Of a stretch of DNA of 64,000 nt, positions 1 through 64,000 are shown piece by piece. Below the pieces are notes generated by a model. It made no database searches and was not told the origin of the DNA. It saw nothing but the letters and a program-made list of their open reading frames with translations. Position numbers and translations under genes: made by a program. Positions within the stretch are counted from its first letter, which is position 1. Each line of letters starts with the position of its first letter. The stretch comes from Amoebophrya sp. A120 (lineage: Eukaryota; Protista; Dinoflagellata). The stretch covers positions 3,251,319-3,315,318 of the forward strand of contig CAJINV010000003.1 of assembly GCA_905178155.1 (NCBI GenBank), written 5' to 3'.

Positions 1-560
1 TTGTTATTGTTTTGCGATGAATCGGAAGAAATTAGTTTGGAACTGAAACACAGTGCGTGATGTTGCCTGTGGCCAAACAGCAACATAAAATTTTCCAATC
101 GCAATTAGAACATCAGATTCAAACATCTTTTTTCAGGACACCAAAATTCATGGACGGCCTCGCAGTAGATTTGCTGCTGCTCGTCTGTACTAGACATTCT
201 TTGCGAATGTCAACGAGTCGTTTTTTGTTTTTGCGCCAAGAGATATCGTCTGTGGTTTCGTTGGTTTGCTGATGCGGGAGATGAACCTACAAGAGAGGGG
301 GCGACACTGGTAGGTATAAAAACTGAGGGTAAAGAAGGGGCAGTTTTTTTTTGGTGTTGCACGAGGCGCGCCAGCGGGCGGGCGAAAGTATTTTTCCGTT
401 CAGTTTCTCTGGTTTCGTTGGAGCGTTCGCGGATGCCTTTCGTGTGGTGCGTGCGTATCAATAGGCAATTATATGCGCAAGAACAGCTGATTCTATATCG
501 ACACACACAAGAGTGGTAGTAGTTGTCGCATCATGTGCCGGCTAGCCAAATAAAGACACC

Positions 561-3500
561 ATGACCAACACCAATTCTGGGCGACATAATCGGAAGCAGC
601 CCGACCCGGCGGGCGTTCTTTCATCCCGAGGAGAGTACGGCGGAAAGAAATCGAGGTCGCGGGATTTGCAGGAGTCGAATCAATACCGAACGCAGTCTCC
701 GCCGCGGGTTTTGCGGATTGATCTCCAGATGCCAGACCAGGAGGTCCAGGAAAGGTTTCGGAGAACAAGCCGACGGTTGTCGCCGCGCCACCGCATTCAT
801 ATCGACGACAACTACCATTCCCCTCCTGAGAAGCCACTTCTGCAGCAGAACCACTCTTCAACGGCAAGCAGCGCGGGACCCTCCTCGAGAGGCACCCGAG
901 GCGTTATTCAAAGAGCTCCACCAGCTGCGGCCCGTATTGACCTGCTCGAAGACGACGACCATGATCATTTCTTCCCACCGCCCCGCGGAGAACAAGCGTC
1001 CTCCCAAAAGCAGAGCTACAACCCAATGCGAGAACAATCGCTCGGCACCGAATTATCTCGGCACCAGCGTGCGGGTAGTCCCTTCACGGGAGTCAAGCGC
1101 ACCGACCGCTACGACTATAATACGTCGTCTCGTTGGCACGAGCAACTGCATCAATACCACCAAAATCGGTTGCGCGGCGGAGGTGTTCCCGGGTACTACG
1201 CTTTTGCAGGATCATCATCCTCCGACCAGGATCAACATCCGCGGATGCTTCATCCGGCCGTGCTGCGGGAGGAGCACGAACGTAACCTGAGACAGTACGG
1301 TATCCCCGTGAAACAGCTGCCGCGCGACAAGTATGCGCACGTGAGGCCGGCCATCGACACGGGGCTGCACTTCGAGGAGAAACACAGCAATGCTTATCCG
1401 TCTGGACCACGCGCAACGAGTCCCTTCGACCTTCGAGGCCAACAAGCCTCGGAACACGGCTCTTCGGGTCGCGTTCCGAAGCAGTTCACTCCCGCACGCA
1501 ACCTGTCGAGCAAAAGTGGGAGGGCCAAGACCGCGGACCAAATTTATCTGGAGCGCATGAAGCGGAGTCGCCCAACTACGCAACAGAGCACACCTTCGGA
1601 TGCCGCTCGTGCGACCACCAACGTCAGAAGTGCGCGCGGTTCGAAGCCCGACCCGAAGGTGTTGTTGGCGAAAAACGCAAACATTGCGGTTGTCAGCGTG
1701 AACCTGCTGCGGGAAGAAGATTCCACTACCTCCAGTGCGGCACCTAAGCAGGTGCTGGTTTCGCGCAACGGGGTGGTGCCCCGAGACGAGATCGCGACGA
1801 GGAACAGGGGTGCCGCGTCGACGCCCGGTGTCGGTTCTACCGCAGGGTCGCAGGCCAGCAATTTTCGTCCGGCGCAAAAAGTGCCCCTCTTCGATGAGGA
1901 CGTGCTTAATAACGAGAATTTCGCAACTTCCTCCTTGCTGTCCCAGTCGCACGGAGTTTCCTCCGTTCGGGAGGTGGAACCGGTACAACTAGGGCTACCA
2001 ACACCTCTCTCTGGTGCTTCCGCCGCTCTCAGCAATGCTGTCCCACAAACTGCCAGGGACGAGCCGCGCTTCAAGGACTTGACACCGGCAGAACGCGAGA
2101 TCGTGGCAGCGCAACCAGCCTCGTACCCCGGTGCCGCCTACCCCGCTGCGGAGTACCTGCCCGCAGGCGCATTGACCGAAGAGCAACTCGAGCAGCAGGA
2201 ATTGCAGGACTGTATTTCCCGTTCGCAAGAGCGGTCCACCGCCGAACGCGGTCAGAAACGCGCTGGCGAACAAGAACGCGGGCCCCACAACAGCCATCGC
2301 AACGAGACGGCCCGAACGAAGAGCGATTTTTCGGTCAGCGAACGTGAAGTTGTTTCACAAAACGCGCCAGACGCGGTCGCTGCAAAGACAATCGCAAGGC
2401 GAGATACGGACGAGCGGAGCACAACTGGAGCTGATCCACCTCCGGGATCGGTCAGTACTCGTGTCAGTAACGGTGATGCCGTTGTTGCGGAGTTCATATC
2501 CAAGCTTGATTCAGACACCGCTCGAAAGATATCGATCTCTGCCGGACTCCCCGTAGTTCCCGGCGTGTCCAATGCTGACCCGGACTTTGTTCTGGGCTCG
2601 AGCTCGACTTCCGAAGGGCTCGGCGGACGGCATCAGACGCACAAATTCCACCAACAGCAGTTTCAGCAGCAAGAAGATTCCAATCGCGCACGGTCGATGT
2701 CGGGGGAGCGGCGGCGGGCTTCGCTCGGAACCAGTTGGGTACAGCAGAAGGATGTAGAGGGTTCTGCTTCGGCGGGAACCAAGGCATCATCTTTTTTGCG
2801 CAAAAGATCCTCGCTGCAAGTGGACCGGTCTCCCGCGGTTTCGACTTCCGGGAGTCGAACACCCGCACCACGGTTCGTGCCCGTGAGCGCCGGTCCGGTA
2901 CATGAACACATGCCGAGTGCACCAGCGTCTGCGCCGCGCGCTGGGGAACCGAACTCGACCAACAAGGCAGCGCATGTCGGAGATGCAGAATCTGGTGCAC
3001 TTGAAGACACTGGAGTCGTAGACGAGTCCGTGTCACCGTCCCCGCAACGGCGCTCGAAGGTCTTTTCGCCGCCCGTCCGGAAGAGCGGGGTCAAACAGCG
3101 CTCGATGGGGGCCTCGCGACCGTCTAAAGATCAGTATATGGCCGCTTCGTCTCGGACAAGCTCGAAAAATTCGTTTCCGTCGAGTGCGCACCTGAGCGCC
3201 GGAGGAAATAACGAGGATGCAGTCCCGTTCGCACAGCCATCAGTCGAGGCGGAGAAAGCGACAGCAAAGACGTCCGAAGCGGCGCATAGTGCGGCGGCCA
3301 ACTCGACCGAGCAAAACACCGAACAGCACAGACAGAATTACGCGGTGCCTGCTGGCTCGGGAATGGTAGGCGCGGCTGCCACCGGCCGGGACGATGTTGA
3401 CCCTAGTCGGCCCCGTGTAGACAGACGGGGCAGTTTGCAGCATCAGAAAAGTGAAAACTTGCAGCAGCTTTCCGCGAAGTATAAGAGACGGGGGAGTGCA

Positions 3501-5542
3501 GTTACAGCCACGACGCCCACGACTGGCCTTGCAACGGCGTCTACGTCATCGTCGTCCCGGCCTCCCGTGCCTGAAAATCATGCTAGTAGGGCGGCGATTC
3601 TTGGGAAGCAGCAGAAGGACCCGGGGACAGAGAAGAATCTGCAGAAGCACCAGAAGGCTCGTCGTGCCTCGGACGCGTTTGCAGTGCTTGAAAACAGCGG
3701 CTACAGAAGCCGCAGTTCGACGGAAGACTACTCTGCTGCGGGCAGAGCAAAGGCGGCGAATCGCATACCGCAACGTACACTAAACGGAGGCGCAGCGGCG
3801 GCACAAATTCGTTCTGGGATGCTCCCATCGTCTCCACGGCTTCTGGAAAACAATAGCAAAAACGGTACCTCTATCATCATTTGATTCGCGGCAAACGTAA
3901 GTATACGGTTATGGTTCCACTTGCTGTATAGTTCATGACTCCGGCCGTCGCTGTGACGTTCAAGTCCGTCCTTTTCGCAACATTTGCAAATTTTCGTAAG
4001 TAGGATATGATGCATTTTATTTTCATCTCTATCTCAGGGATGATTCCTGCGACTTCTTCGGACGACGCAATCCCGCCCTCACCAAGCGGTGGCTCGTCTT
4101 ACCACGCCCCGCGGTCGCGGAGCCGCAGCAACAGCCGCACCGTCGCGCCGGCAGATGATCGTTCCTTTGCGGAAAGCAGCGGGCACGAACGCACGAAATA
4201 CCAGACGCGCCTGGAGCTGTCCCTGCCAGATAGCCCGCGCAGCGGCCCGCCGATCCGCGAACCGTCGCCCACGAGCCCACGCGAGGTGGATAAAAAACAC
4301 GTTCGAGCAGATGCGTCATCTGACCCTCTTCTCGCAGAAAGAAAAGGAAATACAACAAGTGAAGACCCAGGCGGCCCGACGACATCTGCTTCGATCGGTC
4401 CAGCCACCACGACGCGAGCAGGTGCCTCACCGCCCCCTCTGATTCGCCGGAACATGACCGCGAGCCCGTTGTCCCCGGGCTCTTTGGAACTGTCTGCGTT
4501 TTCGATGTCCGACATGCACCAGGGAGATTTTTTCACCAAGTACGATCTCCACCAGCAGCGGAAGCGGCTTGTGTTCCTGCGTTTGGGGTACTTTCCCGAG
4601 TCTCGCGTACCCTTCCTGGAGTACTGGCCAACGCGGAAGCAGGGGGTGGGCAACGACCTAACAACCGGGATGAAGTCGCCTGCCGCGGGCGGGCTCTACA
4701 CACCGGCCATGAGCAGTTCCAGAGGTCGGGGGCAGCAGCAGCTCGACCGGTCTGGTACTACGAGCAGACCGTACCAACCAGCGGCGTCCTCACCGCGGAA
4801 CGGAGGAGGAACCATGGAAGCGGTGATGGAGGAGCGGCAGCCTTCGGGACTGGCGAAGTACACTGCTCAGGGGGCCCGGTATCGCCACAAAAACGTCACG
4901 CCCGTAGCTGCGTCCACGCCCGGCGCTACATCTTCAGCCTCAGCGCTGTCGTCCCGCCGCCGGCTGCGGTCACTCTCTGGCTGTTTTTCGAGCCGAGAGA
5001 CGAGCACCAGTGCGGGGTCGCTCTTTCGCAAAGTGCGCGTCATTCCGCTTTCCGAGCTCACGCACATCAACTTTGGCCCCAGCAGAAGCGTGCAGGACCG
5101 GTACGGGGCACTGCGGGAAGAGAATATCTTCCACCTGGTACTGTGCTTGCTTCGTCAACTTCAACTATTTTTCACTTTTTGCTTTTGGTGAAGAGTCCAT
5201 GATCCAATTGTTTCACCGATGCCGAAGTTCTTTTGCTGCACGTTTTAGGTAGCGAGCGATCTTATGCAAGCACTCTATCTTTTTCTTTCACTTTCAACGT
5301 CTAAATCTAATGCTAAAAATAAACAGCGTGTCACCACGCGGACCTACGATTTTGCCATCGACGGAGACGCGCAGACCTTAGGCTACTGGGTCGGATTTCT
5401 GCGGCGGCTGATGATGCCGGGGGAGCTGGAGTTGAACGAGCAAACCGAATACCTGCTGTTTCGCCGAGGCACGTTCGACGTAGTAGAAGACCAGGACCTT
5501 CCTCAGCATCTACAGTACATGTCTGAAAAGCATCGCCTTTAA
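561..5542 (+). CDS. Large disordered protein with C-terminal PH domain; 3 exons (561-3864, 4038-5137, 5327-5542)
   Basis: Phase-compatible GT..AG introns 3865-4037 (phase 1) and 5138-5326 (phase 0) join ORFs 561, 4007 and 5264. The joined product has PH-like strands 'GDFFTKYD..KRLVFLRL..FLEYW' and 'IPLSELTHINFG..IFHL|RVTTRTYDF..LGYWVGFLRRL'. Confidence 0.7.
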
Positions 5543-6159
5543 AGCAGGTGTGCTCTTTTCTGGCAGGCTACCTGCAGGAGCATTCTCTCGTCCGATGATA
5601 CAAAAAGTCCACAAAGAGCAGCAAACTGTTTCTACCTCAGTCGTTTTCACCTTTGCCCAACCGGTCATGTGAGTTTCGTCATCGACCTACAAATGAACAT
5701 GTGGAGAAGCACGCTCCATTGTGACTGTACTGTCCTGGTCGGACTTCTCGAATAAGTTCTTGTGCTTGAGCTATCGACGAACATTACCTAGAATGGATGC
5801 AGTGAATGATGGCGCTAAGTCCTCGTCCTCGAGGTCTTCGCCAGAAAAAGATCGTTTTGCTGTTTTCGAAATCACGAAAAGTGTCATCTTCGTTGTCTGA
5901 GGGGGAGCAAAAGTCAGGTTTTGATACCGTAGGCGTGAAGATGTCTCACTACTTGAGCGTCGGCACTAGACGAAGTGGGAGCAGAGCGAAATTCGAGGTT
6001 GCAACCCGCTTGCGGATCGAGTAGGAACCAACTAGACGAACTTCTACAGTGACATTTTTAGTCTATTATACGAAGTTGAGAGTAGCACCAGTAGTTGTGA
6101 TGTTTCGCTAGCATTGACGACGCTGGGTCGTGTAGCACTGAGTGACTACAACCACGAAA

Positions 6160-9100
6160 ATGCGTTGCTTCGCACTTTTCATCTGGGTCCTGCTTCCCCT
6201 TGGTGCTACTGGGATCACAGCAAAGTCGGAAGATGAAGATTCTCTTGCAGGTGACGGTCACGGTACACGGATGGACATACCTGCAGATGCTGCAATGCAC
6301 GCTCCCGAAGAGGAAAATGTAGGGCAACAAGGAGCATCGGCCCTTTTGCGCGGCCGCCTTTCTACTGCAGCGACGGATCAGCATCCCGCTTCGCAAGCAC
6401 CTTTTTTGGAACAGGAGCAGAGACAGGAGACCGAGATAGACCCGCGGCAGGACCATCATGGTGGAGATGCTCTACTGGGAGCCAAGATCCGGCATCTTGC
6501 AGCGAGCGGCGTGCAGAATTTGCAGAGCTTTCTGGAGACCTTTGTCGGTACAGGGTCCCCAGCGACTGGTGCACAGCCGGTCCCCTCTCCGGAAAAACTG
6601 AACGGTCCTCCCTCCGCATCTGAAGCTGGCATGGACCAGCACAACGCAGGAACGTCTACCGCTTCCGCGGAGCAGCAAGCCGGCCTGGTAGAAATGCACC
6701 AGAAGACGAGCTACAAGTTGTTGCACCGGGATGAACGACAACATCAAAAAGACCTGCTTCAAGTCGATGTAAGCGATTTGCAAGTCACCTGCATTATTCC
6801 CGATCACCCTTTGAAGTGCAAAGCGATTGCGGGCACGGGGCTAGAGGCTACCTGCGACGAACCCTATTTGCACTTTACCAGCGATTTCCTTGTGAATTAC
6901 GAGCAGAATCGGTGCCTGGAGGTCGCCAGTTCCTTCTACTCCGTCGTTAGCTCGGGGGTGGCCGCCTCGACGGTGAGATTGGACTGGAGCTGCGGAGGGA
7001 CGCCGGACCACGCAACCGCTACCGTTCCCTTCAAACTCCCCAACGCGGACGATGAGAAGAAGAATCCAACGCATCTGGCCATCAAGCGGGTGACCGAGCC
7101 GGGAGTGATCTTCGACGAAAACAAAGTGTATCTGCAGCTGTACCACTGTTTGCCGGACTACGACCCCGACAATCTTCCGGACAGCGACGGCAGCGAAGAT
7201 CTTGCTCCTAATCCGTCCCCCAGTCCGTCCCCCAGTCCGTCCCCCAGTCCGTCTCCCAGTCCGTCCCCCAGTCCGTCTCCCAGTCCGTCCCCCAGTCCGT
7301 CTCCCACTCCGTCCCCCAGCCCGTCTCCCAGCCCGTCTCCCAGTCCGTCTCCCAGTCCGTCCCCCAGTCCGTCTCCCAGTCCGTCCCCCAGTCCGTCTCC
7401 CACTCCGTCCCCCAGCCCGTCTCCCAGTCCGTCTCCCAGTCCGTCTCCCAGTCCGTCTCCCAGTCCGTCCCCCAGTCCATCCCCCAGTCCGTCTCCCAGC
7501 CCGTCTTCCACCCCGTCTCCCACTCCGTCCCCAAGTCCGCCCTCGCCGTCTCCGAGTCCGAGCTCCTCGTCTAGCACGACTTCGAGTACGACCACGACCA
7601 CCACGACGACCACCTCTACTTCTACAACGACCACAACCTCGACCACGACGCCCGCGGTACCAGTGCAAAAGCGGGTGTACAAGGTCGCAGTGGGGCGGGC
7701 GGACGCAAGTCAGAGCTTGTACTCGTTCCTGTATGCAAACGGCCAGGAGTTGAAAAGCTCGGTCACTGAGGCATTAACGCGCTGGTTCGTAGCGTACGGC
7801 GGTTCCCACTTCACCGCTTCTGATATCACGTCCATATCCATGACGAAAGCCACCAGTGGAGGCAGCAACTTTGCCGCGCTGCAGGAACTTGTCAGTTCAT
7901 CGCAAGGAACGGTAGAAGATAAAAGTCGGGGACCAGAAAGAAGTGCTCGTGCAGAGAGCATCATGGAGGAGGAGGAGGAGGAGGTGACATCAGGATACAG
8001 CACCGTTGAAATGCAGAGCGGCAGGCGGGCATCCGAACTTGTGGACATCCACTTTAGCATCCAACCACGAACCCAGGCCGAGGCCGACGATTTGCTCGCT
8101 GTGTGGCCTTCCGAGGCAGACGGCGACAGCCCAGCCTCCGCGACCGGCAGCACTATTTTGCTCGCGTTTGTGCAAGAGGAAGTCAGCAAGACCAGTTTGG
8201 CGAACGATCTCACGGTGGTCGCTGCCGAGGATGCAACACCAACCACCACGACCAAGGCAAGCACGTCCACCACAACGTCGACGACCACTACATCCACGTC
8301 GACCACCACGACGACCACCACGACAACCACCACGACAACGACCACCACCACGACCACAACTACCACCACAACTTCCACCACCACAACTTTCACCACAACC
8401 ACGCCGCTACCACTGCAGACGCGCATGTTTACGGTCGGCATGGAACTGGATAACGGAGTGTACAACGGAAACCTGACGGAGTACCTGCGCAACACGACAA
8501 TCGCACAAATGAATGGCCTCTCGCTAGCCTTCGCCTGGGCTTTCGTTCATTGGTTCAACGACACGATCAGCGACCCCATGATTCACATGACGTCGATGAA
8601 CTTTTCGATGCATAGTAACGGTTCTTCCAATACAACGACGACAGCAGCAGCTCTGCAGGTGTCGACTTATAATTCATCGTTTTCTTTCGAGGAGCAATCT
8701 TATTTGACGATGGGAACAACGTCAACGGCGCAACTGGTCGACTCGATGTTTGACGTGCAGCCGCTCTCCGCATCCCAAGCGGACGCGCTGAATCAGGCCT
8801 GGCCATCGATGGATGAACAGTCCGGCGTAGACGGTGGCCCGCCGGCGGCGTCCTACGCCGACCTTTTTGATCGCGTAGAGGCCGAATTGCAGAAGAACGC
8901 CACTATAGCGAGCATACTGACACTACAGCATGCAGTGACCAACGCTAGTGCGGTGAATCAGAACACAACAACATCGACGACGACAACGACGACGACCACT
9001 TCGACAACGACGACGACGACCACTTCGACAATGACGAATACAACGACGACGACCACTTCGACAACAACATCGACGACGACTACCGTGACAAATACAACGA

Positions 9101-10251
9101 CCACTAGCACCACAACTACTAGCACAACATCGAGTACGAGTACGACGGTTACTACCACCACAACCACCAGCGCAACAACAACTTCTACCACCACAACATC
9201 AACCGCCACCGCGATCGATATCACGCCGGCGAACGGGACAGATGCCACCAGTATGGCAAGCGACTACGGGGACAAGCTCGCGGCCAACCTCTTGGACGGA
9301 AACTTCGACCACTTCGTACTACAATGAAAAATGCCCCCTCCCCATATCAAAACGGAAATCTGTGATGCAGATTTGTGGTCACAAATCAGCTCTGTGATGC
9401 TAGAAGGCAAAAGATGCGGACTGTCGTGCTGTCTAGTGTGGGAAAGCCTTGCAGCTCCCGGATGACAAAAGGCAACTGGAAGTGGGAAACAGCATGACAG
9501 ATTACCTGCGACTTAGGTCGCAGCTTCGTCTCTTGGCCTTCTAGCAATACAAGTCGATTTGTGTACTCAAATACAGCATCGGGCTGCTGACTGTTCCACC
9601 TCTTCCGAGTGCGATCATGTTACGCCTCACGCCTCAAATACAGCATCACAAATTCGCGCGTCTTCCGTTTCCGATATGGGGTGGGGGCTTTTTTCACTAT
9701 GATACTTCGCGAACACGGACAAGCACACGTGCCCGTTCGCGCAGATCGACCTGGGCGCTGAGATGACGGTGACGAGCGTGAATGTGACGTCGGCGCTGAA
9801 GGTAGGATGGATGCGGCGCATGTTCTTCGTTCGCGAGGACTGGAACGACGACGCTTGGGGCAGCGACGCGATGGATAGTAATGTGACAAGGGACCACGGA
9901 GTTCGTGTCATTGTCGCGTCAACGCCGCGGTCGAGTGCGGCCACCTGTAGCTACGCAGGGCAAACACACCACAAGTGTGCGAAGACAGCCGACGGGCCGG
10001 TCTGTCCGACTACACCCGCTGACGAAATTTGTGAAACGATCAAGTACGACAGTGGCGCAGGTGTGGCCCGCTTTGTTGCTAACACTGGTACCAGCGCCGA
10101 CTACGGCACGGCGACCTTCCACTGCGGCGGTGGGAAAACGGGCCGATACGTGGTGATAGAGAGTCCGGGAGCGCAGGTGGGCGAGTTGCGAACGCTGATG
10201 GCGAACGAAGTCAAGATCTACGGAACTAGTGCAACAAGTAATGCACGGTGA
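6160..10251 (+). CDS. Secreted mucin-like protein (Ser-Pro repeats, poly-Thr tracts) with C-terminal F-type lectin/discoidin-like (F5/8C) domain; 2 exons (6160-9316, 9710-10251)
   Basis: Signal peptide MRCFALFIWVLLPLGATG, (SP)n and Tn tracts. Removing 9317-9709 gives in-frame 'ANLLDGNFDHFANTDKHTCPFAQIDLGAEMTVTSVNV...GRYVVIE..LMANEVKIYG', the galactose-binding-like/F-type lectin pattern. Confidence 0.75.
7211..7560 (+). repeat. Coding Ser-Pro (TCY CCC AGT CCG) tandem repeat
   Basis: About 50 Ser-Pro dipeptides, directly visible in the sequence. Confidence 0.95.
9317..9704. mobile_element. Introner 1: non-autonomous TIR element acting as a non-canonical intron
   Basis: TIR TGAAAAATGCCCCCTCCCCATATCAAAACGGAA vs reverse complement of the right end TGAAAAAAGCCCCCACCCCATATCGGAAACGGAA. 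TA..TA termini, direct repeat CTTCG at 9312-9316 and 9705-9709, contains an in-frame stop, and excision restores the ORF. Confidence 0.85.
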
Positions 10252-10655
10252 GATTCGAAAGAAAAATTGAAACAATAACAAACTGAAACTTGTTCTGCGT
10301 GTACGATGTCGATAAGGCACGGACGGATAACTCGATGAAAATCCGGCTACTTGAACTTTTCCAATGTACGATGCTGAACTTCTTGTTACCACCGAGGAAC
10401 GATTTGATTCGAGAATGAAAATGCAAAGAAAATATTTTGAATTTTAGAGCTATTTTCTCCGCGAAAAATTCTGACTCGTTGAAAGAGTTCAAATCTAGAG
10501 GACGAAGAATTTCCGCAAGGACACAATCTTTAGGCTCAACATTAGATCGGTCGCGGTTGAGATTTGATTGTTCGAGCGCATAAATATCATTTGTTTTACC
10601 GGAACGATACCTAGTTATTTAGAACCCGAGGTACTATCAGCGCGCCTAGTCCACC

Positions 10656-11855
10656 ATGCGAAAAATCTCTACTCTCCTCTTGATTCCCTTCAGTTCGTGC
10701 ATCATCTATTTTTTCGGTGTACGGCCAACACCAGGACCGGACTTGGGACGGGACTTTCGTATTTACCAACCGACTCCGTGGTACTGGGAGCAAGCAGTTG
10801 CGCGAAACCGTAGTGTGGTTCCTGTTAGGTCCGTTCACGATTTCAAGCCGGATCTGCAGGGAAAAGTGGCTATTGTCACCGGCAGCAGCTCCGGTATCGG
10901 CCGTGCTGTCGCCAAGGAGCTGTTCCTCCGCGGCTGCGCCGTGGTCATCACGTCGCGGAGCCGGCAGCGATCCGAGAAGGCAGCTAGCGACATGGTGCGA
11001 GAAGTGAGCGAACGGGGGGTGGATCAACAAAGTAAAGCCCGTTTAGTGGGTGTGGGATTCGATTTGAGCGACCTAGAAGACGTGCGGAAGTTCGTCGCGA
11101 ATTTCACGGAGGCGTTCCAGAGGTTGGACTTTCTGAGCACGAATGCGGGGATGACGGCACTTTTGGCCGGGTGGAGCGGACCGTGGGAAAGTCCGCAAAA
11201 GTACGAAATGCTCTACGCCGCCAACTACCTCGGACACTTTCTCTTGCTGCAGCTGCTGCTCCCGTTTTTGAAAAAAACTCCCGGCGCAAGGGTGGTGGCA
11301 ACGTCGTCGATCATGCATTGGCAGCACGACAGCGACTTGGATTCGCTTCTGCCGTCGAGGAATAAAAAACGCAGCGACGAGCACGCGTGGCCTTGGACGA
11401 AGCTGAACCAGTATGGCAACACGAAGTTGCTGCAAGTCCTAATGTGTTTCGAGATGCAGAGGCGGATTCCTGAGGTCCCCTGTGTACCGGTAGCGCCAGG
11501 GCTGATCTCTACTGCCATAGGAAACCAGAAATTGCAAGCGCGCGACGGCGTCGATCAGTGGATCCCGGTCGTTAGCAAATCTCCTTTCGACGGCGCGCAG
11601 ACGACGATGCACGCGCTCTTAGCTTCCGAAGAAGAAGGGAAGAATAACACTGCCGGGGTCTTCCTTCAACCGTATTACAGTCCGCTGCACTTTGGAAGAC
11701 CACTTTTTCCGTTCGGGGCCGTACTATGGGAGCCATTCACGCAGCATTTGATGTGGGGGCTGCACAAGTGGGTAGCACATGCGGACGCCTACAACAGAAC
11801 CTTCGCGGAAATCTTATGGAAAGAATCAATGGAAGCATGTGGGCTACCAAACTAA
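10656..11855 (+). CDS. Short-chain dehydrogenase/reductase (retinol dehydrogenase/WWOX-like) with N-terminal membrane anchor
   Basis: TGSSSGIG Rossmann motif, NAG, 'ANYLGHFLL', catalytic YGNTK (YxxxK). Confidence 0.9.
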   Translation: MRKISTLLLIPFSSCIIYFFGVRPTPGPDLGRDFRIYQPTPWYWEQAVARNRSVVPVRSVHDFKPDLQGKVAIVTGSSSGIGRAVAKELFLRGCAVVITSRSRQRSEKAASDMVREVSERGVDQQSKARLVGVGFDLSDLEDVRKFVANFTEAFQRLDFLSTNAGMTALLAGWSGPWESPQKYEMLYAANYLGHFLLLQLLLPFLKKTPGARVVATSSIMHWQHDSDLDSLLPSRNKKRSDEHAWPWTKLNQYGNTKLLQVLMCFEMQRRIPEVPCVPVAPGLISTAIGNQKLQARDGVDQWIPVVSKSPFDGAQTTMHALLASEEEGKNNTAGVFLQPYYSPLHFGRPLFPFGAVLWEPFTQHLMWGLHKWVAHADAYNRTFAEILWKESMEACGLPN

Positions 11856-11879
11856 CACGGGTATGTATCTCGTAAACTT

Positions 11880-12148
11880 GAAATGCAAACCCACACACAG
11901 GGACAAGATGAAAAGAACAATCAATCCCCCACAAAAACGAAATACAAAGAACAATCCACATCTTTTGAGCACTTCAAAAAATCCAAAATCCTTTCAAACA
12001 CCTTTCCGAACCAATGAATGAAATTGATTCTGATACAAAAAAACATCTTCATAATCAAAGAGATTTTGGATTTTTTTTCTTCTTTTTTCTCCAGGTCAAT
12101 TCTCGAGTCGAAAATAAAGATATTGATTCTCTTTTTAATTAATTATGG
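11880..12148. other. Left part of an AT-rich island interrupted by the giant transposon
   Basis: Abrupt low-GC, GA/TC-rich sequence of the same character as 39684-40870; ends in the TSD AATTATGG (12141-12148). Confidence 0.6.
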
Positions 12149-12197
12149 TTACAGCTTGAGCAGCTGTTAATTCCTTGGGCGCGTAAGTTGTTGGTAT
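12149..12197 (+). repeat. Left terminal inverted repeat
   Basis: TTACAGCTTGAGCAGCTGTTAATTCCTTGGGCGCGTAAGTTGTTGGTAT. Confidence 0.88.
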
Positions 12198-12605
12198 GAT
12201 GCTGGTATTTGGTGCTAGCAAAACCGAATTCGTTGCGACTTCCGGCGATTTCTGAAAATGAACGAGAGCAACGATATCGCACGACTAAAATTGATGCTTT
12301 GGCTCCTTGCGCGTGCAACAAAAAAAAAGGCTTTGAACGAATGGAATCAGCGACTTATCAATAACGACGGACGGCGACGACAAGCGCAGACCGGCATTTG
12401 TACCCCGCCCCGGGAGGCGGCGCCGAACCACGTCCAGTGATACCGAGGCGAAAATAACAGAACACGCAAGGGCGGCGGGGAGATGCGTGACAGCCTGCAC
12501 GCTGTCCAGGATCCCACGCTGTTACTCCCGAGTCTAGGAGCAGGCTCCTCGAGTGTCTGTTCTCAGATTCAGACACAGACACTCTCCGTTTTTTTTTGGT
12601 TATCA

Positions 12606-12800
12606 TTTTTTTGGTTATTATAAAAATTGGCTATCATAAAAAACACGCCGCGCCTGCGGTCTTGGTGGCGGTCAGGTTGTGCCTGCAGGCCAAAGACATT
12701 AGCATTTTTTTGATTATTATAAAAATTGGCTATTAATTATAAAAAACACGCCGCGACTGCGGTCCTGGTAGCGGTCGGGTTGTGCCTGCAGACCAAAGAC
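12606..12800. repeat. Subterminal ~100-bp imperfect direct duplication
   Basis: Two copies of TTATTATAAAAATTGGCTA..TAAAAAACACGCCGCG.CTGCGGTC.TGGT.GCGGTC.GGTTGTGCCTGCAG.CCAAAGACA. Confidence 0.8.
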
Positions 12801-12917
12801 AAGATTAGTATAAAAAAGTGACTAGTGCTCGCGCAAAGTATAAAAAAGCGCCGAGGTTGCGACGGCAAACGAACGCAATCAAGACGGGGGCGCCACGTCA
12901 GCGAAGAAGCCGCCGCC

Positions 12918-15243
12918 CTACCGCTTTCCTGCATCCTCCTGGCCTCCTTCTTCTTCGCTGCTCATGTTGCTGGAACTTCCCGCCTCGCTCGCCGTCTGCT
13001 CCCGGCGGCCAAGGAGCAACGCCGCGTCCTGCTCCTCGTCCTCCTCGGGATCCAACTCGCTGTCCAGACGGCGCGCCGTCCATCTTTCGCGGCGGCGCTC
13101 CTGCTTTCGCCTCTTCGACGAAGGGTCGAAGAGGTCTTCGTCTTCCGGGGAGCTATAGACTATGTAGTCCGAGGGCGGCTCTGGAGAGCTATAGATTATA
13201 TAGTCGGAGAGCGACTCCTCGTAGTCCGCTTCGGTGAACAACTCCTTGAACTGCTTCTCCTGCACCTGCTCCAGTGCGTCGGCGATAGGTTTGCTCTTGT
13301 ACCTGCTCGCGTGCGTGACACACCAGTAGGGCGTGGGCCACCGTACTTCAGTGTGCTCCGGGGCAGCATACCAACCTTCCGGAAGCTTCGCGGCGACGCG
13401 TTTGTTCGGTGGCAGCAGTACAGTCACCTGCGTGAGTGTTCGGTGGCAACAGTACCAGACTAAGGCGCTCATGCTTTCCGACACTCATAAATGAAAACAG
13501 AGGCGAACAATCTAGATCTACAGCAACATCTACCTGCTGGGTGTAGCCCATCGCGCGCAATTCCCCCTCCGTCGTGAAACCCTTGCGAACCTTTTCGCCC
13601 TCGCGCGCAACCTTGGAAAACGACCGCCAGTCGATGTTGTGCTTCAACTCGATCTGGAACACCTCCTCCTCGGAGGCCTCGGGCTCCGCGTCGTGGAATC
13701 GCTTCGGGATATCAGCCTCCCAAGGGCCGCGGCTGCGAACCTCACCGTCCAAGAGCCGCTTATACACCCCGACCGTGCGCTTCTCGTCTTGTTCTCTACG
13801 GTACGACCGCGCCATAACGGCGACAAGATGGCCTTCCAGGTGTTCTTGCAGTACGTTCACTGCTTCTGCGGTGATGGCAAAAAATGGCGGGGCCTGCTCG
13901 GGCTCGCCATTAACGGCGGAGGCAGTGCTTGAGTCGAGGTCCTGGTCGGACTCGGCCGCCGGGTCGTGGTCCTCGGCCGTGTCCTCTACCGCATGGTCCA
14001 AAATGTCCGTGATCAGCGCGCGCATCAACTTTTTGGAAAACCCGTGGAAGCGGCCGGGCTGCCGTAGTTTCTTCTTCCCAGTCTCGGGGTTGACGACGTA
14101 TTCCTCGTATTCGTCTGCGACCACCTGCCACCGCGCCCCGCCCCGCACCACAAACTTCCCGCCCTGTTCGTCCGCTTGAATCTCTTCGTCGCTGTGATGC
14201 ACCACCTCCTCCTCGCTTTCCCAGCTGTCGGAGGAATCCGAGTCGGGTGCGGCGGCTTTGCCCTTCGCGGGCGCGGCGGCGTTTTTCTTCGCGGGCGCGG
14301 CGGCTTTGCTCTTCTTTGCTGCGGGCTTTCGGCCTGGCCGCTTCTTTGGTGCCGGCTTCGCCGCCTTGCTGCTCGCCGCCTTTCTGGCCTCGCAATGCTG
14401 AAGCAAATGCGCCGGCAGGTCTTCTGGGATCAGACCCTGCATGAGCTTTTGTTGTTGCGCGCTGGAAATGAAGAACAGCTCCTGCCCGTCGATTCCCCAG
14501 TAGTCTTCGAAGACAGAGGGATCGCCCCACTTCGGTTCGACCGAAACCTCCTGCGGCTCGTCGCAGCAATCCCCATCGGAAACCTCCACAGACCAGGCCT
14601 CTAGAGCTGCGTCGTCGTCGAGGAAGAAATAAGCCTGCTCCTGCGCGAAGCTTACGCCGTCAATACCCTGCCGCATTTTTTGGGAGATAAGACACTTGTC
14701 GCGAATGAATTCCTGCAGCTTGTTCTCCAGCTTCTGAACGCAAATCATCCGCGCGGCCGTCGGGGGGCGGGTCCTGCGCTGGGGCTGCCGGCTAATCACC
14801 AGCTGGTTAGCGTACAGCCCGGGCGACCTACCGCTGTTCAAAACTTTCCGCCGGAAGTTTTGAAAGTGCGGTGAGCTCGGTCGCTTCGAAGCGGCGTGGT
14901 TGCGAAGCGGCAGTCGGGGGGCTGGAGCTGCGGCTGGGGTGCTGCTCGCGGCAAGGCTGCGGCCGGGCTTGTTTTGGTTTGAGCTGCTGGAGCCGGGCTG
15001 ATTTTGATCGGCGCTTGCGCTGCTTGAGCTGCGGCCGGGCTCCTGTGGGGCCGGCATCGACATCGTGCGGCGGATCCTTCTCAGCTCGGTGTCGACCTCC
15101 TTCGGATCTATCTTGCTCGGAAGAGGACACTGCCCGTCAAAGGGGGAGAAGAACTTCTTGCGCGGAACCTGCGGGCCGTCGTCGTCCCACAGCCCTGGGA
15201 CCTCCCAGAGGGGGAAGGTTGTGCCGTTGACAACATGCGTCAT
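12918..15243 (-). CDS. Transposon cargo protein with Lys/Ala-rich tract and divergent H3-like histone fold; 2 exons (15243-13534, 13427-12918)
   Basis: Phase-0 GT..AG intron 13533-13428 joins the 631-aa and 188-aa ORFs. 'FSKKLMRALITDI..FAITAEAVNVLQEHLEGHLVAVMARSYRREQDEKRTV' resembles H3 alpha1/alpha2/L2. The 5' end is uncertain. Confidence 0.6.
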
Positions 15244-16041
15244 CTCAACAACTACAAGCGTTTCACTTTAGCACCTACCTACTTACTTGGCCGATGATCC
15301 CTACCTATTTTATTTCTATGCTTTGCGTACTCCCTCGCGCGCTTTTTGCTCTGTGTATGGTTGTCACAACTAGCATCGCACTTTTGTGCTCTAATCCCGC
15401 CGGCGGTATGACGTGGCCTGTACTTCTTAGTGCACTAATCCCGCCCGGCGGTGTGATCTGACTCATATCTGTAGCTCGGCGGGTCCAGTTTGCTGGTGGA
15501 TCTCGCTCTGCGTGGTTTGCGGCTCTTTCTCTTTTTCATTTCTACACGTGCGAACATTGCGACCAAGTAGCGGCCCGGGCGCTGCTGTTCTTCTGAGCGG
15601 CGTCGCTCATCTAAGAGCGATTCATCGGAGAAGCTACTTCCAGCTATGATGACGATCTCACTTAGCAAATCTAGCAACTTCATGCGACGCTCAGAATATG
15701 ACGACACAAAAGCCAGAAAAGCACGTTCCAAAAAGTGCCATGCATGTTGTGCGGACTCCTTTGAGGAGCAGGACTATAAAGCGGCGACGTTTTTCCATTC
15801 AGTTGCCACTCTTTTCGTGAAGACCTCATCATACAGTACTCGATAGTTTGTGGAGCAGGGATATTCTGAAAAGGAAAACACAACAATGATTACGCTATGC
15901 CGAAACTGAAAACGTCTGCTATGAATATGATAGTCAGAAGGAGGAAAGTATATCGATATAAGCGAAGAGAAAATAACTTTGCTGACCGAAGTACTGCAAC
16001 ACAAACGATGGCCATGCAGACGGGTACTGAGAGATCTCTCT

Positions 16042-19000
16042 CTAGAACATGTTCGCGCGAAAGCCACTGGGGCGCTGTTCTCCTGCCAGCGGGGCGCTGT
16101 TGTCCTCCTCCTCCGCGTTAGTGTGCGGCACTTGGAGTTTGCTGACCTTCGCCGCGAATCTGCTGAACCACGCCGCGGCCAGTGGCTGCAACCGGTACCA
16201 CGGGAGCCCGGTCGGGCGCCGGCACGTGGCCTTCAGGGCCAGCACCTCCCTCCTGGAGGGGAGGAACCCCGCGCCGGACGCGCGCCGGTACGCTTCCTCC
16301 ATCTCGTGGATTTCTTCCCGACACAATAGCCGGAACACAGCCTCGCCCGCTCTGTTGACGTTCTCAAACATGGACCGGATGCACTGGACATTGTCGCCGC
16401 TTAGGTGCGGACTAATCAGGCCGCTGATGGTCTGCGCCCGGGCGTTCCATTCGAACGGAATACCGTAACGCTTCCAGTCCATGGGACGGAGGAACCCGTT
16501 GTTGGCCAAACAGATAACGGAGTCCGCTTTGTCGGCGGTCCATTGGGTCGCGCCCGGGGTCCTGATGTGGAAGTTGTGGTTGAGGGACTATAAGTGTTGG
16601 GGGACTAGCAACAAAGAAGAACAGCGAAGCAGAGCAACACAAGGCCCTGCGCATGCTTAGCATAGCAACACAAGTACCATTTCCGGTAGTCATCCAAGGA
16701 GGCGCGCGATAAGGCTGCGGCATCCGCCCCCAGAATGTCATCCAGTTCCTCCGGCGAGGGCAACTCTTCCACGTACGACCGTGGTGCCGGTGGTACCTCC
16801 GTCAAGTAGCAGCCAAGCTGCTCATGGTGCGGGAGCTTATCCCACGAAAGGGCCCGGTATCTCTCATGCAGGCGCGCGACACAGTTCAGCTCCGACAAGA
16901 GCTTGTCGATGACGCGAGCCGACTCGATTGCCGCCTGGAGGAGCACCATTATCTGCCGACTCAACGTCCACGTTTTCTTCTGTTGTAGTGGTCAAGAGTC
17001 GTTTTTTTTTGGCGCTGTTGCGGTAAGTGCTAACGTTGGTGTCAGTATGGTGGTGCTAGCGCCACAGTATCAGTATCTCTAGTTCTTGCGTTATTGCGAT
17101 AGTTTCCGCCCTCTTCGGAAGACGGGCGAACAACAAGAAAACAGCCGCGGGGGCGCCTAATGCTCTACCTCCTCCGCAGCAAATTCGTCTTCCAGGCTCC
17201 CCTTCTTCGTTTGCTTCTTTTTGGATTTCGGTTGCTGATCCCAGCGAGGAAGCATGTGGTAGTCAATACCAGCCAGGTAGCTGACGTACTGCGCGGACGA
17301 CCCGTTCCACACCTCTCCGATCCCAACGGCGACGTCTCGTTCGTTCATTGCGCCACCCTTCGCCCGCTCCTCCAACGCGCGGAGGTCATCTACTACCTGA
17401 TGTTAATGCGACGAATTGCCCGCATTTCGCTGCGCCAAATGGCTACGCAGGAGCATTTCGCTTGCACTGAACCACAGCAAATGTGTATGTAGGAGCTTCC
17501 ACTGAACTAAAGCAAGTGTGTATGTAGGAGCATTGCGGTGGTATGTTTATGCAGTTGAGCCCAATGTTTATGCAGGCGCATCAATGCGCATCAATGTGAT
17601 CACTCACCTTTTTCATCGGAGACATCAAGTCGACTTCCAGGCTTTCGAAGAATTTCGTAAATGAGTCCAGAAGTGTGGACGGCACGCCCGGCAAACGCGG
17701 CCGCGTTTTTAGCAACGCAAGCACTACCATTCTCGAAGGGTCACTCGAAGCCGGAACCATGAGACTGTAGTCCGGCGCCAGAACGTCCCAGGTCTCCGTG
17801 TGTTCCGCGAACCACTTCGCGACGGCGTCAAGCAGCTCCACTTCCTCCCCTCCCACGGCGGGGATGCGGTATTCGTGGAGCATCACCATGGCTTCGATGA
17901 AGTCAGTCGCGAAAAAAACCCACGCGGAGACTCCATTTTCGACCGCTCGGAATAACGAAGCGACAAAATTGTCGAGATGGAGTGGCTGCAATGCCTCCTC
18001 CTCAGGCCAATTGTCCGGGACTGTTGTGCAGGGGTACGGCAATACTGCTGCGCAAGTGCTGAGCAGCTTGCTATCTAAAAAAGATAAAGATACTGAAGAT
18101 ACTGCATCTATTCACTGGGTATTCACTGGGTGTCTCTGCACAATGATACTACTCACACTACGCACAATAGAAATACTGTTCGTGCGCTGGGTGAACGTTC
18201 TGAAGCTCGGTCGCTCGGTGAACGGGTAGTGCCGGTACGGGTTCTGGCCCGTTGGCGCGAAACGGCGGGGGGCTCCGCTCGCACCTAAGTCATCGTCCTC
18301 GTCGTCAGAGAGTGACATTGCCCCGAACCTCTTGTTTGGCGTGCGGGATGGATGGCCGGGAGCGTTGTCCGGCCGCGGCGTCGCATCGGCGTCCTCCACA
18401 AGGACCTCGCGTTTTTGAGCACCGGGGTCCCCGACGATTCGGAGGTGCATACTAGGCAACTGCCCGGGAAGGAGTGGGGACGGCGTTGGAAGACTTGCAA
18501 CCGGCTGGCCCGGATCTGTTACCTGGAGGTTATAGGAACAAGAAGGTTGAGGAAAGAGAATTCACAACCACGTGGTCTTCTACGGCCAACATCACAGCCA
18601 CATGTTCTTCTACGGAATCTGCGGCCAACATCACAACCACATGTTTTTCTACGTCCTGTGGCGGCGCCGTCGGGCCCGACGCGCGCGAGTGCTGTCTGTC
18701 CTCCAAGTTCGGCTCGAGGGCTTCGCTCGATCGCGCGCCGGGGGCTGAGACGATTCGTTGGCGCATGCTGGGCAACTGCCCGGAACGGAGTCGGGACGGC
18801 GTCGGAACACCTGCAAACGGCTGGCGCGGATCTGTTACCTGGAGGTAAAGGGAAAAACAATTGTCAGGCCTGTAGCGCCATGTATTGGCCGCGCTTTTTC
18901 TGCTATGTTATGCGCCAGCCAACATGAGAACTTCGCACGTTCTTCTACCTGCGGCGGCGCCGACGGATCCGACGACGTTTTGTTCTCCCCGTTCGGTTTG

Positions 19001-21772
19001 TTCTCCTCGTGCGGTGGGTGTCCTGAACGAAAGCCACCGCTTGCGGTCCGGCGCACCTCCGGGTCTGCTCTAGAGGAGCTTGGGGCGACCTGCTCCCCTT
19101 GCACTGTTCTGCGAGTGGACGCGCCCTGCGCCCCCGCGGCGGACTCCCAGCGCGCCACAGCCCGGGCAATCGGCTCGCCTGTTCCGTCCGGTTTGTTCTC
19201 CACGTTTGGTCTGCTTTCTGCGAGGGCGCAGCTGTTTCCTCTTTTCTGCACGACCGGTTTGTTTTTCTCCTGGCCGGGAAACACTGCCTCTTCTGACCGA
19301 GAGACTCTCTCTTGTGCCGTTTGTTCTCCGCGTTCAGTCTGCTTCCTGCGAGAGCGCAGCTCCTTCCTTTCTTCTGCAAGGCCGCTCTGTTGTTTTCCTG
19401 GCCGGGCAGCACTGCTCCCCCTGGCCGAGAAAGGCTGTTTCGTGTGCGGGTTGCGAGAAGGACTGTTTCCCCCGTCCTGGACTATTCTGTTCCTGCGAGT
19501 CGCGCCGCCCTGTTCCTGAATGGAACTGAAACAGTTGGCGAGGTCCAACGAGGGCGATACGGATGACCGCGACGGCGATGTGAGGTGATTCCAGACCCGG
19601 TGATGGTCACCATGCAGGAGCGGACTGGAGTGGTTCTGCCGCCCTGGCGTGCGTCGCGGAGCGTCCCGCGCCACCGGGTAAGCGTTTGCAGTCGCCCGGC
19701 GGTGGCCCGTCGCCCGGCGGTGGGGACTGTAGACGGAATACGCCCGGGGCGAATCGTCGCGGTGGCCCGTCGCCCGGCGCAGGGGACTGTCGTCTTCGCC
19801 CGGAGGTGCCCGGCACTCTCCTTCCAGGAGCCGTGCTCGTGGCAAAGGCAAACCCTGCGGCATACCCTGCGGCATCCGATCTTCGGCTGGGGGCGTCGCT
19901 TCCGCATTATTCTGCTGGGGGGAGGCGCCAGCGTCCGCAGCAGAGTAGTCCGCTCTCGGACCGTGGAGCTGCTTCAGGACAGCGGTGTCGTCCGTAAAGG
20001 CGTAACCGGATACCTCGGCCAGGTACGCCTGCAGCAACTCGGGATCGACCCGATCCGTTTCGCACCGGGCGAACCCGGTCCGGGCCGCAAGCATCCCGAC
20101 AATTTCGCACAACAACCGCGTGGGCCGCTCCCCGCCGAGCTGCACCAGCTCCCGCGCGCCTGAGTGACCCCATTTTTCATCAGATTCACGCAGAAGATGT
20201 TATTTTGAACCATGAAGGAGCTCTTTCAACTAGAACTCTTTTCAACTAGAACGACCGACTCTTTTCAACTAGAACACATGAAGGAAGCAAAAAGGAAGCA
20301 AAGGAGTACGGTGCAAGAACGGGTCGACACACATCACAAGTTCTCGGTCCAGAGCGTCGGGACCCTTTTCCTTCTTCCGCCTGATGTAGCTGGCCAGTTT
20401 GTCCGTGGGGTTCCTCACAAACTGGGAAACTATCGCCGCCATCATCGTTCCGTACGTCGCCCTCTGGGCGGGGTTCAGTGGGTCTTCAAAACCAAACGGC
20501 ACCTGCAACTGGGGCGTCTCCCGGAGCCACCGCCTCGCGTCCTTCACCACTATGCCACAGGAAGACGCTGGCAGGGCATACGCGCACTGCCAAGTAGGCG
20601 AGTAAGCACCGTCGAGGCGCGACTAAGAAAGCACCTCGAGGTGCTACCCCTACGAGTATGGCTGTGACTACACGCAAGCCCTGCCAGTTTTTCCGGTGGG
20701 ATACACTCCTTGAACTGCAAGAAGTACGCGGGCCCAACCACGGAAAGATATCCAGCAGGTGCAACTTCCTGCGCGGCGATAAATAACTAGCATCATACGC
20801 GGGAGCATGAGCATGACAAACGGGCGCCGGGCGTCATATGCGACGCAGCATAACAAAGTGCCGGCCTATCGAGCAGCAAGTCGCATGTTTTGGATACTAA
20901 TAAACGAATGGCGATCTGGCGGACCATCTCGCGAACCGCCTCCTCCTCGTTCGCGTGCGCAGCTATGAACTTGTCGATCCACTCCACCTGTATCACAATC
21001 GTTGAGCGTTAGTTAACATATCTCATCACCCTCATATCACACGCTCGAGGTCACAGGTCTTCAGAACGAGCAACCCAAACGGCTCACCTGTAACTTCGCA
21101 CGCCTTTGCGTCACGGCGCGACTCTGACGCGTGTGCTGGTTGAAGATTGGGGGGAACGCGGAGAGACAAATCTCCAGGTCCTCCACGCCCAAAGGGCTCT
21201 CCTCCAGGGTCTTGTCCGCCGAGACGGTCCACATCGGCTTCCTGGTCCCGCTGGCCGCCGCCGCGGCTTGCGCGAGCAAAAACTTCGCGAACGCCGACGC
21301 CTTGGCGAAGTTCAAGAAGGACTCCTCCGCGTTTAACTTTTGCAGCTCCTGCACGGCAAAAGCCACCTGAGTTCCATGTTGAATGTTGATGTCGGTCGAA
21401 GCTAGAGAATGAGGGGCGCGTACTGTTCATGCCTGTCAGAGCTACACTACAAAATGACTCATCAGAAAAGATATCAGAAAAGAGTGAAAAAATGGCAGCA
21501 GGCAGCAGAGCAAAGAAGCGAAGGAAATGCACCACGTCAACACCGGGCCCGTGTCGTGTTGCGAACGCCAGGTGGCACGCCGTATCCAGTTCCGCGTTGT
21601 GGTCCCAGACCTCCTGCGACTGCTTTGGTATTTTGTAGTGTAAAAACACGCCTTCCCGGATCTCCGATACGGTTGCGCGCCGCTTGGTAACCGTGTCCCG
21701 CTCGTCGACGAGCGACTGCTCGTCCTGCAGGAGCGGCCCATCGTCCTCCAGAAAGGGAACGGCGTTCAGCAT
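16042..21772 (-). CDS. Multi-exon (~12 exons) orphan cargo gene of unknown function
   Basis: Successive minus-strand ORF pieces (21772, 21366, ~20990, ~20770, ~20550, 20145, ~18840, 18459, 18042, ~17400, ~16980, ~16560) bounded by canonical sites, e.g. CAG|GTGAGC near 21087, CTCAG|GTG at 21366, AAG|GTGAGT near 17607. Not every junction was resolved. Confidence 0.55.
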
Positions 21773-21869
21773 GCTTCCGCTTCCTTCACGTCAGTAGTTG
21801 GTGTCGTTTCGTCTCCCTTCTCGCTCTTTGGCGTCCTTCGGTTGACTCCGTCTCCTTGTAATTATTCTG

Positions 21870-23170
21870 TCGGTGTTGCCGTCTTCCTTTCCGCACTTTG
21901 GCGCACTTGGAATGTCTCCGACCGTTGTTGTTTCCGCGCTTTGGCGTACTTTGAATGTCAAAACTCCGGTATTGTTGTCGTCTTTCTTTCCGCACTTTGG
22001 CGTACTTTGACTAGCGCTAGATGAGAGAACACACTGTCTTATCTGCTAGCGCAATGAGAGAATCGCTGGAGCCTCACGCGACAGGTGCAGCCGATTTGGT
22101 ACGTAGTCGCTCGGAAGAGCGCGGGTCACATACACTGCGCAACGCGCTTTGCACTCTGAGTCAGCTCTTTGGGCTTTTTCGGTCTCTCCACTGTGGACAC
22201 GCGGCTCGCTCTGTGTCAGCTCTTTGGGCTTTTGCGGTCACGCCACACCGTGGACACGCAACTCTCTCAAGGGCTGTTTTGACAATGCCAGGCGCTCACT
22301 CTCTCAAGGGCTGTTTTGACAATCCCAGGCGCTCACAAAAGTTTGACATGTGCGCGTCCGTCCCTCACAAGAGATTGCCTTGTACGTGCGCAGTCTGACA
22401 ACAACACGGCGGGTGAGCGTGTCCTACAGAGCACAGCTGTGGAAGGTGTGATCCGTCTGGCTATCTTGGCAGATCAGATCGATGATGTTGGATTCGTGCC
22501 AAGTAGATTCGTATGAGTTACTTTGCTTCCTTGCGCTGTTGCACTATGACGCTGATGCGCTGTCGCAAAAAACTAAGGTCGTGAACGTGTCAAAATTTTT
22601 TGAAAACTATGGCCGTGGACGTCTCACGTAGAAACCACATCGACGCGCTTTCTCGAGCGTCGTCAAACAGAAACAGTCTTGTGAATGCGACTAGCGAAGC
22701 AGTCTTGTGAATGCGACAAGCTGCTGGCGATATGGACGTCAAACAGAAACAGTCTGGCGAATGCGACAAGCTGGTGCTGGCAATATGGACGTGAACGCAA
22801 TAAAAGACTATGGACGTGAACGCCAAGTTGTGGCATCGAAGTGGCGTTCTGGCATCGAAGTCGTGTTGTCTAAAAGAGTATGGCCTTCAGCCTCAGCCTC
22901 AAGATACGGAAGCTCTGTCATCGAAAAAATTGTGCTATCTAGAGCGTCACATTCATCGTGTTGCCTAAAAGAGTATGGCCTTCAGCCTCAAGATACGGAA
23001 GCTCTGTCATCGAAACAGTTGTGCTATCTAGAGCGTCGCCTTCAGTCTCATGAGACAAATAGCATGAAGCTCTGTTATGGAAGTGGAAAAAGTACGACGC
23101 TCGGTTATCGAAGTTGTGCTATCTAGCGCGTCACCTTCGAGCTGTGCTATCTAGGGCGCCACCTTCAGTT
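21870..23170. repeat. Degenerate short direct-repeat block upstream of the multi-exon cargo gene
   Basis: 3x TTCCGC(A/G)CTTTGGCG.ACTT, 2x CTCTCTCAAGGGCTGTTTTGACAAT, 2x CTAAAAGAGTATGGCCTTCAGCCTCA, 4x TGTGCTATCTAG. Confidence 0.75.
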
Positions 23171-23687
23171 TTTCATTTTCTCATGAGAAAAATAAGCAAC
23201 AAGCTCTGTGATCGAAGTTGTGGCGTCTCATGAGATGAAAAATAAACAGCGACTTACCAATAAACACCACCCTAACAACCAACTTCACTTTCCCGCACTA
23301 GGAGAAGACATCTCGCCAATCTTCACTTTCCGCACCCGGAGCACTAGGAGAAGACAAGGCTCTTACGACGCTGCGGCGGAGCAGACCGGTCGCTACGACC
23401 GCGATCGCTGTGGACTGCTGTGGCCGACGGGGAGGGCTCGCGGTGCTACCGCCTCCGATTCGTGCGGATCCATGGCGAACCTGCCCCCTCCACATTGTTC
23501 TCCAGCAAACCCCGCGATCCCATGGCCCAGGTGACACGGGCCCCATCGCCTCGCGGTTTCCTGGTTCAGTCGACCGGGAAATCGCGACCTTTGTTGAGAG
23601 ACGAAAACCAAACAGGCCCGAGAACGCGGGCGCGAGCCGATTTGCTCGGCCGCGCCACCAATCTCGGGCCGGTAGTAATCAAATTTG

Positions 23688-23799
23688 GTTGTTTGAGGTC
23701 CTAAACCCGCCGAGCTAAAACTGCGATTTGCAGTAATCACGGCCCCCGTTTTCTGCGAAATCGCAGATTCAGGTCGGCGGGTTAAGGACCCGAAACAAC
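23688..23799. repeat. Imperfect ~46-bp inverted repeat (hairpin) with ~19-nt loop
   Basis: GTTGTTTGAGGTCCTAAACCCGCCGAGCTAAAACTGCGATTTGCAG vs reverse complement GTTGTTTCGGGTCCTTAACCCGCCGACCTGAATCTGCGATTTCGCAG. Confidence 0.8.
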
Positions 23800-23995
23800 G
23801 AAACGGAAACCAAACCGCGGGCCTGGCGCCGATTTGGTCGCCCTCCCCAACCCGGCACTAGACCCACGACTCTTCAACCTGGTCCGGGGTGCCAGGGGCG
23901 TCGATCCCATCTGGGGCGCGAGACCGCCGCGGCAGCAGCTGACCAGCCCCAACACCCCCCCCGGCTCGGACTGCCACTAGCGTCCACCCGCGGAC

Positions 23996-26530
23996 GCGGA
24001 TGGACGGGTTGGAGAGGCCGCTGACCAAATCGCCCCGAGATCGCGATCTCGGGACGATTTGGTCCCCGGCCTCTCCAACCCGTCCATCCGCGGCCGACCA
24101 CATCTTTGGTCATCGGCCTCGCCAGCCCGTCCATCCGCGGACGACCAAATCGGGCCGAGATCGCGATCTCGGGACGATTTGGTCATCGGCCTCTCCAACC
24201 CGTCCATCCGCGGCCGACCAAATCGGCCCGAGATCGCGATCTCGGGACGATTTGGTCATCGGCCTCTCCAACCCGTCCATCCGCGGCCGACCAAATCGGC
24301 CCGAGATCGCGATCTCGGGACGATTTGGTCATCGGCCTCTCCAACCCGTCCATCCGCGGCCGACCAAATCGGCCCGAGATCGCGATCTCGGGACGATTTG
24401 GTCATCGGCCTCTCCAACCCGTCCATCCGCGGCCGACCAAATCGGCCCGAGATCGCGATCTCGGGACGATTTGGTCATCGGCCTCTCCAACCCGTCCATC
24501 CGCGGCCGACCAAATCGGCCCGAGATCGCGATCTCGGGACGATTTGGTCATCGGCCTCTCCAACCCGTCCATCCGCGGCCGACCAAATCGGCCCGAGATC
24601 GCGATCTCGGGACGATTTGGTCATCGGCCTCTCCAACCCGTCCATCCGCGGCCGACCAAATCGGCCCGAGATCGCGATCTCGGGACGATTTGGTCATCGG
24701 CCTCTCCAACCCGTCCATCCGCGGCCGACCAAATCGGCCCGAGATCGCGATCTCGGGACGATTTGGTCATCGGCCTCTCCAACCCGTCCATCCGCGGCCG
24801 ACCAAATCGGCCCGAGATCGCGATCTCGGGACGATTTGGTCATCGGCCTCTCCAACCCGTCCATCCGCGGCCGACCAAATCGGCCCGAGATCGCGATCTC
24901 GGGACGATTTGGTCATCGGCCTCTCCAACCCGTCCATCCGCGGCCGACCAAATCGGCCCGAGATCGCGATCTCGGGACGATTTGGTCATCGGCCTCTCCA
25001 ACCCGTCCATCCGCGGCCGACCAAATCGGCCCGAGATCGCGATCTCGGGACGATTTGGTCATCGGCCTCTCCAACCCGTCCATCCGCGGCCGACCAAATC
25101 GGCCCGAGATCGCGATCTCGGGACGATTTGGTCATCGGCCTCTCCAACCCGTCCATCCGCGGCCGACCAAATCGGCCCGAGATCGCGATCTCGGGACGAT
25201 TTGGTCATCGGCCTCTCCAACCCGTCCATCCGCGGCCGACCAAATCGGCCCGAGATCGCGATCTCGGGACGATTTGGTCATCGGCCTCTCCAACCCGTCC
25301 ATCCGCGGCCGACCAAATCGGCCCGAGATCGCGATCTCGGGACGATTTGGTCATCGGCCTCTCCAACCCGTCCATCCGCGGCCGACCAAATCGGCCCGAG
25401 ATCGCGATCTCGGGACGATTTGGTCATCGGCCTCTCCAACCCGTCCATCCGCGGCCGACCAAATCGGCCCGAGATCGCGATCTCGGGACGATTTGGTCAT
25501 CGGCCTCTCCAACCCGTCCATCCGCGGCCGACCAAATCGGCCCGAGATCGCGATCTCGGGACGATTTGGTCATCGGCCTCTCCAACCCGTCCATCCGCGG
25601 CCGACCAAATCGGCCCGAGATCGCGATCTCGGGACGATTTGGTCATCGGCCTCTCCAACCCGTCCATCCGCGGCCGACCAAATCGGCCCGAGATCGCGAT
25701 CTCGGGACGATTTGGTCATCGGCCTCTCCAACCCGTCCATCCGCGGCCGACCAAATCGGCCCGAGATCGCGATCTCGGGACGATTTGGTCATCGGCCTCT
25801 CCAACCCGTCCATCCGCGGCCGACCAAATCGGCCCGAGATCGCGATCTCGGGACGATTTGGTCATCGGCCTCTCCAACCCGTCCATCCGCGGCCGACCAA
25901 ATCGGCCCGAGATCGCGATCTCGGGACGATTTGGTCATCGGCCTCTCCAACCCGTCCATCCGCGGCCGACCAAATCGGCCCGAGATCGCGATCTCGGGAC
26001 GATTTGGTCATCGGCCTCTCCAACCCGTCCATCCGCGGCCGACCAAATCGGCCCGAGATCGCGATCTCGGGACGATTTGGTCATCGGCCTCTCCAACCCG
26101 TCCATCCGCGGCCGACCAAATCGGCCCGAGATCGCGATCTCGGGACGATTTGGTCATCGGCCTCTCCAACCCGTCCATCCGCGGCCGACCAAATCGGCCC
26201 GAGATCGCGATCTCGGGACGATTTGGTCATCGGCCTCTCCAACCCGTCCATCCGCGGCCGACCAAATCGGCCCGAGATCGCGATCTCGGGACGATTTGGT
26301 CATCGGCCTCTCCAACCCGTCCATCCGCGGCCGACCAAATCGGCCCGAGATCGCGATCTCGGACCGATTTGGTCACCGGCCTCCCCAACCCGTCCAGCCG
26401 CGGCCGACCAAATCGTCCCGAGACCTTTGGTCATGCGTCGGCCTCCCCAACCCGTCGAGCCGAGACCGCGATCTCGAGCCGATTTGGTCAGCCGCCTCGC
26501 TAGAGGTGGGCCAAATGGCTGGCCTCGTCA
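23996..26530. repeat. Tandem array of 73-bp units, each containing a 42-bp near-perfect palindrome
   Basis: 30 essentially identical units from 24145 to 26334 plus degenerate units at both ends. Core GACCAAATCG-G-CCCGAGATCGCGATCTCGGG-A-CGATTTGGTC. Confidence 0.97.
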
Positions 26531-26557
26531 ACCCGTGAACGTTCACTCGCGGTCTGG

Positions 26558-29500
26558 TCAGTCCAATTGTCTGGAGATCGGGGAGGGGGCAAGAAGGCGC
26601 GTGTCGTAGCTGCTGGACGCGTCTTCTTCGCTGTCGCTGCTGCCGTCTTCTTCGCTGTCGCTGCTGCTGTCGCTGCTGCTGTCCAATTCCGCCTCCAAAG
26701 ACAGAGGCCCAAGCGACGGATCTGCTTCCTTTCTTAGGAACCTCCAGTCCGCCGCATCATCCGGCGGCCCGGCGTGGTAGTCGAGCGCCTCCTCGGAAAC
26801 TGCAAAGGTTTCGCAATGAGCCCTCGCGACGCGCATGTGCTCCGCGAGCATCGCCGGAGTGGCCCGGTCCCCCTCAGGCAGTGGCTGCGCGGAGAACCTG
26901 GTTGTTGATCAGTTGGATCGATGAAAGGACGGAACTATGAACGACGATGTGCATACGCAATGGATTCAACAAAGACGAGAAGGAGAGCTGCTGGGGATGG
27001 CGCAACAACATCATTTCATACCTAGCCGTGACCCACTGCGCCCGGCGCGCCCATGCCGCTAACAACGCGCTGGCCCCTGCGGGACCTATTCCGCGCGTTG
27101 CCTTCTGACGGCACCCCGACCGCTGCGCGCGAAGCAAACGCCGCCCGTCCGGGTTGGCGGTGACGTCTGCGTACCGCAGCCGCCATTTCGCGGGCGCCAG
27201 CTTGCTAGGCCGGGTGTATAGGTTCGACGCATCCGAACTCCAAACGAAGAGCCCGCTGAGAGTTTCACGAGACCCCGCGGGCAGATTACGCTGCTTCTCG
27301 ATGAACGCTCGCAAGGTCTGAAGCGCCTGCCGCCGCTGCTCTTCCTCTTGCGCGCTGCGCTGCTGCGTCTGCCGTAGAGCTTTCTTTCCGAACTTCAAGC
27401 CCAGGTGCCGTCGATCTGCAGGCCCGGCGGCTGCGCCGTTCGCGTCCAACGAACTCGCTGCGCCGGCTGCACTGTTGCCCGACCCGGCTGCCCCGGACAC
27501 ACTGCTGGCGGCCTGCTGCGTGGCTGCCGGACGGCGCCTTCCGATGTCTTCCCAAATAATTCCGACGGTGGGGCCTCCTCCCGCCATCGGCTCTTCGTCG
27601 CTCTCGGTCGCATCATCGTCTGAGAGAGCGACTCTCTCGCTGAACACTGCCACTTCTTCCACGACGCGAACGTTGATCGGTGCGAGGGGCTGCTCCCCAG
27701 GCAGCTCATAAGCAGCGAACACCTCAACGAGGTACACCCGGTATCGGCCCGGGTCATCCATCCCGAAGTAGCTGCACTGTGCGGGGGAGTGAGTGGACAC
27801 CGTGCGCCACGTCAGCGGGTCCGCAAGCAGGTGCAGGCTCCCGTCCGCCTGCAACGTCACTGCGACGCCCAAACCGTGCTGCTTCGAGCCCCCTAATAGG
27901 TACGGGAAAACGTAGTACGCGCTCTCGGGTTTCGGGTAGTATCGCCCGGGAGGAAGGAGAAACTCCACCAGCAACATATTAGGCGTTGCGTCCTCGCCCG
28001 ATGCGGGTTCTGCTGCTGCTGCAGCTGCTGGGCGTGCGCTCGCGTTCGTGCCTGGGGCCGGTGCGGGCGCTGCTGCTGCTGCAGCTGCTGGGCGTGCGCT
28101 CGCGTTCGTGCCTGGGGCCGGTGCGGGCGCTGCTGCTGCTGCAGCTGCTGGGCGTGCGCTCGCGTTCGCGCCCGGGGCTTCTGGGTTCTTGTCCAAAGCG
28201 CGCGACTCAGGGTTCTTGTCCAAAACGTGCGGGTCCAACAAGAAGGGCGCGGGCGTTGATGTGCTGGGAGGCTTCGCGTTGAAGCGCGTTTGAAGACCTC
28301 GCAGACCGACGCCGAACTTCGCCTCCTGGGCGGCTTTCTTGGACAGCTCAACGTTGGCGGTGCCGGCGCTGACTTTGACCGCCTCGCCCGGCGCGGTGGT
28401 GGGCAGCCCGGGCGGCTGCGGGGCCGCTCGCATGAGCTTCTTCTTCGCCTCCCAGAGATCCTTAGCCAGGCGAGTCCCCCTCGCCGCCCGCCCCCGCATC
28501 ACGAACTGGGAGGATGCGGGATCTCCGCTCGTTTTCACCGAGCGGAATTCCCGCTTACTCCCTTGGTACGCCCTCTCCCGGGCCGTGGCCTGCAGCACCG
28601 CCTGCCCCGACCCTTTTGTCCCGAGGACGCTGGAAACGAAGGACGCCGCAGTGTTGTACGTTTCGATCGTCCACGCGCTCTGCCGCTGTGCGGCCACTTC
28701 CTCAGGCTTTGCGCAGAATTCGCGAGCGTCCTGTCGCTCCCCAGCTCGTTGCTCATCGCGCGCGGCTGTCCGCGCATCGGCGTCCACCTGCCACGCCAGC
28801 TGCTGCACCGGGGAAAACGCCGCACTACTCCCTCGCAGGGTCTTGGTCTGTTTCCGCATCTCCGCGGTGCTGGAGAATGCCCGGCAGATCTTCCCGCCGT
28901 GCTCGCGGTAATTCGTCCCGTCTGCGAGACCTCTCGCATGCTGCCACTTCTGCCCGGCAAGGCGCGCGCGGCGGTACGCGCCGGCTATGGCGCTCCTGTT
29001 TGTCGCCGCGCCCTTGCGCTCGAGAGACTCGAGCCGGCCGGTCCTCTGCGCGACAGCATGCCGGGACTCGACCCGGTGGGTCGTCCGCCGCAGACGGAGG
29101 CGCGCCGTGCTGACCCTGCTGACCAGCTTAAGCCGTGCCGCTGGCGCGGCTTTCCGCTGCAGCGCTCTGTGCAGACTGCGGAGCCCGCCGGGGTGCTGCT
29201 TGACCCGTTCCGGCAGCGCGCCGGCCGTAAAAGTCTCAACGATTTCGCTGCGCTGCGCCGGCGTAGTTGCGGCTTCGAAGTTCTTGTACCAGTTGCCCTC
29301 CGGGTCATCCTCTCGTGACCAGCGAAACAAGCACTCCGAGCACCAGGCTAGCACGAAAAGCACTCCGCCCGTGTGCACCGCCTGAATCAGGTCACGCCCG
29401 AAGGCATCCGCCAGTGGAGGGAGAGCCGCGGCCATTGCCCGCAGCGCCTCGCTTGCGGCGGTTTTGGCGCGATTTTGCAGCTGCTCGTCAGTTCGGCCGC

Positions 29501-31382
29501 CAAGGGTTGCGTCTTTCTGCAGCATGTGAAAAATTTCATCCGCTGGGGCGCTGGCGAGACCGAGGCAGAGAATCAGCACTGGCAGCAGGCTATCAATCTC
29601 GCGAAGGAACTGCCCCTTGCCTAAGTCGAGGGGAAGGAAGCGGCTCAAGAAAGGAACGGGGGGCGCCCCCTGTACTTGCAAAAACAGGGCCGGGATTAAG
29701 CTCCGACACACGCTTCCGAAATTGCCCCGCCTGCTCTCGACTGCGACGCCGGGATTGCCCAGCACATTCAACACCTCGCCCGCGACGACAGCGTCGGAGA
29801 CCTGTCCGCCGGCCCAGGTTTCCTCTTCCGCTGGATCTGGGGATCGCTCCCCCAAAATCGCACGGAAACTGGCCACGCGGCTGCTCAACTGACTCATTGG
29901 AGCCGTAACCATGCCCAGCGCGTCTGCTACTGTGTGCAAATCGGTCTCCCGAAGAGCGGGGCCGGGTGCAGCAGCGTCAAGCGGGTGCATCACCTGAGGC
30001 AGGAGCGCGCCCCGTGGGGTAGTCAGCTGCCCCCGCAGTTTGTAGCGGTTGCGACTGAGCGCGAGGGACACCCGTCGCACGGCCCGGAACAGCCCACCGC
30101 GATCCAGCCCCAGGGAATTGGCGAAAGCGTCCAGGGACCGCCCAAACGCGTTGTGGACCGGGTGGGCCGTACAGCGGAGGACGGTCTGCACAACTGCTCC
30201 ATCACTTTCCGCAATCTGCCGAAGGTGCGGCGCGGCCTGCGCGGTGATTATGGTGTCCGTCATTTCCATGACGTAGTGGCACGCTGTGCTCTCCGCCTCA
30301 TCCGTATGGTGGCCAATTACCTGTGTAATGTTTACCAAGATCAAGAACGACGCGACACTGCCGAAGCAAGAGGCAGTCCTCTTTCTCCTACAGACAAGAG
30401 GCAATCTTTCTACTACAGAATACTCTAAGAGTCGCTGTACCCAGAAGGGGTCGTGGGTCGGCCCGGGTCTTGGCAGGTATTTTTCCATCGCGGTGCAGAC
30501 ACAGTGCGCCATTCTGAAGGCCTTGCTCTGCAAGTTCCACGTCGCACCACCTTGCTCTGCTGATTCCTCAAGGAGAAACAAATCCGCCGGCAGGGTCACC
30601 GAAGCGCCCGTGCGAAGATCTTCTGCCTCCAGCACCATCACGCTGAACTTTTGATTCGGGTCAACGTCCCGGGTGACGCGTTTTGTTGTCGTGGTCTCAT
30701 CGCACTTCTTCCGCGGCTGCGCTAGGGCCGCCCCCTGCGTGCCGTCCCATGAGCAGTGCAGCACCCCCGTATTCGTGCGGGCGAAAAGCGCATCACGCAG
30801 CGCGTCGCTGAAGAGCGAATCCACCTGCACCAGCTGCTGCGTTGTCAGCACCGCCTGCTTGTCCAGATACTTGGCCATAAGCGACCCTGGGGGAGGGGGT
30901 CGCGTGCTGGGGGCGTCCGAGCTCTCGCGACCGGCATCAGCTCCATGCTCGTCCCGCAAAACGCACGCCCAAGTGCGCTCTTCTACGCAAGCGATGGCGG
31001 GTGGACCTCCGTCGTCTCCGCCGCGTCCACGTGCTGGCACTTCCGCCGTCTCCACCGCGTCTTCTGCTGCTCTCCCGCGAAGCCTGTCTGCTTCGCGCTC
31101 GTCGCGCTCGTCATTAAGCAAGAACCTGTCCGCGTCTATATCCTCAGCAGCTGCGTCCTCGTGTCCGCCTTCGTGCCCACTCTTGCCTCGTCGGAAAGCA
31201 GCTGTTCGTCGAGTCGGCGACCCGGTGGCCCGCGCCTGTTTCCGCGTGGGGCCCGGGGACCCTTGGCCGCGGCGGTGCGGTGATCTCCCCTCAGCGGCAC
31301 GGCGCTTGTTGTCTTCATGGCGAAACTCTTCCAGGTCTCCCCGTCGGTACAGGGTGCTTGGGAAGCGTTTCGGCTTCAGCAT
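26558..31382 (-). CDS. Candidate DDE transposase (CxxH-type, hAT/Mutator/P-related clan); exons 31382-27022 and 26897-26558
   Basis: Motifs HCSWD213G, GHHTD361EA, LRC404TAH407PVHNAF and TTHRVE772SRHA in the expected order. Phase-2 GT..AG intron 27021-26898 adds an acidic C-terminal exon. Lies inside the TIR/TSD-bounded element. Confidence 0.65.
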
Positions 31383-32038
31383 CTGGCTTTATACTCTTCT
31401 TTGTTCTTCCGACAGCGCGTGTCTGTACCTCGCTCAGAAGACTCTCTCGCTCAGAAGACTCTTCGTTGTTCTTTCGAAAGCACCTTCTCGCTCAGAAGAT
31501 TGGTGTCTGTACCTCCTCGCTCAGAAGCCCCTCCTGTGCCCTCAACTCGCTCAGACTTGGTGTCTGTACCTTCTCGCTCAGAAGCCCCTCCTGTGCCCTC
31601 AACTCGCTCAGACTGCTCTCAAAAGAAATGGGACAACGCGTGGCGTATCTAGAACAACAGGGCGTCGGCGTTGGTACTCAAGCAACTCACGGAAAGGATG
31701 CCGCGCCGGTGGCACACATATCGCCTATACGGCCACGATCGTAAATCCAGCCGACAGACTTGTCGTGTGTTGAATTTCAATTCCGACAAACAGATCCAGC
31801 CAACAAAGAATCGTAATTCCACATCCAGCCAACAAAGAATCGCAATTCCACCCAAACGATAATCCTATAATCCTTTCCGTGTGTCAGTTCCTTTCTTTCC
31901 GTATCAGTATCAATCCTTCCAAGTCAATCGATCCTTCCAAAACAAAGGAATCTTCCCAAAGTGAAGCATTTCGCGTGAAGCAGTATGCTGATCATCAACG
32001 GCGCGCGTCATCAGTTGCGTCAGGTTGGCGGCGGCTCA

Positions 32039-32660
32039 TCACATCGGTTGGCGGGGCCGTGCCGGTTCATCCCCGGCCGCGGGCGCCGGGGAGAGGGTGT
32101 GTTTCGTTTCCCACTCCACGTCGTACTGGTCCACTTCCCACTCCAGGTGGTGCCCCAGATGGTCCGCTTCCCACTCCAGGTTACCGGTCCACTCCAACGC
32201 CCGCGCCGGGATGGTCGGCTCCCGTTTTTCCGGGACTACAAATCCCGCGCTGTTGATTTGAATAAAATGACGATTCGAATTGAATGACCTGTGCATTCCA
32301 TGAATACCAATACCATCGCCCCAATCACCAGGCAACTACTGTTAACGGCGCATCCTAAAACAAAAAATAACAACGGTCCGAGAGATACCGGAGAGCGTTC
32401 CGCCGAACTTTGTAGGCGGCACGGTGCGTCTTGGCGCGCATCTTTGCGCCCTTGTACGCCGCCTTCGCGCATCTGGTCGCCAATGTGTTGCCGTGTTTGC
32501 GCTTGAGCTGTTTGTACTGCTGCTTCTTTTCCAGGTACTTATTAATTTCCTCCTTCAGATCGCGGCGGCGAATCGCGAGATCCTTCTCCGCAGACGTGGG
32601 TGGGGTGTACCCTCGCTCGATGGCATCGCGCCACTCCCCTTCGGGCTTGAACCATTCCAT
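32039..32660 (-). CDS. Small basic cargo protein (160 aa); exons 32660-32389 and 32249-32039
   Basis: Phase-2 GT..AG intron 32388-32250; K/R-rich helical N-terminal half. Confidence 0.55.
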
Positions 32661-33284
32661 CCTGCAGAAGTGTACAAGAGCTCGTGCAAAATAAAAGGGG
32701 GCGAGCAGTGTAAAAGAGCCAAAGATGAAGACGACAATCGAAATAGGTAGAAAATAGGTGGACTTGAAGGAACTTGAAGGAACAGTATGAAGATGACAAT
32801 CGAAATAAACAACAGCGCACAACTACAGAAGCTTTTGAGTCGATCCCGATACGTAGAAGATGTCCTACAGACTGGTCGAATACGCTACTGGCACGCTACA
32901 GACTGGTCGAATAGGCTACCGGCTACTGGTACAGCGACGAGGAGAATACGCTACTGGCACAGCAGGCACAGCAAACAGCAAAAAGAGACCGGGAACGGGC
33001 TCTTGAAAGCGACCGGCTGGCAACTGGCCGCCGTACTGGCTCGCGCGCGTGCTCGCGCTGCACCCCTTCCACCAGGCTAGGGCGCGGGGGCTCGAAGCTC
33101 GCCCGTGCCCAACCCTGCGCTGCTGCGCGTGCTACGCGCGGGCCCCGGCCCGCGATTTCCGAGGGAGCCCCTCGGACTGCCGCCCCCGACGACTAGAGTC
33201 GGGGGCGGCAGTCGGGGGCGGCAGTCCGCACGACCTTCGGCCCAGGCGGTCCCTCAAAAATACAATCCTTATCCCGGGCGGCCC

Positions 33285-33525
33285 ACCGCCCGAAAAATAC
33301 ATTTGCGGAAAATCGCGCGCGATTTTCTCGAATGAGCCGAAACAGCTCGGCGGGATACGGACTTTATTTTTTCTGCGGGCGCGAATGCGCCGAAAATGAT
33401 CACCGCCCGAAAAATAAGGTCCTTATCCCGCCGAGCGGTTTCGGCTCATTTGGAGAAAATCGCGCGCGATTTTCTCGAATGAGCCGAAACAGCTCGGCGG
33501 GATAGGGACCTTATTTTTTTCGCGG
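33285..33525. repeat. 110-bp near-perfect palindrome (33410-33519) preceded by a partial direct copy
   Basis: AAAAATAAGGTCCTTATCCCGCCGAGCGGTTTCGGCTCATTTGGAGAAAATCGCG|CGCGATTTTCTCGAATGAGCCGAAACAGCTCGGCGGGATAGGGACCTTATTTTT; centre and right arm repeated at ~33308-33372. Confidence 0.9.
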
Positions 33526-33539
33526 GCGCGCACGGCCAG

Positions 33540-33990
33540 CGGCGCTATGCCATAGCCGTTGGCTTCTCAGGCATTCCCCAGCGGTAAGCCAGCCTAAAAG
33601 CCTCTCAGCCGAAAGAACTCAGAGGCTAAACTGACTCAGCGAGCCATAGAACTCAGAAGGAAAACTAAAAAGAACTCAGCGGGCCATAGCCGTTGGCTTC
33701 TCACGGTAAAGCTGAGCGCCAGAAACGCGAGAACGCAGCAGCAGAAAATCCGAAACGGAAAACGATCGAGCATTCGCATGCGTATCCTGATGCGAACCAA
33801 AGACATGCTCAAGATCGGTCCGTCTGTCCAAGCACATGTTCAAGATGTGGATCCGATCGGTCTTTCTGTCCAAGATCCAAATGTTCAAGCTCCGCCGTCG
33901 TGCTTTCCAAGATCCAAATCAAATGTTCAAGCTCCGCCGTCGTGCTTTCCAAGATCCAAATCAAACACATGTTCAAGCTCCGCCGTCGTG
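33540..33990. repeat. Degenerate direct-repeat block
   Basis: 2x GCCATAGCCGTTGGCTTCTCA, repeated AGAACTCAG, 3x ATGTTCAAGCTCCGCCGTCGTG, 3x TCCAAGATCCAAAT. Confidence 0.75.
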
Positions 33991-34302
33991 TTCAGAATGT
34001 GGACAGTCCTTTCGATGCGTCCAGTTCTGTCGTGGCGAAAATCGCCTTCAGCAAGTTGTTATTTGTTTGCTTTTTTCAAGTTAAGTTGATAATTGTTCGT
34101 TGAGTGTTGATATTTGTTGAAAGTTGCTATTTGTTTGAGAGTTTTTTCGACGCGAACACATGGGCACGGGCACGCTCAAAATTCAGCACGTTCGTTCGTT
34201 CGCTTTTTCCAGCGTGAAAGCTGAAGTTCATACTCGTCCAAGTATCCAAGGGCTGAAGTTGTTCCCAGCGTGAGCGTCCAAGTATCCAAGGGTTGCAGTG
34301 GT

Positions 34303-34913
34303 TTAGTCCAACACGATCGGGTCGGAAGGTGTGCCGGCAGCGGATTCATCCGCGTCGGAGAAGTCCGACAACACGATCACCTGGGGCGGGGGCTTCAACC
34401 TGTTTCGAAGAATTTGATGAATTGCGGTTGCAAGAATTTGAAGAAGCGAGCGTCCGAAGAATGCAAAACAAAAAGAAGCGAGTGTCTGAAGAATGCAAAA
34501 AGAAGCGAAGATGACATGCAAAAAAAAGAATGTAACTGTTACCGCTTCTGCTCGCGCCACTTTCGCGCTTCCTGCTCCTGCCGCTCCCGGAGCTGGTCCT
34601 GCTGGCTGCTGCTGCTCTCTGCTCCGCGCTTCCTGCTGCTGCTGCTGCCTCCGCTCGCGGCTGCTGCTGCTGCTGCTGCTTCCGCTCCTTCCGCCGGCTG
34701 CTGCTGCTTCCGCTCCAGACCCTCCTTCGGCTTCGCCTTCGGATCTTTTTCGAGAAAAACCTCCTCGGGATCCTCATACGGCTGGGACCGCTGAAGGCTG
34801 GCCCCCGTCCTCAATTCCTCGGCGGTCGCGCGGCGAGTCAGCTTCTCATTCGCCCGGTAGGTCGGCGTCGCTGGCGATGCCGGATCGCCCACTGCGGGCG
34901 GCTTCACAGACAT
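34303..34913 (-). CDS. Disordered cargo protein (155 aa) with C-terminal SUMO-interacting-like motifs; exons 34913-34543 and 34399-34303
   Basis: Phase-2 GT..AG intron 34542-34400; the product ends 'PPQVIVLSDFSDADESAAGTPSDPIVLD*'. Confidence 0.6.
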
Positions 34914-35169
34914 GAGGTACAAGCGGAGTAGTACAAGTAGATTCGAGAGAAAGACAGTAGAAGTGCAAATGCGAGAAAAGGAAAGTAATGCGAGAAAGTT
35001 TAGTAGAAGCGCAGATGCGAGAAAAGGAAAGTAATGCGAGCAAGTTTGATACAAGTAGAAAGTAGATGCGAGAAGGTCGAAAGCACAAGCGTGCACTTAG
35101 TCGCAAAACCTGTTGAGTTCACTGTCGTAAAACTTTGTCGTAGTTGGTTCGAAAGCAGCGTAAACTTAG

Positions 35170-35700
35170 TTCATTAGATATCGAGACTCATACGCGCTCT
35201 TGCAACATGATCATCTTGAACCTGATCGGCAGAACCACTTCCACGATCTTATGAAGAACCAGCGCCACTGCACCAGAACCACAAACCACTTGTACAGATC
35301 GAGAGTAGACCGCGCTCTTGCACGATGATCATCTTGAGCCCGATGTTCAGAACCACTTGATCATATTGAGCCTGATCTTCAGAGCCACTTGTGCGACCTT
35401 ATGAAGAGCCATCATCTTGAGCCCGATGCTCAGAACCACGGGATCATCTTGAGCCTGATCTTCAGAACCACTTGTGCGACCTTATGAAGAACCAGCGTCG
35501 CTTCACCGGAAGCGCTTGTGCGATCTTAGCAGAACCACAAGTCGAGCCTAACCTGATCAGAAAGAAACTAGAGCCACTTGCGCGATCTTATCAAGAACCA
35601 CATGCGCGATCTTATCAAGAACCTGATGGGCAGAGCATGAACGAGGACCATCCTACGGAGCTGCTTGATCGAAAAACGCAACCGAGCTGCTTGATCGAAA
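35170..35700. repeat. GATC-rich degenerate repeat block
   Basis: Many copies of GATCATCTTGAGCC(C/T)GAT..TCAGAACCAC and GATCTTAT(G/C)AAGAACC. Confidence 0.75.
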
Positions 35701-35985
35701 TCGTGCTTGTCTGTTGTTGCGAGCTGCTGTTGCGGATTGCGCAGCAACTGCTATTTTTTTTTTTGACACTGTTAGTTCTCGAGACAATTGAGCTGCTGTT
35801 CTGCCGCGCAGACACAGTAATATTCATTTGCGAAGAAGGGTGTGCTGAACGAATCGCGCGAAGAAATTCATAATCATACGGCATCCATCAGAAGAACTGT
35901 CGTTTTGTCCATGAGGACGGAAGAGCTGTCGTCTTGTCCACAAGAAGCATTGCGGTGCTGCTCTGTTGCTCAGCGACATGCGAGC

Positions 35986-36886
35986 TCATAGGTTGAGCTC
36001 ATCAATGCGAGCAAACAAATCATCCTCCTCCTCGTCGTCGGACTCCTGAGCTGCGGCGCCCCCGGGACACCAGGAAACCTGGTCGAAACAGTGGAAGAGT
36101 CGCTGTTTTTTCTCCGGCACCAGTCGCGCGGAGTCCCCCTTCTTTTTGTTCGTCCTCTTCCACGACGGCGGCACGCGGCCCAACCGCTCCACTTGTCGCA
36201 GAACGGTATTCATCTCCTTCAGCACGTCCTTCTCGCTCTGATCCAGCGCCGCCCGCGCCTCTATCCGCCGCAAATCGCGAAAGATACGCCACAGATGACA
36301 ACAGAAGCAAAAAAGTGCGCCACTGGGGCAGACTGCTCTTTCGTCCTTCTTCCCGAGGCGGTACAGGTCCTTCTGCATATCCCGTTCGAGCTGGTTCAAG
36401 CAGAATGCTGAACCAGTGCCGAATTGTGCGTTTGCAGAGCTCAGGAGGCCCATCCCAAGCCGACAGTTGTTCGACATCGACCCCTGGAGTAAGCAAAAAT
36501 GAAAGGTCAAAATGCATGCGGAGAGTCAAAGTGCAACTATCAGAGCCGAGGCAGAATTCAACTATGAGAAGAGCACAACGCAGCTATCAAAGGCATGCGG
36601 AAGTCAAAAGTTCAGCATGAATAACTAACCAGAATACCTGCGTTTCCGGGCGGTTTCGCGTGTCTTTGCCGTTGTCTTTGCCGTTGTCTTTGCCGTTCCA
36701 GCGGCGCAACCCTTCCTTCAAGGCCCTTGCTTTGTGGCTCTTTTTGCACTTCTGTCCGAACCCGATCCCACCATTCCCCCCGCCGCCGCCACCACCACCA
36801 CCACCACCACCACCGCCGCCCGGGTCCTTGTCCTTCTTCCCTCTGTTTCCGCGTCGGCCCCAGTCGTTCCCGAAAGCGTGGCTCAT
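35986..36886 (-). CDS. Cargo protein (248 aa) with poly-Gly/basic N-terminus and acidic C-terminus; exons 36886-36638 and 36483-35986
   Basis: Phase-0 GT..AG intron 36637-36484 joins two ORFs in frame. Confidence 0.55.
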
Positions 36887-37097
36887 GTAGCGCGTCTCGT
36901 CCCAGATCTTTTTGCCATCGCTCCCAATCAGGAGCCCATATCAAAAGTAAAAATGCCGGGGTCTGGAAACTTGTGACGCTTGGTGGCGTCTCATGATGAG
37001 GCTACAAATGCTCTCTCAGCATGACAAGTTTCTGAGCTCCTAGGTGTTGCCTATTCTGCATGACAAACTGCGCTTCTGCATCACAGAAAAATGTTGC

Positions 37098-38290
37098 CTA
37101 TTCTGCACGACAGACATGAATTCTTCCAGACCCGGACATTGTTACGCTTGATAGCCCGGTGCCTGGATCAATTCGCGGGCCGCTGCTGCTGGAGCTACTG
37201 GAGGACCCGGCGCCATTGCTGGAAGAAGAAAACGCCCCCGCTCGCACCTGCGACTCCGCCCGCGCTGCGTACAGCTTTTCGAACTTCTCGAGCTCCTCCG
37301 CGACCGTCGTGTTCTGGGCGTTTGTCAAGCACCGCGCGATCAATCCACCACCTGCGTGGGACAAGCGGTCCTGGAACTTCCACTCGTCAAAATTTCTATG
37401 CTTCGCGTCCTCGTCCTCTCCCTGTCCTTCGTCCTTGCCCTGTCCTTTGGGACGTCTCTCCTTCGGGAACGCGCTCCGCATGATTTCTTCCCATCCGCAG
37501 GTAACTTGCACTAGCCGCGCGCTCTCGACCAACAACACGACCTGCAGGTACGGCATCGGGTAGACATAGGGGAGACATGCGGCGTACTTCATTGTGTCCT
37601 TCTCGGGATTCATTGCGTCCTTCTCGGGATGGTATCCGCGTGCCTCCAAAAATTTGCGGAAGGGCTGCAGTTCGTGCGATTCCGCGAAGATGTAATCAAG
37701 CGCCAGCGGCAAAAACGGATCAAGTAGCTTCTTGTACTGATTCTCCACCTTCGGGTCTGCATCGTCCAGATACATCAGCGCCCCCAAGACCGCACAGAGC
37801 TTGCCGGCTGTCTCTCCTCTTTCCTCGCAAACGCGGTCAAGGGCCGCGTGGAAGCGGTCGTCCCACAAGCCTCCGAGCTCATGCACCTGGTGGTTTATTT
37901 TTGTAAAAAAAAGTTGTCGCATTTTGGAAAAAATGAAAACAATGAGGTCGCTTATTGCTGCAAAATGGGGGAAAAAGCGCAAGGCTATACCTCTAATTTC
38001 CGCTTTGTGTCATTTGCGCCAGAAAACAACCCGCGCTGCTCCAGCTCCAGAATCCACGCAGGGGTCGCGTCCCGGTTGACCTCCTGCATGTATTGCAGGA
38101 CCTGCTGGAGGTTTTCCCATGTCCAGTTCTGCAAGTCGGCCGTCGACAGCTTCGCTGTCTTCTTTGCTTTCTGGGCGGAGGCGCCGGCCGCGTTTCGGGA
38201 GCTGCTGGCACTCGAGGAGGTAGTCGCCTTCCGGGAGCTGCTAGCACTCGGGGAAATAGTCGCCGAAGACGACTGCTGGCTCTTCGACAT
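37098..38290 (-). CDS. Cargo protein (362 aa), helical, unknown function; exons 38290-37991 and 37886-37098
   Basis: Phase-0 GT..AG intron 37990-37887 joins two ORFs in frame. Confidence 0.6.
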
Positions 38291-38494
38291 GGTCGCAAGT
38301 AGATAAAGGAAGTAAAGCGAAGGATGAAATGTAATCAAAGCCAAAGGAAGGAAAGCGAAGTATGAATGTAAGTTTAAAGTAAGTATCAACGAAAGAAATC
38401 AAAGAAAGTAAAGCGAAGTATGAAAGTCTTTCTAGTTCTACTCTACTCTACGGTCTTAACTTATAGCGTTCTACTTTCTAGGTCGCTGTGGTAA

Positions 38495-38980
38495 AGATCA
38501 CAAGATGATCCCTGAACATCCCTGAACCTGCGAACTGATCATGAAGGAACCTGGAACCTGCGGACTGATCATGTAGGATCCTGGAACCTGCAAACTGATC
38601 TTCCTGATTGCCCCAACGCTGTACCACCGGGGGCGCGCTGTGGTAAAATGCAGCCGGCGACTGCACGCGACGCTCGTCTGATTCATGAAGGAACCTGCGA
38701 ACTGATCTTCATGAAGGGCCAAGGATCTCTCGATCTTCCTGTGGTCGCCTAGCTCTTCCATGTGCCTAGATCTTCAAAGTGAAAAAGAAAGTGATCCCCT
38801 TGCTCCGTGGCGATCCTTCAAGTTTTGAGGATCATGGTCCTCTCGCTCAGTGGTATGAAGATCCCATGATCCTGCGATCGTGCACATCTGTTGAGCTAGC
38901 TGATAAGATCCAGCGATCGTGAACATCTGTTGAGCTAAGTGATCTGAACATCTGTTGAGCTAGCTGATCTGCGTCGGAAC
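38495..38980. repeat. GATC-rich degenerate repeat block near the right end
   Basis: 4x GAACCTGC..ACTGATC, 3x ACATCTGTTGAGCTA. Confidence 0.75.
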
Positions 38981-39626
38981 CTGTGAACTTGCAGAACAAA
39001 GCGCTTGGCGCGTCAGGATGCAGAACCGAAAGGGTTGCAGGAAACTGCGCGAAGGGTATTAATAATATGCACCGCTGTGCCACAGCTACACTATGGACGC
39101 CACTGCTCATCTACTAACACAAAAAGCCTCTGCTTCTCATTGTCTCGATGCTCACATCAGAGAGTGCCTGTCCATCATTCATTCAGTCCTTTTCTCATTC
39201 GTTTCTTCTCGCGCGCTTTTCTCATGCGTGTGTGCTGCGCCCGCCCACACCAGTACCGCTGCCGTTCCCGTCTCCCTGCGGCCGCGGGCTGCGAGTCGTC
39301 GCTGGTTTTTTTTTGGTAAATAGATTGAGAAGATCACCATGCACAAAGACAAAGAGAAAGCAGCGTGAGCATCATTTTCATAAAACGCGGAAACACAAAC
39401 AACGGATAACAAAAAATGTATAACCTGTCCAGCGCGTTGCGCACCGCTGCACTAGCTTCTTCTTCGCCGTGTTGCTGGCTTCTCAACACCTCGTGGAGAT
39501 GAGTCGTTCCCAAGCTGTCACTTCGAAGGGCTTGCTCATCATGTTGCTGGCTTCATGTAATTACCGCGCCGCTTGCATTCGCATGCGCCCCGCTCGCAGG
39601 CGGCAGAGTGTTGTTATACGCGGCCA

Positions 39627-39675
39627 ATACAATCAACTTACGCGGCCGCTAATTTAACAAGTGCTCAAGCTGTAA
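39627..39675 (-). repeat. Right terminal inverted repeat
   Basis: Reverse complement TTACAGCTTGAGCACTTGTTAAATTAGCGGCCGCGTAAGTTGATTGTAT, followed by the TSD AATTATGG at 39676-39683. Confidence 0.88.
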
Positions 39676-40870
39676 AATTATGGAATTAATGAGGAAGAAT
39701 TTTGAATCCGATCCAAATAATATTCGAAAATCAGATGAATTGAAATCCGAAAGAAATTTTTGTTGTTGGAAATTCATGAAAAGAATTTGATTTGGATTCT
39801 CATTTTCGAAGAGGAGGATGTCAACATTTCCGATCTAGAGGTGAATCAAGAAGAATAATATTTTCGATATCTAGAATTTTTTGGATTTTCATATCGAATC
39901 TCCGATATAAAATGATTCTGAATATTCCAGAGAGATTGGAAAGAATATATTTTTTTTTTCTATCTTGCAATTTTTTGTCGAGGAGGAGGATGATGATGAT
40001 CAATATTGTTAAATAAATCTATGACATATCTATAAATATCGAGGGATGGGCTATAAATTTGATGTGTTTATTTTTTTTTTATCAAATTGATATCATCAAA
40101 GAAGAAAGAAATAATTTTCAGAATCAGAATAGAAATAAATGAATCTTTTTCTGATTTTTTTTCGAATATCAATGAAGAAATACCAAATATCAATTCAAAA
40201 TGACAAATTGAATCATTCCCAGATATGAAAAGAAAGAAAGAAAATAAGAATCTCATCATGAATTTTTTTTTTGAAAATATTCATAATCCGACATCAATCC
40301 AGATCCTGGAACAGAATCAATTGATTCGAAAAGAATTTTTCCAAAATTCCGAATCCTATCCAAACTCCAATTTTCTTAATTTTCATTCTCCATTCAAATT
40401 CTTGAGATATATTTCCAAGAGATATCGAAAATTATCCTAATTTTAATTTTTGAAATTTGCAAAGATAATATAAAATTCAAAATTATCGAAGATGATTGGA
40501 TGAAATCGATAGATAATACAGATTCTCTTGATTTCATAGAGATGGAATTTCAATTTGATAAATATCAATCCGATTATATTATTATTATCGAAATCACAAT
40601 CAAGAAGAAGAACGATGCCAACAAACAAACAAACAAAACAAACAAGAAGAACGATCATTGAACACAAACATCACATGTACAAGAGACCCATTGGATCTCA
40701 ATGCATTTTCAATCCGATTATATCCGAATCCCCCAAACATTGACCAATTCCCATTTCAGAATTGATAAAGACGATATTTCATCGAGACAAAGAGAAATTG
40801 ATCAGTGGCTTATCCAATTTTATCATCATCATTGATTCTCTTGTCAAGACCTTCATCGAGAATTGAATGA
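39676..40870. other. Right part of the AT-rich island (probably a decayed repeat)
   Basis: Very low GC; C mostly in TC/CC and G mostly in GA/GG context; no credible ORF. Confidence 0.65.
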
Positions 40871-41093
40871 ATTGGTCTAGAGCCAGCTCATGACTGCATT
40901 TTTTCCACGGATGTAGTTTGCTCATCCATTATAGTAGTAAGTTAAAGTTTTTCACTCGATCGTAGTTTCAATATTATGAAGTAGGATTCTGGCCGTCGTT
41001 GTTGGTTTTCCTTTCGTGTCTCTTTCAGTCGTTTGTCGTCACAGATTGATACCCATGTGTTCAACAAAGTTGTTGCCGTGCAACCGTAAAATT

Positions 41094-44000
41094 TCACTCG
41101 TCGTCCTCGCCCGCGCCTTCTCCTTCTGAAGCGGGGTAGACGGGCCCGGTTTGGAACCACGGCACGATTTCATCTTCTTCCAACCAGCGCTCCTGGATTT
41201 TGTACCCGAGGTCGTATCCTATGTAAAATCGTCCCCACCCCATAGTTGTCATGCTAAACAAAATGCGACACACTTTGCCCCCCCATTGTACCATGGCCGC
41301 AGATGGCTTGACACGCAGGGCGGGTGGGTCAGGCGGACACCTAAGTGCCATCACCATCATCTCCCGGCCACTATATCCAACCTCATTCGCAATCACCTTA
41401 CTTTTGTCATGCTAAACAGAAGTGCGACACACTTACACTTTGCCTCCCGTGTGCAAACGGCCCCATAGTTGTCATGCTAAATTTTTTTTCAGGCTCCCGC
41501 ACCCCCTCGGGCTAGTAGGTGCGTGTTCTCGAAATCATACAACGTGTCCCCAGACAACACGGATCAGAGGCGGTTTTCCGATTTTGCATGCAAAACAGTG
41601 CTCGTTATCGAAAAACCAGAGCGCACACACAAACTACCTTCGGATCGGCTGAAGAAACTAGAGCTAGGAGGGGAGCGGGCCTCCGAAACAAATGAATATC
41701 TATCTTCTTTTTGCTCAGGCGACGGTGAAAATACAGTTGCAAAAATTTCGCACGTCAAGATCCACATGGCAACGAATCACCAGCGAATAATGCACTAGCA
41801 GCAAGAAATACCACCACTTAAAGCTCATCATGAAACAAGGAGTACGAAAACCAAAACGTGGCGGACAAATAAAAAGACTATGCGACTCCGACCGGGCAGG
41901 TCGCCTCATACAAACAATAAAATACGCATAAGCCTCGATCCCGGCCTAAGTAACCACGCGCAAGCACACTTCACCATGGCCGCAGATCGCTTGACGCGCC
42001 GGGCGGGTGGGTCAGGCGGACACCAAAGTCCCATCACCATCATCTCCCGGCCACTATATCCAACCTCATTCGCAATCACCTTACTTTTGCCCCATAGGTG
42101 TCATGCAGATTAGCAAGTACCGGAGCATTATTTGTGATGCTAAAACAACCGCGCCGACATTGCCATTGTCCATTATCGCTGGGGAAGCAAGCCTCCCCAG
42201 GCGCTGGAGCATTATTTGTGATGCGCATCTCCCAGAGAGGCACTTCCAATCGTGTTTTGGAACTTGTAATGCTGTAAACAGGATGAGGAGATGGAGTTGT
42301 TATGCGGACTCCCTTGCTAAACTGCACTACACTACAGCCTGAAACTTGTCATGTGTGACGGGCAAAACTTCTAGGTTTGTGTTGCAAAATCTCCATCTTG
42401 ACTCTGGGGTGGGGACGTTTTTGCTCATGATAGGTCGTGATGGATCCTTTCGAAGTTGATGTGGCTGCAACTGGTGGATAACGGGTCCATCTCGTAGTAT
42501 TTGTAGCTGCAATGATTCAGCGCACTCCGCAACTGGTTTTGAATTTTTTTCGTAGACAGAGGGAAACAAAGGTGGGACGACAAGAGAAACTGAAGAAAAC
42601 GTCGCCATTTGTAGTTTAAGCATGATATTAATGTCGCTCAAGATCTAGGCGGCTGCGTCCGTCCACATCATCATACCAACTTCCCATCAAGTCTAAAATG
42701 ACCCAAATTGTTGCAGTACCCATGGCAAATGATGCCCCTGTGCGCCATCGGGACGCACACCGGAATGACAACGGTCCGCCCAGTCGTATGGCGTTCTCAA
42801 ATGTTACATTCTCAACTGTTACATGATTTGTCATGCAAAATTGCAATCAGAATCGACACAATCAAGCTGCTTCGCATTACAAACTCTCGAAGAGCCCAAC
42901 AGGCTGAGAATCTGTGCGAAATCTGTCATGCAAGACGCGCAAGGTCCCCTCTTTCATTGTTGCCATTCTTGCATCACAAATCCATGTAACAGTTGAGGAT
43001 GTAACAGTTGAGAACGCCATAAGTCGGGTTCGTTCTGGATCAATGTCCATCGGTATTTGCGCACCAGGTTGCGCAGCCGATGGTTGAAGTAGGGAATGGC
43101 ATACGAGTGAAGTCGAAAGCAATCCGGCTTGGAGTGATACCTCACAGAGATTTAATACCGCCGAAAGGACATACGTGTTTGCCAGGGCAGGGTAAGGCTA
43201 CGTAGTACTTGGGTGTTGAACAAGTTTAGGTTGATTTCGGAAGATGTCAACACCAAGACCACGAGGAGTTGGCTTGTGATTTTGTCGTGATAGCGGAAAC
43301 TACAAAAACATCAAAAGCGTCACGCAGCAGCACCTTACCTTTCCTGCCTCCGGATAACCTGGTTATCAGGACAGAGCGCGACCTCTGAGATGAACATGCA
43401 CCCCGACCAGACGAGGAGAACCATTGTCAAGTGCAGCGCGGGGTACATTTGCGGATTCAGCAAGCTGGATTTTTTGTGCAGCTTGTGCGCATCAGTGATC
43501 AGAAAATTTGTGATCGTCGAATGTGCGCTCCTTTCGCGCTCTTCTTATCTTTACGAAACAAAGAAACGCGTCCGCGTGGGCGCTGGCGGGAAATAAAAAA
43601 ACATAAAAAACAACTATGATGCTATACAAGAATTTGTAGTTGTTCGTGAAACCCCAATCGATGATGAACGGATCCGTGTAAAAACCCTTCCAGAAGAATT
43701 GCTGGCACTCCTTCAACCGCATTGAATACATCGACCATGCTGTAGTGTGTTTTGTGATTCACTAAAACATGCGCAGTGTTGCGAGAGAGATACTACAGAT
43801 AGTAGATCACCACATAGTTAAGGTTAACATTGTACTTCTACTACAAGCGATGGAACCAGAGAAAGAATCGCGAAATAACAGCAATACGCCCCTTCGAGTT
43901 TTTTCCGTCCTTCAGGTAGTACTTGTAACCCGTCACGTGGTAGCCCTTCAAATCGTGGTCGTCGGGGAGCAAATCCGCGTATATGTGCCCTTCCATCATA

Positions 44001-44116
44001 CTCCCACCGGGCATCATGGCCTTGCTACCCAGTGCCGGCGCCGATCGCCGGAATAGTAGCGGACCAACGCTGGAAGTCGACGGCATGGCCGTTCGACTGG
44101 TGATCGTGCGCAACAT
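41094..44116 (-). CDS. Mitochondrial NDUFA4/B12D-like (cytochrome c oxidase accessory) protein, multi-exon, with two introner introns
   Basis: Presequence-like MLRTITSRTAMP; 'NPQMYPALHLTMVLLVWSGCMFISEVALCPDNQVIRRQER' fits the B12D/NDUFA4 pattern. Spliced continuation 'YHSKPDCFRLHSYAIPYFNHRLRNLVRKYRWTLIQNEPD|WADRCHSGVRP..LPW|LRSALN..EMDPLSTSCSHINFERIHHD|LGYKIQERW..EDDE*'. One 5' junction (~43630-43530) is unresolved. Confidence 0.55.
41215..42432. mobile_element. Introner 3 (1218 bp) with an internal ~115-bp direct repeat
   Basis: Left end TATCCTATGTAAAATCGTCCCCACCCCA vs right-end reverse complement TATCATGAGCAAAAACGTCCCCACCCCA. Direct repeat GGTCG at 41210-41214 and 42433-42437. Excision gives CAC GAC CTC GGG TAC (HDLGY) in frame. 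Internal repeat 41292-41406 / 41973-42089. Confidence 0.8.
42787..43021. mobile_element. Introner 2 (235 bp)
   Basis: ~39-bp TIR TATGGCGTTCTCAA.TGTTACAT.CTCAACTGTTACATG; direct repeat AGTCG at 42782-42786 and 43022-43026; excision gives GAA CCC GAC TGG GCG GAC (EPDWAD). Confidence 0.88.
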
Positions 44117-44826
44117 TGTGAAGAGTGTGGGACGTCGTCGCCGATAGCCGTGCCGCAAGACCGTTGTATACTGTCTCCTGGTGAGAAAATGCAGTGGAGG
44201 CACGAAGTCGGAGGTCTTGTCTACTACCTCACTATTACGGTGTTCCCCCGGAGCGCCGCAAGCGAATCAAACCCGTGCCTTGTGTTGAGCTGGCGTCCCG
44301 ACGGCCATCTTTCTAGGACCGCTGCCGCCAACCCAATCTCAGAGATGAAACAACTGAAATTCGGCATTTCCGAGAGGACGAATTCAAGTAGACGGACAAC
44401 ACTGCTTGAAAAGCATACACAGCACACTCCCACTTGTCCTCACACGGGAAGTACACGGCGCTCAGAAAAAAATTGGAGCTGAGTCCAAATCGGTCCTGTC
44501 GCTCTTGACGATGAGAAACCATGGTTATTCTTCCTCTCATCTCGTCAAACCGGCAAACCGCATCTAGGAGAGTAGAGAGCGAAAAAACAACGATCATGCG
44601 CACTTTTGTCTATTAACAAACACTGTGCGTCGGCGCAACTAGTCGAACTAAGACGCAGCAGCGTATCTGCGGTGTGGTCAACAGACCTCGGTCAAATGTT
44701 AGGGAATTTCGGTCGCGTACAAACTACTTGTGCGTAGAAAGCATGATAAAAGCACAAAGGAATTTCGGTCGCGTACAGGCTTGACTTCTGCGTACAAACA
44801 TCACCACATCTAACAACGGTCTGACT

Positions 44827-46281
44827 CTAAGCGCCAGCTTCCGTTTGTCGTAGAAAGCGGGCGGACAAACACTGGTGGAATACCTCTCGCCACTCGTTCT
44901 CGGTTGCGCAGTCCAGTTTAGATGAAGACTCCTCGATATTTTTCGTGGTTCTCGCCTCTTCCATGGCAGCTTTCATGGCCAGCATTCGCAGCACAGTGTC
45001 GATGTTGAGAATTTTCGCGGCGCCTTTGGGTGCGAACTCGCGGAGCGGAAGGCGTTTTCTGCTATGCACGGCTTTTTCGACGTGCTTTTCCATGCTTTGG
45101 TTCAGCGATTGGTTTTTCCGCACGGTGCGGTCTACAGACCCACCAACGACGAAAACGATATTTTCATCGAAGTTAGTTGCTGTAGTCCCGTTCATTTCTT
45201 CATCTTCCGTGCGGCTCTTGTGAGGGCCAGAAAAAACGTCAAGCAACGGCTCTTCCGCGTCGGGTGAAAGTATTATGACACGTTCAAACGCGTCCCAATA
45301 CGGCTCTGGCTGCAGGTGCAATTTCCACTTGTGCAGGGCCAATGAGCGCAGCAACGGCGCCAAGCGTCTGCCCTCATAGCTCGCGATACTGTTGTCCTTG
45401 ATTAGAGGCGCCGATGCTTTCAGAGTCGATGAACTGCACGAGGACGGGGGCGCAGGGCGCGTTTCGATGTCTTTGTGCTGCTCTTCGCCTCCTGCATCAC
45501 ACGATGGGTTTTGAATGTGATTCGTCTTCGCTCCATACATGAGGACTTCCCTGAGCGTCTCCTCCAATGCGTCCTCCGAGCCCTGCTCAGCCACTGCATC
45601 GTCTACCACGCCGTTGGCCTTCACACCAGCGCTTTCATCGAACTTTCGGACCGCAGTCCAGGCGGCTGCCAGCGGGTTGGTAGCCGCGTCAAAAGACGTG
45701 AGGTGGAGCTGGAAGGGTTCTTCGACGGTCTTCAGGACGCCGTAAGAGAGCTCGATCTGCTTGCGCAGCGAAACCAGCTCTTTGAAGTTCATGTCCGCGC
45801 AAAAGCTGCAGTTGATCGCCAACTTTAGTCTTCCATTGACAACCGCGCTTTCCAGTTTCGCAAGTTTTTCCTCCGTCGGTGCCGATTGGTTTCCGGCTTT
45901 CCGCGCGCACGTTGGTTTCGTACTGAAGATGGTCTTGCCGCTGTTTTTCTCGTTTCCATCCTGTGCAGCGGCGGAGGAGCTCGCGCTGTGCGCTTCATTC
46001 GTGTCCTGATCTGCGCATGACGACCTGGTTTTTGCTGTAGCATCATTTTTCGTTCCTTCGTTGCGTTTCCTCCGGCGTTCTGCTCTAGATTCGCCCTCCC
46101 GCTGTCGCTTCAGCCATTTTTTCTGCGACCGAGGTAGACCGGGCGCCCTGCGGGGCGGGACAGAAGCATTGACATCGACGTCGCCTGGGACGGGAGCAAC
46201 TACTTCTGCTTCATCGCCGCACGGGAGGGCGTGCACCGGGTTACTTGTGGTCTGCGCTGCCGCTGTCGTTGACGCTGCCAT
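44827..46281 (-). CDS. TRM10: tRNA (guanine9-N1) methyltransferase, Trm10/TRMT10 family
   Basis: SPOUT Trm10 motifs: 'INCSF..MNFKELVSLRKQI..SY', 'ILSPDAEEPL', 'FVVGGSVDR', 'RLPL..KILNIDTV', 'WREVF'. Confidence 0.85.
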   Translation of the reverse strand: MAASTTAAAQTTSNPVHALPCGDEAEVVAPVPGDVDVNASVPPRRAPGLPRSQKKWLKRQREGESRAERRRKRNEGTKNDATAKTRSSCADQDTNEAHSASSSAAAQDGNEKNSGKTIFSTKPTCARKAGNQSAPTEEKLAKLESAVVNGRLKLAINCSFCADMNFKELVSLRKQIELSYGVLKTVEEPFQLHLTSFDAATNPLAAAWTAVRKFDESAGVKANGVVDDAVAEQGSEDALEETLREVLMYGAKTNHIQNPSCDAGGEEQHKDIETRPAPPSSCSSSTLKASAPLIKDNSIASYEGRRLAPLLRSLALHKWKLHLQPEPYWDAFERVIILSPDAEEPLLDVFSGPHKSRTEDEEMNGTTATNFDENIVFVVGGSVDRTVRKNQSLNQSMEKHVEKAVHSRKRLPLREFAPKGAAKILNIDTVLRMLAMKAAMEEARTTKNIEESSSKLDCATENEWREVFHQCLSARFLRQTEAGA

Positions 46282-46819
46282 GTTATGATGCTTGTCTGAT
46301 GTATACCTACGGGCAATACTGGGGTTGCGGAATTTAATCTTCAGTTTCAATCACGAATGGAGACTCATGTGTGAGTATTCATATTGTGTTAAGAAAATGT
46401 ACTTACACTTAGCTCGTCCTTGTCGTAGTCGCTGTAGAAATCAAAAACAATCGGAGAAATACTTTCTTTCACTGCCGAATCAGAATCACATTTCAGATCC
46501 ACTTGTTGATCGTGATTTGCGGGGTCGAGACAGGAGCTCAGGATACGCGGACAAAATCCGAATTTCTTGATAGATCTTTTTCCATGAAATGATCCAGTAG
46601 ATTTTGTCTGAAGTTACCATTTGACTTTGAACCGAATTTCATCTTAGGCTGCAGCGGAAGTGCGCGTTTAGGTTTATGTTTTCGTACTAGTTCAATACGA
46701 ATTACGGCTGAAATTGCGTGACTCATCATCTGCGTTGCTCTGAGGTGCACCTGGGCGGGGCGACAGAAAGTTCGGATGATTGTTCGTCCTGCAGAATTCT
46801 AGAATCCCTTTTTCATGCT

Positions 46820-47899
46820 TCACTCGCCTGCAGCTCGCTGTTCCTGCAAAAGCGATACAATTCGTGATTTCAGATACTCCACCTCTTTCCGCAAAGCAAA
46901 GTTTTCGATTTGCAAACAACGGCACTTCTTCTCCCACAGCTCAGCTTTGCTACTCACGTCCTCGCCATCCGCTACCGCAACAGGTTTTTTGTTGGACCTG
47001 GCTAGAGTGTCGGCGCCGGCAAGAACATCATCGTCCATTGGGGAAGGCGCTGCGGTTGTTGGAGTAACCGCAAGAGCTGCACGCCCGGGCTCGCGTTCCG
47101 CTTCCTTCGCAGGTGATGCCCGAATAAGGGGATCCTGCTTTGGCTCAGACTTTCGAGAGGATTGACGCGTCGTGAAAACTACCCCAGCTGCAGTTGCTGC
47201 TCCCGGTGGCCGCGGGTTGCTCGCCTGCGGCGAAGACAGGAGCACCCTGCTCGCGGAGATTGTAGTTCCGCGCGTCGTCGTCCGAGCCGTGTTCCACCCT
47301 GTTTCGATGCGGGGACTTGACGGCGCGATTAGCGGTCGGCAGGTCGGGAGTGGAGAGCCTCCGCGGCGGAAGGACGAGGGCACAATTCTCGGCGAGGCTG
47401 TAACACTGAGAGAACAAGAACTCGGTGGGCCGCGCTGCGGTTTCGCGATGCCAGTGGTCGCTGCAGCAGTTATTGCGGTAGTTGCAGTGGTTAGCAATCG
47501 CGGTGGGGAGCGACTGGTCGCGACCGGTCGCTGGTGCAGCATTGTTCGGAGAGCGGGTGAAAATGCCCGGACCATCGGGGCGGATTGATTTTCCTTGGCA
47601 GAATTTCGAGCGGGGCAAGTGTTGCTCAAGCATGTGCGGTCTAGTTCAGACGAGCGGTTGTACGTCTTCGTGCTGCTCGCAGCCTGCGTTCGTGCCAAAT
47701 TATCGTGGGGTTTCTGAGTTGGTGGGGAAGGTCTGCCTTTAGATGACATTACGGTCATTTTAACCGTTTGATCCAGATTCGTACTGGCAGCTGCCAGGCG
47801 ACTCGGATGCGCGGGTGGCCGAGGTGGACAGCGACGCGGGTGCTGCCTTCGGTCCAGACCGGAATCAGGAACCATCTGTACCATCTTAGCACTCATCAT
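46820..47899 (-). CDS. Low-complexity protein with C-terminal coiled coil
   Basis: 359-aa ATG ORF ending in the heptad run 'LQIENFALRKEVEYLKSRIVSLLQE'. Confidence 0.5.
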   Translation of the reverse strand: MMSAKMVQMVPDSGLDRRQHPRRCPPRPPAHPSRLAAASTNLDQTVKMTVMSSKGRPSPPTQKPHDNLARTQAASSTKTYNRSSELDRTCLSNTCPARNSAKENQSAPMVRAFSPALRTMLHQRPVATSRSPPRLLTTATTAITAAATTGIAKPQRGPPSSCSLSVTASPRIVPSSFRRGGSPLPTCRPLIAPSSPRIETGWNTARTTTRGTTISASRVLLSSPQASNPRPPGAATAAGVVFTTRQSSRKSEPKQDPLIRASPAKEAEREPGRAALAVTPTTAAPSPMDDDVLAGADTLARSNKKPVAVADGEDVSSKAELWEKKCRCLQIENFALRKEVEYLKSRIVSLLQEQRAAGE

Positions 47900-48417
47900 G
47901 CTCTCGAATGATATTCGCGAGTATGTAAAGCAAAAAGAATTCTATTTCTAGCTAAATCCTCCCTCACACTCGCTGGCTAGTGGGCCGCGCGCACGAAACT
48001 ACACGACCTCTTTATTTTCCACAATGAAACGCGTATGTTCATATCTTGTTAAATTCTGTTGCGCTTAAATTTATGGTAGAAGTCCACACGTACCGGTTCT
48101 TCAACTCTTTTGGTGTGCCGCATTTTTCCAGGAACGAACAGTACGGGTTGCAAGCAGGCACGTTTCCACAGGTCGCACACCGACCGAAGGGCCGCTTTTG
48201 GCTCAAACAAGAAACAGACCAAAATTAATGTCTCCGGATCGGTTGTTCACAATGGGAAAAGAGAATAGGTAGTCACGTCGGTGTTTGTACCATGGTAATA
48301 CCCAGTTTTTGGCTGCTCGAAAATCATTATCATACATGCAATAATGTTGTGGGATTTTTGATGCTGGCATTCGTTTATTCACAACTCGCAAGACAGTAGC
48401 TCAACGGGTGCGGTCCA

Positions 48418-49560
48418 TCAGCGCAGTGCCGGGTGCCCGGTTTCGTGGTTGACTTCCTCGGTCTTCTGCCAGTCGTGGAACATGCCCACACACCACTGAA
48501 ACATTGACTTCGTGCCATACTCTTTTGCGGCGGCCTTCGTACACTGGAACAATTCGTTCACTTTGCACTTCTCCTTGCACTTTCCGTCTCCCTTACCTGG
48601 AATGGTTGTGATCGTTAGAAGTAGCATAAGCACCACAGGCATGATACGATTTATGTATAATCAAAATCTGTGCTTTGCAGCAGCTCTCATCTTTGAACAG
48701 AAAACAATGGACGTCGACATACTCCTGCAACACAAAAAAGCGTGCAGACGAGGGTGGTCGTGTGCTTGCACACGCACTAAGGACGACGCAGCAATGTATT
48801 GTCACTGTAAGAAGTAGTAAGTACAGGGCTCCTCAGCGGCCTTGGCTTGAAAGGCTTTTTTCGCAGCTTCGTCCTTGAAGTCCTCTCGCGCGACCTTCGA
48901 CAGGACCTGACCGCCCACGTTGGGACAGTGGTTGACCACGCAGTCGTGTTTGGCTTTGCTCATCGCTTGGGTGTTCATGTACAAGTCCTTCAGTTGGTTT
49001 GCGTGGTCCTGGCAGTACGCATTGTCCTGATTGAACTTCCCCTCACAGGCCTTGTCGCAGTTTTTCATCTCGGCCGCGCAGTTGTAGGTTTGGCAGCTCT
49101 GGAACCTTTTCCGATTCATCTTTCGACACTGCTCCTTGAAGTCGTTCACCTGCTTCTCGGCGTTCTTGCCCTCATTCGCGAGCGCCTTCTCCGGCGCATC
49201 TTCCTCGTCGGAGGAGGGCGCACCTCCCTGAGGACCCCCGGAGACGGCTTTGGTCAGCTCCTGGCTGGGCTCGAACTTGCGCCCACAGCCGATCGCGTAC
49301 AAGACGGCCCCGAGTTCGCCCAGGCCATCATGGTACTTCTCGAACTTTACAGGGTCCTTGAGCCCTTTCTGCTTCTCCTTCTCCGCCTTCTCGGCATTCT
49401 CAACTTCCGTCGGATGCGGGGGCGGGTCGCGCTTCTTGCTGGAAGAGGAGGAGGTTTTGGTGTGGCGCAGTTTGTGCAAGAGCCCCAGCGCGTCGACCGA
49501 ATGGTTAGCCACGGCGTGGAGCAGCAACACTGACACGCCGGCTGCGCGTGCAACCCGCAT
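48418..49560 (-). CDS. Secreted cysteine-rich protein; exons 49560-48825 and 48596-48418
   Basis: Signal-like MRVARAAGVSVLLLHAVA, repeated CxxxC motifs, phase-1 GT..AG intron 48824-48597. Confidence 0.7.
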
Positions 49561-49817
49561 GGTTTCTGCTTGTTGGTGCAACCGCTAAGAGGTCGATGTA
49601 CGTCGGGGTGGAGAACAATTGTTAGAAGTAGAACCGGCGACGCAATATTAAAACACAATTGCAGAAAGAATTCAAACAAAAATCCGGTTAGAATGAAGCA
49701 GAAAATAGATGATCAGTTAGGGGTTACAGAACAAGGCGTACTACAGTGTGCAGAAATGATCTCTGCACAAACAGCAAGTCGTTTCTTCAACGACTACGAA
49801 CCAAAGAAGTTCTTGTG

Positions 49818-51071
49818 CTACAGCTCCTCCGCTTTTTTGTCTGCGAGGTTTTTCCCTGAATCTACAACGCGATCATCACTATCTATTCCTAGTCTGTTGC
49901 GGCATTCAGCCTTGTACCTCTGCACCCAGGCACGAGTTCTGTCAGTGTAGAAATAGGCATTGTTTTCTGGATACTGGTCGTAGTAGCTACTTGCAGAGCT
50001 AGAAGCACTGGCGAGAGCAGCAGACCCTAATGCTTCTTCATCGACAGCACCAGCACTGCTTACGTTCTTGAAGTCGAAGGCCGGCTCGATTTGCGTGCTT
50101 TCTCCCCACTCGTTGTAGCTGGTTATGGTGACCATGTTGAAGGGCATCGCGCGTTGCCACATGTCGTCGTAGTAGGCACTTTCCCGACGCGGCCGCACGT
50201 TGTGCGCGTTCCAGGGCCGAATCCGGACGTCGTCGTAGCCGGGCCCAACGCTCGGGACAAAGTGGTCCACCGGCATCTGTTCCCAGTTTGCCGCAGGGGA
50301 GCTGGCGGGAGTAAAACCATTCGCCGCGAAATAGGAGTAGCCGCCGTCAAAGCCGACCTCTTTTACAAAGACCACGTCTCTCATGTTTTCGATCCAGAGG
50401 CAGAAGAAATAGGGCGTCACCTGGTACGTTTCCGTGAAAAGCTTTCTCAGGTACTCGAGAGTCTGCCGCCACTCGAGTTTCTCCTGCAGGTTAGGTGTGT
50501 GCCGGCTGCTCACGTCGTACACAAAAAACGCAAGGTTTTGGTGCTCCGACGAGCCTTCGCTTTTTGGAGACGAGGTGGACTTTAGAGCCGTCAAGTACTT
50601 TTGCGCTATGTACTCGCCGTCCTGGCGAAACGTTTCCGGGCTTCGACCGCCGTACGGCTCGACGTGGAAGGAAAACTTCACGCCGCGTTTCGCGCCGAGC
50701 TGCAGTGCCATGTCCACCAGCTGATCCGTATCGGCCCCGGAATCCGCGTCGTCGCGTTTGGACACGTCGGGGCGGCCCCACCAGGAGAACATAAAGCTGT
50801 CGATGTCCATAGACGCCAGCTCCCGCATGTGCTCCTCCATCACTGCAGAATCGCGGCTGCTGTACCACCCGCGCAGCGGCCGGTACTTGGCATGTCCGCG
50901 GTCCTGCTCCGGAGCGTGGCGCGTTTTGTGTTCGTGCCGTTGGTCCACCTTCGGGTCCCAGTGCGGGAGGGTCTTGTGGTCCCAATGCATCCACTTTCCA
51001 TCGTGAACCGGGTTCCCGTACCAGAGATAATACGCGATGTGCACCGTGCAATAAAGCGACGCTGGAATCAT
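49818..51071 (-). CDS. Glycoside hydrolase family 99 (endo-alpha-1,2-mannosidase, MANEA-like)
   Basis: 'YYLWYGNP..DGKWMHWDH', 'YRPLRGWYSSRD', 'FHVEPYGGR', 'PSVGPGYDDVRIRPWN', 'ITSYNEWGESTQIEPA'. Confidence 0.92.
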   Translation of the reverse strand: MIPASLYCTVHIAYYLWYGNPVHDGKWMHWDHKTLPHWDPKVDQRHEHKTRHAPEQDRGHAKYRPLRGWYSSRDSAVMEEHMRELASMDIDSFMFSWWGRPDVSKRDDADSGADTDQLVDMALQLGAKRGVKFSFHVEPYGGRSPETFRQDGEYIAQKYLTALKSTSSPKSEGSSEHQNLAFFVYDVSSRHTPNLQEKLEWRQTLEYLRKLFTETYQVTPYFFCLWIENMRDVVFVKEVGFDGGYSYFAANGFTPASSPAANWEQMPVDHFVPSVGPGYDDVRIRPWNAHNVRPRRESAYYDDMWQRAMPFNMVTITSYNEWGESTQIEPAFDFKNVSSAGAVDEEALGSAALASASSSASSYYDQYPENNAYFYTDRTRAWVQRYKAECRNRLGIDSDDRVVDSGKNLADKKAEEL

Positions 51072-51555
51072 TTTCGTTGCTCTACTAACGTGATCGAAGA
51101 TCAAGGAGAAAATGACGGATCAGTAGTGCGCTCTCGAGGTTTTGATCTTCTGTGACTTTTACGCGCACCTGACTGCTCAAACGGGAACTGAAAGCCATTC
51201 TCAAAGGCGGGGGTTCAAGTATCTTATGTGCAGGTAGTGCGAAAGGCGTGAGTTTCTTTCGGAGGACAGCTTGGTAGGACGAGTCGAACACGGCGTCTTT
51301 TGTTGTTGCGCAACAGGCAGTATATCAGCCTGTTTTTCTTGCTTTTGTTTGTGTTGTAGAGGTTCATTCGGGCTTCATTTCCCTGTATGCGCAATTGATT
51401 GTACAAACGCAAAAATTCGCAAATGCTGCAAACTTGGGCAGATTGGGTAATCAAGTGAGTACGTACAACCAGCACTTTCGGACACGACTGTGCTGAAAGA
51501 CGCGAAAAATCTTACAATTTTTACACAATTCTACAGAATCTGTCCGTGTTCTATT

Positions 51556-54500
51556 TCAGCTGTCGCTGAAGAGCCCCGCAACGGAGAGCGTCGGCAGTGG
51601 CAGCAGCGGGAAGAGCAGCAGCAGGATGTAGACCAAGTGAGTCCAGGCGTACCATCGCACCATGCAGTAGGCGAGCGGGTAGCTGAGAAGCAGAGACAGG
51701 AACACTCGCCGACTGAAGGTCAGCTGCAAAGCGGAAGCGCGCATGAAAACGACCTCGATGAAGTTCGCTGGATCGTGTGCGGCTCGGCCGAGCGGGAACA
51801 GAATCAGTTGGTGCTGCGAAGCGTTCGACCGCCCCAACAGTTCGCTCAAACTGCGGCGCGGGCAAAAGAGCCCCCGACAGAATCTTAACCACCGCCCCAG
51901 AGCCACTAGCAACGGCGAGCGGGGCCGGTTTTCCGGCGGCGACGCTGCGGGGTCGTCGGGTTCTTGTGCTTCATCTTCATCTCCTAGCATGGCATCATCT
52001 GCTATCTCCCCCGAGTCCGCGCTAGTTCTTTGTGGTTGCTCATCATCGTCGCAGGTCCTGCATATGTCGGAGGGCGAATGATCCGGAGAAAGGGATTGCT
52101 CCCTGGAACTACTACTGGAGCTTCTACTCTGATTCGCCATCTGGTCGCTACAGTTTTCCACATTATCGTCCGGAATGAAAGACTCGAAGGCATCGGCGAT
52201 CCCGAACCGCAGCACCGGCAGCACGCAGCGCCACAAGACGCTGAGCAAAGTAGCCGTAGTCGTAATACTCGCTTCTGGTGGCTGCATTTCCGCGTTTTCG
52301 CTTCCGACACCTGCGTTATGATCTTCGTTGATTCTTTTCTGCGTGTCTTCCTGTGGAAAAAGATCGCCTTCGGTGTCTGACTCGGGGTAGTATTCGATTT
52401 GAACGCTTCGTTTGGGCAGGCGGGTCCAGCTTCGCGGCAGGGCTGCCGGCGACGCTCCGAAGATCCACATCGGAAACCGGAGCAGGACCTCAACCAGCAC
52501 AAACTGAATGCACACCAGGTGCAACAGCTTAAGCAGCAACAGAAACGTCAACACCGTGCAGTAGTGCCAAACAAAAGCAGTAGCTTTAGCCAACTGCCGC
52601 AGACGACACACCACGTGGTCCACCAGCGGACTGCCCGTGGAAAAATGGTCTTCGGCCGCGGCGTTGTCCCACGGCTGCTCGGCTTTTCCTAGGGGAGTTT
52701 GCCTTTGATTTACGCCTCTAGTGGCGGAAGCTAGAAGTTCTTGCTGATGATCCTCGCTGCTGGCTTTATTCGGACTTCTCTTGTTCCCGCTACTGTTTGA
52801 AGAGCTGCAGCTAGTACTTCTGACGCGCTGCAGCTGGCGTTCGTTCTGTTGCTTCAAGGTGGTGATGCGCTTTTGCCATCTGCGGCGGTCGGACCCGAAG
52901 GTGGACTCGCGCCGTCGCCGGAGCACGGCTGCGGGGTGGAAGCTCGGCAGGTTCGATACAGACACTTCGGACTCCGCCTCCTCGGAAGGGGCGTCAGAAA
53001 CTACCTCGTCGTCGCTCGGTGCATTTATTTCGACGTCGTGTTCTGGTTTATCATTTGGACTTCGCGTCGCATCGACACCCGGATATGTGACCGTCGCTGG
53101 CAGCTTGCGCGCTACCAGCAGGAGATTCCTCGGAACGAACCGGTGGTCCTGCAAAGGAGAAGTGTCAACCATTTGTGCGGCCGGAGAAGTTCCTCTTTCG
53201 TTTCTTTGCCCGGCGATTTCGCGTCCGTCAAAAATGATCGAGGCTGCAGTTGTAGTGGACAACTGTGTCTTGAGTCTTGGGTGCACTTGCAAGGAATCGA
53301 GTTGCGGTCTGACGGAACGCCGGATGAGCTTCGCTGCTTTCTTTGCGGAGAAATAGGCGGGCAAGACCTCGGCGTTGGCAGCCGTGACGGCCTCGTGCAG
53401 AACCTCTTTGCCCGCCTGCAGTGCCCAATTGAACAGCTTCTGCAACACGTGCGCATAGAAGAGGCGCGCACCCTCGCACGCGCAGTTCAGGATGGGGGCA
53501 ACCACGAAGACAATCAGAAAGTTCTGCAGGCTCACCTGGACGACCTGCTGCGCCGCGCCCTGGTTATTCGCACCGTTGTTTCCATCGCCCGCATTACCGC
53601 CATTTTGAAGATTCGCGGGTTGGCCGTTTTGATTCGTGTCGTCGTCGTCTGTTAAATCTGTCATATCTGACATCTCTGCCAGCACAAACATCAGTGACGA
53701 CGAATCTTCCTCACTCGGCGCGCCTTGTTCAGCATCCTCCGCAGCAAACACGACGTTGTCCAAAAATGCCTCGGTATCATCCTGTTGCGGTTGCGGCCCC
53801 GCGGGAGGATTTATAGCGTGTGCTGAAAGGGGCGAACCAAGTAGACCAGGACCATCTCCAGCTCCTGCTCCTGCTCCGGCGTGAAGATGACCTTGCGGTG
53901 CTGCGCTAGTACTACCCGCTGCGAACGGTTGTCCTACAACTCCAGTCGACGGGGAGGTGGTCGTGGTGCCCCCTGCAGGAGGGTCGACGTCGACTACACT
54001 CTGCGCGTTTGCAGCAGGAGCTGCGGGCGGTAAATTCATGTGCAAGGCCTGCTGATCCGCGGGCCGGACGCGGACCGTCCAGCGCTCGCCGAAAAACCGG
54101 AGGTACCAGAAAGCGCACCGCCGCCCGATCCACTCGAGCAAGGAGCGGTATTCGTACAGGAGTAAGAACGCGAGCAGAAATGTGGCCGGCGTGAGGAAGA
54201 GGCAGAACAACTGGGATTTGGTCAGGTTCGACACCAGCCAGAAACGGAGGCGTGCGCGCGCCGCCAGTTGATCGGGCAGCTGCGGCCCGTTGGACGCTGA
54301 TGTGTAGGCGTAGTCGAAAATGAAGGTCCGTGGTCCTCCGCTCTCATTGGACGAAATGCCGCCGGTGGTAGAAGAACTACCCACGTAGTAGTCGTAATCC
54401 GGCTGTAGTTCTCGTGCCACTTGAGCGTACGCGTCGTAGTGTTCCTGCTCGTGGTGCGCCGAAGCCGTGTGGTATATTTGCGCGACAGGAGTCTGATGTT

Positions 54501-57500
54501 GTTCCAGGAGTGGCTGCTGCGCTTGCTGTTCTCGCTGCGGGTGCTGCGCAACGAACAGGGCGGTTGTATTCACCATTTCGCGTACGAGAAGGGGCAACAG
54601 CCATGTCAAAGCGTCCGGGCCGGCGGTTGACGGCGGGCTCACAGTTGTTGCCACACCCGGATTAGTTGTATATGCATGTACTTCTCCCGGGACGAGGTCC
54701 TCATGTTCAGTAACTGCTTCTTCAGGTATAATGTGGCTTTTCTGGTCATTTTCTACGTCGTGCGCCCGTCGCTGTATTTCAATTTGGTGCATGCTCTCCG
54801 CTATTTGTCGTTGGGCCTTCAGAAGCCGGAAGTCTCGTGCGGTCATCACTCCAGTGTCTTCCGGCGGCGGTTCTGCTTGGACGATGACCTGGTCGCTGAT
54901 GTTGTGGTCCTGCGGAAATTCTTGCAAACTAGCTTCTGGTGCTGGATTATCTTCAAGTGGAACAGAGCCAGGCGTAGCAAAATGGTTCAGGTTGTTCCTA
55001 CCGTCAAGAGCATCAATCTTTTTCTCGCCTGCAGGAACTCCCTCTCCTTCAACAGGCAATATTTCATCTGTAGAAGTCGAGCTGCGTTGGTCGTGCGCGG
55101 GTGAGGCAGTAGTAGTTTCCGGGCCTGTTAGCGCTTCGTAGGCCCGATCGAGCGCTTCACCAGGAAGGATCGAAGGGTCCGCATCGCCGTCGAGCAGATA
55201 GTACGCAGAAAAATCCGATGAAACTTTCGCCTCAGGAGTACTGATGTCCTCAATGACCAGAGAGTCGCTGCTTGCGTCTATGTTATTATAGTTGTCAACC
55301 ACTTCAGCTGTGGATGTGATTTCATCCACAGGGAGTTTCTTCTCTAGTACGTCGTCTGGGATGTTGGCAGCAGGGTCGTTCTTTTCGGATTCTTCAACTA
55401 TCGGCTCGAGCGTCTGCCAATGCGACATGAGCCTGTCCCCAGCTTCACGACCGTGTAGTTTCGCAGACGATAGATATGCTTTATTGCTTCTACTCGTCCC
55501 GGGCATGATGATTCCGCTTTTGGCCTCGTTGAGGTCCTGCTTCAGTGACGTGAGAAGTTCGGTTTTAGGTCCGGAATTGCGGGTGATGGAGCTACCACTG
55601 CTGCTAGATGCGGAAGTGCCAAAATTATCCGATGGCACAATCGGAATCGCCTCGTTGGATATACCAACTTGCAGGTGGACATCCTGGCTATTTTTGACCC
55701 GAAGCTCAATTTGCGCCGCGTCATGGGGTCGTGCAGCTGCCTCTTGATGTAGTCCTGTTACCGGATTTTTACTGTGTCCTCTAGTGTGTTCCATAATTCC
55801 GCTGCGGCGCAAAGTGTTTGAGGCGGTAGCGACAGTACTATGGTGTGCTCGATGCAGATTGTCGTGGTGCTGGTAGGCGACCTCGAGCAGCAGGTGACAC
55901 TGTCGCAGCACCTCCGCGAACCCCGTGACGGCGTAAACGAAGAATTCCAAGAGAATAGTCGTGGAAAATGCGATCAAGAAGAGGTAAAGCAGCAACCCGA
56001 GGTACAAAAAGTCGACCTCTTGCCCGAGAAAGTCCATCAGCTCTCGCAGAAACCGCATGGTGTACCGGATGCTGCTTTGGAAAAACGCCGTGTTGACCAC
56101 TGCGGCCGCAGTACTTCTGTTTCGCGCGTTGTTCAACATCGTCGTTGTGGCCGCTGCACCGGTTGTCGTGGGGTCCAGCAAATCGTTTGCATTTGACGTA
56201 GTAGTTGTCGCACCATAGGCGCTCCTGACCGCTGCTTGGCTGAGCTCCGTGTTCATGCTCGGCTTTTCCCAGAACAGTGTCTCCGTGCGCCACGCGGTCC
56301 GCTCGTTGACGGTGCGGCAGAGGGGACAGCTCGACCGGTTGCGGTACTTCGCTCCCTTGTAGCATTCGGAGAGACAGCCCAGGTGGAACATGTGGTTGCA
56401 CTTGTTCAACTGCAAAAGTGCGTTCTGCTTTCGGTAGGGCTGCGTCTCGAAAGCCGTGCGGTACTGCGGAAACGCACGAGAAACGCTCAGAATGCCCCGA
56501 TTGCTCGTGCTGCTGTTCTGGGTCTGGGCAAGCACTTCTGCGTCTGCCCGCGGCTCGTCTGCTTCATTTGCTTCCGCATCATTCATCTCCCCGGAAATAA
56601 GTTCAAGATGTGGCCAAATCAGAGCTGCAAATCGTTGCCTGACCTGGGAGATAGTCGAACATTTGTTTTTGGTACTACGCGCCTGTTGCTGTGGTCCACT
56701 AGAGTTGTAGTTGCAGTTGCTGGAAAGAAAGTATGGGTCAGTGTCCTGCTCAAGGAGGTCGTCCTTGTAAGTTGTACTTCTCGCGTAGTACGCGCTGTAC
56801 TCTTCCGAAAAATTATCGTCCAGCAAGTTGCCGTCGCCGTGTCGCCGGGATAGGAGATCTATTCTTCGTCCAATGTAGCGCACAAATCTACTCAAATAAT
56901 GGCGCAGGAGCACCGCCGGACCGTCTGAGAAGTCCGGTTCGCGACCATAATCTCCGTCGACGTCTGCCTCCTCGTCGTAGCCATCAGGATCGGCCTGGGG
57001 GAGGCCACCATTGCTTGCACGATCCGCATTCAGGTCTCTCCCTAGAAGATGCTCTGCGTCATGTTGCAGGCCCCCCATAGTTCTACTTCCTACTCGAAGT
57101 ACACTAGCAGTGTTTCCTCGCGCTTCTCCTATCGGCTTGAGGTATCTTTGCGTTAGCCTTGCGCGCAGGCCGGCTCCAGGATGTGAGGAAGATGCTGCTG
57201 GCACATGATCATCATCCGCCGGAGTACAGACGGGCTGAGCAATATCGTCATCTTCTGGATGGAGCGTGCACAGACAGATGGCACACACGTCCTTCTCGTT
57301 GTCAGCGGGTTTGGAGACGAATTTCCGTGCGTCCAGCGTGGTGTGAAAACACAGGAAGCGGAGGAGTCGCAACAGAAACCGCACACTGCCCGCGACCGCC
57401 TGGTACACGCGCGCCAATACGAACCCAAAGCTGACAAAGAAGACGAAGGCACAGGTGACGCAGGCAAAGAAGAACCCGGCCTGCTGTACTTCGATGGCGA

Positions 57501-59407
57501 AGACGCTGAACAGCGTCCACGACTTGCTGTTGCCGAGCACGGGGACGATGGTCTTTTCCAGGAAGGAAAACCGCAAAACGGACTCGCCGAACACGTACAG
57601 CCAGAAGCTGAGCACCGTCTTGGAAATCGGCCGCCAGAATGTGTCCTGCAGGTGGGCTTGCCCCGTGATTCGGGCCATTTCCACACGCGCGGCGAGCGCG
57701 AGCAACCCAAAGCCCAACAACAGGTGCGTTGTGTGGTGGCAAAGGGAGAAGAGCGGCCGGGAAAAGGGAAACTTTTTGTACAACCCTGCTCCGCCGGCAG
57801 AAGCATTGCCATTGTTTGTGCTCAATTCGGACAAGTCTACGTACATGCCGCAGATTGCCTCGCACAGATCCGGTTGGGGCCTCTTCGTGGCTCTCGAGAA
57901 GCAGTCGTAGGAACCTCCACGACCTTCGGAATTGATATTGCTACTACTCGAGGAGCTCCTGCCGGACGACGAGGTTGAAGCGGCACTGCGCAGGAGCTGC
58001 TGCATCGAGGTGCGGTAATTGGCCGGCAGCTCTCCTTGTTCCGCCAAAAGCTGCTGGAGGCTCTCCTGGTCCTCGGGGTCCAGGTCGAAGGTTGGAGGGT
58101 AGTAGCCGTCGTCATCCGTAGTGGCACCAAGTTGTCGGGCACTACTTTTATTGGTTCTTCTTTCCACTGGCTTTCGCTGTGCGCGTGCGAGCATGCGGTC
58201 GAACAATGCCTCGGTCTCGGAGGATTCGGAATCATCCTCGTCGAGATCGAATAGGGCGCTTGTAGTTTGTTCAATCGTTTCAGGAGTTCGGGTCCCGATT
58301 CTTCGGTCTTTCGTGTCGTTACTCGGAGTATAATTGTGTGCAGCAGTCGTGCCTGCAGTTGCATTTGTGTTTACTGCCCCACCAGGAAGATCTTCGGGCG
58401 CGCCACGACGTTTTGCTGTACTGTCATTCATACTCCCGCCGTCCGCGTCGCCGGCCAGCCCCGAATCTTCGACGGATGAAAAAACGTCGCGCTGGAACAG
58501 TCGCCTCTTTTGCCCCCGCGGTGGAAAAAGATGTTCCATTACGTCCGCTATGGATTCAGGGTCTTGTCTGTTGTCCCTTGAAGCTTCGGGAGGTAGTTCC
58601 TGGAATCGTACTGGGAGGCCCTGAACCAGACCCGTCATATTCAACAAGGGCGGAAAGGATAGGAGGGCACCTGGATTTTTATAGAAAGACACCGACGATA
58701 GCGATACGAGCAACTACTTCCGACAACATGGAGGCAAAAATATAAAATCAGTTCCAAAAAGAAAAACACGAACCATGTTGAGTACTGCTGAAGCCACCAT
58801 GATAAGTACCTGCTGATCGAGTATTTCCCGGTGCCGCTGCAACGGGATCGTTTGCCGTCTCCAGCAGAAGCGAAATTGCTCTGGCCAGACCTGACGAGGC
58901 GTCGGAAGATTCGTTCTGGTGTTTTATTTTTCGAGTGGACCGACCACTCGACGCCCCAGAATTGAAATTGTCTGTTCCTCCGCTGATATCCTCTTCCTCC
59001 GCTTGGTTTTTCAAACTTGATGTCAAAGGGGCGAGGAAGCTGGCCCACGACGAGGCTCCACTGGATAATGTTGTTGATCCACCTCCTGCGGCAGAAGCTG
59101 CCGTCCGGCCACGCAACGTGGCGGACACGACGGAACTTGCACTACTTGCGTACGACTGATAGGTTGATGCGGTGCCACTCGAGGACAGGATGTAGGGCAA
59201 CACGTCGGACACAGTGCTACGCGTGCGCCAGATGTAGGCGAGCCCGCAGATGTGTCGGGTCTCGATCGCGCCATCCAGCAGCGACTGCGTGGCCGTCGGA
59301 GAGTCGAACACGTTCGCAAGGAACGTCACTACGTAAGAAACCGCGAACAGCAACCCCAGGTGCGTCGAAATCAGGAACGCGGGCCCTTTCACAAAACCGT
59401 GCAACAT
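51556..59407 (-). CDS. Very large multi-pass membrane protein with split RING-H2 finger (putative E3 ligase); exons 59407-58810 and 58670-51556
   Basis: 'CAICLCTL' ... ~290 aa ... 'CNHMFHLGCL..CPLCRT'; several hydrophobic segments; phase-1 GT..AG intron 58809-58671. Confidence 0.7.
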
Positions 59408-61378
59408 TTTATTCACACTCTTTTTTCAGTTGTATATGATTTTGAGGAAGTAAGCGTACTGAGCGGGAGGCGCCGATTTCTTCGGATGAGAACTCTTGCC
59501 GGGAACTACTACGGGGAACGAAGAAGTAAGTACATACAATCAATGTGCAAAAAGATGCGGGGTACAGACAGACAAACTGGTACGTTTACAACTAGCTACT
59601 CATACTGTACTCTGAATGGTTCCAAGAACACGGGTCGGCGAAAATCTATCATGGACGTGCCATATCGGTTTCGGTAGTCGTATTAGCTAGTCCTGGAGGT
59701 GTCTGCTCGTGTTTTCTACGGAGGGTACATTTGTTTCTAGCTATATGCTAACTACAACAATCTCGTCGAATCAGTACACAACGACCGGCAGAGGAAAATC
59801 CTGGGGATGCATGAAAGGGGTCCGGGGTACCTGTTAAGAACGATGCCACAGCGGATTTGAGTACAGGGGTCGCTTGCACGACTTTTCCATCCAGGTCAGT
59901 TTCTCAAACAGATGCTGAACGAAAACGATTCCTTCAAAGGCTCGCACGTTACCGACTCTGTGTTTTACTGGCGTTGTTTATTGTTCCAATGGAAACAACA
60001 TACAGAGTGTGTTCTTTAGTTTTTCTCACTGACTTCCGGACGTCGACATTCGCTGCTTCAGAAATAAAGCAAAAAACGGGCCGAATGTAGGTACATACTC
60101 AACACAGGTGGAGACAGTGCGAAAAGAACGAATTACCGAGCAGCTTTCTCATCTGTAGCCGGCGTCAAGAGGAAGAAGAACCGATGGAAATAATAGTTCT
60201 TCCGGAGTACGAAGTTGATGCATGGTTGACGACGGAGAATAAAAAACGAAGGGATAAATTATTTGCGAACACTTTGACGGTACGACACACAGGTCCTCTG
60301 CCGAAAAAAAAATGCCCGGTGTCACGATTGACACGAATGTCTTCATGAAGAGCCATTAGTGTAATAAATGCGATTCACAGATGTCGGGAACAATAGGTAC
60401 AATCATGATGAGTAGGATGTAAAGTTTTTGGGACATGAGATGAAATAAATCTGGAGAGCGAGCAGATTTCGCATTTCGCAGAACTCCTCATCTTCGGCGC
60501 CGCTGCCCGGCGGGAAGTCGGTGGAAGTCAACCACCTTGATCCACAGCAGGAGACCAGTCGCTGGTTAGTGACGCGGTCGTTGCTGCAACGATTAGCAGG
60601 ACACGACCGGCACTCGTGAACAGTCCGAGAGAAGGCTAACCCACGCTCCGCAGCTGTCTCGTCGCTCAACAGCTGGATGAAGCGATAAGCGTCACTCGAG
60701 AAAAGTAGGACCACCGGCCGCTTGCACTACAGGTTGCGACGTGGCGACGCGCCTTCGCCTCATGCTTTTCTCATAATTTGAAAAGGGGTCCGGTCCTCGT
60801 GAGGCGGAAGATGATATTCGGCCCGACTACGAGGTAAGCAACAGAGGGAGAAAAGAAGCGTTCTACCTCTGTTGCCAAACCATTTTCGATCGGACAAGTC
60901 CGCCACGCCACAGAGTTTCCTGATGAAGATTGTCGCTGTTCGAGATCGGAATGATCACGCCTGCCGAATTGCGTCACCACGCTCCATGCGGCACAGGATT
61001 CGTGACTTCTCCTCTCCGGCTGGGCACCGGGAAAAATATCGGAACAATACAGGGGTAGAAGTTATGTGTGCGGGCGGCGCGAATAAAGCGAATACGTGCA
61101 GGAAGAAATCAGCTGCAATATGTTGTGGTTGTGGATGGAGTGGTCTTCACCTCTGCAATAACGTAGTTTTATGGTAGGACCCGAAACTTGTTGTGTAGTC
61201 GATCACTTCTGCAATTTCTATCTCACCAAGGGCCGCGAGGAGGAAAATATGATTCTCTGAGCTGGGACGGCGTGCGTAGACGTAGAGCTGCTGGGCGGCG
61301 GTACAAATTGACAAATAATGATCGCCTGCTCCGTGGGCCCCGCAGACGGAAACAAATAAGTAGTAGGACGAGGAACCA

Positions 61379-62437
61379 CTAGCCTGCGGCTCGACAATTT
61401 CCGCGCTTCAGCTTCAGACTGCGATCTTTCGTGAGTTGCACCGTGTACTTCTCCTCGTTAGGGTCGTAGGAAGCGATGGTGCCCCACTTCTCGTTATACT
61501 GTGTGGCACCCGTAAGGCCAACGACCTGCACCGCGGTTCGTTTTGGCAGGATGACGCTGGCGGTCGGGATCGCGATAACGGTGTTCTCCTCGAATACTTG
61601 CACTGTGTACCTGTCCTTTTCCCGGTCATACTTCAGAATCTTGCCCTTTTTCCCGTTCAAAGCTGGCTTGCTGCTGATGTTCGTTAGCGTGACACCCTCG
61701 ACTTCGAGAGCGAGTTTGTCCGGGGTGAGGGACAGCGTCTGGTTGTTTGACAAAGCGACCAGGTATCGGTTCTTCTCCTTGTCGTACGACTGAATAGTGC
61801 CCGCGCGCTCGTTGTGCTGCGCTTGCGTCTGCAGGTTCTGGATGATCACCTTTTGCCCGATGGGGATTTCATTTGGACCCTGTTGCACGGCCTGCTGTTG
61901 ATGGGGACCACCGCCTCTCCCGCCGCCCTTGCCGCGCATTTGTGCAAAAGGATCGCCGCCCATTCGCATGCCGCCCATGGGACCACCACCTCCCATCCCC
62001 ATGGGCCCGAACCCGTCGCCGCCAAACTGGATGTGGATCCCGCTGCCCCCTGGGCCGCCGCCAAAGCCGCCGTCAAAGGGGTCGCCGCCGCCGAAAAACG
62101 CTCGGAAAATCGCGTCCGCATCGTTGAAGGACATTCCGGGGCCGCCGGAGGAGAAGTGCATCCCGCCTGGCCCGGCGCCGGGACCGCCACCGCCGCCCTG
62201 CTCGAAAGCCGCTTTCCCGAACTGGTCGTACATTTTTCTCTTCTCCTTGTCGGAGAGCACCTCGTAGGCCTCGGTTACCTTCTTGAACTTCTCCTCCGCG
62301 GCCTCCTTGTTGTCCGGGTTCTTGTCGGGGTGCCATTTTAGTGCGGCTTTCTTGTAGGCTTTCGCGATCGCCTTGTCGTCCGCGGATTTCTCCACTCCGA
62401 GCACTTTATAGAAATCGTCCGAGTTAACGTCACCCAT
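61379..62437 (-). CDS. DnaJ/Hsp40 protein: J domain, G/F-rich linker, three SH3-like beta repeats
   Basis: '[38 protein letters not shown]' with HPD; G/F region; three repeats of V.I..L......N...G.I..YD....RY.V. Confidence 0.92.
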
Positions 62438-63392
62438 TTTTAATGCTTTTCTTGATATAACCAATTAGAATTGCTCTTTCTCTTTTCGCAAACAAATGAA
62501 CAAGGCACAGGATCGCTAGGCGATCCAGTACTTCTTGTTGGGTTTAAAAAATTCCTTCAACAACTACTAGCGTTTAGATGTTGTAATATTAAATCATCCT
62601 CGCGAAGAAGATGATGGTCGTTGGATTTTTACTGTTCAACGTCGGTAGAAGGCCGCGCACAACTTTCTTACTAGGTTGCGGAAATAAACGTCGTCACTTG
62701 ATGTCCTCCCGGAAAAAACAATCTCGTCTGCCTTGCCCGGTGCACTCAGCTCTATGCAGCTTTTTGCAGCTCCAGATGAAGTGGTGGTCCTTGTTGAGCA
62801 GCCCCAGAATGTTCTTGCGAAAACTAGGTTGTTTGCCTCGGTTTTATCGTTAATTGGGAAACAAATTTGCGGGTCGAGGACTTTGAATTCTCGGACAAAG
62901 ACACTCGGATACAACGGGTCGGGTGAGGGTGAGGCTCAAGCAGTGTGTAAAACTGCAAATCAAAAGTTGGAGTAGAACAAAGAGAAATTTTTATGCAGCC
63001 AACAGAATTATAATTTGAGAAGTGTGACAGTGACGGAGACTATAGTGCAGCGGAAGGCGCTATTAGTACTCTACTAGGGCGTGAAGATATTATGTCTACA
63101 AATTACGCGTTGTGTTGAGGTCCTGCAGAATTGGAAGCATTTTCACGCAACTACATATTGAAACGTTTCATGAACTGGCTTCCGGTAGTAGTCAACACAG
63201 TTGCCCCCGTGCGTGGTGTCTCCCCGTACGATGCAGTATTAGAGAGACGCACACATCACAAACAACACTGGCTGACGACGGACTGGAAGCGGGCGAATTT
63301 GAGGCAGGGAGGTGATTTTCGGATCGGCAGCAAAGAGGAAATCTTAAAGAACTATAACCGACGGCTCTACTTCTATTTCGATTGTATTGTTT

Positions 63393-63797
63393 TCAACTGT
63401 ATTTGATGCAATTTTGCGCTGTGACAGGTTCTTTCATTTTTTCAATTTCCGCGACCCGCTCGACAATTCTCCTAGCATTTTCTTCTAAGGCTCGGCGATT
63501 TATTTCATCAATCTGATTTCGTGGATCTAGTACGGGATCTTTGTAGATTTTCTTGTCTCTTTTTAGATGAACACTCGTCGTCATCCACATGAAGTATGAA
63601 CTGAGGATATTGAAGGGTCTTTCGTGAAGCTGCCCTGCTGTGCTGTATGAATTTTCTCGCTTTTCCTTTTGTTCCACGTTTTTCGTCACTTTTTGCACCT
63701 CGAGAGACAAGTTGAAATTTCGTCGTTGCATGTCCATGTCAGAGTTGAGTTGGGAAGCAGACCTCGTCTTCGTCATAAATTTTGCAATCTCTACCAT
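63393..63797 (-). CDS. Hypothetical protein or exon
   Basis: 134-aa ATG ORF with a coiled-coil-like end; no recognised motif. Confidence 0.3.
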   Translation of the reverse strand: MVEIAKFMTKTRSASQLNSDMDMQRRNFNLSLEVQKVTKNVEQKEKRENSYSTAGQLHERPFNILSSYFMWMTTSVHLKRDKKIYKDPVLDPRNQIDEINRRALEENARRIVERVAEIEKMKEPVTAQNCIKYS

Positions 63798-63844
63798 GAC
63801 TAGTTATAAGTCAGAAAACCCATTATTTAATAGTATCCCGCAAT

Positions 63845-64000
63845 AAAAACAAACAATAGAAACGAAAAACAAAAACAAAGAATGGAAACGAAAAACGAAA
63901 ACAAAGAATGGAAACAAAGAATGGAAACGAAAAACGAAAACAAAGAATGGAAACGAAAAACGAAAACAAAGAATAGAAACGAAAAACGAAAACAAAGAAT
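63845..64000. repeat. A-rich 26-bp tandem repeat (GGAAACGAAAAACGAAAACAAAGAAT), runs off the window edge
   Basis: Directly visible; period 26 (63921 vs 63947). Confidence 0.9.

Follow-up and report, generated by a model that had tools for sequence, protein, structure and literature searches.

A likely giant cut-and-paste transposon in Amoebophrya sp. A120 with a predicted hAT-like transposase and a possible H3-like histone fold

Within the window, a 64,000-nucleotide stretch of contig CAJINV010000003.1 of Amoebophrya sp. A120, a 27.5-kb segment is bounded by inverted ends and a short direct repeat. The left terminal inverted repeat (TIR; 12149..12197, plus strand) and its right counterpart (39627..39675, minus strand) agree at 39 of 49 positions, and the terminal 14 bp are perfect (14/14, 18/20 and 34/42 over the shorter spans). 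Immediately outside lies an exact 8-bp duplication, AATTATGG, at 12141..12148 and 39676..39683 on the plus strand; this 8-mer occurs on that strand of the window only twice, once per element end. GC content is 0.32 and 0.29 in the two flanks and 0.58 in the interior. These observations confirm what the sequence-only reading had claimed of the boundaries, namely imperfect TIRs with a perfect tip, an exact duplication on both sides and AT-rich DNA running on across the junction. When the empty site is reconstructed, no ORF of at least 100 aa spans the junction, which implies that the insertion interrupted no gene.

The ends form the sole 14-bp inverted pair in the window that is flanked by an 8-bp direct repeat. 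Block-wise Markov resampling yielded no such combination in 485 resamples, which averaged 10.5 14-bp inverted pairs each, and the chance of an 8-bp match between two flanks is low (P ~4e-5). A weaker pair, a 13-bp inverted repeat with an 8-bp direct repeat, is found at 10666/44578. It was considered as the boundary of a larger element and rejected: the repeat does not extend (20/50), it lies within the opening codons of a host dehydrogenase gene, and an unbroken single-depth contig runs through its left end. On these grounds we take the pair as a chance occurrence, and its existence means that the resampling may understate chance. The 27.5-kb stretch is likely a giant cut-and-paste transposon.

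On the minus strand of the interior lies a predicted transposase (26561..31388), made up of a 1504-aa ORF (26877-31388) and a short acidic exon predicted to come last (26561-26898). A DDE-like ORF had been claimed here, and it is present (26874-31388), with no profile match. Its motif residues are D215, D363, C406-x-x-H409, S-R-R554 and E774; the spacings (43 from the second D to C, 145 from H to the W position, 220 from there to E) are near those of the domesticated hAT Kat1 (25, 171 and 319; PMC4763223). A search of 1.84 billion proteins returned three relatives of the ORF at E<=0.001 (best 3.6e-15). All three are Amoebophrya proteins, one from strain A25 (CAD7962640.1) and two from AT5.2, in agreement with the earlier placement of this DNA in a dinoflagellate-lineage genome. 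Similarity with relative P0121 extends to the C-terminus. D363 (xTD or xAD context), CxxH and R-W/R-R are aligned in the window copy, P0121 and P0122; the first D (215) has a counterpart in P0122 only, and for P0123 the alignment is convincing nowhere but around the E motif, RVES[RK]H, which is kept in all four alignment rows. P0121 and P0122 read T-R-W where the window copy reads S-R-R, a position not alignable in P0123. D, CxxH, (T)RW and E in hAT-like order are common to these two relatives, with R replacing W in the window copy, where codon 554 is CGG (Arg), one transition from TGG (Trp). We read TRW as a hAT signature; the E motif, TxxVESxH, is closer in appearance to that of Mutator than to that of hAT enzymes.

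Neither Pfam nor NCBIfam matched the 1504-aa ORF or its relatives. The transposase has no CxxC..H pattern of a BED finger and no Pfam match to the hAT dimerisation domain (PF05699), which divergence could hide; PDB sequence searches gave no matches. In the ESM Atlas, the top three hits (0.88-0.91) are unnamed clusters, and all named families listed among 30 hits are hAT-related (FAM200/ZBED5, Dimer_Tnp_hAT, DUF4371; 0.81-0.84, with 0.82 for those bearing on the dimerisation domain and BED finger), to be read as leads only. A word-indexed homolog search with the ORF found none among ~8000 candidates. The same search with alignment A2 also found none among ~8000 and was evidently insensitive, since it missed even the known relatives. 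None of the searches brought back a hAT sequence that could be aligned with the ORF. The structure model of the transposase (pLDDT 34) gave no fold match, and at this confidence, and at the pLDDT of 39 reached for the histone region described below, fold searches are uninformative. Protein-pattern scans and a 22-nt end motif, run against viral and metagenome contigs, confirmed nothing. On sequence grounds, we predict a very divergent hAT-like DDE enzyme.

Coding-like blocks on the minus strand number 22 and cover 13.7 of the 27.5 kb, and in-frame GT-AG joins are present for most neighbouring blocks. The at least six spliced genes proposed from the sequence stay a prediction, because such joins are common by chance. 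RNA run X4 gave no reads even on the flank. Run X7, whose RNA status is a guess, has contigs that match the left flank exactly (9704-10484 and 11609-11820); inside 12149-23900, the matches listed are only short ones (at most ~25 nt). The predicted cargo comprises two-exon gene A (12921..15240), one or more multi-exon genes (16045..21790), a small two-exon gene or set of 5′ exons (32042..32822) and multi-exon genes in the right arm (34306..38296), all on the minus strand and, gene A apart, with no family assigned.

Gene A would encode ~750 aa, among them acidic and Lys/Ala-rich stretches as well as a region resembling a histone fold. In the predicted H3-like fold (13714..14070, minus strand), loop 1 is expanded by a long acidic insertion. 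In the ESM Atlas, this region's best score is 0.88 (174 features), and ten of the ten best family hits belong to the histone clan. A hand-picked 51-aa stretch of gene A matched Pfam Histone at E 0.074, short of the cut-off, and the 114- and 238-aa forms of the region gave no match; the structure model has the helix pattern at low confidence (pLDDT 39), with no fold match. This weak but convergent evidence suggests that gene A may carry an H3-like histone fold. The proposal of chromatin-related accessory genes holds to that extent for one cargo gene; the others, unassigned, show no chromatin link.

Also found as described were a palindromic satellite and a long palindrome. The satellite (24105..26423) consists of 31.8 copies of a 73-bp unit at 99% matches; 29 of 31 units are identical, and each contains a 40-bp palindrome. 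Two units make 146 bp, the length of one nucleosome core. The long palindrome, of A-A'-A type, occupies about 33300..33530 (33308-33530; DNA fold z -12.2). A second palindrome is at 23684-23803, and folding of 23590-23860 gives z -8.4. Two hairpins or palindromes akin to the satellite unit lie at 23612..23803. They are multi-copy, and sequencing-run contigs reach a depth of 213 at 23727-23804. By analogy with hAT elements, 23612..23803 is a candidate subterminal transposase-binding region.

Evidence for a wider family comes from contigs of public sequencing runs, built on a 31-mer graph. A variant left-end contig differs from the window at 7 of 90 nt over 12169-12258 (~8% diverged) and has a depth of 191, compared with 43 for the flank and 43.2 for the interior of the left module. 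Contig depth is not copy number, and the depth ratio suggests only roughly 4-5 related left ends, which would have the left subterminal segment 12198..12282 in common. Of the copies that had been anticipated elsewhere, related ends are present in this sample. The flank contig stops at 12175 and a variant contig begins at 12148 in run X3; as judged from the 31-mer graph, these breaks fit flanks that diverge at the element terminus, the flank contig reaching 27 letters into the element where bridging takes 31. A further contig joins 12282 directly to 23610 (depth 179.8, with 51 letters on its shorter arm and 3 filler letters), a joint known at 88% likeness from one contig of one run, which may be the assembly's own sample. 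It indicates that in ~4 related copies the left end meets 23610 and that an 11.3-kb module (12283..23609, minus-strand genes), single-copy here, is absent there. Self-BLAST shows no terminal repeats in the module, and we rejected it as a nested transposon; no inverted repeats or duplication were found at its borders. No second target duplication or empty site was seen in the run contigs examined. The sequence-only reading had called the insertion recent. That claim does not stand as worded: its sole basis is the intact duplication together with the uniformity of the satellite, and the related ends are ~8% diverged.

We consider it rather probable that the locus is one copy of a small Amoebophrya family of cut-and-paste transposons, with a predicted, very divergent hAT-like DDE enzyme (CxxH, RW) and a ~16-kb backbone that was enlarged here by an 11.3-kb module of captured genes, a predicted H3-like fold among them. 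The 8-bp duplication is a hallmark of hAT elements (PMC4763223, PMC6710886). By hAT biochemistry (PMC4763223, PMC7780238), the transposase would bind the element's ends and its subterminal repeats. The latter are probably the satellite and the palindromes at 23612-23803, both of which would sit beside the left end of the shorter copies. Excision would proceed through hairpin intermediates, again by analogy with hAT (PMC4763223, PMC7780238), and insertion into AT-rich intergenic DNA, with the two strands cut 8 bases apart, would produce the duplication upon repair. Gain of the module, which we take as likelier than its loss from the other copies, probably came about through template switching as a gap was repaired at the 12282/23610 junction. 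The enzyme of this copy is possibly impaired, given Arg554 in place of the RW tryptophan of two relatives; strand transfer may suffer, and the element may move in trans only, or be stranded.

It is possible, if doubtful, that the 27.5-kb form is instead ancestral, with genuine accessory genes, and that the ~4 shorter ends are amplified internal deletions of the Ds/KP kind. This account differs from the preferred one only in direction and in taking the module as functional. It is consistent with interior coding blocks that are all co-oriented with the transposase and have open frames, with the 3 filler letters of the joint and with a module that lacks bounding inverted repeats or duplication; such filler and unbounded modules occur in gap-repair deletions. 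However, the module is single-copy, the palindromes of the short form are subterminal, as expected of hAT binding repeats, and co-orientation is general in Amoebophrya, with its unidirectional gene clusters (PMC7789003). A real giant TIR element whose enzyme is not hAT appears unlikely; the enzyme would then come from a different C/DxxH group (Mutator, P, Kolobok, Dada, Novosib), or from an unnamed lineage of superfamily level found in syndinian dinoflagellates alone. The lack of profile or structure matches, the unnamed top Atlas clusters, the VES[RK]H motif and the missing BED finger are all compatible with it, and CxxH, common to hAT, Kolobok, P, MuDR, Dada and IS256, is found with long duplications across these groups (PMC3706591). 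What argues for hAT is that RW in two relatives is spaced from CxxH and E much as in hAT enzymes, together with the hAT-related named Atlas families and the 8-bp duplication. Distinctly improbable is a bolder version, in which a natively giant, syndinian-only DDE lineage of superfamily level would encode a divergent H3/CENP-A-like protein that packages or marks the 73-bp satellite, and related enzymes would be the missing mobilisers of some TIR introners. Chromatin in the host lineage depends in large part on non-histone proteins.

Very little weight falls on a chance repeat pair or misassembly, in which ordinary lineage-specific genes would lie between ends paired by accident. A further inverted pair, of 13 bp and likewise accompanied by an 8-bp direct repeat, does occur in the window, an assignment is lacking for ~60% of Amoebophrya proteins (PMC7789003), and neither junction is formally bridged by a read in the run data examined. 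Yet the inverted repeat extends to 39/49, the resampling gave 0/485, composition steps at both ends, multi-copy ends begin at the predicted terminus, DDE-type motifs lie inside, and a chimera would not give matching 8-mers. Hardly credible at all is a viral origin, as an endogenous virus or a Polinton-like element that a DDE enzyme integrated. Size and TIRs would suit one, and some giant-virus histone clusters do appear low among the Atlas hits (rank 18, 0.81), but the genes appear spliced, scans of viral contigs with the end motif and for relatives of the transposase, of gene A and of a right-arm ORF found nothing, and the 19 ORFs include no polymerase, capsid, ATPase or protease family, the Polinton/Maverick hallmarks of protein-primed PolB, capsid and packaging ATPase among those sought.

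Profile searches of two Amoebophrya genomes had reported 2 putative transposases in one and none in the other, a scarcity that the authors took to rule out a general transposase-driven spread of TIR-type introners (PMC7789003). A Pfam-invisible DDE family with relatives in A25 and AT5.2 means that such enzymes can be missed. The transposase is a query with which to reopen the question of the introner mobiliser, yet its 8-bp duplication is not the 3-5-nt repeat of introners. If the hAT-like reading is true, the element is among the largest of its kind in the literature surveyed; it would also be a case of a histone-fold gene carried with an open frame in the dinoflagellate lineage. The open-access literature consulted on Amoebophrya transposons and TIRs describes no such element, and an earlier description, in subscription papers or Repbase for instance, is possible. 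The end 12-mers were absent from the 12 supplementary files searched of the 14 in PMC12130899.

Compared with hAT elements such as Hermes, Kat1 and Gulliver, the locus has the same 8-bp duplication, short imperfect inverted ends and D-D-CxxH-RW-E order with a long helical insert. It differs in length (27.5 kb versus ~5 kb typically and 7.1 kb for Gulliver; PMC6710886), in an enzyme of ~1500 aa in which hAT profile, BED finger and dimerisation domain all go undetected, in VES[RK]H at the glutamate, and in its many extra genes and satellite. Chromatin cargo has a precedent: capture of histone H3 by hAT elements has been published (PMC6710886). Those Dothideomycete elements likewise have hAT-type ends and an 8-bp duplication, and an internal H3-like sequence that gene A may parallel, but they are 9.5 kb long, occur in hundreds of mostly RIP-inactivated copies and carry a recognisable H3 retrocopy, whereas here a single copy would encode a barely recognisable histone fold in a predicted 750-aa open-frame protein. 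The sequence-only proposal of a possibly undescribed giant is not supported as worded, since giant DDE elements with 8-bp duplications are on record: Zisupton-3_cRei of Chlamydomonas (Zisupton/KDZ) is a single copy of 31.7 kb (PMC9977147), and Zisupton elements make 8-bp duplications (PMC12730594). Giants of that group also carry accessory genes, some linked to chromatin, such as TET/JBP in fungi. The CxxH/RW pattern here is unlike theirs, and Pfam searches of the 19 ORFs (E<=0.1) matched no KDZ, CxC, SWIM, Ulp1 or TET/JBP, an absence that could reflect divergence. Dada, MuDR, P and Kolobok have CxxH after the second Asp and long multi-domain enzymes, and Dada, at ~1400 aa, occurs in the alveolate Perkinsus; Dada makes 6-7-bp duplications in small-RNA genes (PMC3706591), whereas here Rfam gave no match in 12000-41500. 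Finally, the introner elements of Amoebophrya come from the same host lineage and include TIR-type, non-autonomous forms whose mobilising enzyme is unknown; they are short, with 3-5-nt direct repeats (PMC7789003), whereas the element described here is intergenic, 27.5 kb long and flanked by an 8-bp duplication, and has a transposase ORF of its own.

The 8-mer AATTATGG lies at both 12141-12148 and 39676-39683, and the element between these positions has inverted ends that agree at 14/14, 18/20 and 39/49 positions, bearing out the inverted ends and exact 8-bp duplication reported in the sequence-only reading. Outside the satellite, the window holds 23 pairs of inverted 14-mers more than 1 kb apart, and an 8-bp flanking direct repeat accompanies a single one, the element's own ends. 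None of 485 block-wise Markov resamples contains such a pair with such a repeat; a weaker pair in the window cautions that this resampling may be lenient. That pair, a 13-bp inverted repeat (10666-10678 / 44566-44578) with an 8-bp flanking direct repeat, spans the whole element; we take it as chance, since it shows no extension beyond 13 bp and no multi-copy signal. The interior has a GC content of 0.58, the two flanks 0.32 and 0.29. We consider it very probable that this is a real mobile element. Its insertion point is near the left edge of an AT-rich island (11860-12148 plus 39676-41000; GC ~0.3 versus 0.55 for the genome) that lacks a long ORF. The 73-bp palindromic satellite is as first described; the long palindrome is confirmed at 33308-33530, and another lies at 23684-23803.

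Contigs of one public sequencing run (X1, possibly the assembly's own sample) were placed at 88% likeness on 9600-23900. Their depth is 42.8 in the flank and 43.2 for the single contig over 12169-22922. Among the matches listed, two stretches carry extra contigs: 12169-12258, where depth is 191 and 7 of 90 nt differ, and 23727-23804, where depth is 213 and 7 of 78 nt differ. A further contig joins 12282 directly to 23610 (depth 179.8, three filler letters, shorter side 51 letters), omitting an 11.3-kb module. Contig depth is not copy number, and it suggests only roughly that 4-5 related ends exist, about four of them without the module. Such short copies, if otherwise complete, would measure 16.2 kb. 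The flank contig ends at 12175; in another run (X3), a variant contig begins at 12148. Both are consistent with flanks that diverge at the predicted terminus.

The predicted transposase is a 1504-aa ORF (26877-31388, minus strand) with no family match. A full HMMER scan of 1.84 billion representative proteins returned three relatives (E = 3.6e-15, 3.2e-4 and 7.4e-4), all from Amoebophrya. Aligned motifs are D363, C406xxH409, R-R554, and E774 within RVES[RK]H. D215 has a counterpart in one relative, P0122; P0121 begins only after this position, and the alignment of P0123 is good only around the E. CxxH is a motif typical of the hAT, Kolobok, P, MuDR, Dada and IS256 enzymes (PMC3706591, in part) and belongs to the active site (PMC7780238, in part). 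Where the window ORF has R-R554, P0121 and P0122 have T-R-W, whose tryptophan we read as the equivalent of Hermes W319 and Kat1 W576; Kat1 W576A retains cutting but barely strand transfer (PMC4763223, in part). The window codon there is CGG, one transition from TGG, and the enzyme of this copy may be impaired. In the ESM Atlas, the nearest neighbours (0.88-0.91) are eukaryotic clusters without a name; hAT-related families follow at 0.81-0.84. The ORF likely encodes a C/DxxH-group DDE transposase and, provided that the element is truly mobile, hAT-like is the best assignment and a probable one.

Half of the element is taken up by 22 coding-like blocks, every one of them on the minus strand; canonical splice joins are possible between them, and the gene models are predictions. 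In gene A (12921-15240, minus strand), residues encoded at ~13714-14070 look by eye like histone H3. Histone-clan clusters make up all ten of its best Atlas family matches (best 0.88, 174 features), as they do for one third of shuffled proteins. Pfam Histone matches at only E = 0.074, on a stretch picked after the H3 impression, and a low-confidence model predicts helices compatible with a histone fold plus a long acidic loop 1. On balance, we lean towards a histone fold. ORF family searches gave no family for the remaining cargo genes; 0 of 19 interior ORFs were assignable. Two-copy tandem duplications of 16-128 bp are many within 12600-39000, far commoner than in the right flank, and some of them copy an exon together with its splice site (18419-18544 / 18735-18860).

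Host genes encode a short-chain dehydrogenase (10656-11849, plus strand), a GH99 glycoside hydrolase (49821-51071, minus) and a DnaJ protein (61379-62464, minus). The best named relative of the last is from Amoebophrya sp. A25 (61% identity, 47% of the query covered), ranked below a EukProt protein at 63%. ORFs of the flanks are long and, unlike those of the interior, assignable: three of six have Pfam matches at E ≤ 0.001, DnaJ being additional. In any case, about 60% of Amoebophrya proteins lack assignment (PMC7789003, in part). Two interior ORFs have measured GC3 values of 0.72 and 0.76, which overlap the host range (0.62-0.74), so composition is no mark of foreign cargo. The flanks also hold an intronless 2385-aa ORF (51556-58713, minus) with a weak, below-cut-off RING-H2 match (E = 1.2e-4), and a mucin-like coding sequence (7212-9200) with a 12-bp tandem array and Thr-rich repeats. 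A 235-bp TIR element at 42787-43021 (inverted ends 39/50, flanked by the 5-bp direct repeat AGTCG) is small and resembles a MITE or an introner. Very high-copy sequence at 9633-9705 (summed X1 contig depth ~35,000 versus 43), within which an exact contig of run X7 begins at 9704, is likely one terminus of an introner-type element. A 117-bp direct repeat (41290-41406 / 41973-42089) is 96% identical, its copies 683 bp apart.

Transposition is likely of the hAT cut-and-paste type, with an 8-base stagger and AT-rich intergenic DNA as target. In the short form, palindromes and satellite adjoin the left end; they are candidate subterminal binding sites, and the satellite may be an expansion of the palindromes. 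The module would have been gained or lost, in either direction, at the 12282/23610 junction, where gap-repair switching fits because the junction lacks terminal repeats. Confidences in the rival readings overlap, because this direction is independent of the superfamily call.

In the literature searched, with Repbase and subscription papers outside its scope, no account of this family came up. Elements above 20 kb count as giant in a review whose accessible text mentions a red alga En/Spm of 16-20 kb and lacks hAT as a whole word (PMC6431247). Alveolates are minor hosts in the accessible part of a preprint on DDE diversity (10.1101/2021.09.26.461848). Precedent for histone capture comes from 9.5-kb fungal hATs (PMC6710886, in part), and for the element's size and single-copy state from the 31.7-kb Zisupton-3_cRei (PMC9977147, in part).
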